Shown here piece after piece: positions 1 through 64,000 of a stretch of DNA of 64,000 nucleotides (position 1 is the first letter of the stretch; every line of letters begins with the position of its first letter). The notes under the pieces are model-generated. The model made no database searches and was not told the origin of the DNA. It saw only the letters and a list, made by a program, of their open reading frames with translations. A program made the position numbers and the translations under genes. This DNA comes from an uncultured Oscillospiraceae bacterium. GTDB taxonomy: Bacteria > Bacillota > Clostridia > Oscillospirales > Ruminococcaceae. The stretch is taken from positions 5,671 to 69,670 of the forward strand of contig CABSJT010000001.1 of assembly GCA_902478145.1 (NCBI GenBank). The letters are read 5' to 3'.

Positions 1-921
<921 letters not shown>

Positions 922-990
922 TCATTATAGCAGAAAACCTACTTAAATGCAAGCCATTTCCGACAAAAAATTAACATTTTTGATTTTTCT

Positions 991-3900
991 TTAAATTGAC
1001 GGTATTCCTCCTCCGCCCCAGTTTCCTGTGTCGGGCGGCTGAAGGGTAGTCGTATCGGTCGTAACCTCGGCTGCGGTTGTATCTTCCCATGAAATGAAAT
1101 CATCTGGAACAGTCGTGTCATCACTGTAAACCGTATCTTCGGGCGCTGAGGTTATTTCGCCCGATAGATCGTCGGTTTCCTCGGGATCGTCAAGTTCCTC
1201 CTCGCTGCTTTCGGGCGATTGAGTATCTTCTGTATTGTTGTCTTCGGTTACGGCATTGTCGTTTTCGGTGTAGTCGGCATTGCTCGAACCGTCGGAAGCG
1301 TAAGAAATGCTGCTTCTGGACAGATAATTTTTAATGCCTGTCACTATTGCGGCGGCTATACCTTTCTGGTGAGTGGGCGAAGCCAGCGTCATAGCGTCGT
1401 TGATTTCATTTACAAAGCCCGTTTCAACAAGAACAGACGGGAAATCCTGCTGCAATGTAACCTGAAAATAACTGTATTTTGCACCTCTGTCACGGTAAGC
1501 GCCGTCTGCATAAGCATAATTTGCATAGTATGTTGCAATGCTTTCCGAGATTTTCGCTGCAAGCGGCTGTGAATATGAAGTGAAGTAATAAACCTCAACT
1601 CCTCGTGCCGAGCCGTCGACAAGCGACTTATTGGCGTGGATTGACAGGTAAATATCACACCCATACCCTCGAGCGTATATCGGGCGTTCCTTTGTAAGAA
1701 GAAATTGACTCTCGGTTTTAAGTCTGACTACATTTGCTCCCGCAGCTTTAAGCTGCGACGTTAGTTCTTTTGAAATTGCAAGTACGACTTCCTGTTCAAC
1801 AACCTCTCCGACTGCTCCCGGATCGATAGTTGTTGCGGATTTACCATATCCGTGACCCGGATCGACAACAACAGTAAGTCCGCTGAGAGAGTTTGTGGGT
1901 ACAGGGAAGTTTAGCATAAGGTCGCCGTCGGCTGTATATGTTGCCGAATGACCCGAATAAACTCCCGGCTGTCTTAATTCAAGTATAAGTCGGAACTTTG
2001 TTCCGTTTGCTTCGGTTACTGTATCCCATTTTCCCGACTTAAATACAAGATTGTTCTCAAAGGACGGCAGTTTTGTAACGCTTGTTACATTTTCAAAAGT
2101 TATGTAAAGATGCGTTGCCGTAAATGACTTGAGGTAATAATCTCCCTCCCAGTCCGTGTAATAATTATTGCCCACAAGCTGCATATTGAAGCCTATTTTG
2201 TAATCCGCGCTTATGCGAATATAGCTTTTCCCGCTTGAAGTGCCTATCGACTTGACAAAGAGGGCGTTCTTTTCAATGCCTGTCCCGTCTACAAGCGAAG
2301 CTGCCGACGCGGCGATTCGTTTTCCCGACATAGTGAGGTAATAGTTTCCCGACGTGGATTTATACGGCTCAATCGTGCCTGCGGGAAGCTGAGAGAAAAC
2401 GGGCGAGGGAATATCATCGGCTGTTTTTCCGTCGTACACAATGGTGTAATCCGAATTTACTTTTACATATTTAATACTGTCGGTACTTTTGTAAATAGAT
2501 TCAAGTGTACCGATTATCTCGCCTGAACCTGCGCTGTTAGCGTCGGTCATCTCCGCTTCTTTTTTTATAACAGGTTCAGGTTCGGCGTTTACAATAACCT
2601 TTGCGCCTATAACTTCCATGCTAAAACCGCTGTTTTCGCCGCATATCTTGATAGTTCCGAGATTTTGTTCCTCGTTGACTATTCCTTTCGGGGCGGTATA
2701 GCTTCCCGTGTAGCGGACATAGGACGAGTTATAATCCTCGTCGTCGGTTTTGCCCTCCTGTTCGGTCATTTTAACCGTAGTTCCGTTTACTACACCGTAT
2801 ATTTTAGAACCTTTGTAGGCTGTCACAGAAAGGTTGATTTTTGTTCCGCCGTCGACGCGAAGTGTTTTACCCTCGGAAATTGCAGTCGCAATAGTTTGCA
2901 TTACAACAATCTTGCGTTCAATTTTGTATGTGTAGGTTTTTGATTTATGGGTTATCGTAAAAGTGTTTAAACCGACTTTTAGATCGCGGGTGAAATAGAA
3001 GTTGCCTGCGTCGTTAAGCTGAATGGGTGAATTGTTGAAATATACTGGGAAATTGCTGTCAAAACTTCCCATGAAAGTTACGCTTGGTTCGCTTGTTGTG
3101 AAAGTGAACTTAGCGGGGGAAACAACTTTGAGGTCGGAAAACAAAGATTCTTCATTTATCTGTTCATTAAAATAAGAGGTTAATGTTGATGTGGTATCAA
3201 GCGGATTTTGCGTAAGACGTTCATATGAATTGAAAACGCTGCCCTGATAGCTGTCGAGCTTTTTTGCTACCGTGAGCTGTTTCAAAAGCTGATCTTCAGC
3301 ACCCCAGCCGGTTTCACTTGTTCCTATTTTTTCGTTATAGTGAACAATATAAATTGGCATATCATATTCGGCGGCAAGGCTGCCCCACCAGCCTGTTACA
3401 TTTTCAAACGGCAGCGCCTCGTCTGTGAGCGAACCGTATGCGCGGATAAGTGCAAAATCGGTGTAGCCTTTTTCAATAAAGCTTTTGGTATCAGAATATC
3501 CGTCATAGTAAGCCTGAACCGAATCGGAAGTATCGCTTCCGAGTTCATTTACCGATGAATTTGCCCACATATCGTTTATCATGAAACCAACTGCTATTGA
3601 ATTATCGGTAAGGTGAATTACGTCGGCAGCGCTGCTGAACAGTTGGTCGGCGGTGTCGTAAAGCCAGTTCGTGTACCCAACACCCGAACCGTTGTTCATA
3701 TATCCGCTGAATGTGTCCGCGTTGCGGCAAATGTAGTAATCATCGAGGATAATGCCGTCGCATGGATATTTAAGTGCAAAACGGTGAACACGCGAAATCA
3801 GCGTATCAATTTGTGCGGTGCTTGCGCTGTCAAGCATGAGGTGACTCAGATCCAGAACGACATACGGTGAAATACCGAAGTTATATGCCGTCTGAACAGC

Positions 3901-4296
3901 GATTGCTGTCGGATCGACTAACTCTTCGCCTGCGTTCATATCTATACTATAATATGAACGCTCGTCGCGAATAGTATTTATTATTACAGTATTAAGCCCG
4001 ATTTTTGAAAAGTTTGCAAATATTTTTTCGAGTTCGGCTGAAAGCGCTTCCGCAGTATCTTCGTCAGATGTAAAATAATCTACACCGGGAGTAATCACAC
4101 AAGCCCGCATATTGTCAGGAAGTGTAAACATATATCCTGTGCCGGCGGTTTCCTGCGTATTTTCCGTTTCATCGGAAATTGAATAGTCGGTTTCTGAGGA
4201 ATCCGAGCTGTTTTCCGCGAAAATATGTAAAGGCGAGGAGTTAAGCAGAAGTGCCGCAGTGCATAAAAATGCGGCAAAACATTTTTTTACGTTCAT
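991..4296 (-). CDS. secreted multidomain cell-wall hydrolase: signal peptide, GHL10 (glycoside-hydrolase-like family 10, Cwp19/YngK-type) domain, beta-rich middle region, C-terminal N-acetylmuramoyl-L-alanine amidase (Amidase_3, CwlD/AmiC-like), acidic D/E/T-rich tail
   Basis: The ORF-track frame runs 991..4341. I place the start at the internal ATG (4296) preceded by AAAGGAAGG, which yields a signal peptide MNVKKCFAAFLCTAALLLNSSPLHIFA. The GHL10-like block is IGLNTVIINTIRDERSYY...GISPYVVLD...DGIILDDYY. The amidase block is VVVDPGHGYG...DIYLSIHANK...GVEVYY...ETGFVNE. Confidence 0.7.
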   Translation of the reverse strand: MNVKKCFAAFLCTAALLLNSSPLHIFAENSSDSSETDYSISDETENTQETAGTGYMFTLPDNMRACVITPGVDYFTSDEDTAEALSAELEKIFANFSKIGLNTVIINTIRDERSYYSIDMNAGEELVDPTAIAVQTAYNFGISPYVVLDLSHLMLDSASTAQIDTLISRVHRFALKYPCDGIILDDYYICRNADTFSGYMNNGSGVGYTNWLYDTADQLFSSAADVIHLTDNSIAVGFMINDMWANSSVNELGSDTSDSVQAYYDGYSDTKSFIEKGYTDFALIRAYGSLTDEALPFENVTGWWGSLAAEYDMPIYIVHYNEKIGTSETGWGAEDQLLKQLTVAKKLDSYQGSVFNSYERLTQNPLDTTSTLTSYFNEQINEESLFSDLKVVSPAKFTFTTSEPSVTFMGSFDSNFPVYFNNSPIQLNDAGNFYFTRDLKVGLNTFTITHKSKTYTYKIERKIVVMQTIATAISEGKTLRVDGGTKINLSVTAYKGSKIYGVVNGTTVKMTEQEGKTDDEDYNSSYVRYTGSYTAPKGIVNEEQNLGTIKICGENSGFSMEVIGAKVIVNAEPEPVIKKEAEMTDANSAGSGEIIGTLESIYKSTDSIKYVKVNSDYTIVYDGKTADDIPSPVFSQLPAGTIEPYKSTSGNYYLTMSGKRIAASAASLVDGTGIEKNALFVKSIGTSSGKSYIRISADYKIGFNMQLVGNNYYTDWEGDYYLKSFTATHLYITFENVTSVTKLPSFENNLVFKSGKWDTVTEANGTKFRLILELRQPGVYSGHSATYTADGDLMLNFPVPTNSLSGLTVVVDPGHGYGKSATTIDPGAVGEVVEQEVVLAISKELTSQLKAAGANVVRLKTESQFLLTKERPIYARGYGCDIYLSIHANKSLVDGSARGVEVYYFTSYSQPLAAKISESIATYYANYAYADGAYRDRGAKYSYFQVTLQQDFPSVLVETGFVNEINDAMTLASPTHQKGIAAAIVTGIKNYLSRSSISYASDGSSNADYTENDNAVTEDNNTEDTQSPESSEEELDDPEETDDLSGEITSAPEDTVYSDDTTVPDDFISWEDTTAAEVTTDTTTLQPPDTGNWGGGGIPSI

Positions 4297-4309
4297 TTTA
4301 ACCTTCCTT

Positions 4310-5884
4310 TTACTCCGCAATAAGCGGTTTAAAGTTTTCAATTTCTCGTTTTATTGAACTTGTCAGATACCCATTTGTAAACAGATAATTATAACTGTAA
4401 AGAGCGAATCCGCCATAGTTTTTGCAGCTCTGCGCATATTCGATCTGGCGTTTGAGCATTGAGTCTGTGTTGACCCACTCGTAAACACCCGCGCCTGCCC
4501 ACTTGTCCTCTGCGCCGACTTTATAAACCGCAAGACCTATCGCCAATTTAACGTCGGTTCTATCGACAAGTTCGTTCCATTGATCTGTGCAGGTTTTGAA
4601 TGGCTGGGCTGAATTTTCAAAGCCGTAATATATCTGCGGCGCAAAATAATCCACATACCCTCCGGAACACCATGCCTGTGCGTCAGCATAGAGCTGGTTT
4701 AAATTATTGCTCATGCTTCCTTGCGTGCTTATACCAAAAACTGCTGTTCCAGAGCACTCATGTACGGCGTTATAAATCTCTTTCACAAGTTTATTGCAAT
4801 TGGAAATACGGAACGCTGAAAGGGAAGAAATGTCTGATTCGGCAAAAGCCTTACTATCGAAATATGTATCCGTAGTTGGGTAGAAATAGTCGTCGATATG
4901 AACGCCGTCAACGTCGTATCGTGAAACGATTTCCCTCACCCCGTCGCCGACCAGCTTTACGGCTTCTTTATAAGCGGGATTGAGATAAAATGTCCCGTTC
5001 ACGTTTACGATATATGTTCCGTTTTTTGACGAACTGTTGTACCAACTTTTTATAGGAAAGTCGCCCGAAAGCGAGCTTAGTTCAGAAGCGGTGCAAAGAC
5101 GAAGGGGATTTATCCAAGCGTGTATCGAAAGCCCTTGCTTGTGCGCCTCATCAACCATTATTTCAAGCGGGTCATATGATGTCTTTAAACCGTACTGACC
5201 CGAAATATGCTTTGAAAAAGGGAATAAATCCGAATAATAAAATGCGTCGCCAAAAGCTCGTGCGTGGACATAAACCGTGTTGAGTCCGAGCTGTGTACAG
5301 TTAGTGCAGATGCTTTTCAATGCGGAGCGGAAATCGCTTTCGCTTTTATTTTTCAGGAGAGTGGCTATTTCGAGATATGAAATCCAGACGCCTTTCATTT
5401 CGCTGTAATTCAGCGCTTTATAGCTGTTGAAAGAATAACTTGCGGAAATATTTTCGGCTTGCGCGGTCGTTTCAGAAATACTCTCTGTTGTTGAAACGGA
5501 GGTCGTCGTTTCAGGTGTGGTTTGCGATGATGTTTCCGTAACTTGCGAAACGGGAACTATCGCAGTTGTTGTTTCAATATATGTAGTGCTTGTAACAGTT
5601 GCCGGCTTTGTACTTTCCTGTTCAGACGTGACTATACTTTCTGTATTTTCTTCGTATGATGTTGTACTTTGTTCAGGGTTTTCAATAAAATCGTCGGGAA
5701 TTGTCGTTGTTATATCGGGTATCGGAACTGCTGAACTTGCTGTTAGGCTTTGTGTATCAAAAGCTATGCCGCCGAAACTGCCGTTTGCAATAGTCTGAGT
5801 TGATTGACTTGCCTCACGGCAGCCGCCGAGCATGAATACGGCACACAAGAAAGCAGATAAAATTTTAAGGCTTTTTTCTCTCAT
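4310..5884 (-). CDS. lipoprotein with Ser/Thr-rich linker and C-terminal GHL10 (glycoside-hydrolase-like 10) domain; paralog of the N-terminal domain of the upstream autolysin
   Basis: It has a lipobox (FMLGGC), a long S/T/E-rich low-complexity linker, and a GHL10 block (KGVWISYLE...LGLNTVYVHARAFGDAFY...GLSIHAWINPLRL...VDGVHIDDYFYP). Confidence 0.65.
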   Translation of the reverse strand: MREKSLKILSAFLCAVFMLGGCREASQSTQTIANGSFGGIAFDTQSLTASSAVPIPDITTTIPDDFIENPEQSTTSYEENTESIVTSEQESTKPATVTSTTYIETTTAIVPVSQVTETSSQTTPETTTSVSTTESISETTAQAENISASYSFNSYKALNYSEMKGVWISYLEIATLLKNKSESDFRSALKSICTNCTQLGLNTVYVHARAFGDAFYYSDLFPFSKHISGQYGLKTSYDPLEIMVDEAHKQGLSIHAWINPLRLCTASELSSLSGDFPIKSWYNSSSKNGTYIVNVNGTFYLNPAYKEAVKLVGDGVREIVSRYDVDGVHIDDYFYPTTDTYFDSKAFAESDISSLSAFRISNCNKLVKEIYNAVHECSGTAVFGISTQGSMSNNLNQLYADAQAWCSGGYVDYFAPQIYYGFENSAQPFKTCTDQWNELVDRTDVKLAIGLAVYKVGAEDKWAGAGVYEWVNTDSMLKRQIEYAQSCKNYGGFALYSYNYLFTNGYLTSSIKREIENFKPLIAE

Positions 5885-6022
5885 GCAACCTCCGATATTT
5901 AAGCATAATTATACATTATGTATTATAACACTTAGTTTTCGGTTCGTCAATACCTGTTTTTGGTTTGTTTTATCGAAAATGAAATTTTGGAAAAACTTTA
6001 ATTCATTTCACTGCGTTTTTTC

Positions 6023-6051
6023 TTGACAAAATCTATAAAAAATAGTACAAT
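6023..6051 (+). promoter_or_regulatory. sigma-A type promoter for the aconitase operon
   Basis: TTGACA (6023-6028), an exactly 17-nt spacer, then TACAAT (6046-6051), about 30 nt upstream of the acn RBS AAAGGAGG. Confidence 0.5.
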
Positions 6052-6083
6052 AAATACAGTATTAAAAAGGAGGCAAAAAACCA

Positions 6084-8024
6084 ATGGGACTTACTCTTAC
6101 AGAAAAAATTATTCGTGCGCACATTGTTGACGGTGAGCCTGTTAAAGGTACTGAAATCGGGCTTCGTATCGACCAGACGCTGACGCAGGACGCGACGGGA
6201 ACTATGGCTTATCTTGAATTTGAGGCAATGGGCGTTCCGCGCGTAAAGACAGAAAGAAGCGTGGCGTATATCGACCACAATACGCTTCAGTCGGGCTTTG
6301 AGAATGCCGACGATCACCGCTTTATAGGCTCGGTTGCAAAAAAACACGGCATATATTTCAGCAGACCCGGCAACGGAATCTGCCATCAGGTTCATCTTGA
6401 ACGCTTCGGAATTCCCGGAAAGACTCTTATCGGCTCTGACAGCCATACTCCCACAGGCGGCGGTATCGGTATGCTTGCTATGGGCGCAGGCGGTCTTGAT
6501 GTTGCGGTTGCAATGGGCGGCGGCGCTTACTATATTACTTATCCGAAAGTTGTTAAAGTTGAGCTTACCGGAAAGCTTTCGCCGTGGGTTGCTGCAAAGG
6601 ACGTTATCCTTGAAGTTCTGAGAAGAATGTCGGTCAAGGGCGGCGTAGGCAAAGTTATCGAATACTGCGGCGAAGGTGTTAAGACTCTTTCAGTACCTGA
6701 GCGTGCAACGATAACCAACATGGGTGCAGAGCTTGGCGCGACAACTTCTATTTTCCCGTCGGACGAAGTTACAAAGGCTTTCTTAAAAGCTCAGAAGCGC
6801 GAAGAAGTGTGGGTTCCGCTTGCGGCAGACCCCGACGCGGTTTATGATGAGGAACTTAAAATCAATCTCTCCGAGCTTGTTCCGCTTGCAGCTTGTCCGC
6901 ATTCTCCCGACAATGTAAAGAGCGTTGACGAGATTGGCAATATGAAAATTGATCAGGTATGTATCGGTTCGTGCACGAACAGCTCCCTGCTTGACATGAT
7001 GAAAGTTGCGTACATTTTAAAGGGAAAGACGGTTCATCCCGATGTATCTCTTTCTATCGCTCCCGGCTCAAAGCAGGTACTGAATATGCTCGCTCAGAAT
7101 GGCGCGCTCGCTATAATGATTGACGCAGGCGCAAGAATACTCGAAAGCGCGTGCGGCCCGTGTATCGGTATGGGACAGTCGCCTAACTCAAAGGGTATAT
7201 CTCTGCGTACATTTAACCGCAACTTTGAAGGCAGAAGCGGAACAAAGGACGGTCAGATATATCTTGTTTCGCCCGAGCTTGCTGCTGTTTCGGCAATAAA
7301 CGGCGTTCTTACAGATCCCAGAACTCTCGGTGAAATGCCGGACTTTAAGCTTCCCGAGGAATTCATTATCAACGACAATATGGTTGTTCCGCCGGCTTCG
7401 GAGGATGATATGGACAGCGTTGAAATTCTCCGCGGTCCTAACATTAAGCCTTTCCCGAAAACTGCGCCTTTACAGGAAACAATTTCCTGCGGCTGTTCAC
7501 TTAAAGTCGGGGACAATATCACGACCGACCATATCATGCCTGCAGGTGCGAAAATTCTTCCTCTGCGCTCCAACATTCCCGCTATATCGAATTACTGCTT
7601 TACCGTATGTGATGAAAAATTCCCCGAGCGTGCAAAGGAAATGGGCGAAAGCATTATCGTAGGCGGAGCTAATTATGGACAGGGTTCTTCGCGTGAACAT
7701 GCTGCGCTTGCACCTCTTTATCTCGGTGTAAAAGCCGTTCTGGTAAAAAGCTTTGCGAGAATTCATCGTGCTAACCTTATAAACGCAGGTATTCTTCCGC
7801 TGACATTTGTTAATGAAGCAGATTATGACAGCATTTCCGAGGGTGATAAACTGGAAATCGCGGGCATAAGAGAAGCTGTTAAGAGCGGAAAAACTCAGCT
7901 TATTGTTGTAAATAAGACAAACGGCAAGGAAATCCCTGTTCTCTGTGAGCTTACAGGCAGAACAAAGGACATCATGCTCGCAGGAGGTCTGCTTGACTAT
8001 ACGAGAGAATCTCTTAAAAAGTGA
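6084..8024 (+). CDS. acn: aconitate hydratase (646 aa clostridial-type aconitase)
   Basis: Aconitase family motifs are present (IDHNTLQ, GSDSHTPTGGG, CGPCIGMGQ), with a C-terminal swivel domain (GGANYGQGSSREHAALAP). Confidence 0.9.
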   Translation: MGLTLTEKIIRAHIVDGEPVKGTEIGLRIDQTLTQDATGTMAYLEFEAMGVPRVKTERSVAYIDHNTLQSGFENADDHRFIGSVAKKHGIYFSRPGNGICHQVHLERFGIPGKTLIGSDSHTPTGGGIGMLAMGAGGLDVAVAMGGGAYYITYPKVVKVELTGKLSPWVAAKDVILEVLRRMSVKGGVGKVIEYCGEGVKTLSVPERATITNMGAELGATTSIFPSDEVTKAFLKAQKREEVWVPLAADPDAVYDEELKINLSELVPLAACPHSPDNVKSVDEIGNMKIDQVCIGSCTNSSLLDMMKVAYILKGKTVHPDVSLSIAPGSKQVLNMLAQNGALAIMIDAGARILESACGPCIGMGQSPNSKGISLRTFNRNFEGRSGTKDGQIYLVSPELAAVSAINGVLTDPRTLGEMPDFKLPEEFIINDNMVVPPASEDDMDSVEILRGPNIKPFPKTAPLQETISCGCSLKVGDNITTDHIMPAGAKILPLRSNIPAISNYCFTVCDEKFPERAKEMGESIIVGGANYGQGSSREHAALAPLYLGVKAVLVKSFARIHRANLINAGILPLTFVNEADYDSISEGDKLEIAGIREAVKSGKTQLIVVNKTNGKEIPVLCELTGRTKDIMLAGGLLDYTRESLKK

Positions 8025-8764
8025 GTAAAATATCACTCAACCGCAATCAACTCAAATATATTGCCATTTTAGCGATGCTTATTGACCACGTTGCATGGGC
8101 GTTTGTACCGATGTTCAGCGCCGCAGGTCAGGCAATGCATTTTATAGGAAGATTTACTGCGCCGACCATGTGCTATTTCGTTGCCGAGGGATATTTCCAC
8201 ACCCAGAATGTGCGGAAATATCTTCTGAGGCTCGGAATATTTGCGATTATTTCATGGCTGCCGTTCGCGTGGTTTGAGCTTGGTGGAGATCTGTTTGAAA
8301 GTGGACGCTTTTTACTAGCTCAAAGCGTCATATATACGCTTTTTCTCGGCTTGCTGGCGCTTCATATATGGAACGGAGCGGAAACCCGCGCCCGGAAAGT
8401 CTTTGCGGTTATTCTTATCTGCATTTTATCAATGGTTGGCGATTGGGCATTCTTCGGTGTGCTTTGGATATTTTTTTTCGGGATACATCACGGAAATCTG
8501 AAACTACAGATATGCTCGTATTACATTGTAGCGACAGTTTCAATGTTGGCAGTGATTTTGCAGCGAATACCGAAATTTATTTCGGGAGAAGCGCCTTTTT
8601 ATACGGTTTTATGGCAGTTTGGTCTGCTTGCTGCACCGCTGTTTCTGATTTGTTATAACGGAGAGCGGGGAAGTGGTAAGACTGTTCATAAATGGTTTTT
8701 CTACGTTTTCTATCCTGCCCACATTCTTGTTCTTTGTGTCCTTAAATATATTGTATTAACTTAA
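8021..8764 (+). CDS. TraX-family integral membrane protein
   Basis: A multi-TM protein with TraX-like N-terminus (LKYIAILAMLIDHVAWAF) and C-terminus (KWFFYVFYPAHILVL). Its GTG start overlaps the acn stop (GTGA). Confidence 0.55.
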   Translation: MSKISLNRNQLKYIAILAMLIDHVAWAFVPMFSAAGQAMHFIGRFTAPTMCYFVAEGYFHTQNVRKYLLRLGIFAIISWLPFAWFELGGDLFESGRFLLAQSVIYTLFLGLLALHIWNGAETRARKVFAVILICILSMVGDWAFFGVLWIFFFGIHHGNLKLQICSYYIVATVSMLAVILQRIPKFISGEAPFYTVLWQFGLLAAPLFLICYNGERGSGKTVHKWFFYVFYPAHILVLCVLKYIVLT

Positions 8765-8816
8765 AACTATTCAATAATGTAAATTTTGCAATAATTATCA
8801 GAAAGGAATATTTAAA

Positions 8817-10034
8817 ATGTCTAAAATTCAGATGACTACGCCCATTGTTGAAATGGACGGCGACGAAATGACCAGAATAATCTGGAAAATGATCAAGGAT
8901 ATCCTGCTTACTCCTTATATTGATTTAAAGACCGAATATTACGACCTCGGACTTGTACATCGCAACGAGACTGATGATAAGGTTACCGTTGACAGTGCAA
9001 ATGCAGCAAAAAAGTATGGCGTTGCAGTAAAGTGCGCAACGATTACTCCGAATGCGCAGAGAATGACCGAGTATAATCTTAAAGAAATGTGGAAATCGCC
9101 TAATGGTACGATTCGTGCAATTCTTGATGGTACAGTTTTCCGCGCACCGATTATCGTAAAGGGTATCAATTCGCTTATTCCCACATGGACAAAGCCTATT
9201 ACGATTGCGCGTCATGCGTACGGAGATGTGTACAAGAATACCGAAATGAAGGTTAAGGACGGCTTTAAGTGCGAGTTGGTTGTAACTGCTCCAGACGGAA
9301 CGGAGGAACGCGCTCTTATCCATACATTTAACGGTTCAGACGGCATCATTCAGGGTCTTCACAATATCAATGCGAGCATTGCTTCTTTTGCAAGAGCCTG
9401 CTTCAACTTTGCACTTGATACAAAGCAGGATCTGTGGTTTGCAACAAAGGATACCATTTCAAAGAAGTACGACCACACGTTTAAGGACATTTTTGCTGAA
9501 ATTTACGAAACTGAGTATAAAGAAAAATTTGAGAGCGCGGGGATTGAATATTTCTACACGCTTATTGATGATGCAGTTGCGAGAGTTGTTCGCTCTGAGG
9601 GCGGATATATCTGGGCGTGCAAAAACTATGACGGAGATGTTATGTCCGACATGGTTGCGACAGCTTTCGGCAGTCTCGGAATGATGACGTCGGTACTTGT
9701 TTCTCCTGACGGAATTTATGAATACGAAGCTGCTCACGGCACTGTTACGAGACATTATTACAAGCACCTCAAGGGTGAAGAAACGTCAACAAACTCTGTT
9801 GCGACAATTTTTGCTTGGACAGGCGCACTTAAAAAGCGTGGTGAACTTGACGGCAATAAGGCGCTTTCGGATTTCGCTGAAAAGCTCGAAAAGGCAACTG
9901 TAAAGACGATTGAGGACGGTGTTATGACAGGCGATCTTTACGTTCTCTCTTCGCTTGAAAATAAGAGAAAGGTAAACACCGAAGATTTCCTGCTTGAAAT
10001 AAACGAACGTTTAAAGGCTATGCTTGCCAACTGA
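8817..10034 (+). CDS. icd: NADP-dependent isocitrate dehydrogenase, eukaryote-type (IDH1/2-like subfamily II, 405 aa)
   Basis: It aligns nearly colinearly with human IDH1 ([72 protein letters not shown]). Confidence 0.92.
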
Positions 10035-10041
10035 GGTTATT

Positions 10042-10686
10042 ATGGCGAAAAGTGAAAAAATATCAAAGTCTGTTATTCGTAGGCTTCCGAGGTATTATCG
10101 TTTTTTGGGTGAACTCGAAAAGAACGGTGTAAGCAAGATCTCCTCGCGTGAACTGGCTGAAAAAATGAGACTTACCGCTTCTCAGATACGTCAGGATCTC
10201 AATTGCTTCGGAGAATTCGGGCAGCAAGGCTATGGTTATAATGTGGCTGAACTGCGCGATGAGATAGGTTCTATTCTTGGCGTAAATAAACAGCACAAGA
10301 CTATTCTTATCGGCGCGGGAAACCTCGGACGTGCGATTGTACTGCATCTGAATTTTGAGAAGTACGGCTGTAAGCTGTGCGGGATTTTCGATTCCGATGA
10401 AAATGTTATTGCAACCGACATAGGCGGAAACAGGGTAATGAATACGGACAAATTATCTGAGTTTTGTCGTCAGCAGCAGCCGCAGATAGCGATTCTTTGT
10501 ATTCCTAAAACTGCTGCGCAGCAAGTTTGTGAGCTGCTCATAAATCTTGGAATAAAGGCATTTTGGAACTTTTCACATTATGACATAAATCTTGAGCATA
10601 GCGGAATTGTGGTTGAAAATGTCCATCTCGGTGACAGTTTATTGGCGCTGTGCTATGGGGTGAACAATATAACAGACGATGAATAA
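10042..10686 (+). CDS. rex: redox-sensing transcriptional repressor Rex (copy 1)
   Basis: It has an N-terminal winged helix (IRRLPRYYRFL) and a Rossmann NADH-sensing domain (ILIGAGNLGRAI). The start is chosen at MAKSEK (GAGG + 7 nt + ATG) rather than the track start at 10024. Confidence 0.85.
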   Translation: MAKSEKISKSVIRRLPRYYRFLGELEKNGVSKISSRELAEKMRLTASQIRQDLNCFGEFGQQGYGYNVAELRDEIGSILGVNKQHKTILIGAGNLGRAIVLHLNFEKYGCKLCGIFDSDENVIATDIGGNRVMNTDKLSEFCRQQQPQIAILCIPKTAAQQVCELLINLGIKAFWNFSHYDINLEHSGIVVENVHLGDSLLALCYGVNNITDDE

Positions 10687-10733
10687 TAGAAAAAAGGCTT
10701 GAACCAAACGGTCCAAGCCTTTTTGGCAATATG

Positions 10734-11648
10734 TCAATCTTTATCTTCCATAAGCATTACCATTACAGCTTTCTGAGCGTGTAAACGGTTTTCTGCTTCG
10801 TCAAATATTTCGTTTGCGTGTTCTTCAAAAACTTTTCCTGTAATTTCTTCCTCACGGTGAGCAGGCAGACAGTGAAGAACCATGCATTCGGGATTTGTAA
10901 CCACCATTACATCATCATTTATCTGATAACCGGCGAATGCTTTTCTGCGGATTGCAGCTTCGTCCTCCTGACCCATAGAAGCCCACACGTCAGTGTAAAG
11001 AACATCTGCATTTTTCGCAGCTTCAACAGGCGAACTTACTATCCTGAACTTTCCGGGGTACTGGCTTGCGAAATCAATAATCTGCTTGTCGGGGTGGTAT
11101 CCGTCGGGGCAGGCAAGGCTTACATTCATTCCAACCTTTAAGCAGCCTACCGTAAGAGAGTTTGCCATGTTGTTTCCATCGCCGATATAGCAGAAGTTAA
11201 GCCCGTCAAGCTTATTCTTATATTCGCGAATGGTCATTAAGTCGGCGAGAACCTGACAGGGATGACAGAAATCGGTAAGACCGTTAATGATCGGGATCGA
11301 GCCGTATTCGACAAGCGCTTCAACTTCCGCCTGTTCAAATGTACGAATCATAATGCCGTCAAGATATCTTGAAAGAACTCTCGCCGTATCCTGAATAGGC
11401 TCGCCTCTTCCTATCTGGAGATCTCTTGAGGATAGGAAAAGCGGCTGACCGCCGAGCTGATACATTCCTGTTTCAAAAGAAACGCGGGTTCTTGTAGAAG
11501 ATTTCTGGAAAATCATACCGAGAGTTTTTCCCGCAAGACGCTTATGCTCAATACCGTTTTTTTGTTCATACTTGAGCTGGTCGGCGAGATTTAAAATCTC
11601 AATAATTTCGTCTGTGCTTAAATCCAGCATTTTTAATAAGTGTTTCAT
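10734..11648 (-). CDS. argF: ornithine carbamoyltransferase
   Basis: It carries the STRTR and HCLP motifs and is the last gene of the arg cluster. Confidence 0.9.
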   Translation of the reverse strand: MKHLLKMLDLSTDEIIEILNLADQLKYEQKNGIEHKRLAGKTLGMIFQKSSTRTRVSFETGMYQLGGQPLFLSSRDLQIGRGEPIQDTARVLSRYLDGIMIRTFEQAEVEALVEYGSIPIINGLTDFCHPCQVLADLMTIREYKNKLDGLNFCYIGDGNNMANSLTVGCLKVGMNVSLACPDGYHPDKQIIDFASQYPGKFRIVSSPVEAAKNADVLYTDVWASMGQEDEAAIRRKAFAGYQINDDVMVVTNPECMVLHCLPAHREEEITGKVFEEHANEIFDEAENRLHAQKAVMVMLMEDKD

Positions 11649-11666
11649 GCAAGCCTCCTGTTAATG

Positions 11667-12842
11667 TTAAGAATTAAGTATACCTTTCAGAATTTCGACG
11701 CCATTGTCGATAGCTTCATAGCTTATAGTGAGCGGGGGAAGAAGCCGTACTTTTGACTTTGCTGTAAGGACGAGTAATCCGTGATCGAGCGCTTGTTTTG
11801 CAACATCTGCGGCGATTTTTGTTTTCAGCGTGATTCCTATCATCATTCCAATTCCGCTGAGCGCTTCTACCTCATCAATTTCTATTAGCTTTTTGCGGAG
11901 ATATTCGGATTTTTCTGTAACTTCGTCCAAAAATCCCTTTGATGAGAGTCTTTCAAGAACAGCCAGACCGCCGGCGCAGCAAACGGGATTCCCTCCGAAT
12001 GTGGAACCGTGCGTCCCGGGAGTAAGCACACCCGAACATTTTTCACCTGTAAGACAAACGCCCATTGGAAGTCCGCCTGCAATTCCCTTAGCCAGAGTAA
12101 TTATATCAGCTTTTTTTCCGTAGTGATCTCCCGCAAGGAAAAGACCGGTGCGGCCAACGCCTGTCTGAACTTCATCGGATATTGTCAGAATATCCTTTTC
12201 AGCTGCTATTTGGAATATTTCATCAACAAAGTCGTGGTTAAGCGCATTTACGCCGCCCTCGCCCTGAATATATTCAAACATAATTGCGCATACAGTATCG
12301 TCAATCTTTGAGCGGAGATCATCAATATTGTTTGCTTCGGCATACACGAAACCCTCGGTAAAAGGGAAGAAGTAGTTGTGAAAGACGTCCTGACCTGTTG
12401 CGGAAAGTGTGGTGAGTGTTCTTCCATGGAAAGAGTTTACGAGCGTAATTATTGTGTGGCGACCCTTTCCGTACTTGTCAAAGCTGTATTTTCTTGCAAT
12501 TTTAATTGCACACTCATTCGCTTCGGCACCTGAATTTCCGAAAAACATTTTCTTCATTCCGCTCATTTCCGCAAGTTTTTGCGAAAAGTCAGCCTGAACC
12601 TTTGTATAATAATAATTCGAGGTATGCTGAATTTGTTTGACCTGTGCGCATACTGCGTAAACCCATTTGTCGTCGCAGTATCCGAGAGAATTTGTTCCGA
12701 TGCCGCTTCCGAAGTCGATATAGCACTTTCCGTTTTCATCTTTTGCATCGGTAAAGTTTCCGCTTTCAAGGACTAACGGATAACGTCCATATGTCCCCAT
12801 AACGTGTTCATTGAATTGTTCTATAGTGTTCATACTTATCAC
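11667..12842 (-). CDS. argD: acetylornithine aminotransferase (class III PLP aminotransferase)
   Basis: Class III aminotransferase motifs are present (GNSGAEANE, DEVQTGVGRTG, the PLP lysine in TLAKGIAGG) within the arg cluster. Confidence 0.88.
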   Translation of the reverse strand: MISMNTIEQFNEHVMGTYGRYPLVLESGNFTDAKDENGKCYIDFGSGIGTNSLGYCDDKWVYAVCAQVKQIQHTSNYYYTKVQADFSQKLAEMSGMKKMFFGNSGAEANECAIKIARKYSFDKYGKGRHTIITLVNSFHGRTLTTLSATGQDVFHNYFFPFTEGFVYAEANNIDDLRSKIDDTVCAIMFEYIQGEGGVNALNHDFVDEIFQIAAEKDILTISDEVQTGVGRTGLFLAGDHYGKKADIITLAKGIAGGLPMGVCLTGEKCSGVLTPGTHGSTFGGNPVCCAGGLAVLERLSSKGFLDEVTEKSEYLRKKLIEIDEVEALSGIGMMIGITLKTKIAADVAKQALDHGLLVLTAKSKVRLLPPLTISYEAIDNGVEILKGILNS

Positions 12843-12845
12843 CTG

Positions 12846-13697
12846 TTAAACGATCATTGTTCCAAGGCCTTCATTTGTCAGAAGTTCAATTAAAATTGAA
12901 TGGGGAACTCGACCGTCGATAATATTTGCTTTTTTTACTCCGCGGCGCACCGCTTCAACGCAGCAGTCGATTTTAGGAATCATGCCGCCCGAGATTATGC
13001 CCTGTTTCTTGAGATATGGAACTTCACTGACTCCAACCATAGGAATGAGCGTGCTTTCATCATCTTTGTCCTTGAGCAATCCCACAATATCGGTCATAAG
13101 GAAAAGACTTTCAGCTTTCATTTCCGCCGCTATGCGCGCTGCTGCCGTGTCTGCGTTGATATTGTAAACCGTGCCGTCGTCGCTGCTTGCAAGAGTGGAG
13201 ATAACGGGGATATAACCGTTGTTGAGCGTGTCGTTTATGACTGTCGGGTCAACTTTAGTTATCTCGCCAACAAGTCCTAAATCGGGGTTAAGCTGCTTAG
13301 CTTCGATCATATGGCCGTCGAGCCCGCAAAGGCCTATCGCTTTTCCCTTATGCTCATGAAGCATTTCAACAAGCGCTTTATTTACCTTTCCGCAGAGAAC
13401 CATTTGAACAATTTCAACGGTTTCCTCGTCAGTATACCGCAGTCCATTGACGAATTTGCTTTCTTTTCCTACGCGTTTAAGCATGTCGTTGATTTCGGGG
13501 CCGCCGCCGTGAACCAGTACTATTTTCATGCCGATCGCGCTTAAAAGCACGATATCAGACATTACAGCCTGTTTTAAAGTATCGTTTGTCATTGCGTTTC
13601 CGCCGTATTTAACGACGATGACCTTGTTGGAATATTTCTGAATGTATGGAAGTGCGTCGCTTAAAATTGAAGCGCGCGTGTCATTATTTATCTGCAT
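12846..13697 (-). CDS. argB: acetylglutamate kinase
   Basis: VVKYGGNAM and the amino-acid kinase fold motifs (VLVHGGGPEI) are present. Confidence 0.92.
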   Translation of the reverse strand: MQINNDTRASILSDALPYIQKYSNKVIVVKYGGNAMTNDTLKQAVMSDIVLLSAIGMKIVLVHGGGPEINDMLKRVGKESKFVNGLRYTDEETVEIVQMVLCGKVNKALVEMLHEHKGKAIGLCGLDGHMIEAKQLNPDLGLVGEITKVDPTVINDTLNNGYIPVISTLASSDDGTVYNINADTAAARIAAEMKAESLFLMTDIVGLLKDKDDESTLIPMVGVSEVPYLKKQGIISGGMIPKIDCCVEAVRRGVKKANIIDGRVPHSILIELLTNEGLGTMIV

Positions 13698-13708
13698 TTT
13701 ATTTCTCC

Positions 13709-14941
13709 TCAGCTTCTGTAATCGCCGTTTATTTTTACATAATCATATGTTAAGTCGCAGCCCCAAGCTGTAGCTTCGGCGTCGCCTGAATGAAGCTCAA
13801 CAAGAATTGTGATCTCATCTTCCGATAAAATTTTCTTTGCCAAATCTTCATCGAACTGAAGTCCGAATCCGTTTTCGCATACGAGAATTTTGCCCGCCTT
13901 TGAAATATAATAAACGTCTGCCTTTGAAACATCATAATCAGCGTCGGCATAACCGAGAGCGCAGAGGATACGGCCGCAGTTTGCGTCCGCACCATACATT
14001 GCACATTTTACGAGAGGGGAGCGTATAACGCTTTTGGCAGCAATTATTGCAGTATCAACGTCCTTTACTCCGCGGCATATACATTCAACCAGCTTTGTAG
14101 CGCCTTCTCCGTCTTTAGCGAGCTTTTTGGTGAGATCTCTCATAACTGCGTAAAGCACTGACTTAAATATTTGGAAGCTGTCACAGTCGGATATGATTTC
14201 ATTGTTGCCTGCAAGTCCGTTTGAAAGAACGGTCACCATGTCGTTTGTTGAAGTGTCGCCGTCGACCGAGAGGCAGTTGTAGGTGAACTTAACCACTTCG
14301 CTCAAAGCTTTTTGAAGCATTTCGCTACTTATCGCAACGTCGGTGGTAATGAAATTGAGCGTTGTTGCCATGTTTGGGTGAATCATTCCGCTTCCTTTAG
14401 CCATTCCGCCAAGGTGACAGGTTTTTCCGCCAATTTCAAATTCAACGGCAACTTCCTTACGCACGGTGTCTGTTGTCATAATTGCCGTTGCAGCGTCAAT
14501 GTTGCCGGTATACGAAAGCTTGGATACCAGTTCGGGTAAGCCCTTTTCGATAGGCTCAATAGGCAGAACCTGACCGATAACACCTGTTGAAGCGACAATA
14601 ACTTCCTCAGGCTTTATTCCGAGAGCATCAGCGGTAAGGCAACACATTTTGTAAGCTTTTTCTTCACCGTCGGGATTGCTTGTATTTGCGTTTTTTGAGT
14701 TGACGATTATAGCCTTAGCTTTGCCGCCTGTCGCCTCAAGATTTTTCTTTGTAACAAGAATGGGAGCACCTTTGACCTTGTTTGTTGTGTAAACGGCAGC
14801 CACATTGCACTCAACATCGGAAACGACCATACCAAGATCGAGTTTTTTAGTGGGATTATCTTTTATTCCGCAGTAAACACCGCTTGCTTTAAAACCTTTT
14901 GCGGCACACACGCCGCCGTTAATGTATTCCATTTTAAACAC
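13709..14941 (-). CDS. argJ: bifunctional ornithine acetyltransferase / N-acetylglutamate synthase
   Basis: The ArgJ autoproteolysis site ATMLNFITTD and the TTDTV motif are present. Confidence 0.9.
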   Translation of the reverse strand: MFKMEYINGGVCAAKGFKASGVYCGIKDNPTKKLDLGMVVSDVECNVAAVYTTNKVKGAPILVTKKNLEATGGKAKAIIVNSKNANTSNPDGEEKAYKMCCLTADALGIKPEEVIVASTGVIGQVLPIEPIEKGLPELVSKLSYTGNIDAATAIMTTDTVRKEVAVEFEIGGKTCHLGGMAKGSGMIHPNMATTLNFITTDVAISSEMLQKALSEVVKFTYNCLSVDGDTSTNDMVTVLSNGLAGNNEIISDCDSFQIFKSVLYAVMRDLTKKLAKDGEGATKLVECICRGVKDVDTAIIAAKSVIRSPLVKCAMYGADANCGRILCALGYADADYDVSKADVYYISKAGKILVCENGFGLQFDEDLAKKILSEDEITILVELHSGDAEATAWGCDLTYDYVKINGDYRS

Positions 14942-14946
14942 CTCAG

Positions 14947-15891
14947 TTAAATAAGTCCTGTTTTTTCGTCAACACCCATCATAATGTTTAGACATTGAAC
15001 AGCCGCTCCGCTCGCACCTTTTCCTAAATTGTCAAAACGTGAACAAATAAGTATTTGCTCATCATTTCCGCAGATGATAATCTGCATACGGTTGGTGTTT
15101 TCAAGCTCATTTGCACCTATGAAGCCATTGGTAAGCACATTGATTCCGTTCACCTCCGCAACAGATATGAACGCTGAGCTATTGTAATGTTCGTCAAACA
15201 TTTGCTTTACATCATTGGGAGTGCATTTCTTGCTGAGCAGCCGCGTATGAAGGGGAAGAGAAACGACCATTCCTGCAAAGTAATCGCACACATAAGGATT
15301 AAACATCGGCTTATAGTTAAGACCCGATATTACCTGCATTTCGGGAAGGTGCTTGTGATTTTGCGTCAGCGCATATTGACGCGGCGTGTCGAATTCTTTT
15401 GCTCGATCCGCAGCTTCATACTGTGCTATGCCTTTTTTTCCGGCACCGCTGTAACCTGAAACTGCATGGATTGTTACGGGATAGTCTTTTGGGAGAATTC
15501 CGTGTGCAATTAGCGGATATGCCATTGAGAGAAAGCCGCTGGCATAGCAGCCTGGGACAGCAACTCTTTTAGCGTTCTTTATTTTTTCGCGGTGCTGTGC
15601 TGAAAGTTCAGGGAAGCCGTACGCCCAGTCGGGATTGGTACGATGCGCTGTTGAAGCATCAATTATGCGTGTTTCTGGATTTTCAACCAACGAAACCGCT
15701 TCAATCGCGGCAGCGTCCGGCAAACATAGAAAAGTGAAATCGGACGAGTTGATAAGCTTCTTTCGTTCATCAGCGTCTTTTCGCTTTTCAGGGTCAATTT
15801 TTAGTAGTTCAATGTCGTTCCTGTCTTTGAAACGCTCCAGAATTTTAAGACCGGTAGTACCTTCCTGACCGTCAATAAATATCTTTGTCAT
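14947..15891 (-). CDS. argC: N-acetyl-gamma-glutamyl-phosphate reductase
   Basis: It has the short-form ArgC layout with the GCYASG active-site cysteine region. Confidence 0.9.
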   Translation of the reverse strand: MTKIFIDGQEGTTGLKILERFKDRNDIELLKIDPEKRKDADERKKLINSSDFTFLCLPDAAAIEAVSLVENPETRIIDASTAHRTNPDWAYGFPELSAQHREKIKNAKRVAVPGCYASGFLSMAYPLIAHGILPKDYPVTIHAVSGYSGAGKKGIAQYEAADRAKEFDTPRQYALTQNHKHLPEMQVISGLNYKPMFNPYVCDYFAGMVVSLPLHTRLLSKKCTPNDVKQMFDEHYNSSAFISVAEVNGINVLTNGFIGANELENTNRMQIIICGNDEQILICSRFDNLGKGASGAAVQCLNIMMGVDEKTGLI

Positions 15892-15908
15892 TTTATGACT
15901 CCCTCTTG

Positions 15909-16331
15909 TTATTTTTGTGTGTAAAACAGACTCATGCCGGCTCCGCGTTCATCATTCGGACGGCGCATAAAACCTACTTTTTCATAAAAAGGCTCTTTGT
16001 CTTTCGCAGAGAGCAGGGAAACCATAGTAGTTTCTCCCGGCTCAACGTATCCGCTTTTAACGAAATCCATTAACTGCGCTATCATCTGTTTTCCGATGCC
16101 CTGGCGCTGAAAATCAGGGTGAACTATAACGTCAACAACGAGCAAATGATACCCGCCGTCGCCGACAGCACGCGCCATGGAAATTGTCTTTCCGTCGCAT
16201 TTTCCGACTGTGATGAAACGGGAATTGGGTATGCTTATATTGAATTGGCGCTGTGAAATCGAGCCCCAGCCCACAAGTCTGCGCAGTTCGTTGTAATCTT
16301 CATATGTAATTTCTTTGTCAAACGTAATCAT
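15909..16331 (-). CDS. GNAT family N-acetyltransferase embedded in the arg operon
   Basis: The GNAT acetyl-CoA motif QRQGIGKQM is present. Its stop overlaps the argH stop/start region at 16328-16331. Confidence 0.7.
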   Translation of the reverse strand: MITFDKEITYEDYNELRRLVGWGSISQRQFNISIPNSRFITVGKCDGKTISMARAVGDGGYHLLVVDVIVHPDFQRQGIGKQMIAQLMDFVKSGYVEPGETTMVSLLSAKDKEPFYEKVGFMRRPNDERGAGMSLFYTQK

Positions 16332-17710
16332 AACTTTTCACGCACCAGTTTTATCTGCGTTTCTACACTTTCCGGCGAAGGTCCGCCGTAAGATTTGCGT
16401 TCTTTTACGCAAGTTTCAAGGCTGATCGCATTGTAGACGTCATCGGAAAAAAGTTCTGTTTTTTCTTTGTAAGCCTCAAGCGGAAGATGTTCAAGGTCTG
16501 TATTTTTTGATATACATTCCGCAACAAGCCCGCCTGTGATCTTATACGCGTCACGGAAAGGCATTCCTTTTTTTACAAGATAATCCGCGCAATCCGTGGC
16601 GTTGATAAATCCTCTTGCTGCGGCATTTCGCATATTATCCTTGTATATGCTCATTGTTGCCAGCATGGGAATAAAAGTGGAAAGGCAAAGCTTTACATTA
16701 TCTACTGCGTCAAAAATCGCTTCCTTGTCTTCCTGCATATCTTTGTTGTATGCAAGCGGAAGTCCTTTCATCATAGCGAGCAGAGTAACATTGTCGCCAA
16801 ATACGCGGGCAGTTTTGCCTCTTACGAGTTCGGCAATATCGGGGTTCTTCTTCTGCGGCATAATGCTCGACCCGGTCGCAAATGCGTCATCAAGTTCAAT
16901 AAATTTGAATTCCCAGCTGCACCAAAGAATAATTTCTTCGGAAAAACGTGACAGGTGCATCATTATAATTGAAATCGCAGAGGAAAGCTCAATGCAAAAA
17001 TCGCGGTCGGAAACGCCGTCGAGAGAGTTTGCCATAGGCACGTCAAAACCAAGCAGGGAAGCAGTCCTAAAGCGATCAATATGGTAGGTCGTTCCCGCAA
17101 GCGCTCCGCTTCCGAGAGGACAAACGTTCATACGCTTGTTCACATCGTCAAGCCGATTCATATCGCGCAGAAACATCTGTGCATACGCCATAAGATGCTG
17201 TCCGAATGTGATTGGCTGTGCTCGCTGAAGGTGAGTATAACCGGGCATGATAGTATCTTTATGCTGTTCGGCAATATCGCAGAGCGTTTCGGTAAGTTTA
17301 TGAACAAGAGTATGAATTTCGTCAATTTCATCACGCAGATAAAGTCTGATGTCAAGTGCAACCTGGTCGTTTCTTGAACGTGAAGTGTGAAGGCGTTTAC
17401 CGACATCTCCCAATCGCTTGGTCAGTTCAGCTTCAACGAACATATGAACATCTTCCGCGTTCGGATCAAACATCAGTTTGCCGCTGTTCAGGTCGTCAAG
17501 AATTTCTTTGAGCCCGCCGATAATTGTAAGACTGTCCTCCATTGTGATAATGCCTTGTTCGCCGAGCATTGTCGCATGAGCGATGCTGCCTTCAATATCA
17601 TTTTTATACATTCTGCAATCAAACGAAATAGACGAATTAAATGCGTTAACACCGCTGTCTACTTCTTTTGAGAAGCGTCCTGCCCACATTTTTTCCATAA
17701 TTGCTTCCAA
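16328..17710 (-). CDS. argH: argininosuccinate lyase
   Basis: Fumarate-lyase family signature (GSSIMPQKKNPD) and an ArgH-like N-terminus (WAGRFSK) are present. Confidence 0.92.
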   Translation of the reverse strand: MEAIMEKMWAGRFSKEVDSGVNAFNSSISFDCRMYKNDIEGSIAHATMLGEQGIITMEDSLTIIGGLKEILDDLNSGKLMFDPNAEDVHMFVEAELTKRLGDVGKRLHTSRSRNDQVALDIRLYLRDEIDEIHTLVHKLTETLCDIAEQHKDTIMPGYTHLQRAQPITFGQHLMAYAQMFLRDMNRLDDVNKRMNVCPLGSGALAGTTYHIDRFRTASLLGFDVPMANSLDGVSDRDFCIELSSAISIIMMHLSRFSEEIILWCSWEFKFIELDDAFATGSSIMPQKKNPDIAELVRGKTARVFGDNVTLLAMMKGLPLAYNKDMQEDKEAIFDAVDNVKLCLSTFIPMLATMSIYKDNMRNAAARGFINATDCADYLVKKGMPFRDAYKITGGLVAECISKNTDLEHLPLEAYKEKTELFSDDVYNAISLETCVKERKSYGGPSPESVETQIKLVREKL

Positions 17711-17735
17711 ACCTTTCCGCTATAAAACAAATAAT

Positions 17736-17766
17736 ATTGAAACAGGCTTTTTCAGCCTGTTTCAAT
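17736..17766 (-). terminator. 12-bp perfect inverted repeat between argG and argH (intra-operon terminator or attenuator hairpin)
   Basis: ATTGAAACAGGC-TTTTTCA-GCCTGTTTCAAT. On the minus strand it is followed by ATTATTTGTTTTAT. Confidence 0.5.
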
Positions 17767-17793
17767 ATTCAAAGCTGGGTAATAAATTAAATT

Positions 17794-19014
17794 TTACTTT
17801 CTGTTCTCGTCGAGAAGAGCTTTAACCTTAATCGGAAGTCCGAAAAGATTGATAAATCCGTCAGCGTCCTTCTGGTTATAAACGTCATCTTCGTTAAACG
17901 AAGCAAAATCTTCGCTGTAGAGAGTGTAAGGTGAAGTTACGCCTGCGTTGATGATATTGCCCTTATAGAGTTTGAGTTTAACTTCGCCGGTGCAGGTTTC
18001 CTGAGTCTTATCAACAAACGCGTCCATAGCTTCTCTTAAAGGTGTGTACCACTGTCCGTTGTAAACGAGGTCGGCGTACTTGAGCGCAAGACCTGCTTTG
18101 TAATGCTGTGTTTCTTTATCGAGGCAAATCGTTTCAATAACGTCATGAGCGTGATAAAGGATAGTGCCGCCGGGAGTTTCGTAAACACCTCTGGACTTCA
18201 TACCAACAAGTCTGTTTTCAACAACGTCATAAAGACCGATACCGTTTTCGCCGCCGATTTTGTTAAGATCCTTGATGAGCTTTACGCCGTCCATTTTTTC
18301 GCCGTTAAGCGCAACGGGAACACCCTTTTCAAAGCTGATTGTAACATATGTAGGCTTATCGGGAGCCATTTCGGGAGAAACGCCGAGTTCAAGGAATCCG
18401 GGCTTGTTGTACTGAGGTTCATTTGCAGGGTCTTCAAGATCCATGCCTTCGTGAGAAAGATGCCAGAGGTTCATATCCTTCGAGTAATTTGTTTCTCTTG
18501 TAATTTTGATCGGAACATTGTGCGCTTCGGCATATTCGATTTCCTGTTCTCTGGACTTAATATCCCAAATTCTCCAAGGCGCGATTACGGTGAGATTGGG
18601 CGCAAGCGCCTTAATCGTAAGTTCAAAACGAACCTGGTCATTTCCCTTACCTGTGCAGCCGTGGCAGATAGCATCAGCATTTTCCTTCTTTGCGATTTCA
18701 ACAAGTCTCTTTGCAATAGGAGGACGCGCGAAAGATGTTCCGAGGAGATAGCCTTCGTAACGTGCGCCTGCTTTAAGAGTGGGGAAAATGAAGTCGTTTA
18801 CAAATTCTTCCTGAATATCTTCAATGTAAAGCTTGGAAGCGCCTGTTTTCTTAGCGCGTTCTTCAAGACCTTCGATTTCGGCGTCCTGTCCTACATTGCC
18901 GGCAACGCAGATTACTTCACATCCGGGGTAATTTTCGTGAAGCCACGGAATAATAATAGAGGTATCAAGACCGCCTGAATATGCAAGGATAATTTTTTTG
19001 ATTTCTTTAGCCAT
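17794..19014 (-). CDS. argG: argininosuccinate synthase
   Basis: AYSGGLDTS (PP-loop) is present, and the rest matches ArgG throughout. Confidence 0.93.
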
Positions 19015-19109
19015 AGAAGTGTTCTCCTTTTTGAAAAAAATATTCTAATATCATTATACAACAATTATTCAGTTTGTCAAGGGAAAATATGCATATATAT
19101 GTATATTAT

Positions 19110-19150
19110 ACTGAATATTTTGCATAATTCACGAATACTTTGAATATGTC
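19110..19150. promoter_or_regulatory. putative ArgR/AhrC operator (tandem ARG-box-like half-sites) upstream of argG
   Basis: cTGAATAttttGCATAATTCAcGAATActtTGAATAtg: four TGAAT/ATTCA-type half-sites within 40 bp, positioned in the argG promoter region (argG start at 19014, minus strand). Confidence 0.4.
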
Positions 19151-19196
19151 GATTGTTCATATCGAGCCGAAAAATGCAAAAATATGTAAAAAAACA

Positions 19197-19225
19197 TTGA
19201 CTTTATGACCGTTCATGTGTATAAT
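19197..19225 (+). promoter_or_regulatory. sigma-A type promoter for the XRE-family regulator gene
   Basis: TTGACT, a 17-nt spacer, then TATAAT, about 25 nt upstream of the GGAGG RBS of the 19251 ORF. Confidence 0.45.
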
Positions 19226-19250
19226 GGTAATATGAACAATCATTTGGAGG

Positions 19251-19649
19251 TTGGCTATGCTGCTAGATGAAAAAATGGAAATACTTATTTGCAGAAAGAA
19301 TATCAGCAAGACAGAACTTGCTGAAAAAGTCGGCATAACATACAGGGGACTTGCCAATTACCTTAACGGTTCACGCAAACCGAAGCGCGATGTACTTGAC
19401 AAGATTGCAAAGGAACTTGATACGACAACAGAATTTCTCCTCGACGACAGCAAAGGACTTGTCCTTGACAGCAGAGAACGCTTCGTATTCCATTCAAAGT
19501 CCAATGCGAACTCTATTCGTGAAGCTGCGGAGTATCTCGAAAAAGGCAAGGAACTGTTTGAATGCCCCGATATAAACCCGGAGGATAAACAGGCGCTTTT
19601 CTCCTGCCTTACCGAAATGTACTTCAATTCAACAAACAAGCAGATATGA
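19251..19649 (+). CDS. XRE-family helix-turn-helix transcriptional regulator
   Basis: A Cro/C1-type HTH is present (ISKTELAEKVGITYRGLANYLNGSRKP). Confidence 0.75.
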   Translation: MAMLLDEKMEILICRKNISKTELAEKVGITYRGLANYLNGSRKPKRDVLDKIAKELDTTTEFLLDDSKGLVLDSRERFVFHSKSNANSIREAAEYLEKGKELFECPDINPEDKQALFSCLTEMYFNSTNKQI

Positions 19650-19683
19650 ACATTCATCGTCTTCGAAAATATGAACAAACGAG

Positions 19684-19893
19684 GTGAAGATAATGGATAA
19701 AACGAAAATTGACAGAATAAATTACCTCGCCAGAAAGTCAAGAGAAGAAGAACTTTCTGTTGAGGAAAAGGAAGAACAGGAACGTTTACGCAACGAATAT
19801 CGTCAGCATATGAAAAATTCGTATATGCCGCACTTGCAGAATACTTACATTATTGACAAGGACGGAAATAAAAGAAAACTTATCAAGGATTGA
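19684..19893 (+). CDS. UPF0291/DUF896 family small protein (YnzC-like)
   Basis: A 69-aa protein (IDRINYLARKSREEELSVEEKEEQERLRNEY) resembling Bacillus YnzC. Confidence 0.65.
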   Translation: MKIMDKTKIDRINYLARKSREEELSVEEKEEQERLRNEYRQHMKNSYMPHLQNTYIIDKDGNKRKLIKD

Positions 19894-20987
19894 CTTCAAT
19901 GAAATATTCAGATTTTTGCTATACGGGAATTTTTGATGAATTTTTCAATGTGATCTGGTCAGATAATAGCGAGCTTTTCAACAGAATAAGCAGACGACAC
20001 AAAAATCTTCAGAAAAAACTGTACAGGGCTGATTTTTCGGATACTATATGCTACAATTTTAAAGCCAAGGGCGTTGAATATTCGGTAAAAGTCAATGTGC
20101 TTCGCGATAGAAGGATAGTGTGCAGGATTTTCCAAATGCTGCCGGATGAAATACTGAGCCGCGAGGAGCTTTTCGAGGACATTGACAACATAAGACACGG
20201 TTCTCTGAACGCTATTTCTATGGCTCAGATGATTCAGAGCTATTTCAGCAAGTCGGATTTTGGCACAGTTAAAAATTCGCTTTATTTACAGTTACGCCAG
20301 ATGTCGGATATTTATGCTAATTCTCTGAATATCTTGCAGCTTTTCGAGGAAAGTGAGAAGCCGTGCTTTGTTCCGCTTGAAAAATACCTGATTAGGACAT
20401 TTGACGAAGCAAAGTTCGCTCTCAGAAAAATCCGCAAGGATTTTGCATACCTCATATGTATTGACGCTCCATACTGGAAACTCGACTACAGGCATTTTGA
20501 AATGGCGCTTTTCAATCTCATAAAGATTATGCTTGTATCAACATTATTTGGCACGGGCGGATTGATAACCGTGAGGTCGCACGAGAGAGACGCTGTTATC
20601 TTTACTGCGGAATTTCCGTTTCATCAGAATTACAGTCTTGCAAACACAAGGTTGGAAATGCGTGTTGTCGGTCATTTATTCAAACTTATGAACGGAAATG
20701 TGGAGTTTTGTCAGGAACGCGACAAAATTATCTGCACCGGATATATAAAGACGGAAAGCTCGCTCAGGATAAGAAGTGTTTCGCATTCAATGCAGCTTGA
20801 ACCCGACCTTGACTGCGAAAAAATAAATGAACGGCGCAAAAAAGGACATGATACCTATTATAAATTATATCATCGTCCAGAACGGCAATATCTTAAAAGC
20901 GAGGTCGAGGAAATGTCCGGTGTAAGCGATCCGAGGATAAGTGCGCTTGAAGTTTTCTTTATGGGTGCTGAACCTTATGAATCATGA
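19890..20987 (+). CDS. hypothetical cytoplasmic protein with possible degenerate histidine-kinase-like (GHKL ATPase-like) C-terminal region
   Basis: A 365-aa protein with no TM segments. It has weak H-box-like (IRHGSLNAISMAQ), N-box-like (FEMALFNLIKIMLVS) and G-box-like (GTGGLITVR) stretches, and sits beside a two-component system. Confidence 0.4.
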   Translation: MTSMKYSDFCYTGIFDEFFNVIWSDNSELFNRISRRHKNLQKKLYRADFSDTICYNFKAKGVEYSVKVNVLRDRRIVCRIFQMLPDEILSREELFEDIDNIRHGSLNAISMAQMIQSYFSKSDFGTVKNSLYLQLRQMSDIYANSLNILQLFEESEKPCFVPLEKYLIRTFDEAKFALRKIRKDFAYLICIDAPYWKLDYRHFEMALFNLIKIMLVSTLFGTGGLITVRSHERDAVIFTAEFPFHQNYSLANTRLEMRVVGHLFKLMNGNVEFCQERDKIICTGYIKTESSLRIRSVSHSMQLEPDLDCEKINERRKKGHDTYYKLYHRPERQYLKSEVEEMSGVSDPRISALEVFFMGAEPYES

Positions 20988-21260
20988 TTTTATAGCTGTT
21001 TTTTTACTCCTTTTTCTGAATTCACTCACCGCTTTATCACAAAATCATCACACAAGCAGGGTATAATACGAATTGTTAAAGGGGGTAGTTCCCTTTAATT
21101 GATTAATGATGAATTAATCATAATTTCCTCTCCCAACATTTCATTTTAATCTTATTTCATTTCGCTTCATCATAGATGGAGCAACGTTCAGTAAGGACCG
21201 TAGGCTCTTGACTGAACTTTTTTTTTTACAATTTTATAACATCTGAAAGGCGGGACATAT

Positions 21261-21932
21261 ATGTACAAAATTTTAGTTGCTGATGATGAACAGAAAATAC
21301 GAGAGGTTATACGTGAATATGCCGAATTTGAGGGGCATGAGGTCTCGGAAGCCGTTGACGGAATGCAAGCGGTCGAAATGGCGAAAAACACGGATTATGA
21401 CATTATCATTCTCGATGTAATGATGCCTAAACTGGACGGATTTTCTGCCTGCAAGGAAATAAGAAAGTTTAAGAACACTCCCGTACTTATGCTGTCGGCA
21501 CGCGGAGAAGAATACGACAAGCTTTTCGGCTTTGAAATCGGGGCGGATGATTATGTTGTTAAGCCGTTTTCTCCAAAGGAAGTGCTTGCGCGTGTGAATG
21601 CGATAATAAAGCGCAATACTCCGACAGGAATTCAAAGCGACATAGTTAAGTTTGAGGGACTTGAAATAAACTTTACTGCCCGCAATGTTTTCATAGACGG
21701 CGAGCGCGCAAATCTTACCCCAAAAGAGTATGATTTGTTGTTTTATCTGGTTCGGAATAAAAATATTGCGCTGACAAGAGATAAGCTGCTCGCCGAGGTC
21801 TGGGGCTACGATTTCTTTGGCGATGACCGCACGATTGATACTCATATAAAAATGCTCCGAAATAATCTTGGCAAATATCGTAAATTTATTGTAACGCTTC
21901 GCGGAATGGGGTATAAGTTTGAAGTTCAGTGA
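21261..21932 (+). CDS. OmpR-family response regulator
   Basis: A receiver domain (ADDEQKIRE...DVMMPKLDG) is followed by a winged-helix domain (LTPKEYDLL). Confidence 0.9.
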   Translation: MYKILVADDEQKIREVIREYAEFEGHEVSEAVDGMQAVEMAKNTDYDIIILDVMMPKLDGFSACKEIRKFKNTPVLMLSARGEEYDKLFGFEIGADDYVVKPFSPKEVLARVNAIIKRNTPTGIQSDIVKFEGLEINFTARNVFIDGERANLTPKEYDLLFYLVRNKNIALTRDKLLAEVWGYDFFGDDRTIDTHIKMLRNNLGKYRKFIVTLRGMGYKFEVQ

Positions 21933-23391
21933 AAAAACCGATAGCGTATTTAATAGTATTCGGTTTAGGATATGGCTTATTCTGCTGCTTTTTTGTTCGG
22001 GAATATTGCTTTTTGTTTATTTCTCGCAGGTCGTTCTTATGCCTGTGATATATGAATATCTCAAAACGCAGGAAAGCGTTGAGACTTCGCTGGAAATAAA
22101 AAAGGTTTGGTATACCTCTGATTTCGTACAGGTACGAAAGACGGTTGAGAAAAACGCGCGTGTGAAACAGCTTGGCATACTTATCCATATCCCCGCAGAT
22201 GTTACCGGAGGATTGCCGCTCACATATTCTTGCGATTCGACAGGATCTTCGGTTTCTATCGACAGGCGCATAAGTGATGAAATGGTCGATGAACTTAAAA
22301 AATCCAAAACGGGAACTCTGTTTTTTCCGGTAAGAGAAGAAGATCGTCAATCGCTGCTGCTTGCGACATATGTTGAAACGTCGGAAGAAATCACGGGATA
22401 CATTTTTATATACACATACCTTGAGCCGACGGGGACTACTACTCAGATATTGAAGAGTATCTTTTTAATGTCATCAACCGTTCTGATTTTCTTCAGCTTA
22501 ATAGTTTCATTCTTTATTTCAAATCGCGTTGCACGTCCTATAGTTAACATTTCACGCTCGGCGAATAAGCTTATTAACGGCGAATTCAATATGCAGCCGC
22601 GAAAGAATGAATATTACGAAATAAAGATGCTTAAAGATAACCTGAATATGGCATCTACGGAAATTGCGCGTGTCGAAACCCTTCGAAAAGATTTGCTTGC
22701 GAATGTTTCGCATGATCTGCGTACTCCGCTTACTATGATTAAGGCTTATGCGGAGATGATACGCGACCTTTCGGGCGATAGTCCTGAAAAAAGAACCAAG
22801 CATTTGCAGGTAATTATTGATGAAACTGACCGTCTTACGCTTCTTGTTTCGGATATCCTTAATCTTTCAAAACTTCAGAGCGGAATGATCGACATGGATA
22901 TGAAGGTTATAAATTTCAGTTCGCATTTGCGCGAAATAGTATCGCGGTTTTCCATGCTTGAAAAAACTGAAGTTAATCTTGAAATGCAGGACGACATTTA
23001 TATCAGCGCAGACTCAAAGCAGCTCGGACAGGCGGTATATAATCTTATCATAAACGCAATAAACTATTCGGGCGAAGACATAGTAACGGTTCGTCTGCAC
23101 ACGATAAAGGGCGGAAAAGTTCGCTTTGAGGTTGCGGATTCGGGAATAGGAATACCCAAAGAGCAGCTTCCGTACATCTGGGAGCGGTATTATAAGGTCG
23201 ATCGCTCAGAAAATTACAAACGTGCGGTAAAAGGTACGGGGCTTGGCTTATCCATAGTTAAGGGCGTTTTCGAACGTCACGGATTTAACTACGGCGTAGA
23301 CAGCGAAGTTGGAAAGGGAAGCACATTCTGGTTTGAATGTCCGCAGGTGAAGATGAAGAATGTCGGTGCAGAAGTATCTGATGACAAGTGA
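21919..23391 (+). CDS. sensor histidine kinase (two TM, HisKA + HATPase_c)
   Basis: The H-box (LANVSHDLRTPLT) and the N/G boxes (NLIINAINYS, DSGIGIP, GTGLGLSIV) are present. Confidence 0.9.
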   Translation: MKFSEKTDSVFNSIRFRIWLILLLFCSGILLFVYFSQVVLMPVIYEYLKTQESVETSLEIKKVWYTSDFVQVRKTVEKNARVKQLGILIHIPADVTGGLPLTYSCDSTGSSVSIDRRISDEMVDELKKSKTGTLFFPVREEDRQSLLLATYVETSEEITGYIFIYTYLEPTGTTTQILKSIFLMSSTVLIFFSLIVSFFISNRVARPIVNISRSANKLINGEFNMQPRKNEYYEIKMLKDNLNMASTEIARVETLRKDLLANVSHDLRTPLTMIKAYAEMIRDLSGDSPEKRTKHLQVIIDETDRLTLLVSDILNLSKLQSGMIDMDMKVINFSSHLREIVSRFSMLEKTEVNLEMQDDIYISADSKQLGQAVYNLIINAINYSGEDIVTVRLHTIKGGKVRFEVADSGIGIPKEQLPYIWERYYKVDRSENYKRAVKGTGLGLSIVKGVFERHGFNYGVDSEVGKGSTFWFECPQVKMKNVGAEVSDDK

Positions 23392-24244
23392 AGATGAGGG
23401 CATTACTGTTGAAAGGTATCTCAGTCGCAGAGGTTTCAGTCGAGGTCTGCTTACGAAACTGAAACAATTTGAAGATGGCTTGCTTTGCAACGGTGGACAT
23501 ATCAGAACTATTGATATTCTTCACTCGGGAGATGTTCTGGAGGTAAACATTCGGGATAATTCAGATATTCCTCCAAACAGCAATCTGAATGTCCCCATAG
23601 CTTATGAAGACGATGAAATAGTCGTCTTTGATAAGCCGCCGTTTATGGCGGTGCACCCTTCTGTTCGTCACTATGATGATACGCTCGCAAATTATTTTTC
23701 GGCATTATATCCCGATATGGCTTTCAGGTGTGTTAATAGGCTGGACAGGAACACGTCTGGGCTTGTTGTGACGGCAAAAAATCGACCTGCCGCGTCATTG
23801 CTGACGTGTGGGGAGTGTCGTCCTAAAAAGACTTATTATGCGGTTGTACAGGGGGATTTATCGGCTGAATACGGCTGCTGCGGCGAGATAATTGCACCTG
23901 TCGCGCGCGTTTCTGAAAGTATAATAACCCGCGAGGTGAGAACTGACGGAAAGTATGCGCACACCGTTTTTAAAGTTATAGAGAGTGGTAAAAAAAGCTC
24001 GTTGGTCGAAATAACGCTCGTTACGGGGAGAACGCACCAAATAAGAGTGCATTTTTCATATATAGGTCATCCGCTGCTCGGTGATGAACTTTACGGCGGT
24101 GATATGTCACTTATAAACCGGCAGGCGCTTCATTGCGGAAAAGCAGAGCTTCTTCACCCTGTAACACGTGAAAAAATTGTCATAAATGCGCCATTGCCTG
24201 ACGATATGAGAGCGCTTTTGCAAAATCCAGCAATACAGATATGA
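23360..24244 (+). CDS. RluA-family 23S rRNA/tRNA pseudouridine synthase
   Basis: An S4-like N-terminus, the catalytic Asp motif (VNRLDRNTSGLVV), and HQIRVH are present. Confidence 0.85.
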   Translation: MSVQKYLMTSEDEGITVERYLSRRGFSRGLLTKLKQFEDGLLCNGGHIRTIDILHSGDVLEVNIRDNSDIPPNSNLNVPIAYEDDEIVVFDKPPFMAVHPSVRHYDDTLANYFSALYPDMAFRCVNRLDRNTSGLVVTAKNRPAASLLTCGECRPKKTYYAVVQGDLSAEYGCCGEIIAPVARVSESIITREVRTDGKYAHTVFKVIESGKKSSLVEITLVTGRTHQIRVHFSYIGHPLLGDELYGGDMSLINRQALHCGKAELLHPVTREKIVINAPLPDDMRALLQNPAIQI

Positions 24245-24621
24245 GAAACGGGCAATTCCCAAGACGCGGCGAATATGTTATTATAAGTATAGCAGAAACA
24301 GATGTAAATGAACCTCCACATTTGTCTTGCTGTTCGATAAATATTTGACGCATTTGCCGTAGGACTTTGTCCATGCGTGAAAAAATATCGACTATGCAAA
24401 TCTCCTAAGGAAGCGCTGAATAAATCGCGGCACGCATCTTACTTGCATATTTTCCGTCTTATTGCACGAAAACTCCTTGAAATACATCAAGTATTCCTGC
24501 GTCACTTTCGTGCAATCCTGGGGGCGGCTTCCGCCTGCGAAAAATCTGTCTGCGTAATCTGCATACCCGATTTAATCAGCACTTCCCTAAGTAAAACAAA
24601 ATTTAACCATTGGAACTCGTA

Positions 24622-24652
24622 AAACAGCTGCTTTCGGGCGGCTGTTTTTCGT
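24622..24652 (+). terminator. rho-independent terminator-like hairpin + T-tract
   Basis: AACAGCTGCtttcgggcgGCTGTTTTTCGTTTT. Confidence 0.45.
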
Positions 24653-24841
24653 TTTGTGTTTTTGATATAGCTGATATATCATATGTTATATATAATGTAT
24701 GAATATTTGAGTATACCAAATGAGTCGTAATTGTGATATAATAAAAAAGATAATGGAGAATTGAGTCGATATTTAACGAATAAATTTATAACATAATTTC
24801 ATTTTTCCGTTGGAAATATCTCAAAAAGGAGAGTATTAGAT

Positions 24842-25690
24842 ATGTATAGGATTGTCAGAAAGAAAATTCTGAACCCTACAGTTACGCAGATGGAAATTGA
24901 AGCTCCTCTGGTTGCCAAAAAAGCTAAACCGGGGCAGTTTATTATTCTTCGCGTTGATTCCGAGGGTGAAAGAATTCCGCTTACGGTTGCCGGCTGCAAT
25001 GCAGAAGAGGGAACTGTAAAGATCATTTTTCAGATTGTCGGAGCAACCACCGAAGCGCTTAATCACAAGTCTGAGGGCGAATTCATTCAGGACTTTGTAG
25101 GTCCTCTCGGCGTTGCTACACACACCGACGGTATAAAGAAAGTATGTATTATCGGCGGCGGTGTAGGCTGTGCTATTGCAATGCCTATTGCTGAGGAATT
25201 TCACAAGTTGGGCGTTGATGTAACCAGCATTATCGGTTTCCGCAGCAAGGATATTGTTATACTTGAAGATGAATTCGAAGAATATTCCGACCGTGTTGTT
25301 CTTATGACCGACGACGGTTCTTACGGACGTCACGGAAACGTAACGGTTCCGCTTAAAGAAATGCTTGAATCCGGCGAAAAATTCGATATGATTATCACTA
25401 TCGGTCCGCTTATCATGATGAAGTTTGTGGTTGCGACCGCGAAACCTTTTGATATTCCCGTAACAGTTTCGATGAATCCTATCATGATCGACGGAACGGG
25501 AATGTGCGGCGGCTGCCGGCTTACGTTAAATCAGGATGGCAAAAAAGTTATCAAATTTGCTTGCGTTGACGGACCGGATTTCAACGGATATGAAGTTGAT
25601 TTTGACGAGGCTATGTCGCGCGGAAGAATGTACTTTGATTTTGAACGTAAAGCGCACGAAAAAACCTGCAATCTTTTTAAGAACATATAA
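24842..25690 (+). CDS. nfnA: NADH-dependent reduced ferredoxin:NADP oxidoreductase small subunit (NfnA / sulfide dehydrogenase beta, PyrK-like FAD/NAD binding with [2Fe-2S])
   Basis: A 282-aa PyrK-like protein with a C-terminal Cys cluster (GMCGGCRL...FACVDGP). Confidence 0.8.
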   Translation: MYRIVRKKILNPTVTQMEIEAPLVAKKAKPGQFIILRVDSEGERIPLTVAGCNAEEGTVKIIFQIVGATTEALNHKSEGEFIQDFVGPLGVATHTDGIKKVCIIGGGVGCAIAMPIAEEFHKLGVDVTSIIGFRSKDIVILEDEFEEYSDRVVLMTDDGSYGRHGNVTVPLKEMLESGEKFDMIITIGPLIMMKFVVATAKPFDIPVTVSMNPIMIDGTGMCGGCRLTLNQDGKKVIKFACVDGPDFNGYEVDFDEAMSRGRMYFDFERKAHEKTCNLFKNI

Positions 25691-25702
25691 GGAGGAGAAA
25701 TA

Positions 25703-27112
25703 ATGGCTATCGAGCCTAAGAAACATGAAATGCCTACGCAGGACGCGAAGGCAAGAGCCTGCAATTTCAATGAAGTTGCACTTGGCTATACTGCGGAAAT
25801 TGCGGTTGATGAAGCGAATCGCTGTCTTAACTGCAAGAATAAGCCGTGCATCAGCGGCTGTCCCGTAAATATTGAAATTCCCGATTTTATTGACCACATT
25901 AAAAAAGGCGATTTCGAGGGAGCATATCAGGTGATCTCAAAGTCATCATCTCTCCCCGCTGTCTGCGGCAGAGTATGTCCGCAGGAATCACAGTGTGAAA
26001 GCAAATGTACTCTCGGAATTAAATTTGAACCCGTCGGAATAGGCAGACTCGAAAGATTTGTTGCCGATTGGCACAATGAAAATGCGAAGGAACTTCCTAA
26101 GAAGCCCGAATTCAACGGACATAAGGTTGCTGTTGTCGGTTCCGGCCCTTCGGGTCTTACCTGCGCGGGAGACCTTGCGAAGAAAGGTTATAAAGTTACT
26201 GTTTTTGAGGCGCTTCACACAGCGGGCGGAGTACTTGTGTATGGAATTCCCGAATTCAGACTCCCGAAAGCTATTGTAGCCAAGGAAGTAGAAACTCTGA
26301 AAGCTCTTGGCGTTGACATCGAAACAAATGTCGTTATAGGAAAGACGCTCACGGTTGACGAGCTTTTTGAGGACGGATTTGAAGCGGTATTTATCGGTTC
26401 TGGTGCAGGACTTCCTAAGTTCATGGGAATTGAAGGTGAAGGACTTAAAGGTGTATATTCCGCGAATGAATTCCTTACCAGAAGCAATCTTATGAAGGCT
26501 TACCGCGATGATTCGGCTACGCCGATTATGAAAGGCGGACGCGTTGCGGTAGTTGGCGGCGGAAATGTTGCAATGGACGCGGCAAGAACGGCTCTGCGTC
26601 TTGGCGCAGAGGTAAGCATAGTTTATCGCCGTTCAATGGAAGAACTTCCTGCGCGCCGTGAAGAGGTTGAGCACGCAATGGAAGAGGGTATTGATTTTAA
26701 GCTGCTTCACAACCCGGTGCGCATTATCGGATATGAAAATCCCGATGACCCTCGCGATCCCAAAAACGGTTTTGTTAAGGCTATCGAATGTATTCGCATG
26801 GAACTTGGCGAACCTGATGAAAAGGGACGCCGCCGCCCTGTGGAAATTCCGGGAAGCGAATTCACAATGGATGTTGACTGCGTTATAATGGCACTCGGAA
26901 CCTCTCCCAATCCGCTTATCAAGAACACCACGCACGGTCTTGAAACTCAGAAGTGGGGCGGAATTATCGTTGAAGAGGATACGGGTCTGACATCAAGAGA
27001 TGGCGTTTACGCCGGCGGCGACGCGGTAACCGGCGCTGCAACGGTTATTCTTGCCATGGGCGCGGGAAAGACCGCAAGCAAGGCTATTGATGAATACCTT
27101 AGTTCAAAATAA
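25703..27112 (+). CDS. nfnB: NfnB / glutamate synthase small-subunit-like (GltD family) FAD, NADPH and 2x[4Fe-4S] oxidoreductase
   Basis: N-terminal Cys motifs (CLNCKNKPCISGCP, CGRVCPQESQCE) are followed by two Rossmann motifs (VAVVGSGPSG, VAVVGGGNVA). Confidence 0.85.
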   Translation: MAIEPKKHEMPTQDAKARACNFNEVALGYTAEIAVDEANRCLNCKNKPCISGCPVNIEIPDFIDHIKKGDFEGAYQVISKSSSLPAVCGRVCPQESQCESKCTLGIKFEPVGIGRLERFVADWHNENAKELPKKPEFNGHKVAVVGSGPSGLTCAGDLAKKGYKVTVFEALHTAGGVLVYGIPEFRLPKAIVAKEVETLKALGVDIETNVVIGKTLTVDELFEDGFEAVFIGSGAGLPKFMGIEGEGLKGVYSANEFLTRSNLMKAYRDDSATPIMKGGRVAVVGGGNVAMDAARTALRLGAEVSIVYRRSMEELPARREEVEHAMEEGIDFKLLHNPVRIIGYENPDDPRDPKNGFVKAIECIRMELGEPDEKGRRRPVEIPGSEFTMDVDCVIMALGTSPNPLIKNTTHGLETQKWGGIIVEEDTGLTSRDGVYAGGDAVTGAATVILAMGAGKTASKAIDEYLSSK

Positions 27113-27243
27113 AACATATTTTTGGTATTGCACCTATGGTATATCGATAAATGCAATACTGATATGAAAAACAAGCAATTCCGAATACTGTCGGAATGTG
27201 ATACAATTATTATATCAAAAAGTAAAACTGAGGATGGTGCAAC

Positions 27244-28188
27244 ATGAACAAAATCTCCATTATCGGAACCGGCAGTGTCGGCTCCACAATCGCTTATTCC
27301 ATTGCCATGATGGGTATGGCATCGGAAATCGTAATGATCGACATTAACAGCGAAAAAGCGCTCGGTGAAGCGCTCGACATCAGACAGGGAACTCCTTTCT
27401 GCGCTCCCTGCTCGATTTATGCCGGCGATTATCCCGACGCGAAGGACTCCAACATTGTAATCCTTACTTCCGGTATGGCAAGAAAAGCGGGTCAGTCCCG
27501 TCTTGAACTTGCTCAGGTAAATATCGACATTACAAAAACGATTATCCCTGAAATTACAAAGTATGCTCCCGACGCTACATACATTATCGTTTCAAATCCT
27601 GTTGATATTCTGACCTATACTTTCCACAAGATATCCGGACTTCCTGAAAACCGCATTATCGGTTCCGGTACGATTCTTGATACTGCACGTCTTCGTGCGA
27701 GACTTTCCGAATACTACAATATCAGCCAGAACAACGTTCATGCTTATGTTTTCGGTGAGCATGGAGATTCCTCGTTTATTCCTTGGTCTGTTGCAAACAT
27801 TTCAAATGTTCCGATCAATGAGTGCCAGAACATTTTCTCCAGTTCTGATTTCACATATCCCGAGATCAACTATGCTGAAATTGAGGAATATGTAAGAAAG
27901 TCGGGCGGACGTGTTATCGCGCGCAAGGGCGCTACATTCTATGCTGTTTCAATGTCTGTATGTCACATATGTAAGTGCGTTCTCAGCGGTATTGATACAA
28001 CAATGACCGTTTCTACAATGATGCACGGTGAATATGGCATTGAAGACGTATGCCTCAGCACGCTTATCGCTGTCGGACGCAACGGTGTTCGCAATAAGGT
28101 AAACGTTCCGCTTACCGACGATGAAATTGCAAAGCTGCGTTATAGTGCTGACACCTTAAAGGATGTTATCAATAATCTTAAAATATAA
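27244..28188 (+). CDS. mdh: L-lactate/malate dehydrogenase family enzyme, probably malate dehydrogenase
   Basis: An LDH-like fold (ISIIGTGSVG). The substrate-specificity loop GMARKAGQSRLEL has Arg at the Q102-equivalent (MDH-like ARKPGMSR), although the GEHGDS motif is LDH-like. It sits immediately upstream of fumarase. Confidence 0.55.
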   Translation: MNKISIIGTGSVGSTIAYSIAMMGMASEIVMIDINSEKALGEALDIRQGTPFCAPCSIYAGDYPDAKDSNIVILTSGMARKAGQSRLELAQVNIDITKTIIPEITKYAPDATYIIVSNPVDILTYTFHKISGLPENRIIGSGTILDTARLRARLSEYYNISQNNVHAYVFGEHGDSSFIPWSVANISNVPINECQNIFSSSDFTYPEINYAEIEEYVRKSGGRVIARKGATFYAVSMSVCHICKCVLSGIDTTMTVSTMMHGEYGIEDVCLSTLIAVGRNGVRNKVNVPLTDDEIAKLRYSADTLKDVINNLKI

Positions 28189-28205
28189 AGAAAGGTGAAA
28201 ACAAA

Positions 28206-29582
28206 ATGGAATACCGTATCGAACATGACTCCATGGGCGAGATGAAGGTTCCTGCCGATCGCCTTTGGGCGGCACAGACGCAGAGAAGCCACGAGAATTT
28301 TAAAATCGGCGTAGATATCGAAACGATGCCGAGAGAAATTACACACGCATTTGGAATTCTCAAAAAGGCTGCAGCGCTTGCGAATTCAGAACTTAAACCC
28401 GAAAAGATGACTGCGGCAAAGCTCGCAGCTATTTCGGCAGCCTGCGATGAAGTTATTTCCGGAGAGCTCAACAGCCATTTTCCGCTTGTTGTATGGCAGA
28501 CAGGTTCAGGAACGCAGTCGAACATGAATGCTAATGAAGTAATTGCTAACCGCGCGAATCAGATTGCAGGCGAAATGCTTTGCCATCCCAACGATGACAT
28601 AAACATGAGCCAGTCGTCTAACGACACTTTCCCGACTGCGATGCATATTTCCGCCGTTCTCGCGATTGAAGACAAGCTTCTTCCCGCTGTCGAACTTCTT
28701 ATCGCCACTTTCAAGCGCCTTGAGGAAGAAAATGAAGGAATCGTTAAATCGGGACGTACTCACTTACAGGACGCAACTCCGATAAAGTTCAGCCAGGAAA
28801 TTTCTGGTTGGAGAAGCAGCCTTGAAAGAGACGCGGAGCTTCTCAGAATTGCGGTTAAGCCGCTTCACGAGCTCGCGCTCGGCGGAACGGCTGTAGGAAC
28901 AGGACTTAACGCGCCCGCAGGATTTTCCGAGCTTGTTGCCAAGAAGGTTGCCGAACTTACAGGCAAACCGTTTGTAACGGCTTTCAATAAGTTCCACGCG
29001 CTTACATCTAAAGACGAAATCGTTTTTGCTCACGGTGCTATAAAAGCTACCGCCTGTGACATGATGAAAATTGCTAACGACGTTCGCTGGCTCGCAAGCG
29101 GTCCGCGTGACGGTCTCGGTGAAATTCACATTCCCGAAAACGAGCCCGGCTCTTCTATCATGCCCGGCAAGGTAAATCCCACGCAGTGCGAAGCGGTTAC
29201 AATGGTTGCCGTTCAGGTAATGGGAAATGATGTTGCTGTTGGAATGGCTGCTTCTCAGGGTAATTTTGAACTTAATGTGTTCATGCCCGTGACAATATAC
29301 AATTTCTTGCAGTCTGCACGTCTTCTTGCTGAAGCAATCGTTTCGTTCAACAATAACTGTGCTGTCGGAATTACTGCTAACCGCGACAAAATGCACCATA
29401 ATCTTCACAATTCTCTTATGCTCGTTACGGCTCTCAATCCTTACATAGGCTATGAGAATGCCGCTAAGACAGCTAAAAAGGCTTATAAGGACAACATTTC
29501 CTTAAAGGAAGCGTGCGTTGAGCTTGGTTTCCTTACAGCAGAGAAGTTCGATGAAGTTTTCCATCCCGAACAGATGGTTTAA
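28206..29582 (+). CDS. fumC: class II fumarate hydratase
   Basis: The fumarase-specific N-terminus (LWAAQTQRS) and GSSIMPGKVNP are present. Confidence 0.88.
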   Translation: MEYRIEHDSMGEMKVPADRLWAAQTQRSHENFKIGVDIETMPREITHAFGILKKAAALANSELKPEKMTAAKLAAISAACDEVISGELNSHFPLVVWQTGSGTQSNMNANEVIANRANQIAGEMLCHPNDDINMSQSSNDTFPTAMHISAVLAIEDKLLPAVELLIATFKRLEEENEGIVKSGRTHLQDATPIKFSQEISGWRSSLERDAELLRIAVKPLHELALGGTAVGTGLNAPAGFSELVAKKVAELTGKPFVTAFNKFHALTSKDEIVFAHGAIKATACDMMKIANDVRWLASGPRDGLGEIHIPENEPGSSIMPGKVNPTQCEAVTMVAVQVMGNDVAVGMAASQGNFELNVFMPVTIYNFLQSARLLAEAIVSFNNNCAVGITANRDKMHHNLHNSLMLVTALNPYIGYENAAKTAKKAYKDNISLKEACVELGFLTAEKFDEVFHPEQMV

Positions 29583-29596
29583 TCCCAGCGAAAGGA

Positions 29597-30415
29597 ATGG
29601 TCAGAAAAATGAAAGTCAGCTATTTTCCCGGCTGTACTCTCCGAACCAAGGCTAAGGATCTTGATTTTTACGCGCGTAAATGTGCTGAGATTTTAGGCAT
29701 TGAAATGTGTGAAATCAAGAACTGGCAGTGCTGTGGCGGTGTTTTTGTAAGTGCAAAGGACGAGGTAGCTTCCAAGCTGCCGAGCGTCCGCGCTCTTGCT
29801 GCCGCAAGAGATGAAGCGCAGCCTCTTGTTACGGTGTGTTCAGCCTGTCATAATGTAATAAAGCAGACAAACCATGCCATGCGTACCGACGAACAGTTTG
29901 CCTCAAAAGCGAATATCTACATGGCGCAGGACAAAAATCCGACCGAGCCGTATCACGGCGAGACAGAGGTTTATCACTACCTTGAAATGCTCCGCGATAT
30001 TGTCGGATTTGATAAGATAAAGGAAGCGGTCGTAAAGCCGCTTACGGGTAAGAAAGTTGCGGCTTATTATGGCTGTATGCTGCTTCGTCCCGGAAAGGTA
30101 ATGAATTTCGACGATGTTGAAAATCCCCGCATAATGGAGGATTTTATTGCTGCGCTTGGAGCAGAACCTGTTGTTTATGCACAGAGAAATGAGTGCTGCG
30201 GCGGTTATATCGCTCTTGAAGACGCCGCTTCAGCTAAGAAAAAGTCGAACGCGGTAAGCGAAAGTGCGGCTAAAAACGGCGCTGAAATTATCGTTACAGC
30301 CTGTCCGCTTTGCAAGTACAATCTTGTAAAAAATGGCAGTGAAATCCCCGTAGTATACTTTACCGAGCTGCTCGCAGAAGCACTTGGTGTTAAGGAGGAT
30401 ACTCATGCAGAATAA
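29597..30415 (+). CDS. hdrB: heterodisulfide reductase subunit B-like (two CCG domains)
   Basis: Two CCG motifs are present (NWQCCGG, NECCGG), each with flanking Cys residues (FPGCT, YYGCM, VCSAC, CPLC). Confidence 0.8.
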   Translation: MVRKMKVSYFPGCTLRTKAKDLDFYARKCAEILGIEMCEIKNWQCCGGVFVSAKDEVASKLPSVRALAAARDEAQPLVTVCSACHNVIKQTNHAMRTDEQFASKANIYMAQDKNPTEPYHGETEVYHYLEMLRDIVGFDKIKEAVVKPLTGKKVAAYYGCMLLRPGKVMNFDDVENPRIMEDFIAALGAEPVVYAQRNECCGGYIALEDAASAKKKSNAVSESAAKNGAEIIVTACPLCKYNLVKNGSEIPVVYFTELLAEALGVKEDTHAE

Positions 30416-30797
30416 AACCGAACGTCAGAAGGAGCAGATACTTCGCATGAGCGGCGTAAATCCGCTTAAATGTATGCGCTGTGGAAAGTGCTCCGGCACA
30501 TGTCCTTCTTACGATGAAATGGAATATCATCCTCATCAGTTTGTTTACATGGTTGAAACGGGCGACATTGAAAGCCTTATGAAATCGGATTCGATATATA
30601 AGTGTCTTTCATGCTTTGCCTGCGTTGACCGCTGTCCCAGAGGTGTTGAGCCTGCAAAACTGGTTGAGGCTATCAGACTCACGGTTATTCGCCAAAAAGG
30701 CGCGAATCACCTCACGGCGAATGATATTCCCGAGCTTATCGACGAAGATATGCCTCAGCAGGCAATCATGAGCGCTATGCGCAAATATTCTAAGTAA
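30405..30797 (+). CDS. hdrC: heterodisulfide reductase subunit C-like (2x[4Fe-4S] ferredoxin)
   Basis: Two 4Fe-4S motifs are present (CMRCGKCSGTCP and CLSCFACVDRCP). The start is taken at ATG 30405 (AAGGAGG + 6 nt) rather than the track start. Confidence 0.75.
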   Translation: MQNKTERQKEQILRMSGVNPLKCMRCGKCSGTCPSYDEMEYHPHQFVYMVETGDIESLMKSDSIYKCLSCFACVDRCPRGVEPAKLVEAIRLTVIRQKGANHLTANDIPELIDEDMPQQAIMSAMRKYSK

Positions 30798-30814
30798 GAA
30801 AGGAGAAACAGACC

Positions 30815-32809
30815 ATGCAAAGAATTGGAGTATTTGTCTGCCACTGCGGTACTAACATCGCCGGAACGGTAGATGTTAAAACAGTTGCGGAGACTCTCGG
30901 AAAAGAGCCGGGTGTTGTTTTCTCCACAGATTATCAGTATATGTGTTCTCAGGCGGGGCAGAACATGATAAAGGAAGCTGTTGCCGAGCATAAGCTTACG
31001 GGAATAGTTGTATGTTCATGTTCACCGCGTATGCACGAAGCGACATTCCGCAAAACGGCTGCTGCTGCTGGGCTTAACCCTTATATGGTCGAAATTGCCA
31101 ATATTCGTGAACAGTGTTCATGGGTACATAAGGATATGCCTATAGGAACCGAAAAGGCGATCATTCTAGGAAAGGCTGCCGTAGCGAAAGTTAATCTTAA
31201 CGCTCCGCTTACACCGGGCGAAAGCCCTGTTACAAAGCGTGCGCTTGTAATCGGCGGCGGTATTGCCGGAATCCAAACCGCGCTCGACATTGCGGACGCA
31301 GGTTTCCCGGTAGATATTGTTGAAACAAAGCCCACTATCGGTGGAAAGATGGCTCAGCTTGACAAGACTTTCCCTACGCTCGACTGCGCGGCTTGTATTC
31401 TTACGCCTAAAATGGTTGACGTTGCTCAGAATGAAAAAATCCGCATTTTCTCTTATTCGGAAGTAACTGCCGTTAAGGGATTTGTTGGAAATTTTGACGT
31501 TACGATAAAGCGTAAGGCTAGATATGTTAAGGAGGACATTTGCACAGGCTGCGGTCTTTGCACTGAAAAATGTCCTCAGAAAAAAGTTCCTAATGAATTC
31601 AACCTCGGTATGGATAACCGCAGAGCGATTTATATTCCGTTTGCTCAGGCAGTTCCGAAGGTTGCTACTATTGACCCGAATTACTGTACAATGCTTAAAA
31701 CAGGCAAATGCGGAGTCTGCTCGAAGGTTTGCTCAGCGGGGGCGATCGACTATAACGCGAAAGACGAATTTGTTGAAGAAAAGTATGGTGCGATCGTTGT
31801 TGCAACAGGCTTTAATCCAATTTCGATGGAAAAATTCGACGAATTTGCTTACTCAGCTTCAAAAGACGTCATCACTTCGCTTGAACTTGAGCGTTTGATG
31901 AATGCGGCAGGGCCTACCGGAGGCACTCTGCTTCGTCCCTCCGACGGCGAACATCCTCACACGATCGTTTTTGTTCAGTGCGTTGGTTCACGCTGCTCGG
32001 CTTGTGCCGAAAAGGGCAAGGAGTACTGCTCGAAGATATGCTGTATGTATACCGCAAAGCACGCTATGCTTATCCGCGATAAATATCCCGATACAGATGT
32101 TTATGTATTTTACATTGACGTTCGTACACCGGGTAAGAACTTCGACGAGTTTTATCGCCGTGCCGTTGAAGAATATGGTGTTCACTATATAAAGGGTATG
32201 GTCGGAAAGGTTTCGCCCGAAGACGGAAAGCTGAAAGTTCAGGCTTCCGATCTTATCTACGGAAAACAGCTTCATATTGACGCCGATCTCGTTGTTCTTG
32301 CCGCTGCGATCGAGCCTGACAAGTCTGCAAGACCTCTTGCAACAATGCTCACCGCAAGCATGGATACAAACGACTTCTTTACCGAAGCTCACCCGAAGCT
32401 TCGTCCTGTAGAAAGTCCGACGGCAGGCGTGTTCCTTTCTGGAACCTGCCAGGGTCCGAAGGATATTCCCGAAACTGTATCTCAGGCTGGCGCTGCCGCT
32501 TCAAAGGTAATCGGACTTCTCTGTAAGGATAAGCTGACAGGTAACCCGTGCGTCGCACATTCCGACGAAATGATGTGTAACGGCTGCTCGACTTGCGAAA
32601 AAGTTTGTCCGTATGGAGCAATTTCGTATATCGACAAGGAATTCAGAATGCCCGACAGAACAACAAAAGTTCGTCGCGTAGCTTCTGTAAATGAAGCCGT
32701 TTGTCAGGGCTGCGGTGCTTGTACGGTAGCTTGTATGTCCGGCGCTATGGATCTGCGCGGCTTCACAAGCAAACAAATTATGGCGGAGGTAGACGCAATA
32801 TGCAAGTAA
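30815..32809 (+). CDS. hdrA: heterodisulfide reductase subunit A-like (FAD flavoprotein with multiple Fe-S clusters)
   Basis: A 664-aa protein with an N-terminal Cys motif (GVFVCHCGTN), a Rossmann motif (LVIGGGIAGIQ), inserted 2x4Fe-4S motifs (CTGCGLCTEKCP, CGVCSKVC), and C-terminal ferredoxin motifs (CNGCSTCEKVCP, CQGCGACTVAC). Confidence 0.85.
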   Translation: MQRIGVFVCHCGTNIAGTVDVKTVAETLGKEPGVVFSTDYQYMCSQAGQNMIKEAVAEHKLTGIVVCSCSPRMHEATFRKTAAAAGLNPYMVEIANIREQCSWVHKDMPIGTEKAIILGKAAVAKVNLNAPLTPGESPVTKRALVIGGGIAGIQTALDIADAGFPVDIVETKPTIGGKMAQLDKTFPTLDCAACILTPKMVDVAQNEKIRIFSYSEVTAVKGFVGNFDVTIKRKARYVKEDICTGCGLCTEKCPQKKVPNEFNLGMDNRRAIYIPFAQAVPKVATIDPNYCTMLKTGKCGVCSKVCSAGAIDYNAKDEFVEEKYGAIVVATGFNPISMEKFDEFAYSASKDVITSLELERLMNAAGPTGGTLLRPSDGEHPHTIVFVQCVGSRCSACAEKGKEYCSKICCMYTAKHAMLIRDKYPDTDVYVFYIDVRTPGKNFDEFYRRAVEEYGVHYIKGMVGKVSPEDGKLKVQASDLIYGKQLHIDADLVVLAAAIEPDKSARPLATMLTASMDTNDFFTEAHPKLRPVESPTAGVFLSGTCQGPKDIPETVSQAGAAASKVIGLLCKDKLTGNPCVAHSDEMMCNGCSTCEKVCPYGAISYIDKEFRMPDRTTKVRRVASVNEAVCQGCGACTVACMSGAMDLRGFTSKQIMAEVDAICK

Positions 32810-33234
32810 ATGATTATAAGCCGCTTATTGTGGCATTCTGCTGTAACTGGTGTTCGTATGCCGGCGCCGATCTCGCAGGAAACAACAGACTTAATTATCC
32901 GGCAGACGTAAAGATTATCCGTGTGCCTTGCTCCTGTCGAGTAAACCCGATGTTTATTCTCCGTGCTTTCCAGCGCGGTGCTGACGGTGTTATTATCTGC
33001 GGCTGCCACCCCGGCGACTGTCATTACACCTCGGGCAACTATTACACACGCCGCCGTATGGCTCTGCTTTTCTCAATGCTCGATTATCTGGGTATTGAAA
33101 GAGAGCGCACACGCGTTGAGTGGGTAAGTGCGGCTGAAGGCGCAAAGTTTGCCGCAACAATGAATGATTTTGCCGAAAAGGTTGCTTCTCTCGGTGAAAA
33201 CAAGAGATTGGAGGATTTGCGATGCAAGAAATAA
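32800..33234 (+). CDS. mvhD: MvhD-like (methyl-viologen-reducing hydrogenase delta subunit family; FlxD-like) electron-transfer protein
   Basis: The MvhD signature Cys pattern is present (AFCCNWCSY...VPCSCR...IICGCHPGDCH). The start at ATG 32800 (GGAGG + 9 nt) overlaps the hdrA end. Confidence 0.75.
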   Translation: MQVNDYKPLIVAFCCNWCSYAGADLAGNNRLNYPADVKIIRVPCSCRVNPMFILRAFQRGADGVIICGCHPGDCHYTSGNYYTRRRMALLFSMLDYLGIERERTRVEWVSAAEGAKFAATMNDFAEKVASLGENKRLEDLRCKK

Positions 33235-34214
33235 AGCGCGAAATTCTCATTTCCAAGGCTTCCGAAATGCTGAACAGCGGTGCAGTTGACCGCGTTCTCG
33301 GCTGGAAGAAGGGAGAATTCGATTATGATGTAACGCCTGCAATTTTCCGTACAGCAGACGAGCTTGAAAAGGAATTTGTCTGGAACGATTTTTGCGGAGC
33401 GAACTTTTCCAAGTATCTTGTAAAGGAAACAGGCAAGAGCGAGAATAAAATTCTTGTTTTTTTGAAACCGTGTGATACATACAGTTTCAATCAGCTCCTC
33501 ACAGAGCATAGATTTGATCGTGAAAAGGTGTATGCTGTCGGTGTACCCTGCGACGGTATGCTTGACGCAGGTCGTATTAAGGCGGCTGCCGACGGTATTT
33601 CTGCCGTTCATGAGGACGGCGATAAGGTTATCGTCGATACGCTTTACGACGGAAGCCTTACTCTCGACAGAACTGCTGTTCTTCCCGACAGATGTGTAAA
33701 CTGCAAGTCAAAGAAGCACGTTGCGTACGACGAACTCCTCGGAAGCGACGGTGAGGTTATTGACTCTGCAAGATTTGATGAAGTTGAAAAAATCGAGAAG
33801 ATGACTCCCGATGAGCGTTTTGCTTTCTGGCAGAATGAACTTTCACGCTGTATTCGCTGCAATGCCTGCCGTGATGTATGTCCTGCCTGCACCTGCGAAA
33901 AGTGCGTTTTTGACAACCCTAATTCTGGTGTTGAAAATAAGGCTGCTGCGAACTCGTTTGAAGAAAAGATGTTCCATATTATTCGTGCATTTCACGTTGT
34001 AGGGCGCTGCACAGACTGCGGCGAATGCTCGCGCGTATGTCCACAGCACATTCCGCTTCATCTGCTCAACCGTAAGTTCATCAAGGATATTGACAATTTC
34101 TATGGTGAATATCAGGCGGGTGCCGAGGTCGGAAGCCGTGCGCCGATTGTGAATTATACAACAGACGACTTAGAGCCAGGAGAAGCGGTAGAAAGAGGTG
34201 ATGGAAATGCGTAA
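33222..34214 (+). CDS. iron-sulfur cluster-binding oxidoreductase subunit (FlxC-like; two ferredoxin-type Cys motifs)
   Basis: Two ferredoxin-type Cys motifs are present (CIRCNACRDVCPACTCEKC and CTDCGECSRVCPQ), plus an N-terminal FrhB/FdhB-like region. It is translationally coupled to its neighbours. Confidence 0.55.
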   Translation: MQEIKREILISKASEMLNSGAVDRVLGWKKGEFDYDVTPAIFRTADELEKEFVWNDFCGANFSKYLVKETGKSENKILVFLKPCDTYSFNQLLTEHRFDREKVYAVGVPCDGMLDAGRIKAAADGISAVHEDGDKVIVDTLYDGSLTLDRTAVLPDRCVNCKSKKHVAYDELLGSDGEVIDSARFDEVEKIEKMTPDERFAFWQNELSRCIRCNACRDVCPACTCEKCVFDNPNSGVENKAAANSFEEKMFHIIRAFHVVGRCTDCGECSRVCPQHIPLHLLNRKFIKDIDNFYGEYQAGAEVGSRAPIVNYTTDDLEPGEAVERGDGNA

Positions 34215-35229
34215 AATTTCACTTGATAAGCTTAATTCACTTTTTTCCGCAATTTCTGAAACCGAAGCGCTTTATCTGCCCGTTGATACCGAAGCGGGTG
34301 CTAAGTATGAAAAATGGGAAAGCGGAAAAACACTTTCCAACGCTCTCAATACTGTGAGAAGTGCAAAGGACTTCTTCTTCCCTCAGACTGAAAACCTTAT
34401 GGATTTCAAAATGGAAGGGAAGAGCATTGAAGTAATCGATACGCGCAGCGAATGTGAAGATTTTGTTATTTTCGGAGTTCGCGCCTGCGATGTAAAGAGC
34501 TTTGAAGTTCTTGACCGCGTATTTCTTGCTGAACCTGTTGATTCTTATTACAAAAATCGCCGCGATCATGCCGTGATTATGTCTATGGCTTGCACAAAGC
34601 CCCATGAGACTTGCTTCTGCGGCACTTTTGGAATTGACGCTGCAAATCCCGAGGGAGATGTTGTGTGTTACAAGACCGATGACGCTCTTTACATGAATGC
34701 AAAGACCGAAAAAGGCGCAAAGCTGCTTGAAGCGCTTTCTTCAATAACCGAAGAAAGTGACGAAGCTGTGGTAAACGACCAGAAAAAGGTCATTGCGGAA
34801 CGACTTTCAAAGCTTCCGCTCGCAGATCTTTCAGCCGAAGCTTTCGGAAACGGAAAAACCTCGGTATTTTTTGACGCGCCCGAATGGAAAGAACTTTCAG
34901 AATCATGCCTTGGCTGCGGAACATGCACATTTGTATGCCCGACTTGTCAGTGCTACGATATCAAGGATTTCAACACAGGTCACGGCGTAAAGCGTTTCCG
35001 CTGCTGGGATTCGTGTATGTACTCCGAATTTACAAAAATGTCGGCAGGACAGCCCAGACTTACTCAGCTTGAACGTTTCCGTCAGCGCTTTATGCACAAG
35101 CTGGTCTACTATCCGACCAACAATGACGGTCTGTTCTCCTGCGTGGGCTGCGGCAGATGCATGGCTAAATGTCCTATTCAGATGAATATTGTAAAGGTAA
35201 TGAAAAAGTTAGGAGGAAGCATAAAATGA
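34207..35229 (+). CDS. 4Fe-4S dicluster protein, sulfhydrogenase beta (HydB)/AsrA-like (FlxB-like)
   Basis: Cys motifs CLGCGTCTFVCPTCQC and CVGCGRCMAKCP are present. The start is taken at the third ATG (GAGGTG + 6 nt). Confidence 0.65.
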   Translation: MRKISLDKLNSLFSAISETEALYLPVDTEAGAKYEKWESGKTLSNALNTVRSAKDFFFPQTENLMDFKMEGKSIEVIDTRSECEDFVIFGVRACDVKSFEVLDRVFLAEPVDSYYKNRRDHAVIMSMACTKPHETCFCGTFGIDAANPEGDVVCYKTDDALYMNAKTEKGAKLLEALSSITEESDEAVVNDQKKVIAERLSKLPLADLSAEAFGNGKTSVFFDAPEWKELSESCLGCGTCTFVCPTCQCYDIKDFNTGHGVKRFRCWDSCMYSEFTKMSAGQPRLTQLERFRQRFMHKLVYYPTNNDGLFSCVGCGRCMAKCPIQMNIVKVMKKLGGSIK

Positions 35230-36059
35230 TTGATATAAAAGAACCGCTTATCCCTGTGGTTGGCGTTGTTACAGATATCAGAATTGATACTCCCGACGTA
35301 AAGACCTTTCGCGTAGTTACTCCCGACGGCAAGAAGGCTTTTGAACATAAGCCCGGACAGTGCGCAATGCTGTCAATTCCCGGAGTAGGAGAGGCTATGT
35401 TTTCAATAACTTCTTCTCCGACAAATACCGAATTTATGGAATTTTCCATAAAGAAGTGCGGCTGCGTTACCGAGTGGCTTCATTCTATGGAAGTCGGACA
35501 GCAGATCACGATACGCGGACCTTACGGCAACGCATTCCCTGTGGATACGGAATTTGCCGGTCATGATATGCTTTTTATCGCGGGTGGTATCGGACTTGCT
35601 CCGCTTCGTTCCGTTATAAATTATTGCCGTCATTACCGCGATCGTTACGGAAAAATTGATATTGTATACGGTTCGCGCAGTATGCAGGATCTCGTAGACT
35701 ATCAGGAAATTATCAATGAATGGGCTAAGGATACCGGCGTTAATGTTCATCTTACAATCGACCGTGAACAGCCCGAATGGGAAGGTCATGTCGGATTTGT
35801 ACCCAACTATGTTAAGGAACTCGGCTTTTCAACCGATAAGATTGCTATTCTTTGCGGACCGCCTATAATGATCAAATTCACACTTGCGGGACTTCAGGAG
35901 CTTGGATTTGACAAGACTCAGGTGTATACGACTATGGAGCTTCGCATGAAGTGCGGAATAGGCAAGTGCGGTAGATGCAATATCGGTTCAAAGTACGTCT
36001 GCAAGGATGGTCCTGTTTTCCGCTGCGACCAGATCGACGAGCTTCCCGATGAATACTGA
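35226..36059 (+). CDS. FAD/NAD(P)-binding oxidoreductase with C-terminal [2Fe-2S] Cys cluster, sulfhydrogenase gamma (HydG)/AsrB/PyrK-like (FlxA-like)
   Basis: FAD-binding beta-barrel and NAD-binding motifs (MLFIAGGIGLAPL), plus a C-terminal Cys cluster (CGIGKCGRCNIGSKYVCKDGP). The ATGA overlap with the upstream stop sets the start at 35226. Confidence 0.7.
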   Translation: MIDIKEPLIPVVGVVTDIRIDTPDVKTFRVVTPDGKKAFEHKPGQCAMLSIPGVGEAMFSITSSPTNTEFMEFSIKKCGCVTEWLHSMEVGQQITIRGPYGNAFPVDTEFAGHDMLFIAGGIGLAPLRSVINYCRHYRDRYGKIDIVYGSRSMQDLVDYQEIINEWAKDTGVNVHLTIDREQPEWEGHVGFVPNYVKELGFSTDKIAILCGPPIMIKFTLAGLQELGFDKTQVYTTMELRMKCGIGKCGRCNIGSKYVCKDGPVFRCDQIDELPDEY

Positions 36060-36075
36060 TAAGGAGAATTTGAAC

Positions 36076-36750
36076 ATGGAAAATATGGTTAACATTTACC
36101 TGTTCGGCAAGCAGTACAGCGTACCCGACAACCTGACAATTATGCGCGCTATGGAGTACGCCGGTTATCAGCTCGTTCGTGGCTGCGGCTGCCGTAACGG
36201 TTTCTGCGGCGCTTGCGCTACGATTTATCGTATTAAGGGCGACAGAGAACTCAAGACCTGTCTTGCCTGCCAGACAAAGGTTGAAAACAATATGTATATC
36301 GCAACGCTTCCTTTCTTCCCTCTTGTGAAGCAGGTTTACGATATTGAAAAGATTAAGCCTACCGAACAGATAATGATGCAGCTTTATCCCGAAATTTACG
36401 CTTGCGTAGGCTGTAATGCCTGCACAAAGAGCTGCACACAGGAGCTGAACGTTATGCAATACATCGCATACGCCCAGCGCGGTGAGTTTGATAAGTGCGC
36501 CGAAGAATCCTTTGACTGTGTAATGTGCGGCGTTTGTTCGTCTCGCTGCCCCGCAGGCATTTCTCATCCGCAGGTTGCAATGCTCGCACGCCGTCTCAAC
36601 GGAAAGTATCTCGCTCCTAAGACTGAACACCTTGCAAACCGTGTAAAGGAAATTAAGGACGGAACATTTACCGAACTTATTGAAAACCTCATGGGCAAGC
36701 CGATAGAGGAGATAAAAGAACTCTATAATAACAGAGATATAGAGAAGTAA
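36076..36750 (+). CDS. frdB: succinate dehydrogenase/fumarate reductase iron-sulfur subunit-like (2Fe-2S + 4Fe-4S/3Fe-4S)
   Basis: An N-terminal 2Fe-2S ferredoxin-like fold (GCGCRNGFCGACA...C) is followed by CVGCNACTKSC and CVMCGVCSSRCP. Start at ATG 36076 (AAGGAGA + 8 nt). Confidence 0.7.
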   Translation: MENMVNIYLFGKQYSVPDNLTIMRAMEYAGYQLVRGCGCRNGFCGACATIYRIKGDRELKTCLACQTKVENNMYIATLPFFPLVKQVYDIEKIKPTEQIMMQLYPEIYACVGCNACTKSCTQELNVMQYIAYAQRGEFDKCAEESFDCVMCGVCSSRCPAGISHPQVAMLARRLNGKYLAPKTEHLANRVKEIKDGTFTELIENLMGKPIEEIKELYNNRDIEK

Positions 36751-36764
36751 GGAGGATAAAGTCG

Positions 36765-38363
36765 ATGTATTCAAAAGAATTTCAGGAATCCTTGGCGGCA
36801 GTTGAGGTGGCGAGAGCTGAAAACATAGCTTATGAGCCTGCCAGAATGACTGCGAAAGAAAAGGAAGATCTTCTTGCGGCTTATCACCCTGACTATAAGA
36901 AGAGCGAATTTTCTGTTTTAAAAATAGGCCCGAATAAGGGCGAAGAAGTTCCGCATGAGCTTTGCGAAATGCTTCAGGCACACAGCCGTATTTCCGCAAA
37001 TGATGTTGATCTCAACAACGTAAAGTATGACGTTGACGTTCTTATTATCGGCGGCGGCGGAGCAGGTGCTTCTGCGGCTATTGAAGCTGACAATGCGGGC
37101 GCAAAGACCATGATCGTTACAAAACTTCGTATGGGTGACGCAAATACAATGATGGCTGAGGGCGGAATTCAGGCGGCTGACAAACCCAATGACTCTCCCG
37201 CAATCCATTTCGTTGACGCATTCGGCGGCGGACATTACGCTGCTAAACGTGAACTTCTCGCAAAGCTGGTTTGTGACGCTCCCGAAGCTATTCAGTGGCT
37301 TAATGATCTCGGTGTTGAATTTGATAAGGCTCCCGACGGAACAATGATTACCACTCACGGCGGCGGAACTTCGAGAAAGCGTATGCACGCAGCGAAGGAC
37401 TATTCCGGTGCGGAAATCATGCGTACGCTTCGCGACGAAGTTATCAATCGTGGCATTGAAATTGTTGATTTTACTTCGGCGATTGAACTTATCCTTGATG
37501 AAAATGGCAGAGCAGCGGGCGCGGTTCTCATGAATATGGAAACGCATGAACTTATGGTCGCACGCGCTAAAACGGTTATTATCGCAACAGGCGGCGCGGG
37601 ACGTATGCATTATCAGGGCTTCCCGACTTCTAACCACTACGGTGCAACCGCAGACGGTCTTGTGCTTGGTTATCGCGTCGGCGCAAAGCTCCTTTATGCT
37701 GATACTCTCCAGTATCACCCCACAGGTGCGGCATTCCCGCAGCAGATTTTCGGCGCACTTGTTACCGAAAAGGTTCGTTCGCTCGGAGCTAAGCTTGTAA
37801 ATCGTGACGGTAAGGTATTCATGCATCCGCTTGAAACCCGTGACGTTGCGGCAGCTTCCATTATCCGCGAGTGTTCTGACCGTGGCGAGGGCGTAAATAC
37901 CGGCAGTGGTGAGGCTGTATGGCTTGACACTCCTATGATTGAAGCAATAGGCGGCGAAGGCACTATTGAAAAGCGTATTCCTGCAATGATGCGAATGTTT
38001 GCAGGCTGCGGAATTGATATACGCAAGGAACCTATCCTTGTTTACCCTACGCTTCACTATCAGAACGGTGGTCTTGACATCGACGTAAACGGAATGACCA
38101 CAAATGTTGAAAATCTGTTTGTAGCAGGTGAAGCAGTCGGAGGTATTCACGGACGCAACCGTCTTATGGGCAACTCGCTTCTCGACATAATCGTATTCGG
38201 AAGAAGCGCAGGCAAGAACGCTTCCGCGCGTGCTAAGGAAGTTACAGTCGGAAAGCTCACTCTTGATCACATTGCAAAGTTCGACGCAGAGCGTGAAGCG
38301 GCGGGCATAAAAACTGACGCCGTATCTCCGAAGCTTCTGCCCGATTATCGCAGAAAATTATAA
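36765..38363 (+). CDS. frdA: fumarate reductase/succinate dehydrogenase flavoprotein-like subunit (soluble type, non-covalent FAD predicted)
   Basis: A Rossmann motif (DVLIIGGGGAGASAA), the HPT motif (LQYHPTGA), and a C-terminal RNRLMGNSLLD are present. The covalent-FAD His position reads GDANTMMAEGG (Asn, where SdhA/FrdA have RSHTVAAEGG). There is an N-terminal extension of about 90 aa. Confidence 0.72.
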   Translation: MYSKEFQESLAAVEVARAENIAYEPARMTAKEKEDLLAAYHPDYKKSEFSVLKIGPNKGEEVPHELCEMLQAHSRISANDVDLNNVKYDVDVLIIGGGGAGASAAIEADNAGAKTMIVTKLRMGDANTMMAEGGIQAADKPNDSPAIHFVDAFGGGHYAAKRELLAKLVCDAPEAIQWLNDLGVEFDKAPDGTMITTHGGGTSRKRMHAAKDYSGAEIMRTLRDEVINRGIEIVDFTSAIELILDENGRAAGAVLMNMETHELMVARAKTVIIATGGAGRMHYQGFPTSNHYGATADGLVLGYRVGAKLLYADTLQYHPTGAAFPQQIFGALVTEKVRSLGAKLVNRDGKVFMHPLETRDVAAASIIRECSDRGEGVNTGSGEAVWLDTPMIEAIGGEGTIEKRIPAMMRMFAGCGIDIRKEPILVYPTLHYQNGGLDIDVNGMTTNVENLFVAGEAVGGIHGRNRLMGNSLLDIIVFGRSAGKNASARAKEVTVGKLTLDHIAKFDAEREAAGIKTDAVSPKLLPDYRRKL

Positions 38364-38390
38364 TAACACAAAAGAAAGCTGGACAAAAAC

Positions 38391-38711
38391 ATGGTTACAG
38401 ATTTACTCGAAGCACTGATGATATTCTGTTTTGGTCTTTCGTGGCCGATTTCTATTCGCAAATCCTACATTTCTCGCACCGCAAAGGGCAAGAGCCTTTT
38501 CTTTGAAATTTTCCTTCTCGTTGGATATATTTTCGGTATCGTTAAGAAGATTATTGAAGCGACAGGCGGAGAAAAGGAGCTTGGATTTATATTTATCCTG
38601 AGCTTTATCTTCTACATTATCAACTTTGTAGCGATTTCGATAGACGTTGGTTTGTATTTCAGAAACAGAAAGCTTGACCAGGCGGCAGAGCTTGCAGAAA
38701 AGAAATCGTAA
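38391..38711 (+). CDS. small hydrophobic membrane protein (2-3 TM), function unknown
   Basis: A 106-aa protein with hydrophobic segments (LMIFCFGLSWPI, FFEIFLLVGYIFGIV, FIFILSFIFYIINFVAI). It is followed by a terminator. Confidence 0.45.
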   Translation: MVTDLLEALMIFCFGLSWPISIRKSYISRTAKGKSLFFEIFLLVGYIFGIVKKIIEATGGEKELGFIFILSFIFYIINFVAISIDVGLYFRNRKLDQAAELAEKKS

Positions 38712-38720
38712 TTCGTAAAA

Positions 38721-38772
38721 CGATTTAAAGCGGCGCCGCACTATATCGCAGTGATTGTGCGGCGCAGTTTTA
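38721..38772 (+). terminator. rho-independent terminator (GC-rich 9-bp stem + T-tract)
   Basis: GCGCCGCAC-tatatcgcagtgatt-GTGCGGCGC followed by AGTTTTAATTCTTTC. Confidence 0.5.
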
Positions 38773-38796
38773 ATTCTTTCAGGAGGTGGATTTTTT

Positions 38797-39426
38797 GTGA
38801 AGCAGGTTGAGGTTTCGCGTGCAACAATGGGGCGTATCCCAGTTTATCTCAGGCATCTTAAAAGCACGCGCCGTGATACCGAAAACATTTCATCCACGGC
38901 TCTTGCAAAAGAACTTGGCTTAGGCGAGGTTCAGGTTCGTAAAGACCTTGGCGCTGTAAGCGGAGCAGGCAGACCCAAAACAGGGTACAATGTCGGCGAA
39001 CTTATAGCAGCTCTTGAGAAATTTCTCGGAGCGGACGAAAACAGCAAGGTCGTATTGGTCGGAGCGGGAAAGCTCGGCAGAGCTTTGTTGGATTACGGCG
39101 GATTCGGCGATTACGGACTTGATATAATGGCGGCTTTTGATACTGCTGTGAGTGAAACGCAGTACAGTAATTCAGGAAAGCCGATTTATTCTATGGATTT
39201 TTTGGATCAATTTTGCGGAGATAACAATATACGAATAGGAATTATTGCTGTACCCTCAAACAGCGCGCAGGCGGTCTGCGATCGGCTTGTCGGCAGCGGT
39301 ATAAGGGCAATATGGTGTTTTGCGCCGTGCGTGCTTTCTGTTCCGAGAGAAATTCCTGTTCAATATGAAAACATGGCACTTTCGCTTGCTTATTTAAACA
39401 AAAGAATATCGGGAGAAAATGTATAA
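38797..39426 (+). CDS. rex: redox-sensing transcriptional repressor Rex (copy 2)
   Basis: GTG start (AGGAGGTG + 8 nt). The N-terminus is Rex-like (RATMGRIPVYLRHL) and the Rossmann domain carries VLVGAGKLGRAL. It lies directly upstream of the ferredoxin and hydrogenase genes. Confidence 0.8.
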   Translation: MKQVEVSRATMGRIPVYLRHLKSTRRDTENISSTALAKELGLGEVQVRKDLGAVSGAGRPKTGYNVGELIAALEKFLGADENSKVVLVGAGKLGRALLDYGGFGDYGLDIMAAFDTAVSETQYSNSGKPIYSMDFLDQFCGDNNIRIGIIAVPSNSAQAVCDRLVGSGIRAIWCFAPCVLSVPREIPVQYENMALSLAYLNKRISGENV

Positions 39427-39457
39427 CATTTTTTCGCGAAGACGAAAGGAAATTTCA

Positions 39458-39697
39458 ATGAAGATTACTGTTTGTATCGGCTCTTCCTGCCATATAAAAG
39501 GTTCGCGTCAGGTTGTTGAACGTCTTAAAGAGATAATTGCCGAAAAAAATCTTGATGAAAAGGTTGAACTTGCAGGAACGTTCTGCATGGGAAAATGTCA
39601 GCAGGGCGTATGTGTAACTGCGGGTGATAAGTTTTATTCTGTTTCGCCCGAGTCAGTTGATGAATTTTTTGAAGAAAATATCTTACCGGAACTTTAA
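39458..39697 (+). CDS. thioredoxin-like [2Fe-2S] ferredoxin (NuoE/HndA-like)
   Basis: The C-x4-C...C-x3-C pattern is present (CIGSSCH ... FCMGKC). The start is taken at MKITV (AAAGGAAA + 6 nt). Confidence 0.75.
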   Translation: MKITVCIGSSCHIKGSRQVVERLKEIIAEKNLDEKVELAGTFCMGKCQQGVCVTAGDKFYSVSPESVDEFFEENILPEL

Positions 39698-39776
39698 AGC
39701 CGATCTATGTGTAGATAAATTAAGCTGAACCATTTTATGTGTGGTTTCAGTTATCCTTAAGGAGGATGTGTCGCAA

Positions 39777-41198
39777 ATGAGAAAATTTGATACTAAGGTC
39801 CAGTACCTAAAATACAAGGTTCTTAGAGAGGTGGCACGCCAGGCGTGGAATGACACATTGCTTGACAATTTGCTTGACATACCGAAAATTATCGTTCCGG
39901 GAAAAACACCGACCATGCGCTGCTGTGTTTATAAGGAACGCGCTATTCTGAGCGAACGTGTTAAGCTCGCTATGGGTGGTGATGAAAGCAACTCTAACGT
40001 TATCGAAGTTATTGAAACGGCTTGTGACGAATGTCCTATGGGTGGATACGAGGTCACAAATTCATGCCGCGGCTGTTTAGCGCATCGCTGTGAAGACGTA
40101 TGCAAGCGCGGAGCAATCACATTCGATCATCAGCACGTTGCGCATATTGACAAGTCAAAGTGCGTGAACTGCGGAGCCTGCGCAAAGGTCTGTCCTTATA
40201 CTGCAATAGTTGACAGAAAGCGTCCGTGTGAGAACGCCTGCAAAATAAAGGCTATTCATATGAATGAGGATAAGGCTGCTGCGATTGATAACGATAAGTG
40301 TATCGCCTGCGGAGCTTGCGTATATCAGTGTCCTTTCGGAGCTATTTCCGACAAGTCGTTTATTCTTGATGTTATTGATATTATCAAGAAGAGTGATAAT
40401 AATCGCAATTATAAGGTATTTGCAGTTGTTGCGCCTGCTATTTCCAGCCAGTTTACATATGCGAAGTTAGGTCAGGTTATTGCAGGACTGAAAGAACTCG
40501 GTTTCTATACGGTTATCGAGGCGGCTCTCGGAGCAGATATGGTTGCATATTCGGAATCCAGAGAGCTTGCGGAAAAGGGCTTCCTAACAAGCTCATGCTG
40601 TCCTGCCTTTGTAAGCTATATTGAAAAATCCCTGCCCGAACTTTTGCCGTATGTATCGCACAATCTTTCGCCTATGGGCACTATTTCAAAATATATCAAG
40701 GAACATGACGCGCCATGCAAGGTTGTATTTATAGGACCGTGCACGGCTAAGAAAGCTGAGGTCCAGAGGGATTCGGTTAAGCCGTATGTTGATGCTGCAA
40801 TGACTTTTGAAGAGCTTCAGGCGTTATTCGACAGCCGCGATCTTGATATTACTACTCTGCATGAGGATGTCCTTGACAATGCATCTTATTTCGGAAGAAT
40901 TTTTGCTCGTTCGGGCGGTTTATCTGACGCGGTTGCTCAAGGTCTGAAAGAGCAGGGCATTGAATTTAATTTAAAGCCTTGCGCTTGTGACGGAATTGAA
41001 GCTTGCCGTGTTGCGTTGCTCAAAAAGAGTAAAAATCTGCTCGACGCAAACTTTATCGAGGGTATGGCATGTATCGGCGGATGTATCGGTGGTGCTGGCT
41101 GTCTCACTCACGGAGAAAAGAACAAAGCCGGCGTTGATAAGTATGGTAAGGAAGCCTACGAAAAAACAATAGGCGATGCAATTTCAGTATTAGAATAA
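39777..41198 (+). CDS. [FeFe]-hydrogenase catalytic subunit-like protein (monomeric, 473 aa, with extra N-terminal Cys cluster and 2x[4Fe-4S] ferredoxin domain)
   Basis: The H-cluster motifs are present: L1 TSSCCPAFV, L2 FIGPCTAKK, L3 EGMACIGGCIGGAG. Ferredoxin motifs CVNCGACAKVCP and CIACGACVYQCP, plus the cluster CDECPMGG...CRGCLAHRCEDVC, are also present. Start at ATG 39777 (AAGGAGGA + 8 nt). Confidence 0.8.
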   Translation: MRKFDTKVQYLKYKVLREVARQAWNDTLLDNLLDIPKIIVPGKTPTMRCCVYKERAILSERVKLAMGGDESNSNVIEVIETACDECPMGGYEVTNSCRGCLAHRCEDVCKRGAITFDHQHVAHIDKSKCVNCGACAKVCPYTAIVDRKRPCENACKIKAIHMNEDKAAAIDNDKCIACGACVYQCPFGAISDKSFILDVIDIIKKSDNNRNYKVFAVVAPAISSQFTYAKLGQVIAGLKELGFYTVIEAALGADMVAYSESRELAEKGFLTSSCCPAFVSYIEKSLPELLPYVSHNLSPMGTISKYIKEHDAPCKVVFIGPCTAKKAEVQRDSVKPYVDAAMTFEELQALFDSRDLDITTLHEDVLDNASYFGRIFARSGGLSDAVAQGLKEQGIEFNLKPCACDGIEACRVALLKKSKNLLDANFIEGMACIGGCIGGAGCLTHGEKNKAGVDKYGKEAYEKTIGDAISVLE

Positions 41199-41278
41199 AC
41201 TTTTTGCCGCACATTTTATATGTGCGGCAAAGCGATTTATACATATTTTCAATCATCTAGTGACATTACAGGAGAATT

Positions 41279-41719
41279 ATGGCGATAATCAGAGAAATTA
41301 CCGAAGATGATTTTGACGGTCTTATGAGTCTGTATATGCAGCTTCACAACAACCCATTTCCGAAGCGCACAGAATATGTTGAATCTGTGTTGGAGCAGAT
41401 TTTGAACGATAAATGTCATCACATAATTGTTGTGGAAGAAGATGGCGCTATTGTTTCTTCGTGCGTCTGTGTAATTATACCAAATTTGACTCATGAGCAG
41501 CGACCGTATGCATTTATAGAAAATGTTGTAACAGATTGCCGTTACAGAAAGCGAGGCCTTGCGGGAATGTGTCTTACATACGCGAAAGAAATCGCCAAAA
41601 AAGAAAATTGTTATAAAATCATGCTGCTTACAGGCTCAAAGGAAGAAGCAACGCTTAATTTTTACCGCAAATGTGGATATAATAGTGAGGATAAAACCGC
41701 ATTTATCCAGTGGCTTTAA
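41279..41719 (+). CDS. GNAT family N-acetyltransferase
   Basis: The acetyl-CoA binding motif RKRGLAGMCL is present in a 146-aa protein. Confidence 0.75.
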   Translation: MAIIREITEDDFDGLMSLYMQLHNNPFPKRTEYVESVLEQILNDKCHHIIVVEEDGAIVSSCVCVIIPNLTHEQRPYAFIENVVTDCRYRKRGLAGMCLTYAKEIAKKENCYKIMLLTGSKEEATLNFYRKCGYNSEDKTAFIQWL

Positions 41720-41751
41720 TACGATAATTTCTTAGACAGAAAGGAAAAAAT

Positions 41752-42282
41752 ATGCAAAGAAGATCATCACGTCCGAAAAAAGATGAATGCTACAGGCTGA
41801 TTGATTCGGCACTTTCAAAAAAGGAAGAATTACTTGACGCGCTTCGTGATTATACTGTTTCCGAACATGGATTCGAGGAAGAAGATTACGATTATCTTGA
41901 CGAAGAAAGCCTTGTGCTTGAAATAGAAAATGAAAACGGGGAAAGCGTTTTTATTGAGCTTTCAGACGCTTTCACGCTTTATTTTGACGGTTGGCACAAC
42001 AGGTACGGCTTACAGGAATATGAATTTCAATATCTGCTTGAGGATATGAACGATCTTCTGAAAAACAGAAAGTGCGCGCTTACGCTCTCGTTGAACGGGA
42101 AATGGGTAGGAAGTATTCTCTCGGACGGTGCAATAACAGCGGAAGATGATAAAGATGTTATTCTTCATGGAATGTTCGGGAGCGCGGTTTCGGATAAAAT
42201 TGCGGAGCAGGGCGGTGCTCTTCGTGCAGTATACTGGGACAGCGAACAGAATATCATGTTTAAATTTGACGAAGAAAAATAA
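41752..42282 (+). CDS. hypothetical acidic protein
   Basis: A 176-aa ORF with a GGAAA RBS and a terminator immediately downstream. I recognise no family. Confidence 0.45.
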   Translation: MQRRSSRPKKDECYRLIDSALSKKEELLDALRDYTVSEHGFEEEDYDYLDEESLVLEIENENGESVFIELSDAFTLYFDGWHNRYGLQEYEFQYLLEDMNDLLKNRKCALTLSLNGKWVGSILSDGAITAEDDKDVILHGMFGSAVSDKIAEQGGALRAVYWDSEQNIMFKFDEEK

Positions 42283-42286
42283 AATT

Positions 42287-42332
42287 AAAAGCTGCTTTTC
42301 GCATTGCTCTGCGAAGGCAGCTTTTGTCTATT
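42287..42332. terminator. bidirectional rho-independent terminator between convergent genes
   Basis: AAAAGCTGCTTTTCGCA-ttgctc-TGCGAAGGCAGCTTTTGTC. Confidence 0.55.
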
Positions 42333-42350
42333 TAAGGGCGTTTCATTGAG

Positions 42351-42695
42351 TTATATTATGCCAAGCTCTGCTGCGATTTTTATTGCTTCGTGTCTGTTCT
42401 TAGCATTTAGCTTCATAAATATGTTACTAACGTGAAATTTGACGGTGCTGAGTGAGATTCCTAAAAAATCCGCAATATCAGCATTGGACTTTCCATCGCA
42501 CATGAGCTTGATAACGTCGTTCTCGGAAGGGGTGAGCGCAGGTATTTCCTCAATTCGCCTATGCATATACTTCGGGTAAAGAAGAGCAATTTTTTTAGAA
42601 AGTGATATTATATGCTCCACATATTCATCTTGGATATGCTCTTCAACCTTATATGCCATAATTAAAGTATATATTTTTATTCCTTCATCAGTCAA
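42351..42695 (-). CDS. LuxR/GerE-type HTH DNA-binding domain protein (possibly the C-terminal half of a split regulator)
   Basis: A GerE HTH is present (SENDVIKLMCDGKSNADIADFLGISLSTVKFHVSNIFMKL). The track start is a TTG overlapping the upstream stop. Confidence 0.65.
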   Translation of the reverse strand: MTDEGIKIYTLIMAYKVEEHIQDEYVEHIISLSKKIALLYPKYMHRRIEEIPALTPSENDVIKLMCDGKSNADIADFLGISLSTVKFHVSNIFMKLNAKNRHEAIKIAAELGII

Positions 42696-43801
42696 AAGCC
42701 TGTCAAAACGCCTTTTTTACATATTTTAAGAACCTCATGCAGGAGTTCAAATGCTTTCTTGTGTTGATTATCTTCAAAATATCCTATTGCGCACAAAATA
42801 TCCAACTGACAAAGATCCATGATATGACCACATTCGACAAGCAGCGGACGAAGAAGCTCCCTCATATTGATAAGACTATAATATTTTTTTTGCAATATAT
42901 ACACTCTGGCTTTAATAATATAACGGAAAATATCTGTTTTGCGGATAGTATCAAGCTCGTCGGGAGCCTTGGTTCTTACCCAGTTTTCAGCTTCCTTTGT
43001 GTTGCCGTCGTACATTGACGCCCAAGCTTTAAGTGCATAAAAATTCGGCATTAACCAATAGCTGTTTGAGTGGATCAGCTTTTTGTAAATATTTTCGAGG
43101 ACAGGTTCAACAGATGAAAGCTGTCCTGTAACGATCATTATTTCAAGCTGAATGAACAGAGCAGTGAACAGCGCGGGTGCGTTTTGAGTATTTTCAATGC
43201 GAGGGATTATGCCTACGATTGTCGCCAACGCATTATAGCACTCGTCGCGCTGATACCACATTTCTGCCATTGCTGCTTCAAACACTCCGAGAGATTTGTC
43301 ACCATATAATAGTTCAATGCTTTGTTTTATCGGCTCTTTCAGGCGAACGAGGCAGTTATTATATGCGGTAAAATCGATAAAACCGTTGAGAATACTCAAG
43401 CCGTTAAGAGAAACAGGCAAATTGATTTTTTGATTGCTGCGCATTTCTATAAGTTTTTTCATTGAACGCCTGAATTGTGAAGGTTTTATATGCGGCATGA
43501 AGTAATCTGTGTGAGCTTTTATAAATGGAAATTCGGTCAGAACTTTTGCGTACCGCTCAGCTCTATCAAATTTGAAATAAATCGTCGCGTCAACAACAGA
43601 AAGCGGTGACAGAAGCGGCGTTGAGATAATTTCCTCATCGGAAAATATTTCAAGATATTTATGTACATACGAAAAGCCCACTATGTCGCATGGCATTTGC
43701 GATAATTCATATAAAAGCTGAATTATTTTTTTCTTATCATTGTTTTCAAAAGCAATGTCAAGTTTATTTAAATAGCCAAGTTCAATATCATTATAGTTCA
43801 C
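42692..43801 (-). CDS. helical-repeat (TPR/MalT-C-like) regulator N-terminal region without DNA-binding domain; probable partner or frameshifted half of the LuxR-type regulator
   Basis: A 369-aa all-helical protein that ends 1 nt out of frame with the downstream HTH ORF. Confidence 0.45.
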   Translation of the reverse strand: MNYNDIELGYLNKLDIAFENNDKKKIIQLLYELSQMPCDIVGFSYVHKYLEIFSDEEIISTPLLSPLSVVDATIYFKFDRAERYAKVLTEFPFIKAHTDYFMPHIKPSQFRRSMKKLIEMRSNQKINLPVSLNGLSILNGFIDFTAYNNCLVRLKEPIKQSIELLYGDKSLGVFEAAMAEMWYQRDECYNALATIVGIIPRIENTQNAPALFTALFIQLEIMIVTGQLSSVEPVLENIYKKLIHSNSYWLMPNFYALKAWASMYDGNTKEAENWVRTKAPDELDTIRKTDIFRYIIKARVYILQKKYYSLINMRELLRPLLVECGHIMDLCQLDILCAIGYFEDNQHKKAFELLHEVLKICKKGVLTGF

Positions 43802-43922
43802 AAGCTCACTTCTTTTTTATTATAGCACATTTTTTACATTTTTGCACTATACCAAAGTATAGTATATTTTATAGGCATAAAAAAAACAGGCACTCATTTC
43901 TGAGCGCCTGTTTAATGTTGTT

Positions 43923-45856
43923 TTATGCAAGTGTTACCGTTCCGTCTTCAGCTACTGAAGCTAACAATAATATAGTCGGAACTTTTTCGCTGGTGTAGAC
44001 TGCGTAGATGTAGCATGAACCGGCAGAGGTGCGTTTAAGGGTAACTGTGCAATTTTTGTAGCTTGCCGAAACACATTTGGCTTTGGTCGAGGTTACTTTT
44101 CCTTTTGTGTCTGCAATAGGTTCGTTTGTTGTAACAAGTATTTTGCAAGAAGCTGTTGTTGCTGTGTTTTCCAGCTCTGTTACTGGGTTGATGTTGAATG
44201 TGAGCTTGTCGTTTTTAGCTGCAATAATGGTGTTTTCGCTTGTGAACTGCGGTTTAACCTCAGTTACGGGGTTTACAAGCGTAAGCGTGTAATTGGCTTT
44301 CTTTCCGTTCTGATCGCACTGAACTGTAATTTTTGCCTTTACAGTCTTGCCGGGTTTTGCAGAATTGAGTGACAGTGCATTTAATGTAATTTTATTTCAT
44401 TCAACGGTGCATTCAACATAGTTTGCGGATTTTTGGTCAACTGTTGCCGTAAATGTTGCTTCGGTTGTGAGTGTACCTGTTTTATCTGCAAGGGAAGTGA
44501 AATAAAGTTCTTTGGTTTCGCCTACTGTAACAGCTCCGGTTTTTGCGACAATTGTGCCTTCAGCGTCGGAGTACAGCGCCAATTTATATGATGCGGCAGA
44601 AACGTTGACTTTGATAGATATCATGTCCACTACCGTCTTATCAGCGCGCAGGTCATATACCCAGATGTAAACCGTGCCTGCATTTTTACCAGCATTTATT
44701 GTAACTTTTCCGTCTTTCTTAATGCTTGCTTTAGCAATGGATTCTGCGTTTTTATCCTTTGTTAATTTGCCGTTAATGATGACAGGAGCTGCTGATGTGC
44801 TTGTTGTTGCTGTCTGGAGTCTGCCTGTTTTCATTTTTCCCTTTACGTCAACAGCCTGAGGAGTCATGTCGGTGTAAATGACAGCGGACTTATAATTGAT
44901 CTTGCTGCCGTCTGTCTGCTTTACATTTCCGCCGTTCGCCCACACGCTTACGGAATCAACGCTTTGTGTAAGCGCGGAATCTGAGTAAAAACCGCCCGAA
45001 GATGTAAATTCGTCAAATTCGTCCTCTTCATACTGCTGATTGCTGAGTATAGGATAGTTTTTGCCCATTTTCCAAGCATTGTTTGAGTTGATCGATGAAA
45101 GGAATTCGTCAGTTGTCAGAGCGTCATTGCTTACATAGCATGAATCGTCCGAAGATACGCTGTCAGATGCGGAGCCTTTAACCGCATAAACGTTCTGCGT
45201 ATTTCCTTTTGCGTAAGCAATAGAGCAAGCTGTTTTTTGAGCTGCAGCAGAACCGGCAAAGAAGCAGTTTGTAATAGTGCTTTCGTTTACAGCTACAATT
45301 CCCGCTGAATGTTCCTTGCCGTAAATACGCGCCGTACTGTAACAATCGGTGATTGTACCACGGTTTGTTCCGCAAAACTTGCAGTGTTCCACTCATTGCT
45401 TGAGATAGAGCCGCTTATGCTACAACTCTTTATCATGCCCAGATTGGGGCCTGCGAATGCGCCGATTTCGCTGCTTTCTATTCCGGCGCTGTTGACATTG
45501 ATATTTACAAGATTTAAGTTCTGAATAGTTCCGTTTAATCTTTCAACAAGACCGTGTGCGTTTAAAAGCTTTGCATTTACAACTGCATATCCGTTTCCGT
45601 CAATAGTTCCGTCGAATGTTTTTATAGAGGGGAGAACGCCTGTGCAAACAATATTGGCTGAAAGGTTGAGCGTTGTGTTTGAATCGCCTGCGCCCATAGC
45701 AATGTCAAAAAAAGCTTTTGAAAGAGAAGCCTCATCGCTTACCGTAACCGTGCCGAGTTTTTCCGATGAATTGTATGTTCTGGGAGTGTTCTTATAGTCC
45801 CACGCCGTCATTCCAAACCTGCTACGGCGACGGTCACGCGCTCGTTGACGCAACAT
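43923..45856 (-). pseudogene. decayed surface-protein gene: N-terminally truncated, one frameshift (near 45293-45392) and one in-frame TGA (44397-44399); beta-helix/GLUG-like repeats followed by Big_2-like Ig domains
   Basis: Two overlapping track ORFs in different frames carry the same repeat type (TIQNLNLVNINVNSAGIESS / TITNCFFAGSAAA). The reading frame continues protein-like for about 157 more codons past the TGA, down to TAA at 43923-43925. Confidence 0.5.
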
Positions 45857-47406
45857 ACAGCTATATGACGGCGACGGATACCGTTACGGGCGATTACAGC
45901 ACGATAATAACAAACACGACCGATAAGCCGATCGGTTACAGCATTACGGTGCAGAATCTCGATAAGGCGAATTCACAGGTTTATGTGTGGGAAACACGCG
46001 GACCTGACGGCGGTGAATACAACGAAAACTATTTTAAGCAGATTGACACACTTACTCCACAGTCTGACGGTGACAAAAATTCATACAGCGTTACTGTTAA
46101 GCCTTACTCGATTATTACGCTTTCAACGCTGAATATCGGCGAAAAGAATTATTCAAATATGACAGAAAATGACAGAACCGTTCTTGAACTACCATATTCC
46201 GACGATTTTGAATACTCTGATTATCAGAACGATTACATTTCTTCAAGAGGCGGTGCGCCGCGATATACTACCGATCAGGGCGGTGCGTTTGAAGTGCGTA
46301 ACATTGACGGAAATAATGTTCTTATGCAGATGATAACTCCCGATATTAAAGCGAACGAATGGGGTGGTACTCCCGAACCTGTCACCTGCTTCGGTGACGA
46401 CAGATGGTACAATTACAGCATAAGCGCGGACATTCAGCTTGAAAAATCGGAAAATCTCGGGTCGAATTATGCAGGCGTCGGATTGCGGTACAATCTTGGC
46501 TGTCAGGGAGCAAGCGGATACCATTTCCAGATCTGGGAAAGCGGAACTTGGAAACTGCTTCGCAACGGCAAGGTCCTTGAAGAGGGAAGTGCTGAAATTT
46601 CCGCCGATAAGCTGATAAATGTAAAACTGTCGGCATACAGAACCTCGATAAAGGCATATATCGGCGGCGAGCAGGTATGCGATTATGACTGCACAGGCAA
46701 TTCTATCGTCGGCGCGGGACGTGCGGCGCTTTACAGCTCTTACAACCGCAATATGTTTGATAATCTTGTGCTTGAACCTACCGATGAAAGCGAAATTTAC
46801 GCAGCACGTTATGATAATACGGATTCCTGCGTTGAATACAGCGGCAGTTGGACGCACGAAACAATAAGCTCGTTCAAGAATTACAAGAGAACGGTTTCAA
46901 CGGGTGAAGAAGGCTCATCGGTAACGCTCAAATTCAGCGGAACAGGATTTGCCGCAACAGGAATTACAAAGTCAAACGCTGTTTTATCGGTAGAAATTGA
47001 CGGTAATGTAACTGACGGAGAATACGTTGTGCCGAAGTGCGGTTTCAGGCAGTCGTCTTTCTACAAATACGGACTCGAAAATGGTGAACACACCGCAGTG
47101 ATTACAGTTAAATCAGGTACGTTTGCCGTTGACAGCTTTGAGGTTTTAGGTGCTGCTGTTCCGATTGCGGAAAATAAAGTTGAAGCTGTCGAAGAAACGA
47201 TTGACGATAGCAACAATATAACAGAAGAAGCCGTATCAAATCAGGAAAACGTTGAAACAGCTTCTGAGAACAGCAATTCGGACGAGGGCGGAGTTCCGGT
47301 AGGAGTATTTGTCGGAATAGGTGCAGCCGTCGCTGCGGCAGCCGCAGTTGGCGTTGCAGTTGCAAAAAAGAAGAAAAAACATGAGCAAATCTTTGACCAT
47401 TATTGA
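45766..47406 (+). CDS. membrane-anchored GH59/GH30-type beta-sandwich + concanavalin-A-like lectin + CBM-like domains, lacking the catalytic TIM-barrel (probable N-terminally truncated gene remnant)
   Basis: It begins without a signal peptide inside a beta-sandwich domain (VWETRGPDGGEYNENYFK...YSIITLSTL). A lectin-like block follows (GYHFQIWESGTWKLLRNGK). The C-terminus has a TM anchor and KKKKK (VFVGIGAAVAAAAAVGVAVAKKKKK). Confidence 0.5.
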   Translation: MNCMFWECSYSPTPSFQTCYGDGHALVDATYSYMTATDTVTGDYSTIITNTTDKPIGYSITVQNLDKANSQVYVWETRGPDGGEYNENYFKQIDTLTPQSDGDKNSYSVTVKPYSIITLSTLNIGEKNYSNMTENDRTVLELPYSDDFEYSDYQNDYISSRGGAPRYTTDQGGAFEVRNIDGNNVLMQMITPDIKANEWGGTPEPVTCFGDDRWYNYSISADIQLEKSENLGSNYAGVGLRYNLGCQGASGYHFQIWESGTWKLLRNGKVLEEGSAEISADKLINVKLSAYRTSIKAYIGGEQVCDYDCTGNSIVGAGRAALYSSYNRNMFDNLVLEPTDESEIYAARYDNTDSCVEYSGSWTHETISSFKNYKRTVSTGEEGSSVTLKFSGTGFAATGITKSNAVLSVEIDGNVTDGEYVVPKCGFRQSSFYKYGLENGEHTAVITVKSGTFAVDSFEVLGAAVPIAENKVEAVEETIDDSNNITEEAVSNQENVETASENSNSDEGGVPVGVFVGIGAAVAAAAAVGVAVAKKKKKHEQIFDHY

Positions 47407-48745
47407 TATGACAAAAGGCAGCGAAACGAGGCATATTCTCTGTTTCGCACTGCCTTTGCTTGTGGGAAATCTCCTGCAGCAGCTTTATAATGTAGCCGAC
47501 ACGGTCATTGTCGGAAAATTTCTCGGCGACGACGCGCTTGCGGCGGTTGGTGCGACAGGCTCGATAACATACCTTTTCTATACATTGTGCATTGGATTAT
47601 CTGTAGGAACAGGAATAATAATTTCACAGTATTTCGGCGCGGGAATGTTGAAGCAAATGAAGTCCGCCGTATTCAATTCGGCTGTTGTTACCGCTATTTT
47701 TGCCGTTGGAGTGAGCATTGTTTCGGTATTTCTTGCCGAGCCGCTTCTTTCCTTTTTAAACACGCCTGCGGCGCTTCTTCCGTCAGCGGCAGGATATATG
47801 CGCATTTCATGTGCGGGAACGATAGCTGTTGCGGCATATAACTGGATAAACGCTGTAATGCGTTCTCTCAGCGACGCAAAATCACCGCTGTTTTTTCTTG
47901 CGGCTGCGAGTGTTATGAACGTTATCCTGGATTTGATTTTTGTGATCGTATTCGGCTGGGGCATAAACGGCGCGGCTGTTGCCACGATTATTGCGCAGGG
48001 TTGCTCGGCGCTTTTCGGTATATTTTATGCATTCAGTAAAAACAAAGATATACAGCTTGATAAAGCTGATATAAAGCCCGAAAAGCAGATGATGTTCAGA
48101 TGTATCCGCACAGGTTTGCCGATTGCGGGTCAAAACGCTATGATATCTGTTTCTATGGTTGCTCTTCAGCGTGTTACAAACACATTTGGCGAAACAGTCA
48201 TGGCTGCCTATACCGCGTCAATGCGCATAGAACAACTTGTTCAGCAGCCGTTCAGCTCGCTTAACGCTGCTGTTTCGACGTTCACGGGGCAGAATATTGG
48301 CGCTGAAAAAGATGAACGGGCGATTAAGGGACTTCGTACAGCATTAAGAATGTCTGCAATTTTTTCCGTTATAATGGTCGCTGTCTTTATGCTTTTCGGA
48401 AGGTATATTACAGGATTTTTTGTGAGCGGCGATGAAGTTATCGGAATTGGCACAATGGGAATACAGCTCACCTCACTGTTTTATATTTTTCTTGGCGCTA
48501 TTCATGTTACGCGCGGATTTCTCAACGGTGCAGGTGACACAGGTTATGCGATGATAAACGGAGCGGCGGAGGTTGTTTCGCGTATAGGCTTCTCAATTTT
48601 GCTGACATCAATTTCTGCTATCGGATATCGCGGGATATGGCTGACGACCTGTATTACATGGGTGCTTACCGCCGTTATCAGTATTATAAGATATAAGAGC
48701 GGGGTCTGGAAGAAGAAAAGCTTTGTCAATGCTGATTCCAAATAA
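47381..48745 (+). CDS. MATE-family multidrug/oligosaccharide efflux transporter
   Basis: A 12-TM protein with an N-terminus typical of MATE (LLVGNLLQQLYNVADTVIVGKFLG). Start taken at MSKSL. Confidence 0.85.
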   Translation: MSKSLTIIDMTKGSETRHILCFALPLLVGNLLQQLYNVADTVIVGKFLGDDALAAVGATGSITYLFYTLCIGLSVGTGIIISQYFGAGMLKQMKSAVFNSAVVTAIFAVGVSIVSVFLAEPLLSFLNTPAALLPSAAGYMRISCAGTIAVAAYNWINAVMRSLSDAKSPLFFLAAASVMNVILDLIFVIVFGWGINGAAVATIIAQGCSALFGIFYAFSKNKDIQLDKADIKPEKQMMFRCIRTGLPIAGQNAMISVSMVALQRVTNTFGETVMAAYTASMRIEQLVQQPFSSLNAAVSTFTGQNIGAEKDERAIKGLRTALRMSAIFSVIMVAVFMLFGRYITGFFVSGDEVIGIGTMGIQLTSLFYIFLGAIHVTRGFLNGAGDTGYAMINGAAEVVSRIGFSILLTSISAIGYRGIWLTTCITWVLTAVISIIRYKSGVWKKKSFVNADSK

Positions 48746-48773
48746 GCCTAAAAGTGTTATATATGTGTACAAC

Positions 48774-48823
48774 ACAACAGCGCCGTGCATTCATTATTGT
48801 GCGGCGCTGTTGTGCGTTTTTTT
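48774..48823 (+). terminator. rho-independent terminator after the MATE gene
   Basis: ACAACAGCGCCG-tgcattcattattgtg-CGGCGCTGTTGT followed by GCGTTTTTTTC. Confidence 0.6.
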
Positions 48824-48978
48824 CTTGTATGAAATGGCTTGAAAACTCCCATGTTGCGGCAGCATGGATTTGCTGTAAGGGCGATAGTTTTTTGCAATTT
48901 TTATGCTGCGAAATATGCACAAAAAGATGTTGCTAAGTGTACAATATGTACATGAACTGAAAACTTCTGAGTTTTTCC

Positions 48979-49404
48979 TTACTTATTAAAAAGAGATTCA
49001 ACATATTCAGAAAGTGAGACACCTTTCTGTCTAGCAGCACGACGTATTTTTTCTGCGGTTGATGCGGAGATTGAAACTGTAAAACTTATTTTTTCGTTAC
49101 TTTCATTGATTGCTCCGAATATTTTTTCGTAATTGTCGCTGTCAAGATGTTCCTTCGCCCATTTTTGTGCTGATTCATACTTTAACGGCTTGATTGCTTC
49201 CCCGCCATCCCAATTGTCGCTATGCCTTGAACAGTAACATGTCTCGGCACCGCCTATTCCGTGCAGAAAGTATTCGCCTGTTTTTTTACGATACAAAGTT
49301 TCTTTGACGTATGTAATGTCGGAAGTGCATTGATTGTTCGTCCAGCTGCCGAGTCCTTCGGCGGTGCTTGTATCGTAGACTTTGTTGTTTATGATTTTTT
49401 TCAC
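48979..49404 (-). CDS. hypothetical protein with C-terminal ribbon-helix-helix-like segment
   Basis: A 141-aa protein whose C-terminus (KISFTVSISASTAEKIRRAARQKGVSLSEYVESLF) resembles CopG/RHH. It is flanked by imperfect direct repeats of about 45 bp. Confidence 0.45.
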   Translation of the reverse strand: MKKIINNKVYDTSTAEGLGSWTNNQCTSDITYVKETLYRKKTGEYFLHGIGGAETCYCSRHSDNWDGGEAIKPLKYESAQKWAKEHLDSDNYEKIFGAINESNEKISFTVSISASTAEKIRRAARQKGVSLSEYVESLFNK

Positions 49405-49666
49405 GATTTTTATCCCTTCTTGTGTTTTGGTTTTTCCTTTCTATCGTAACTACATTATAGCAATAGAGTTTGAATAAAGTCAATAGGTTTTTACAAATTT
49501 TTCATATTTGTAAATGTGTATAAAATTGGCAATGTTTGTTGTGCGGTTTTTCTTGTACGGAAGAACTTGAAAATTCATATTTCGTGTCATATTTTGGTTC
49601 AAAACTACACTTTTGCGCTCAAAATTTTACTCATACACGCAAAAACCCGCGTATGTAAAACACGAG

Positions 49667-49710
49667 AAAACCCGCATTGTTAAGCCATTTCTAGCTACAA
49701 TGCGGGTTTT
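49667..49710. terminator. 13-bp stem hairpin terminator downstream of the tRNA genes
   Basis: AAAACCCGCATTG-ttaagccatttctagcta-CAATGCGGGTTTT. Confidence 0.5.
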
Positions 49711-49724
49711 CACAATTTTACATT

Positions 49725-49814
49725 TGGCGCAGAAAGAGGGATTTGAACCCTCGCGCCGGTTTCCCGACCTACTCCCTTAGCAGGGGAGCCCCTTCACCAC
49801 TTGGGTATTTCTGC
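49725..49814 (-). tRNA. tRNA-Ser (anticodon GCT), 90 nt with long variable arm, CCA encoded
   Basis: The reverse complement reads GCAGAAA-TA-CCCAAGTGGTGAAGGGG-CTCCC-CTGCTAA-GGGAG-(long variable arm)-GAGGG-TTCAAAT-CCCTC-TTTCTGC-G-CCA. Confidence 0.85.
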
Positions 49815-49846
49815 AAGTGCCAATTTCATTTGTATTAAATTAAAAA

Positions 49847-49935
<89 letters not shown>

Positions 49936-50137
49936 GAGTTGCTGCTGACTTTTAAATCAACCGCTTATATATATTATCACATATCCAAAAAAATGTCAAG
50001 TCTTTTTTGAAAAAATTCTCAAAAGGTTTCCTATTTGTCTCTTTAGACCTGTTTTTTAGTTCTGCTTTTACGGCAGTTATTGACAAAATCCGCATTTTGT
50101 GATAACTTATTACATATAGAAAAGGAGGGTTTTTGAT

Positions 50138-51553
50138 TTGAGGGCAGTTAAAAGAATTGCTGCGGCGTTTTTAGCGGTAACAATATCGGTAATATCGTTT
50201 GTTACTCCCGCAGGCGCCGAGAGCAAATACTATATAAAAGCACTTTCCGAGAATGTCAACGTTCGCAGCGGTCCGGGGGTTACATATGATAAACTTGGAA
50301 AAGCAAAATACGGTGCAAAATATCCGTGTCTTGGAACAGCTTTCAGTTCCGACGGGACAATGTGGTACAAAATAGGGGTTGATAATTCCGACGGAGATGT
50401 ATGGATCTCCTCGGATTATGCCCATCGCTTTGAAAGAAACATAACAGGCAACGCCGAGCCTGCCTTGACTGATAAAAGCGGGAGCAAAGTCAATGAAAAA
50501 ATTCAGGATTATCTTAATTCGATCGCCGACGATTATCATGCAATCGGTATGCAGGTCGCTGTTATCCGTGCAAGCGACGGAAAGGTTTTCAATTGGAATT
50601 ATGGCTATGCGACGCGCAATACAAAGACAATGACTGCAAATACCAAGATAAGGACCGCTTCTATAAGCAAGGTTGCGGTTGCGATGTGTGCTTTAAAAAT
50701 GCAGGAAGAGGGACTTGTTGACCTCGGTGCTGACATAAGCGAATACTGGGGAAAAGAATTTCCGAAAAGTGTTACCCTTAAAAATCTTTTTTCTCACACT
50801 TCAACGCTTCGCTATCTTGCTTTTAAAGGGAAGATGAAAAAGACAAGAAAGCAGCTTATGGATGAGAACAGTTATCTGGACGGAACGCCAGGTGATCCGT
50901 CAATGTGGTCGTATAATAATTACGCAATAGGGGTTGCAGGCTCTACGCTTGAACTTGCGGCAGATACAACGGTAGACGAATACATGAAGGAGAATTTCTT
51001 TGAACCTATCGGCGTGGACGCGAGCTTCTATTCGGGCAATTTTTCGGGAAATCCCAGACTTGCAACGCTTTACGAGTCCGACGGAGGAGTTGAACGGACT
51101 GTTGCGGAAGCGAAGGCGATTTCGAGCGCTAAAAGTCCCGGAAATAATGTAAGTATTCATGCGGGAAGCCTTACTGCTTCCGCAAAGGACATTGCGAAGC
51201 TTTTCTATATCCTTTCAAATGACGGCGAATACGGCGGTAAGCGAATCTTATCTGAAGAATCCGTAAGAGCTATAGAAGAACACTTATTTAAAGCTACTGA
51301 AAACGGCGGTAAATTTACGCAGTGCATGGCTCTCAGATATGTGAAAAAGCGATATGGAGCAGACAAGCTGTACTATCACACGGGAAATGCTTACGGCGCA
51401 ATTTCAATGGCTTCGTACAATCCCGAAACAGGCGACGTTGTCGTTGTAATGACAACAGGAGCAAATCCAAAACGCGATAAATTCGGTGTGTATGAGGTTT
51501 GCAGCAAAATTACAAGAAGAATATACAATAACATAGAAAAATTGGGAAATTAA
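50138..51553 (+). CDS. secreted SH3b-domain + serine hydrolase (beta-lactamase/PBP4*-like transpeptidase fold) protein
   Basis: TTG start with AAGGAGGG + 7 nt, then a signal peptide, an SH3_3-like block (YYIKALSENVNVRSGPGVTYDKLGKAKYG), and an SxxK active site (RTASISKVAVA). Confidence 0.75.
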   Translation: MRAVKRIAAAFLAVTISVISFVTPAGAESKYYIKALSENVNVRSGPGVTYDKLGKAKYGAKYPCLGTAFSSDGTMWYKIGVDNSDGDVWISSDYAHRFERNITGNAEPALTDKSGSKVNEKIQDYLNSIADDYHAIGMQVAVIRASDGKVFNWNYGYATRNTKTMTANTKIRTASISKVAVAMCALKMQEEGLVDLGADISEYWGKEFPKSVTLKNLFSHTSTLRYLAFKGKMKKTRKQLMDENSYLDGTPGDPSMWSYNNYAIGVAGSTLELAADTTVDEYMKENFFEPIGVDASFYSGNFSGNPRLATLYESDGGVERTVAEAKAISSAKSPGNNVSIHAGSLTASAKDIAKLFYILSNDGEYGGKRILSEESVRAIEEHLFKATENGGKFTQCMALRYVKKRYGADKLYYHTGNAYGAISMASYNPETGDVVVVMTTGANPKRDKFGVYEVCSKITRRIYNNIEKLGN

Positions 51554-51592
51554 CAGAACAAAACAAAGAGAACAAAAGAACGGTGAACAAAA

Positions 51593-52309
51593 ATGAAAAA
51601 AATATCTGAAAACAGTCGTGCGGCGCAGTATGTTAACGGCGTCCGCTGTGCGCTGCCCGTAATTCTCGGGTTTATACCCGTGGGAATGGCTTATGCAATT
51701 ATGGCAAGGCACGCCGGATTTACTATCGGCGAAACCTGTGCAATGTCTCTTGCGGTATTTGCGGGGGCGAGCGAAATGATGGCGGTTGGAATGTATGCGG
51801 GCGGAGCGGGCATTATTGCGATAATACTGGCGACGTTTATTCTCAATCTGCGACACGTTATCATGAGCACCTGTGTTTTTAATGAGATGAAATCGGCAAG
51901 ATTGGGAACGAGAATGCTTACGGCATTCGGCGTAACCGACGAGTCGTTTGCAATTTTCACAACTTCCGAAAAGGAGAAGCGCACATCATCTTTTTTCCTC
52001 GGGCTAATTACGGTTTCGTATGTTTCGTGGAATATTGGGACTCTTATAGGCGCGCTTTCGTCGGATATTCTCCCAGAAATTGTTTCGGCAAGCTTCGGGA
52101 TCGCGCTGTACGCAATGTTTATAGGGCTGATCATGCCCGGTCTTCGTGCAAATTTAAGACTTGCGGTGCTTGTGGTTTTTACTGCTGTTGTTAATACGAT
52201 ACTTAATCTGTTCATTGATTCAAGCTGGGCGCTTATAATTTCGACGCTTCTTTGCGCGGCGATAGGCACATTCTTTGTTGATATTGGCGAAGAAAGCGAG
52301 GCTGAGTAA
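51593..52309 (+). CDS. azlC: AzlC-family branched-chain amino acid permease subunit
   Basis: AzlC-like topology and motifs are present (GFIPVGMAYAIMA, FAGASEM). Confidence 0.85.
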   Translation: MKKISENSRAAQYVNGVRCALPVILGFIPVGMAYAIMARHAGFTIGETCAMSLAVFAGASEMMAVGMYAGGAGIIAIILATFILNLRHVIMSTCVFNEMKSARLGTRMLTAFGVTDESFAIFTTSEKEKRTSSFFLGLITVSYVSWNIGTLIGALSSDILPEIVSASFGIALYAMFIGLIMPGLRANLRLAVLVVFTAVVNTILNLFIDSSWALIISTLLCAAIGTFFVDIGEESEAE

Positions 52310-52624
52310 ATGAATTACGAAATAATGATTATGATAATAGGAATGACAGCAGTTACATATATCCCGCGTGTACTGCCTGCGGTTTTTATCAGTAAATTCA
52401 AATTCAGCCCCAAATTTGAAAAGTTTCTGCGTCTTATCCCATATACGGCAATGTCGGCGCTTATTTTTCCGGGAGTATTTTCTGTGGACGCCGAAAGACC
52501 GTACATAGGTATTGCAGGCGGGATAACCGCCGCTTTGCTTGCATGGAAAAAACTTCCTGTCATGGCTTGCGTAGTGGCGGGCATTGCAGTTGACATGATA
52601 ATTTATGCTTTTGTCGGACAGTAA
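52310..52624 (+). CDS. azlD: AzlD-family branched-chain amino acid transport protein
   Basis: A 104-aa hydrophobic protein, immediately downstream of azlC. Confidence 0.8.
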   Translation: MNYEIMIMIIGMTAVTYIPRVLPAVFISKFKFSPKFEKFLRLIPYTAMSALIFPGVFSVDAERPYIGIAGGITAALLAWKKLPVMACVVAGIAVDMIIYAFVGQ

Positions 52625-52719
52625 GACATTCTTGTAGCGTTGCTTCAGTAGAGATATGTTTTTGTCGAAAAAGCTGGTGTGTGATAAAATACATTATTTT
52701 TTATTTTCCGAAAAAAGTA

Positions 52720-52748
52720 TTGACAAACTTGAATTTATCGGATACAAT
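52720..52748 (+). promoter_or_regulatory. near-consensus sigma-A promoter driving a non-coding transcript
   Basis: TTGACA (52720-52725), a 17-nt spacer, then TACAAT (52743-52748). Confidence 0.5.
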
Positions 52749-52754
52749 ACAAGT

Positions 52755-52928
52755 ACCGAAAGGTAACAGGCTACAGGATAGACCTGTTTAGCTGAGAAAC
52801 ATTCCGCTAGGTCAAGATAGTGGGTGTGGAGCTTCATAATAGGGCTGTATAGGCGTCCTCCGCTTGACTAGATTTATAACGAAAGAAAATATTCCAAAAT
52901 GGCAACTCGAAAAGGGTTGCCATTTTTG
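52755..52928 (+). ncRNA. candidate small RNA of about 174 nt (promoter to intrinsic terminator, no ORF); identity unknown (6S-like or novel)
   Basis: It is bounded by the promoter above and the terminator GGCAAC-tcgaaaag-GGTTGCC + TTTTT (52897-52928). Internal complementary segments are CTAGGTCAAG / CTTGAC-TAG and ACAGG...CCTGT. Confidence 0.4.
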
Positions 52929-53118
52929 TTGAAATGGTATCATGCTATGGATTTTTAAAAAGCAGCTTTGGCATACAACATATTTGTAAGCGGGAAAAAC
53001 GAACAACTAAAATAAAAACGGTATGTAAAAATCTCCAATGATTTTAATATGCTGTTTGTTTTTTTGTCGCTATTAAACAAAAGCAGTTTTAGCGGGGTGT
53101 GCCGAGCTTTTGTTATAC

Positions 53119-53147
53119 TTGAAATTGTTCGAAAAAAGTGATATACT
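53119..53147 (+). promoter_or_regulatory. sigma-A type promoter for the amidohydrolase gene
   Basis: TTGAAA, a 17-nt spacer, then TATACT. It lies inside the track ORF start region, which argues for the downstream start. Confidence 0.45.
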
Positions 53148-53175
53148 GTTGCTTGAAAAAATTTTAGAAAGAAGA

Positions 53176-53988
53176 ATGTTGTTTATGATGATTTTTGACA
53201 GCCATGTGCACATCTATCCCGAAAAAATAGCGGCAAAGGCTGCGAAAACAATAGGCGAATTTTATGACATTCCCATGGCGTTTGACGGTAGTATCCCGTC
53301 GCTGCTCAAAAACTGTGACGAAGCGGGTATTTCACGTTGTCTGGTACATTCCGTTGCGACAACGCATGAGCAGGTCAGAAAAATAAATGATTTTATCGCC
53401 TCAAGCGTTGCCGAAAATCCTGATAAATTTGTGGGATTTGGTTCGCTGCATCCGTCTATGAGCGCAGATGAAGAGGACGAAGAAATAAAGCGAATGATTT
53501 CGCTGGGATTGCGAGGAACAAAGCTCCACCCCGACTTTCAGAAATTCAACATCGACGACAAGCACGCGATGGAGCTTTACGAGGTGATTGACGGTCGGCT
53601 TCCTATACTTTTTCATACGGGTGATAAACGCTTTTCATATTCATCTCCTCAAAGGCTTGCGGTCGCGGCAAAGAGATTCCCGCGTCAGAAGATGATCGGT
53701 GCGCATTTTGGAGGATATACCGAGTGGGACGCTGCGCAGCAATGCCTGCTTGACATAGAAAATGTGTATGTTGACTCGTCAAGCTCGCTGTTTGCGATTT
53801 CACCAGAAAAAGCAAAGCGATATATCGAAGCATTTGGCTCGGAGCGTGTTTTTTTCGGCACCGATTATCCTATGTGGAACGGCAGGGAAGAACTTGAAAG
53901 ATTTGATAAAATCGACCTTACGGACAGCGAACGTGAGCAGATATTATCGGGCAATATCTGCCGTTTTCTCGGAATAGAGAATAATTGA
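53176..53988 (+). CDS. TIM-barrel metal-dependent hydrolase (amidohydrolase-2 family)
   Basis: Amidohydrolase-2-like motifs are present (FDSHVHIYP, LHPDFQKF, FHTGD, GAHFGG, FGTDYPMW). Confidence 0.7.
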   Translation: MLFMMIFDSHVHIYPEKIAAKAAKTIGEFYDIPMAFDGSIPSLLKNCDEAGISRCLVHSVATTHEQVRKINDFIASSVAENPDKFVGFGSLHPSMSADEEDEEIKRMISLGLRGTKLHPDFQKFNIDDKHAMELYEVIDGRLPILFHTGDKRFSYSSPQRLAVAAKRFPRQKMIGAHFGGYTEWDAAQQCLLDIENVYVDSSSSLFAISPEKAKRYIEAFGSERVFFGTDYPMWNGREELERFDKIDLTDSEREQILSGNICRFLGIENN

Positions 53989-53998
53989 CGTTAAAGTG

Positions 53999-54026
53999 TT
54001 GACTTTTCGGGAAATTTTGCTATAAT
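53999..54026 (+). promoter_or_regulatory. sigma-A type promoter for alaS
   Basis: TTGACT, a 16-nt spacer, then TATAAT, about 85 nt upstream of the alaS ATG. Confidence 0.45.
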
Positions 54027-54111
54027 AAAATGGGTATGTTTTGATATAAACAAGAAAGGAAAACATGACAGCGCCGTTTTCGGCGATGTAAAAAGTTTAA
54101 GGAAAAAAACA

Positions 54112-56745
54112 ATGAAGTGGACAGGTCTTAATGAACTCAGAGAACGTTATCTGAAATTTTTTGAAAGCAAGGGACATCTCAGAATGGCGTCCGCGCCTCT
54201 TGTTCCTCAGGGAGATAACTCGATACTGCTGATAAATGCGGGAATGACGCCTTTAAAGAAGTTTTTTCAAGGAATCGAAACTCCGCCGAGAAAGCGCGTT
54301 ACAACCTGCCAGAAGTGCATAAGAACACCCGATATTGAGAATGTCGGAAAAACCGCACGTCACGGCACATACTTTGAAATGCTCGGAAATTTCTCGTTCG
54401 GCGATTACTTCAAGCATGAAGCTACCGCGTGGGCTTGGGAATTCCTTACAAAAGAGCTTGAGATTGAACCCGAAAAGCTCTGGATCACAATTTATGAAGA
54501 GGACGATGAAGCGGGCGACATCTGGGCTAACGAAGTCGGAATCCCGCGCGACAGAATAATAAAGCTCGGAAAGTCGGAGAATTTCTGGGAACATGGAAGC
54601 GGCCCCTGCGGTCCCTGTTCCGAAATCCATTTTGACCGCGGTGAAAAGTACGGTCCGTTCGAGAGTTTTGAGCAGGCGGGCGACTGCGATCGAATCATCG
54701 AAATTTGGAATCTCGTATTTACTCAGTTCGACAACGACGGAAACGGAAACTATACTCAGCTTGCGACAAAGAATATTGATACCGGTATGGGACTTGAACG
54801 TCTTGCCTGTGTAATGCAGGGTGTTGATAATATGTTTGAGGTCGATACGATTCAGAATATTATCAAGAGAATTTGCTCCGTTTCGGGAAAGACATACGGC
54901 GAAAATTACAAGGATGACGTTTCTATCCGTGTAATTACCGACCACGTTCGCGCAGCTACGTTTATGGTGGGCGACGGCGTAAGACCCTCAAACGAGGGCA
55001 GAGGGTATGTTCTTCGCCGCCTGTTAAGACGCGCTGCGCGCCATGGCAGACTTCTCGGCGTAACAAAACCGTTTCTTACGGAAATTGTCGACCAGGTAAT
55101 TAAAGAAAACAAGGACGCTTATCCTGAACTTGAAGAAAAGCGTGAATATATCATGAAGGTCATTGCTACCGAAGAAGAGAGCTTCAACAAGACTGTTGAA
55201 AAGGGTTCGCAGATACTTACCGACCTTATCGCACAACTCGGCGAAAACGGCGTATTAAGCGGTGACGACGCGTTCAAGCTGCATGATACTTATGGTTTCC
55301 CGCTTGACCTTACAAAGGAGATCCTTGAAGAAAAAGGACTTACCCTTGATGAAGAACGTTTCATGGAGCTTATGAAGAATCAGAAGCTTACCGCGCGCGC
55401 AAATCAGTCTTTCAAGGGCGGCTGGGACGACGCGGCTGCGGATGCGCTTTCCGGATTAAAGACAGCATTTGTGGGATATAAGGAACTTTCCTGTGAAACA
55501 AAGATAATAGCAATGTTAAAGGATGGCGCTCTTACCGACAGTATTGACGAGGATAACGACGTTGCTGTCGTTACTGAAACGACTCCTTTCTATGCGGAGA
55601 GCGGCGGACAGGTCGGCGATAAGGGTACTATAACAAGTGCCGGCGGCGACAATGTTCTTGAAGTTATCGATACCAAGAAAATCGGCGGCGGACAGTTTGT
55701 ATGCTATTGCCGCTGCTTACAGGGTTCGTTTATGACGGGTGACGCAGTTACCGCAACTGTTGATAAAGAACTTCGCATGGCTACCGCGAGAAACCACACC
55801 TGTGCTCATCTGCTTCAGGCGGCGCTTCGCAGCGTTCTCGGCGATCATGTTCACCAGGCGGGTTCTTATGTTGACCCGTATCGCTGCCGTTTTGATTTCT
55901 CGCATTTCAGCGCGGTAACGCCCGATGAACTTGCGCAGATTGAAGCGCTTGTAAATAAAGAAATTCTCGCGGCTGTTCCTGTTGTTACAGAGGAGCTTCC
56001 TATTGAAGAAGCTAAGAAAAAAGGCGCAATGGCGCTTTTCGGAGAAAAATACGGTGATGTTGTCCGCGTAGTAAGTGTTACAGACGGTTATTCAACTGAA
56101 TTCTGCGGTGGTACACACCTTGACAATACTTCAAAAGCAGGACTCTTCAAGATTATATCCGAAACATCTGTTGCTTCCGGCGTAAGAAGAATTGAAGCGG
56201 TTACGGGTGCGGGAGTACTCGAAGCTCTTAACGAGGCAAACAGCACTATCCATGCCGCTGCGCAGACCTTGAAACTCGCTAATCCGAGCGCGCTTGTACA
56301 GCGCTGCGAAGCGCTTCAGAATGAGCTTTCGGAAGCTAAAAAAGAAATAGATAAACTTGAACGTCAGCTTTCCGCTTCCGCAATGGCTGATATTACAGGC
56401 GGTGCTGTTGAAATCGCAGGTATAAAGGTGTTCTCGGCTGTTCTTGAAGGAACTGTCGGTGATGCGCTCCGCAAAGCGGGCGATGACCTCAAGTCGAAGT
56501 ATGATAATTTTATTGCAGTCCTCGCAGGTCATGCGGACGGTAAGGGGAATTTCCTCTGCATATGCTCAAAGGAAGCTGTCGCAAAGGGTGCTAACGCAGG
56601 TCAGATAGTCAAGCAGATTGCTGCTATTGCAGGCGGTAAGGGCGGCGGAAAGCCCGACAGCGCTATGGCGGGAATTGCTGACACAACAAAAATCAATGAT
56701 GCTCTTGCTGCTCTTAATGAGATTGCAGCAGGTCAGCTTAACTGA
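54112..56745 (+). CDS. alaS: alanine--tRNA ligase
   Basis: An 877-aa protein with class II aaRS AlaRS motifs and the editing-domain HxxxH...CGGTH (HTCAHLL, FCGGTH). Confidence 0.95.
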   Translation: MKWTGLNELRERYLKFFESKGHLRMASAPLVPQGDNSILLINAGMTPLKKFFQGIETPPRKRVTTCQKCIRTPDIENVGKTARHGTYFEMLGNFSFGDYFKHEATAWAWEFLTKELEIEPEKLWITIYEEDDEAGDIWANEVGIPRDRIIKLGKSENFWEHGSGPCGPCSEIHFDRGEKYGPFESFEQAGDCDRIIEIWNLVFTQFDNDGNGNYTQLATKNIDTGMGLERLACVMQGVDNMFEVDTIQNIIKRICSVSGKTYGENYKDDVSIRVITDHVRAATFMVGDGVRPSNEGRGYVLRRLLRRAARHGRLLGVTKPFLTEIVDQVIKENKDAYPELEEKREYIMKVIATEEESFNKTVEKGSQILTDLIAQLGENGVLSGDDAFKLHDTYGFPLDLTKEILEEKGLTLDEERFMELMKNQKLTARANQSFKGGWDDAAADALSGLKTAFVGYKELSCETKIIAMLKDGALTDSIDEDNDVAVVTETTPFYAESGGQVGDKGTITSAGGDNVLEVIDTKKIGGGQFVCYCRCLQGSFMTGDAVTATVDKELRMATARNHTCAHLLQAALRSVLGDHVHQAGSYVDPYRCRFDFSHFSAVTPDELAQIEALVNKEILAAVPVVTEELPIEEAKKKGAMALFGEKYGDVVRVVSVTDGYSTEFCGGTHLDNTSKAGLFKIISETSVASGVRRIEAVTGAGVLEALNEANSTIHAAAQTLKLANPSALVQRCEALQNELSEAKKEIDKLERQLSASAMADITGGAVEIAGIKVFSAVLEGTVGDALRKAGDDLKSKYDNFIAVLAGHADGKGNFLCICSKEAVAKGANAGQIVKQIAAIAGGKGGGKPDSAMAGIADTTKINDALAALNEIAAGQLN

Positions 56746-56763
56746 AAGAAAGGAATACCGATT

Positions 56764-57105
56764 ATGAAAGACTGCTTATTCTGTAAGATAATCGACGGTG
56801 AGATCCCGTCCGAAAAGGTTTACGAAAGTGAAACAGTTCTTGCGTTTAAGGATATAAATCCCCAAGCGCCTGTTCATATTCTTGTTATCCCTAAAATTCA
56901 TATTGAAAGCTTGAATGATGTCACCGAGGATAACATAGGCGTCGTTGCTGAGGTCATGCTTGTTGCTAAGCAGCTTGCGGCTGAATTCAATCTTCAGAAC
57001 GGTTATCGCGTAGTTACAAATATCGGTGAAAATGGCGGACAGACCGTTCATCATCTGCACTTCCATATTCTCGGCGGCGAAAAGCTCACCGAGAAAATGT
57101 GTTGA
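56764..57105 (+). CDS. HIT-family (histidine triad) nucleotide hydrolase
   Basis: The histidine triad HHLHFHILGG is present. Confidence 0.85.
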   Translation: MKDCLFCKIIDGEIPSEKVYESETVLAFKDINPQAPVHILVIPKIHIESLNDVTEDNIGVVAEVMLVAKQLAAEFNLQNGYRVVTNIGENGGQTVHHLHFHILGGEKLTEKMC

Positions 57106-59135
57106 GTACTAACAAAAATACAATAAAAAAGCACCGCGCGCAAGCTCTGATAGGTTTTTCATACCTTTTGGGGCTTGCTTGCGCGTCTTTTTTAAACATT
57201 ATTGTTTGTTTCATTTGCGCAGGCGTGCTTATCGCAACGTTCATAGTCTTAAAGCTTATGAACATCTGCGATTTTCGCCGTCATATTCTTTCTGCAGGGG
57301 CAGCACTGCTTGCTTTTGGAATTTATAGTGTAATTTTTATTGAGCCTACGCAGTCTTTGAGCGGCAGTACTTCGCACATCATAGGCGTGGTCACTGAACG
57401 AACAGATCCAAGCAATGATACTGTAAGGCTTACTGTCAGCGGAAAAGCTGACGGGTTGCCTGTGAAATTCACTCTTTACGCCGCAGACAGCGGTGTTGAA
57501 GTAGGGGATAGAATAGCTTTTGACGCTGCGTTTTCAGAGCTTGGAAATACGGCGGATTTTTCAGAAAAGGATTATTACTTTTCAAAAGGAATTTTTATAA
57601 AAGCGCAGGTAAAAGGCGAGATTACTGTTATATCACATTCGTTCAGCCTCAGCGCATTTCTCAATGATTTTTCGGACAGCATAAAAAGCAGAATAAAAAC
57701 TGTGCTGCCGAGCGAGGAAAGCAGCGTGCTTTGCGCGATATTTTTCGGTGACAAAAGCGGATTTTCAACATTACAGTCCGTATCGCTGCGTCGAGCGGGT
57801 CTTTCGCATATCGCTGCTGTTTCTGGAATGCATCTTTCTCTTATAGTCCATACGATTCGTCTGATTTTGCTTGACAGATTGAAGCGCAGAAGAACGCTGA
57901 GATTTGGACTCACCGCTGCGCTGATTATTCTGCTGATGATTTTCTTCGGAATGACTTCTTCTGTAATGCGAGCGGGAATAATGCTTCTCATTTACTATGG
58001 TGCGGAACTGTTCTTCAGAAAAACAAACGTGCTTAACTCTATTGGAACTGCGCTGTTAATAATTCTTGCCTTTCAGCCGTATGCGTGTCGAGATATAGGT
58101 TTATGGCTGTCAGCACTCGGAACTATCGGGGTAGGTGTTATTGCACCTAAAATTTGCGAGACAGTAATTCGTTCGGATAAATTCCTCACAATTAAGCAAT
58201 CGCTTATCGGTTCTGCATCTGCGCTTTTCTGTACATTTCCGATAAGTATGCTTTGTTTCGGAGGAGTTTCGCTTGTTTCTCCGATTTCAACCTTGCTTAT
58301 TTATCCCGTTTTCATGGCGGCAATGTTCTTAGTGCTGCTGAATTTGCTTACGTGCGGTCTTTTTACGGAGCTTTTTATGCTTCCTGCGGGATTTTGCGCG
58401 CGTGCAATGAATTTTATTTTTTACACATTCGGCAAATTCCCTTACAGCTATATTGAAACTGACGGAATATTCTGGCAGCAGTTTGCTGTTGTTACCATAC
58501 TGGGCATATTTGTCGTACTTGCGGCTGTGGGCAATCTGAAATACTTTATAAGATTTTCCATGGTTTCGTTTATTGCAATAATAAGCGCCGCTATTTTCGG
58601 TGAAATTATAAAAAGTGACGTAATTGAAATAAGTTTGTATTCCGACGGTTCTGACGGCATGGCTGTTATAAGAAGCGAATCCGGCATAAGTTTTCTTTCC
58701 ACAGGCGACAGCAAGAAAATAACTGCGGAAATGCTTTCAAATGGCATTGGAAAGCGGGTTTTACTGGTTTGCGCCGCAAGGAGCAGCGACAATAATATTT
58801 CAGCATTATCAAGTGTCGATTCACTTGAGCTTCATATTCCCGAAAGTTCCGATTGCGAATATGACATAAGCGGGGAATATTCCGTCATTGTCAGGGAAGG
58901 CGAAATTTTAATTGACGTTCGCGGAGTTACGCTAAGCCTTAATAAAATTGATACAATTTCAGATGCTGATTTTGCGATTTACAGCGGTTACCGCAAAAAC
59001 CACGCAATCGGCGCTAATTATAAGGAGATTTTTCTCGATAAATGCATGAAAACAGGCTGTAACGCCTACTATGATAAAATCAGTATAGGCGTTGACAATA
59101 ACGGGAATGTCTTATTTTCAGAGGGAGATGCATAA
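57099..59135 (+). CDS. comEC: ComEC/Rec2-family DNA internalization channel protein (DUF4131 + competence domain; no recognisable metallo-beta-lactamase HxHxDH motif)
   Basis: The competence-domain motif LSHIAAVSGMHLSLIV and multiple TM segments are present. I found no HxHxDH in the C-terminal 250 aa. Confidence 0.7.
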   Translation: MLSTNKNTIKKHRAQALIGFSYLLGLACASFLNIIVCFICAGVLIATFIVLKLMNICDFRRHILSAGAALLAFGIYSVIFIEPTQSLSGSTSHIIGVVTERTDPSNDTVRLTVSGKADGLPVKFTLYAADSGVEVGDRIAFDAAFSELGNTADFSEKDYYFSKGIFIKAQVKGEITVISHSFSLSAFLNDFSDSIKSRIKTVLPSEESSVLCAIFFGDKSGFSTLQSVSLRRAGLSHIAAVSGMHLSLIVHTIRLILLDRLKRRRTLRFGLTAALIILLMIFFGMTSSVMRAGIMLLIYYGAELFFRKTNVLNSIGTALLIILAFQPYACRDIGLWLSALGTIGVGVIAPKICETVIRSDKFLTIKQSLIGSASALFCTFPISMLCFGGVSLVSPISTLLIYPVFMAAMFLVLLNLLTCGLFTELFMLPAGFCARAMNFIFYTFGKFPYSYIETDGIFWQQFAVVTILGIFVVLAAVGNLKYFIRFSMVSFIAIISAAIFGEIIKSDVIEISLYSDGSDGMAVIRSESGISFLSTGDSKKITAEMLSNGIGKRVLLVCAARSSDNNISALSSVDSLELHIPESSDCEYDISGEYSVIVREGEILIDVRGVTLSLNKIDTISDADFAIYSGYRKNHAIGANYKEIFLDKCMKTGCNAYYDKISIGVDNNGNVLFSEGDA

Positions 59136-60181
59136 TGAAGCTTGAAGAAGACCGACTCAGCGCTGATATACGCGCGGGGCGCATTGAACGCGTATATTTT
59201 CTCTACGGAAAGGAACCGTTCCTTGTAAAAACATATGTTGACCGTCTGATAAAAAAGACTGTCGGAGAAGACGCTTTGGATTTTAACTTGGTGCGAATAA
59301 GCGGAAACCCCGATATGGATATGCTTTCGGATCATGTTGACGGATTGCCTGTTTTTGCGGATATGAAGCTGATTTCCGTGAACGACATTGACCCTGAAAA
59401 AATTGAAAAGGAAGCGTTTGAACGGCTGCTTTCGATTATTGCGGACGTTCCCGAAACTACGATCCTGCTGTTCAATAATACGGGCGTGTCTCCCGACGAA
59501 AGAAAGTCGCAGACCAAAAAATTCATTGCGGCAGTTGAAAAAGCGGGCGTTGTATGTAAAATGGATGCAATGCCACAGCCGAAAATCGCGGAGCTTGTAA
59601 TAAAAAAAGCGGCAAAACAGGGCGTTGTGATTTCCCGCGAGGACGCTTTGTACCTCACAGAAAGGGTTCTTTGCAGCCTAAATCTCGTAAGCGAGGAAAC
59701 GGCAAAACTGATAAGCTATGTCGGAAAAGGCGGAGTTATAACGCGCGGCATGATAGATTCACTTGTAGCAAAGCAGCTTGACACAAGCGTGTACGAGCTT
59801 GCCACGGCGATAAATTCGGGAAAACGCGAGCAGGCGTTCGGAATTGTTTCCGACCTTATCTTTCAGAGAGTCGAGCCTGTTGTTATTTTATCGGCGCTTT
59901 CCGGAACATATCTTGATTTTTATAGGGCAAAAATTGCGAAAATGACAGGCGTTCTGCCAAATCAGGCTGCGGAAGAATTTTCATATGCGAAAAATCGCGT
60001 ATGGGTTCTCTCAAAGGCCATGAACGCCGTTTCAAAGCTGCGCGTAGGTTATCTTAGGAAAACCCTCGAAATTCTGAATGAAGCTGATATAATGATGAAA
60101 TCTTCCCCGATAGACAGCCGAACTGTAATTGAACAGGCAATAACAAAGCTATTTATTGCGCAGCGGGAGAAAAGTGCATGA
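59135..60181 (+). CDS. holA: DNA polymerase III delta subunit
   Basis: The HolA-like N-terminus (YFLYGKEPFL) and its position immediately after comEC match the conserved Firmicute comEC-holA synteny. Confidence 0.8.
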   Translation: MKLEEDRLSADIRAGRIERVYFLYGKEPFLVKTYVDRLIKKTVGEDALDFNLVRISGNPDMDMLSDHVDGLPVFADMKLISVNDIDPEKIEKEAFERLLSIIADVPETTILLFNNTGVSPDERKSQTKKFIAAVEKAGVVCKMDAMPQPKIAELVIKKAAKQGVVISREDALYLTERVLCSLNLVSEETAKLISYVGKGGVITRGMIDSLVAKQLDTSVYELATAINSGKREQAFGIVSDLIFQRVEPVVILSALSGTYLDFYRAKIAKMTGVLPNQAAEEFSYAKNRVWVLSKAMNAVSKLRVGYLRKTLEILNEADIMMKSSPIDSRTVIEQAITKLFIAQREKSA

Positions 60182-60762
60182 TTCATGTAAAACAGCCAAT
60201 AATTGTTGAGGGAAAATACGACCGCATAAAACTCGGGTCAGTCGTTGACGCACTTATTATTACAACCGACGGTTTCGGAATATATAAGGACAAGGAAAAA
60301 ATGGCGCTGATACGCGCGTTCGCCGAAAAAGACGGAATAATTGTCCTGACAGACAGCGACAGTGCGGGATTTCAGATTCGAAGTCATATAAAAAGCTGCA
60401 TAAAAAACGGAAAAATATACAATATATATATACCCGATATTTTCGGAAAGGAACGGCGAAAAGAGAAGCCTTCCAAAGAAGGAAAACTTGGAGTTGAGGG
60501 AATGGATACCGCCGTTCTTGAAGAAGCTTTTAAAAAGGCGGGAATTTCTTCAGAAGAACAGCCGACTACAGAATGGCTTAACCGAGCCGATTTATTGTCA
60601 GACGGACTTATGGGTGGGCAGGGCAGCGCACAGCTTAGAAAAAAGCTGTTTGAAGCGTTGGCGCTTCCTGAACATCTCAGCACGTCAGGTCTGCTAGAAG
60701 TTCTGAACAGGCTTTATACAAGGGAACAATATGAAAATGTACTGAAAAAGGTAAAGGAATAG
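60178..60762 (+). CDS. rnmV: ribonuclease M5 (Toprim domain 5S rRNA maturase)
   Basis: Toprim motifs are present (IIVEGKYD...VLTDSDSAG). Confidence 0.7.
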   Translation: MIHVKQPIIVEGKYDRIKLGSVVDALIITTDGFGIYKDKEKMALIRAFAEKDGIIVLTDSDSAGFQIRSHIKSCIKNGKIYNIYIPDIFGKERRKEKPSKEGKLGVEGMDTAVLEEAFKKAGISSEEQPTTEWLNRADLLSDGLMGGQGSAQLRKKLFEALALPEHLSTSGLLEVLNRLYTREQYENVLKKVKE

Positions 60763-60767
60763 CAATT

Positions 60768-62171
60768 ATGGTTTTTTCAAGTCTGTTTTTTTTGTTTTTG
60801 TTTTTGGTTATTGCACTGCTGCTGTATTACACAGTGCCGCTTAAACTGAAAAACTTTATAATTCTTATCTGCGGCCTTGTTTTTTACGCATGGGGCGAGC
60901 CGAAATATGTGGTTGTAATGATTATTTCAACGCTTATCGACTACACAGCGGGATTGCTCATTGATAAATTCAACGACAATAAAGCAGTGAAAAAAATATG
61001 CCTTATCGTATCGCTTGTAATGAATTTATCGCTTCTTGCAGTATTCAAGTACAGCGGCTTCTTCGTTGAAAATGTCAACAACATTTTTGGACCCGTTCTT
61101 AACAACCCGAATCTTCCGCTTCCTATCGGAATAAGCTTCTTCACGTTCCAGTCGATGTCCTATACGATTGATATGTACCTCGGAAACGTAAAGGTGCAGA
61201 AAAATCCGATTGCTTTTGCGGCGTTTGTTACGCTTTTCCCACAGATTGTTGCAGGACCTATCGTAAGATATAACGATATTGCAGCCGAGCTTGAATGCCG
61301 AAAGATAAATCTTGACATGATCTATGACGGCATAGTGCGGTTCATTACCGGTATGGGCAAAAAGGTGCTTATTGCCAACGGCGTCGGACAGCTCTGGAAC
61401 GCAGCTTTTGCTGTCGGAACTTCCGAAATGTCGGCGCTTACGGCGTGGCTTGGAATTATCGGCTATACTCTGCAAATTTATTTTGACTTCTCGGGTTATT
61501 CGGATATGGCAATAGGGCTTGGAAAGATGATGGGATTTAATTTCCCTGAAAACTTCAACTACCCTTATCTTTCAAAAAGCGTTAGTGAATTTTGGCGGCG
61601 CTGGCATATAACTCTCGGCGACTGGTTTAAAAGCTACGTTTACTTTCCTCTGGGCGGAAACCGCAAGGGCATGAAGCGTACAATTTTTAACCTTGCCGTT
61701 GTGTGGTTTCTGACGGGCGTGTGGCACGGAGCAAGCTGGAATTTCATACTCTGGGGTTCGCTGTATGGCGTATTTATAATAATCGAAAAGCTCTTTTTGG
61801 GGAATATTCTCAAAAAGCTGCCGTCAGCGATAAGCTGGCTGTATACAATTCTTCTCGTGGTACTCGGTTGGGTGCTGTTTGTAACTCCTGATATAAGCAC
61901 GGCGTTTTCTTATATGGGAGCAATGTTCGGAGCAAACGGGGTATTCTGCGATGATACGGCGCTTTATCTGCTGCTTAATTACGGTATATTGCTGGTTGTT
62001 GGCATATTTGCTTCTACCGACGCATGGAAAATTATCGTGGAAAGGCTTACGAAGCGAATACCGACAATAATGCATTACGCAACGCCTTTTGTTAAAACAG
62101 CGGTATTTGTGCTTTGCATTGCATATCTTGCCGACGCAACGTACAACCCGTTCCTGTACTTTAATTTCTGA
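60768..62171 (+). CDS. MBOAT-family membrane-bound O-acyltransferase (AlgI/DltB/PatA-like)
   Basis: A multi-TM protein with the MBOAT His region (FWRRWHITLGDW) and FSGYSDMAIG. Confidence 0.85.
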   Translation: MVFSSLFFLFLFLVIALLLYYTVPLKLKNFIILICGLVFYAWGEPKYVVVMIISTLIDYTAGLLIDKFNDNKAVKKICLIVSLVMNLSLLAVFKYSGFFVENVNNIFGPVLNNPNLPLPIGISFFTFQSMSYTIDMYLGNVKVQKNPIAFAAFVTLFPQIVAGPIVRYNDIAAELECRKINLDMIYDGIVRFITGMGKKVLIANGVGQLWNAAFAVGTSEMSALTAWLGIIGYTLQIYFDFSGYSDMAIGLGKMMGFNFPENFNYPYLSKSVSEFWRRWHITLGDWFKSYVYFPLGGNRKGMKRTIFNLAVVWFLTGVWHGASWNFILWGSLYGVFIIIEKLFLGNILKKLPSAISWLYTILLVVLGWVLFVTPDISTAFSYMGAMFGANGVFCDDTALYLLLNYGILLVVGIFASTDAWKIIVERLTKRIPTIMHYATPFVKTAVFVLCIAYLADATYNPFLYFNF

Positions 62172-62219
62172 TATTTTGTTCATTATTGCTGATGCAATGA
62201 ACAGAAAGGTGCATACGAG

Positions 62220-63368
62220 ATGAAAGACAAGCTCTATAAATATATTATGATAGCTGCTTTCGGGCTGATTTTGACTGCTGTTCCGATTCTTACGTTCATA
62301 AATCTTCCAAAAGAGAACAGACCGTATTCCGAAAATGAAAACCGTTATCTTGCTGGATTTCCGCAGATCTCATTTGAAAATTATCTTAATAAAAAGGCGA
62401 TGAATGGCTTTGAAGAGTGGTTTTCAGACCGCATTTATGGCAGAGAAAGCTGGATAAAGCTGAAAAACGGAACAGAGCGCTTTATCGGAAAGGTAGAGAT
62501 TAACGGCGTTTATACCGTCGGAAATCAGATGATGCAGGTCTGGACAGGTTATGACAAGGAGTTTATTGATTCGTCGATCTCTGCAATAAATACGTTTACC
62601 GAAAGACATTCTGATGTTCCTGTTTTCTTTATGCTGGCTCCGACCTCGCAGGAGATTTACGCCGATCTTTTACCAAAAACCGCCCCGATAGGAAGTCAGG
62701 CGGAAATGAAGGATTACTGCCGCGAAAATCTGAAATGCAGCACGATAGACATTTTCTCACTGCTCAAAAGCAATTCCGATAGCTATATCTATTATCGCAC
62801 CGATCATCACTGGACATCATATGGTGCGTATATTGCGTATACTGAGGCGGCAAAAGCGCTCGGATTTCAGTCGGAACCGCTGTCGTCGTTCGACATTGAA
62901 CACGCAAGCAGCAGCTTCCGCGGCACTCTTTACTCCAAAACGCTTGACGACTCTGTAACGCCTGATGTTATTGATTATTACCATTTTAACGGCGGCAAGA
63001 ACGAGCCTACTCTTACCGTAAATACAGGTACGGAAGAGGTCAATTACGATTCGCTCTATCTGCGGGATTATTTGAGTGTAAAGGACAAGTACAGTTCGTT
63101 TATGGGCTCAAACTCGCCCATGATGACCGTTATTTCGGGAGATAATCCAAACGGACCGTCGCTGCTTGTTTTTAAGGATAGTTATGCGCATTGCATGATA
63201 CCGTTTCTTGCAAATCACTACAGCAAAATTACTGTTCTAGATTTACGTTATATAAATGCAGGTTACAGCACGTTAGTTGATGTAAATGAATACGACAGCG
63301 TACTTTTCCTGTACAACGCTATCACTTTTTCTGAGGACAGCAGCTTGCGTAAGCTTAACCGCGGCTGA
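62220..63368 (+). CDS. DHHW-family extracytoplasmic protein (AlgX/AlgJ/PatB-like SGNH-type O-acetyltransferase partner of MBOAT)
   Basis: An N-terminal signal-anchor and the DHHW motif (YYRTDHHWTSYGAY) are present. Confidence 0.75.
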   Translation: MKDKLYKYIMIAAFGLILTAVPILTFINLPKENRPYSENENRYLAGFPQISFENYLNKKAMNGFEEWFSDRIYGRESWIKLKNGTERFIGKVEINGVYTVGNQMMQVWTGYDKEFIDSSISAINTFTERHSDVPVFFMLAPTSQEIYADLLPKTAPIGSQAEMKDYCRENLKCSTIDIFSLLKSNSDSYIYYRTDHHWTSYGAYIAYTEAAKALGFQSEPLSSFDIEHASSSFRGTLYSKTLDDSVTPDVIDYYHFNGGKNEPTLTVNTGTEEVNYDSLYLRDYLSVKDKYSSFMGSNSPMMTVISGDNPNGPSLLVFKDSYAHCMIPFLANHYSKITVLDLRYINAGYSTLVDVNEYDSVLFLYNAITFSEDSSLRKLNRG

Positions 63369-63442
63369 GCCGCCTTGACATTTTTGCTGTCAGGGTGTAT
63401 AATATCAGATAACACCAAGAAAAATGAAAGGAGTGCATTTTC

Positions 63443-64000
63443 ATGAGTGAATGTACCCACAATTGTGAAACCTGCGGTTCAAACTGTTCGGAAAGAACGG
63501 CTGAAAGCCTTCTCGCGCCGCAGAACGAACTGTCGAATGTAAAAAAGGTTATCGCTGTAGTATCGGGCAAGGGCGGCGTAGGCAAATCGCTTGTTACGTC
63601 CATGCTTGCCGTTTTATCGAAGCGTAGTGGGCATAAAACCGCTATTCTTGACGCCGACGTTACAGGTCCGTCGATTCCGAGAGAGTTCGGACTGAAAGAA
63701 CGTGCAACGGGCGATGAAAAAAATCTTTATCCCGTTAAGACAAAAGACGGAATTGAAGTTATGTCCGTTAATCTGCTGCTTGAAAATGAAACAGACCCCG
63801 TCGTTTGGCGTGGACCTGTTATTGCAGGAGTTATCAAACAGTTCTGGTCGGATGTAGTATGGAATGATGTAGATTTTATGTTTGTGGATATGCCTCCCGG
63901 AACCGGCGATGTTCCGCTTACTGTATTCCAGTCGCTTCCCGTGAGCGGAATCGTTGTTGTAACAAGCCCGCAGGAGCTGGTTTCCATGATTGTCGAAAAG
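63443..64000 (+). CDS. Mrp/NBP35/ApbC-family ATP-binding Fe-S cluster carrier protein, N-terminal part (continues past window end)
   Basis: An N-terminal CxxC-rich stretch (ECTHNCETCGSNC), a deviant Walker A (VSGKGGVGKS), and GPSIP are present. It is not in the ORF track because it has no stop within the window. Confidence 0.85.
   Translation, partial: MSECTHNCETCGSNCSERTAESLLAPQNELSNVKKVIAVVSGKGGVGKSLVTSMLAVLSKRSGHKTAILDADVTGPSIPREFGLKERATGDEKNLYPVKTKDGIEVMSVNLLLENETDPVVWRGPVIAGVIKQFWSDVVWNDVDFMFVDMPPGTGDVPLTVFQSLPVSGIVVVTSPQELVSMIVEK

What the first reader, a model, noticed from the sequence alone, without database searches (positions are those of the whole stretch)
24842..38363. HdrABC-FlxABCD-like module fused in one gene block to a soluble fumarate reductase, fumarase, MDH and NfnAB
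Seen in sequence: 13 same-strand genes sit in a row with short gaps or overlaps. In order they are nfnA, nfnB, an LDH/MDH-family dehydrogenase, fumC, hdrB (two CCG motifs), hdrC, hdrA, an MvhD/FlxD-like gene, two ferredoxin-type Fe-S proteins (FlxC/B-like), and an FAD/NAD(P) [2Fe-2S] protein (FlxA-like). The last two are an SdhB/FrdB-like Fe-S subunit and an FrdA-like flavoprotein. No FrdC/D-type membrane anchor is encoded. Established knowledge: FlxABCD-HdrABC in Desulfovibrio is an NADH-oxidising, flavin-based electron-bifurcating module that reduces a DsrC-type disulfide. Methanogen thiol:fumarate reductase (TfrAB) couples Hdr-type CCG domains to fumarate reduction. Type E SdhC is HdrB-like. 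Inference: here the Hdr/Flx machinery appears wired to fumarate rather than a heterodisulfide. That would give a cytoplasmic NADH-dependent and possibly ferredoxin-coupled (bifurcating or confurcating) fumarate reductase, the terminal step of an OAA to malate to fumarate to succinate operon. I do not know of such a bacterial enzyme being characterised.
Basis: partly seen in the sequence, partly recalled or inferred. Interest (0 to 1): 0.88.

Follow-up and report, generated by a model that had tools for sequence, protein, structure and literature searches.

The report
Predicted Flx-Hdr-coupled soluble fumarate reductase operon
A gut Clostridia operon joins malate dehydrogenase, fumarase, a membrane-free two-subunit fumarate reductase and an NADH-oxidising Flx-Hdr electron-splitting module, probably to make succinate while also reducing ferredoxin; the idea was already published in 2019-2020 for other bacteria, but I found no report that the enzyme has been purified or assayed.

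Summary
Thirteen intact same-strand genes lie at 24842-38363 with the stated domains. Three corrections apply:
- The "FrdB" is not a classical SdhB. It has a [2Fe-2S] motif plus two full [4Fe-4S] motifs.
- The "FrdA" lacks the covalent-FAD histidine (Asn instead) and the C-terminal SdhA domain, and carries an 85-residue N-terminal extension.
- nfnAB adjacency is not conserved (4 of about 54 relatives).

The 11-gene core mdh-fumC-hdrBCA-mvhD-flxCBA-frdBA keeps its order in every close locus with enough flank. These come from gut and rumen Clostridia (591 confirmed matches).

In distant lineages the frdBA pair sits beside fumarases, aconitase/IDH, sucC, ATP-citrate lyase and dicarboxylate transporters. 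Its electron-input partners vary: Hdr+Flx, Hdr+[NiFe] hydrogenase, a NuoF-like protein, or none. This supports fumarate as the substrate and supports real Hdr-Frd coupling.

The same operon was described in Pseudoclostridium thermosuccinogenes (2019 preprint; PMC7282089). A tfrAB/flx-hdr linkage was described in tubeworm symbionts (PMC6315080, PMC11636981). No biochemical characterisation turned up.

Verdict: a new member of a previously predicted, still untested enzyme type.

The parts
24621..24648 (+). Terminator-like hairpin that closes the upstream unit. An AT-rich region with a candidate extended -10 element (TGATATAAT, 24734-24742) follows, ahead of nfnA.
   Evidence: 12-pair stem followed by a T run; sequence read. 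The promoter assignment is inference from sequence only.
24842..25690 (+). nfnA-like gene (FAD/NAD-binding protein with a [2Fe-2S] domain). Adjacent here, but not part of the conserved module.
   Evidence: PRK06222, 375 bits against cutoff 220. Not seen upstream of mdh in most relatives.
25703..27112 (+). nfnB/gltD-like gene (Fer4_20 plus Pyr_redox_2).
   Evidence: TIGR01316, 588 bits against cutoff 472. Its C-terminus was found upstream of mdh only in L001, L008, L012 and L038.
27199..27207 (+). Candidate extended -10 element (TGATACAAT), 37 nt upstream of mdh in the 131-nt nfnB-mdh gap.
   Evidence: Sequence read. It resembles the element ahead of nfnA. Inference only, with no transcript data.
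27244..28188 (+). Malate dehydrogenase of the LDH-like type.
   Evidence: Ldh_1_N and Ldh_1_C domains. The closest solved structures are L-LDHs, but the substrate-specificity position (Gln in the aligned LDH) is Arg here: TSGMARKAGQSR against TAGAAQKPGETR. That this position is the Q102 determinant is my own knowledge.
28206..29582 (+). Class II fumarate hydratase (fumC).
   Evidence: TIGR00979, 698 bits against cutoff 665; Lyase_1 plus FumaraseC_C.
29597..30415 (+). HdrB-like subunit with two CCG domains, the sites of the two non-cubane [4Fe-4S] clusters.
   Evidence: Pfam CCG twice. Full-length alignment to methanogen HdrB (8RVV and 5ODC chains, 107-125 bits). All ten Cys of both CCG motifs are conserved on my reading of that alignment.
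30405..30797 (+). HdrC-like protein with two [4Fe-4S] motifs. The ORF opens at 30384; the likely start is the ATG at 30405.
   Evidence: CoB_CoM_SS_C, 65 bits, below cutoff; translation.
30815..32809 (+). HdrA, the flavin-based electron-bifurcating flavoprotein type.
   Evidence: 684 bits, full length (residues 3-661), to Methanothermococcus HdrA 5ODC_A. The cluster-binding Cys motifs are conserved.
32800..33234 (+). MvhD/FlxD-like [2Fe-2S] protein. The ORF opens at 32701; the likely start is the ATG at 32800.
   Evidence: Pfam FlpD, 186 bits; translation.
33222..34214 (+). FlxC-like Fe-S protein with a C-terminal 4Fe-4S dicluster domain.
   Evidence: Fer4_8 and Fer4_9, residues 205-277.
34198..35229 (+). 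FlxB-like Fe-S protein (AsrA / sulfhydrogenase-beta type).
   Evidence: Pfam Fer4_22, 102 bits. NCBIfam ShyB 191 bits and AsrA 150 bits, both below cutoff.
35226..36059 (+). FlxA-like NAD(P)H-binding flavoprotein with a [2Fe-2S] domain. The ORF opens at 35169; the likely start is the ATG at 35226.
   Evidence: FAD_binding_6, NAD_binding_1 and DHODB_Fe-S_bind; AsrB/ShyC-like; translation.
36076..36750 (+). Small Fe-S subunit of the soluble fumarate reductase, equivalent to the N-terminal half of TfrB. It has one [2Fe-2S] motif and two CxxCxxCxxxC motifs and no CCG domain. The ORF opens at 36007.
   Evidence: The start was chosen by comparison with the natural fusion protein P0122. It lies directly next to the frdA-like gene (upstream in nearly all cases; downstream in L099 and L101) in 75 of 80 distant loci.
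36765..38363 (+). Flavoprotein subunit of the soluble fumarate reductase (TfrA-like).
   Evidence: FAD_binding_2, 232 bits. The residues aligned with E. coli FrdA in the conserved motifs (QYHPTG, TE, TRD, LHYQNGG, NRLMGN) are retained. I identify these from my own knowledge as H232, T244/E245, R287, H355 and R390. The residue aligned with the covalent-FAD His44 is Asn (GDANT). The nearest fold is E. coli FrdA.
38391..38711 (+). 106-aa hydrophobic membrane protein of unknown family, 27 nt after frdA.
   Evidence: At this position close relatives carry either this protein or an AAE-family (Asp-Al_Ex) permease of about 420 aa.
38755..41198 (+). rex-like redox regulator (38755-39426), a NuoE/HymA-like [2Fe-2S] protein (39419-39697) and an [FeFe] hydrogenase (39741-41198). 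These are variable neighbours and possibly in the same transcript.
   Evidence: No convincing + strand terminator between frdA and 41203. Adjacency was detected in only 13-24 of the 80 close loci.

Best explanation
Genes 27244-38363 encode a cytoplasmic route from oxaloacetate to succinate. The last step is carried out by a membrane-free, two-subunit fumarate reductase that takes its electrons from an NADH-oxidising FlxABCD-HdrABC module.

Proposed path:
1. NADH is oxidised at FlxA.
2. Electrons pass through FlxB, FlxC and MvhD to the FAD of HdrA.
3. There the electron pair is split.
4. One electron goes uphill to ferredoxin through the HdrA ferredoxin domains.
5. The other goes downhill through HdrC and HdrB into the [4Fe-4S] and [2Fe-2S] clusters of the small Frd subunit.
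6. It ends at the non-covalently bound FAD of the large subunit, which reduces fumarate.

Net reaction: 2 NADH + oxidised ferredoxin + fumarate gives 2 NAD+ + reduced ferredoxin + succinate.

Shown here: gene content, conserved residues, conserved synteny, and linkage of the Frd pair to TCA-cycle genes and to Hdr in many lineages. Inferred: physical complex formation, bifurcation, ferredoxin as the second acceptor, and direct (thiol-free) transfer from HdrB to FrdB.
For: Domain content of all genes.

Flavoprotein and MDH:
- The flavoprotein keeps the residues aligned with the E. coli FrdA conserved active-site motifs and has Asn at the covalent-FAD His position. The Asn is invariant across eight diverse family members. 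From my own knowledge of E. coli FrdA mutants, this fits a one-way fumarate reducer.
- The MDH has Arg at the LDH Q102 position.

Hdr subunits:
- HdrA is full-length and scores 684 bits against the structurally characterised bifurcating HdrA.
- HdrB keeps all ten CCG cysteines.

Synteny and linkage:
- The 11-gene order is identical in all close loci with enough flank.
- A natural FrdB-FrdA fusion exists (P0122).
- In a sample of distant homologues, 12 of 30 sequence clusters have Hdr/MvhD genes next to frdBA in several different arrangements. One is an archaeal locus (L161). Another has a [NiFe] hydrogenase in place of Flx (L096).
- The frdBA pair independently neighbours class I fumarase (L086, L106, L162), aconitase/IDH/sucC (L089, L099), ATP-citrate lyase (L147) and dicarboxylate-type transporters (L162 DASS; AAE permease after frdA in about half of the close relatives).

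Published support:
- In P. thermosuccinogenes the equivalent operon is co-regulated (about 4-fold up at low CO2).
- Added H2 there almost abolished succinate formation, which fits ferredoxin coupling (PMC7282089).
Against: No protein, transcript or activity data exist for this organism.

The flavoprotein is below the curated cutoff of every listed flavoprotein model, including TfrA, SdhA/FrdA and NadB, so the substrate assignment rests on residues and context.

The HdrB site is fully conserved for disulfide chemistry. This could mean that a thiol/disulfide intermediate is still used.

Seven distant loci with at least 5 kb on both sides have frdBA without Hdr. Some have a NuoF-like partner instead. 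The Frd pair therefore does not need Hdr, and NADH-to-fumarate transfer need not be bifurcating.

No ferredoxin gene lies in the block.

No Rex operator was found near the operon.
Confidence: 0.58

Rival explanations
1. Thiol-mediated relay. Flx-HdrABC reduces an unidentified disulfide (a small thiol or a DsrC-like protein), as proposed for Desulfovibrio. The reduced thiol is re-oxidised at a CCG site to feed FrdAB, as in methanogen thiol:fumarate reductase. Bifurcation still occurs, but fumarate is only the indirect acceptor.
For: HdrB keeps both complete CCG motifs. The best NCBIfam match of the flavoprotein is TfrA, and the small subunit matches the N-terminus of TfrB. [quoted passage not shown]
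Against: The Frd small subunit has no CCG domain, so only HdrB could handle a thiol. No DsrC/TusA-like gene lies in the block or its immediate neighbours. The tight hdrB-frdB-frdA adjacency across lineages fits docking better than a diffusible carrier.
Confidence: 0.17
2. Non-bifurcating NADH:fumarate oxidoreductase. The Flx-Hdr proteins serve only as an electron wire, and no ferredoxin is reduced.
For: A simpler frdBA plus NuoF-like arrangement exists in other lineages (L086, L162). This shows that an NADH-linked version without HdrA is viable. NADH to fumarate is strongly exergonic on its own.
Against: HdrA is conserved at a level typical of bifurcating enzymes, with both ferredoxin domains intact. 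Keeping seven extra Fe-S/flavin genes in strict synteny across hundreds of genomes is hard to explain for a simple wire. The H2 effect on P. thermosuccinogenes points to ferredoxin involvement.
Confidence: 0.12
3. The flavoprotein is not a fumarate reductase. It would be an L-aspartate oxidase or a reductase for another unsaturated acid, and the fumC/mdh adjacency would be coincidental.
For: NadB shares the same catalytic residues and scores almost as well (272 bits; 174 bits to 1CHU). FAD_binding_2 reductases in gut bacteria have diverse substrates (my own knowledge).
Against: It has an obligate Fe-S partner that is sometimes fused to it. It is independently linked to fumarases, TCA and rTCA genes and dicarboxylate transporters in at least six unrelated contexts. 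It fails the NadB cutoff.
Confidence: 0.05
4. The module runs in reverse. Succinate oxidation would be coupled to NAD+ reduction by confurcation with reduced ferredoxin.
For: Flavin-based bifurcating enzymes are often reversible (my own knowledge).
Against: The covalent-FAD histidine is replaced by Asn throughout the family. In E. coli FrdA that change abolishes succinate oxidation but not fumarate reduction (my own knowledge). The neighbours (mdh, fumC and, in relatives, an AAE-family exporter-type permease) fit a reductive, succinate-excreting branch. P. thermosuccinogenes excretes succinate.
Confidence: 0.04

Closest known systems
'Succinate operon' of Pseudoclostridium (Acetivibrio) thermosuccinogenes (Koendjbiharie & van Kranenburg 2019 preprint; Koendjbiharie et al. 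2020, PMC7282089)
   Same: Same described layout: fumarate hydratase, seven Flx-Hdr genes, two fumarate reductase genes, then a hypothetical membrane or transport protein. Same proposed function: NADH-dependent, ferredoxin-reducing fumarate reduction in a Clostridia member.
   Different: The window adds an LDH-like MDH in front and, in this lineage only, nfnAB. It comes from a mesophilic gut lineage (relatives include Yeguia hominis and Eubacterium sp. CAG:841). Sequence-level orthology to the P. thermosuccinogenes genes could not be tested, because that genome was not retrievable with the tools. The published system is itself only predicted, with transcript data.
tfrAB interspersed with flxABCD-hdrABC in the rTCA gene clusters of tubeworm symbionts and Thioflavicoccus mobilis (PMC6315080; PMC11636981)
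   Same: A TfrA-like flavoprotein plus an Fe-S subunit genetically linked to Flx-Hdr, with a proposed direct electron hand-off to fumarate reduction. Gammaproteobacterial homologues of the window flavoprotein share its N-terminal extension and the Asn at the covalent-FAD position (P0129, 45% identity to the window protein).
   Different: There it sits inside an autotrophic rTCA cluster with korABCD, aclAB, pntAB and rnf. Here it is in a fermentative mdh-fumC operon. The P0129-like loci I sampled showed no Hdr within 10 kb.
Methanogen thiol:fumarate reductase TfrAB
   Same: Soluble and anchor-less. The flavoprotein is the best NCBIfam match. The Fe-S subunit has the same [2Fe-2S] N-terminal segment. 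My recollection that TfrB also carries two [4Fe-4S] clusters is my own knowledge. CCG-domain chemistry is associated with both.
   Different: TfrB carries its own fused CCG domains and oxidises CoM-SH plus CoB-SH. Here the CCG domains are on a separate HdrB that belongs to a full HdrABC. The flavoprotein scores 328 bits against a cutoff of 718 and lacks the C-terminal third of TfrA (model positions 5-410 of 546).
FlxABCD-HdrABC of Desulfovibrio vulgaris (Ramos et al. 2015)
   Same: The same seven protein types at domain level.
   Different: The Desulfovibrio system is linked to ethanol metabolism and DsrC reduction (as cited, and my own knowledge). Here no adh or dsrC is adjacent, and the partner is a fumarate reductase.
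Classical quinol:fumarate reductase / succinate dehydrogenase (FrdABCD, SdhABCD)
   Same: Same flavoprotein fold and the same conserved active-site motifs.
   Different: No covalent-FAD His. No C-terminal helical domain. The Fe-S subunit has two four-Cys motifs where a [3Fe-4S] site would be expected. No FrdC/D-type anchor. No sign of a quinone link.

Membership tests
FlxABCD-HdrABC NADH dehydrogenase/heterodisulfide reductase | Co-located genes for FlxA (FAD/NAD(P)-binding plus [2Fe-2S]), FlxB and FlxC (Fe-S proteins), FlxD (MvhD-like), HdrA, HdrB (two CCG domains) and HdrC. | tested here: met
   All seven domain types are present in one same-strand run, 29597-36059.
FlxABCD-HdrABC NADH dehydrogenase/heterodisulfide reductase | Reduces a DsrC-type or other disulfide; linked to ethanol or sulfate metabolism. 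| tested here: not met
   No DsrC/TusA-like or adh gene lies in the block or its flanks. Only the 64-kb window was examined.
Flavin-based electron-bifurcating HdrA | Full-length HdrA with a thioredoxin-reductase-like FAD domain, an inserted and a C-terminal ferredoxin domain, and the conserved Cys motifs. | tested here: met
   684 bits over residues 3-661 to 5ODC_A, with the Cys motifs aligned. Bifurcating activity itself cannot be tested here.
Thiol:fumarate reductase TfrAB | TfrA equivalog-level similarity. | tested here: not met
   NF004900 scores 328 bits against cutoff 718. Only model positions 5-410 of 546 are covered.
Thiol:fumarate reductase TfrAB | TfrB is a single protein that joins an SdhB-like Fe-S part to C-terminal CCG domains. 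| tested here: not met
   The small subunit matches only TfrB positions 19-94. The CCG domains are on a separate HdrB, which matches TfrB positions 376-471.
Quinol:fumarate reductase / succinate dehydrogenase (complex II) | Covalent 8-alpha-histidyl FAD (the His in the SHT/AHT motif). | tested here: not met
   Asn replaces His (GDANT against RSHTV in E. coli FrdA). The Asn is invariant in eight diverse family members.
Quinol:fumarate reductase / succinate dehydrogenase (complex II) | Catalytic dicarboxylate-site residues. In E. coli FrdA numbering, from my own knowledge: H232, T244, R287, H355, R390. | tested here: met
   The corresponding motifs are all conserved in the alignment to 3P4P_A and across the family.
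Quinol:fumarate reductase / succinate dehydrogenase (complex II) | C-terminal helical domain (Succ_DH_flav_C), an SdhB with a [3Fe-4S] site, and membrane anchor subunits. | tested here: not met
   No Succ_DH_flav_C hit. The small subunit has two complete four-Cys motifs. The only membrane protein nearby matches no Frd/Sdh anchor family.
L-aspartate oxidase (NadB) | Equivalog-level similarity; a stand-alone flavoprotein with no Fe-S partner. | tested here: not met
   TIGR00551 scores 272 bits against cutoff 452. An Fe-S partner gene lies directly next to it in 75 of 80 distant loci and is fused to it in P0122.
P. thermosuccinogenes-type 'succinate operon' | Gene order: fumarate hydratase, seven Flx-Hdr genes, two fumarate reductase genes, one hypothetical membrane protein. 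| tested here: met
   Window order is fumC, hdrB, hdrC, hdrA, mvhD, flxC, flxB, flxA, frdB, frdA, then the 106-aa membrane protein. This matches the description in PMC7282089. Sequence orthology was not tested.
NfnAB | NfnA (PRK06222-type) and NfnB (GltD-type with Fer4_20) as adjacent genes. | tested here: met
   375 bits against 220 and 588 against 472. The function (NADH-dependent ferredoxin:NADP+ oxidoreductase) is inferred from family membership only.
Malate dehydrogenase (LDH-like) | Arg at the substrate-discriminating position (Q102 of LDH). | tested here: met
   MARKAGQSR aligned to AAQKPGETR of 4M1Q. The HMMs are ambiguous: the L-LDH model passes (359 against 339) and the MDH model PRK06223 falls just short (274.5 against 283).

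The most novel reading that the evidence does not exclude
FlxABCD-HdrABC and FrdAB form one soluble supercomplex in which HdrB passes electrons straight to the Frd Fe-S subunit with no thiol/disulfide intermediate. This would be the first Hdr-type flavin-based bifurcating enzyme whose high-potential acceptor is a carbon-carbon double bond. The input modules would be interchangeable across lineages (Flx for NADH, Mvh-type [NiFe] hydrogenase for H2). The enzyme would be a widespread, so far unrecognised way for quinone-free gut Clostridia to gain energy from succinate formation.
Probability: 0.4. Interest if true: 0.75.

Novelty: new member of a known kind. Interest (0 to 1): 0.5.

Why it matters
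If the prediction is right, fumarate reduction in these quinone-free anaerobes is not a plain electron sink. Each succinate made would also yield reduced ferredoxin, which can drive H2 formation or an Rnf ion pump. That changes the ATP and redox budget of succinate fermentation.

The operon occurs in several hundred species-level genomes of gut and rumen Clostridia, so it could be a major, overlooked source of intestinal succinate. Related versions appear in autotrophic rTCA clusters and in archaea.

The enzyme would add a new acceptor class to Hdr-type bifurcation. A cultured carrier (Yeguia hominis NSJ-40, L007) and the published P. thermosuccinogenes system make it directly testable.

Tried and rejected
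- **Rex operator search.** TTGTKAANNNNTTMACAA with up to 2 mismatches gave two hits, both far from the operon and no more than chance. No evidence for Rex control from sequence.
- **Terminator scan.** No convincing + strand terminator between 24648 and 41203, so operon boundaries cannot be set from sequence. The nfnB-mdh split rests on a candidate promoter and on non-conserved adjacency.
- **The 106-aa membrane protein.** Only a sub-threshold DUF2304 match (E = 0.014). I considered an FrdC/D-like anchor role and set it aside, because relatives have an AAE permease at this position instead. That is not proof.
- **2019 preprint.** Not held in the library.
- **Literature searches for a characterised enzyme.** The phrase 'bifurcating fumarate reductase' gave no paper. 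The other combinations gave only the predictive papers. 'Yeguia' plus 'succinate' gave nothing.
- **AlphaFold model of the flavoprotein.** Only moderate quality (pLDDT 74.6, low around the active-site loops). The fold search returned the expected FrdA/SdhA/NadB set without discriminating among them. The model said nothing useful about the N-terminal extension.
- **Sequence scores.** They do not separate Frd, Sdh and NadB for this protein. The assignment rests on context.
- **Fusion and multimer modelling.** The natural FrdB-FrdA fusion P0122 and any multimer were outside the stated limits of the structure tool, so I did not submit them.

Full report
**1. What is in the sequence**

The ORF listing shows 13 intact genes on the + strand between 24842 and 38363. 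Neighbouring genes either overlap by a few bases or are up to 17 nt apart. The one exception is a 131-nt gap between the second and third genes.

Pfam and NCBIfam scans give, in order:
- an NfnA-like protein (PRK06222, 375 bits, cutoff 220);
- an NfnB/GltD-like protein (TIGR01316, 588 against 472);
- an LDH/MDH-family dehydrogenase;
- a class II fumarase (TIGR00979, 698 against 665);
- an HdrB-like protein with two CCG domains;
- an HdrC-like dicluster protein;
- HdrA;
- an MvhD/FlpD protein;
- a dicluster Fe-S protein;
- an AsrA/sulfhydrogenase-beta-like Fe-S protein (Fer4_22);
- an FAD/NAD-binding [2Fe-2S] protein of the AsrB/sulfhydrogenase-gamma type;
- a small protein with one [2Fe-2S] and two [4Fe-4S] motifs;
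- a FAD_binding_2 flavoprotein.

Reading the translations moves four starts downstream of the first possible codon: hdrC to 30405, mvhD to 32800, flxA to 35226 and the small Frd subunit to about 36076. This leaves the usual pattern of short overlaps and small gaps.

A strong terminator-like hairpin at 24621-24648 closes the preceding unit.

**2. Corrections to the observation**

*The flavoprotein is not an ordinary FrdA.* It is below the curated cutoff of every NCBIfam flavoprotein model listed (the best 25 of 45 families matched). The key scores are TfrA 328 against 718, SdhA/FrdA 280 against 567 and NadB 272 against 452. It has no Succ_DH_flav_C domain and begins with about 85 residues that match nothing.

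Aligned to E. coli FrdA, it keeps all the conserved active-site motifs:
- QYHPTG, with His232;
- TE, with Thr244/Glu245;
- TRD, with Arg287;
- LHYQNGG, with His355;
- NRLMGN, with Arg390.

The residue numbering and roles are my own knowledge. The histidine that carries covalent FAD (His44) is Asn here (GDANT). That Asn is invariant in eight members of the family that share only 37-45% identity with the first sequence of the alignment. From knowledge of E. coli FrdA His44 mutants, non-covalent FAD allows fumarate reduction but not succinate oxidation.

*The small subunit is only remotely SdhB-like* (E about 1e-3). Its cysteine pattern is C-x4-C-x2-C-x14-C plus two complete CxxCxxCxxxC motifs. 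Its N-terminus matches the N-terminus of methanogen TfrB.

*The dehydrogenase is closest overall to L-lactate dehydrogenases.* It nevertheless has Arg where LDHs have Gln102 (MARKAGQSR against AAQKPGETR). That is the classical switch to oxaloacetate specificity, so 'MDH' is the better call.

*HdrB and HdrA are well conserved.* HdrB aligns over its full length with methanogen HdrB, and on my reading of that alignment it keeps all ten cysteines of the two CCG motifs. HdrA scores 684 bits over residues 3-661 against the structurally characterised bifurcating HdrA 5ODC, with the cluster motifs intact.

**3. Conservation in close relatives**

The best 80 are 82-96% identical. They come from gut and rumen Clostridia labelled Acutalibacteraceae, Oscillospiraceae, Ruminococcaceae and Christensenellaceae. 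They include the cultured Yeguia hominis NSJ-40 (L007) and Eubacterium sp. CAG:841 (L014).

In every locus whose flank reaches far enough, the order mdh-fumC-hdrB-hdrC-hdrA-mvhD-flxC-flxB-flxA-frdB-frdA is kept on one strand.

nfnAB is not part of this unit. The C-terminus of nfnB is detectable upstream of mdh in only four of about 54 loci. The nfnB-mdh gap holds a candidate extended -10 element (TGATACAAT, 27199-27207) that resembles one ahead of nfnA. These promoter readings are inference.

Downstream of frdA, relatives carry one of two genes:
- the same 106-aa membrane protein as the window, or
- a permease of about 420 aa with two Asp-Al_Ex domains. From my own knowledge, this is the transporter family of the Corynebacterium succinate exporter SucE.

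rex, a NuoE-like gene and an [FeFe] hydrogenase follow in the window, but tblastn found them in only 13-24 of the 80 close loci.

**4. Evidence from distant relatives**

A full-library profile search found full-length homologues with the same N-terminal extension at 41-56% identity. One is a natural fusion of the small and large subunits (P0122, 727 aa). Members are annotated from Gammaproteobacteria and Thiotrichales (P0129), from Bathyarchaeota (P0363) and from a Prochlorococcus genome.

A metagenome scan seeded with these sequences returned 80 loci.
- The small-subunit gene lies directly next to the flavoprotein gene in 75 of them, upstream in nearly all.
- Grouped at 70% identity, the flavoproteins (these 80 loci plus L161 and L162) fall into 30 clusters, and 12 of these show Hdr/MvhD genes next to frdBA.

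The Hdr arrangements differ between lineages:
- hdrC-hdrB-frdB-frdA;
- frdB-frdA-hdrC-hdrB-hdrA-mvhD;
- hdrA-mvhD-flxC-flxB-flxA-frdB-frdA.

In L096 the Hdr genes are followed by the small and large subunits of a [NiFe] hydrogenase and its protease, in place of Flx. In the bathyarchaeotal locus L161 the order is POR-hdrA-mvhD-CCG protein-frdB-frdA.

Seven loci with at least 5 kb on both sides lack Hdr:
- L086 and L162 have a divergent class I fumarase and a NuoF-like NADH-binding protein right after frdA. L162 also has a DASS transporter.
- L089 is aconitase-IDH-frdB-frdA-sucC.
- L099 is prpD-prpF-frdA-frdB-aconitase-IDH.
- L147 is ATP-citrate lyase-frdB-frdA.
- L106 has class I fumarase upstream and a family III CoA-transferase downstream.
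- L098 is uninformative.

Two conclusions follow. First, the frdBA pair is linked again and again, independently, to enzymes that make fumarate or use succinate. This is strong contextual evidence that its substrate is fumarate/succinate rather than aspartate or another enoate. Second, the pair is a portable catalytic core that accepts electrons from interchangeable input modules. Hdr is the commonest of these, so the Hdr-Frd linkage in the window is functional rather than accidental.

**5. Most likely mechanism**

Shown: the gene content, the residues and the linkage.

Inferred:
1. NADH is oxidised at FlxA.
2. Electrons travel through FlxB, FlxC and MvhD to the HdrA flavin, where the pair is split.
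3. The low-potential electron reduces ferredoxin.
4. The high-potential electron runs through HdrC and HdrB into the Frd Fe-S subunit and on to the non-covalent FAD, which reduces fumarate.

With standard potentials of about -320 mV (NADH), -450 mV (ferredoxin) and +30 mV (fumarate), 2 NADH + oxidised ferredoxin + fumarate gives 2 NAD+ + reduced ferredoxin + succinate, and the reaction is exergonic (my own knowledge and arithmetic). Reduced ferredoxin could then be used by the neighbouring [FeFe] hydrogenase or by an Rnf complex. Neither link was tested.

The main uncertainty is how electrons leave HdrB. Its disulfide-reducing site is fully conserved, so a thiol intermediate cannot be excluded. 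However, the Frd small subunit has no CCG domain with which to re-oxidise a thiol, and no thiol-carrier gene is nearby. HdrB plus the small subunit together look like a split TfrB. I give the direct-wire bifurcating model about 0.4 on its own. I give the broader statement about 0.58, namely an Flx-Hdr-fed cytoplasmic fumarate reductase that probably bifurcates.

**6. Comparison with what is known**

Koendjbiharie and co-workers described a 'succinate operon' in Pseudoclostridium thermosuccinogenes. It has one fumarate hydratase gene, seven Flx-Hdr genes, two fumarate reductase genes and a hypothetical protein that may be a transporter. They proposed that fumarate reduction is coupled to ferredoxin reduction. 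They reported about 4-fold co-induction at low CO2 and noted that added H2 almost abolishes succinate formation (PMC7282089, citing their 2019 preprint, which I could not read). The window has exactly this gene count and order.

Independently, Rubin-Blum et al. noted tfrAB interspersed with flxABCD-hdrABC in the rTCA clusters of tubeworm symbionts and Thioflavicoccus mobilis, and suggested a complex that feeds the fumarate reductase (PMC6315080). A 2024 study still calls this a theoretical model and lists Hdr-Flx among the complexes of unknown function (PMC11636981).

Searches for a biochemical characterisation found nothing.

The window is therefore a new member of a previously predicted, still uncharacterised enzyme type. 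It is not a member of complex II proper, of TfrAB or of NadB. Defining features of each were tested and failed (see the membership table).

**7. What this analysis may add**

I cannot tell whether the unread preprint already covers these points:
- the very wide distribution in gut and rumen Clostridia;
- the alternative input modules (Mvh-type hydrogenase, NuoF-like protein);
- the family-wide Asn at the covalent-FAD position;
- the natural subunit fusion;
- the AAE-type permease at the operon end;
- the Arg102 signature of the MDH;
- the finding that nfnAB is an incidental neighbour.

**8. Verdict**

Interest is moderate (0.5). This is a credible, widespread and experimentally tractable candidate for a new class of bifurcating reductase, but it has already been proposed in the literature and nothing here goes beyond prediction.

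Noticed in passing
L007:11628-12890 and L075:11623-13005; also about half of L001-L080, directly after frdA: In many close relatives the gene after frdA is a permease of about 420-460 aa with two Asp-Al_Ex domains (AAE family, which from my own knowledge includes the Corynebacterium succinate exporter SucE). It takes the place of the window's 106-aa membrane protein. The two alternatives look mutually exclusive at this position.
   Followed up: partly
L096:9248-18222: frdB-frdA-hdrC-hdrB-hdrA-mvhD is followed by [NiFe] hydrogenase small and large subunits and a HycI-type protease. This looks like an H2-driven version of the same module, in an unidentified metagenome organism, with a 2-oxoacid:ferredoxin oxidoreductase gene upstream.
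   Followed up: partly
L162:6984-14984 and L086:6607-12491: frdB-frdA is followed by a NuoF-like protein (Complex1_51K plus NADH_4Fe-4S), with a divergent class I fumarase. L162 also has a DASS (Na_sulph_symp) transporter. This suggests a simpler NADH:fumarate reductase with no Hdr. The L162 flavoprotein is 689 aa, with an unexplained extra segment.
   Followed up: partly
P0122 (727 aa, NCBI-derived contig of 7.7 kb): A natural single-chain fusion of the small Fe-S subunit and the flavoprotein. It would be a good target for structure prediction of the subunit interface.
   Followed up: no
P0135/P0286 (542 aa): A full-length homologue, 41% identical to the window protein over the matched stretch. 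It has the N-terminal extension, and one cluster member is annotated from Prochlorococcus sp. MIT 1201. This is an unexpected host for an anaerobe-type soluble fumarate reductase.
   Followed up: no
L020 and L040: Two MAG contigs labelled Sphaerochaetaceae and Bacteroidaceae carry the whole operon at 87-95% protein identity to the Clostridia version. This is more likely a binning or labelling error than recent transfer.
   Followed up: no
window 6084-10034: Aconitase (6084-8024), a TraX-family membrane protein (8021-8764) and isocitrate dehydrogenase (8817-10034) lie about 17 kb upstream of the reductive branch genes, on the same strand. Together with mdh-fumC-frd they would give a branched, incomplete TCA pathway.
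   Followed up: partly
window 10734-19014 (- strand): An arginine biosynthesis cluster: ornithine carbamoyltransferase, acetylornithine aminotransferase, ArgJ, ArgC-like, argininosuccinate lyase and argininosuccinate synthase. Argininosuccinate lyase releases fumarate.
   Followed up: no
window 38755-41231: A Rex-like regulator, a short NuoE/HymA-like [2Fe-2S] protein (92 aa) and a 485-aa [FeFe] hydrogenase follow the operon. No intervening terminator was found, and a perfect 12-bp-stem hairpin lies at 41203-41231. No Rex operator was found near the operon.
   Followed up: partly
window 24734-24742 and 27199-27207: Near-identical TGTGATA(T/C)AAT elements lie ahead of nfnA and ahead of mdh. They may be extended -10 promoters, which would make these two separately started but similarly controlled units.
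   Followed up: no
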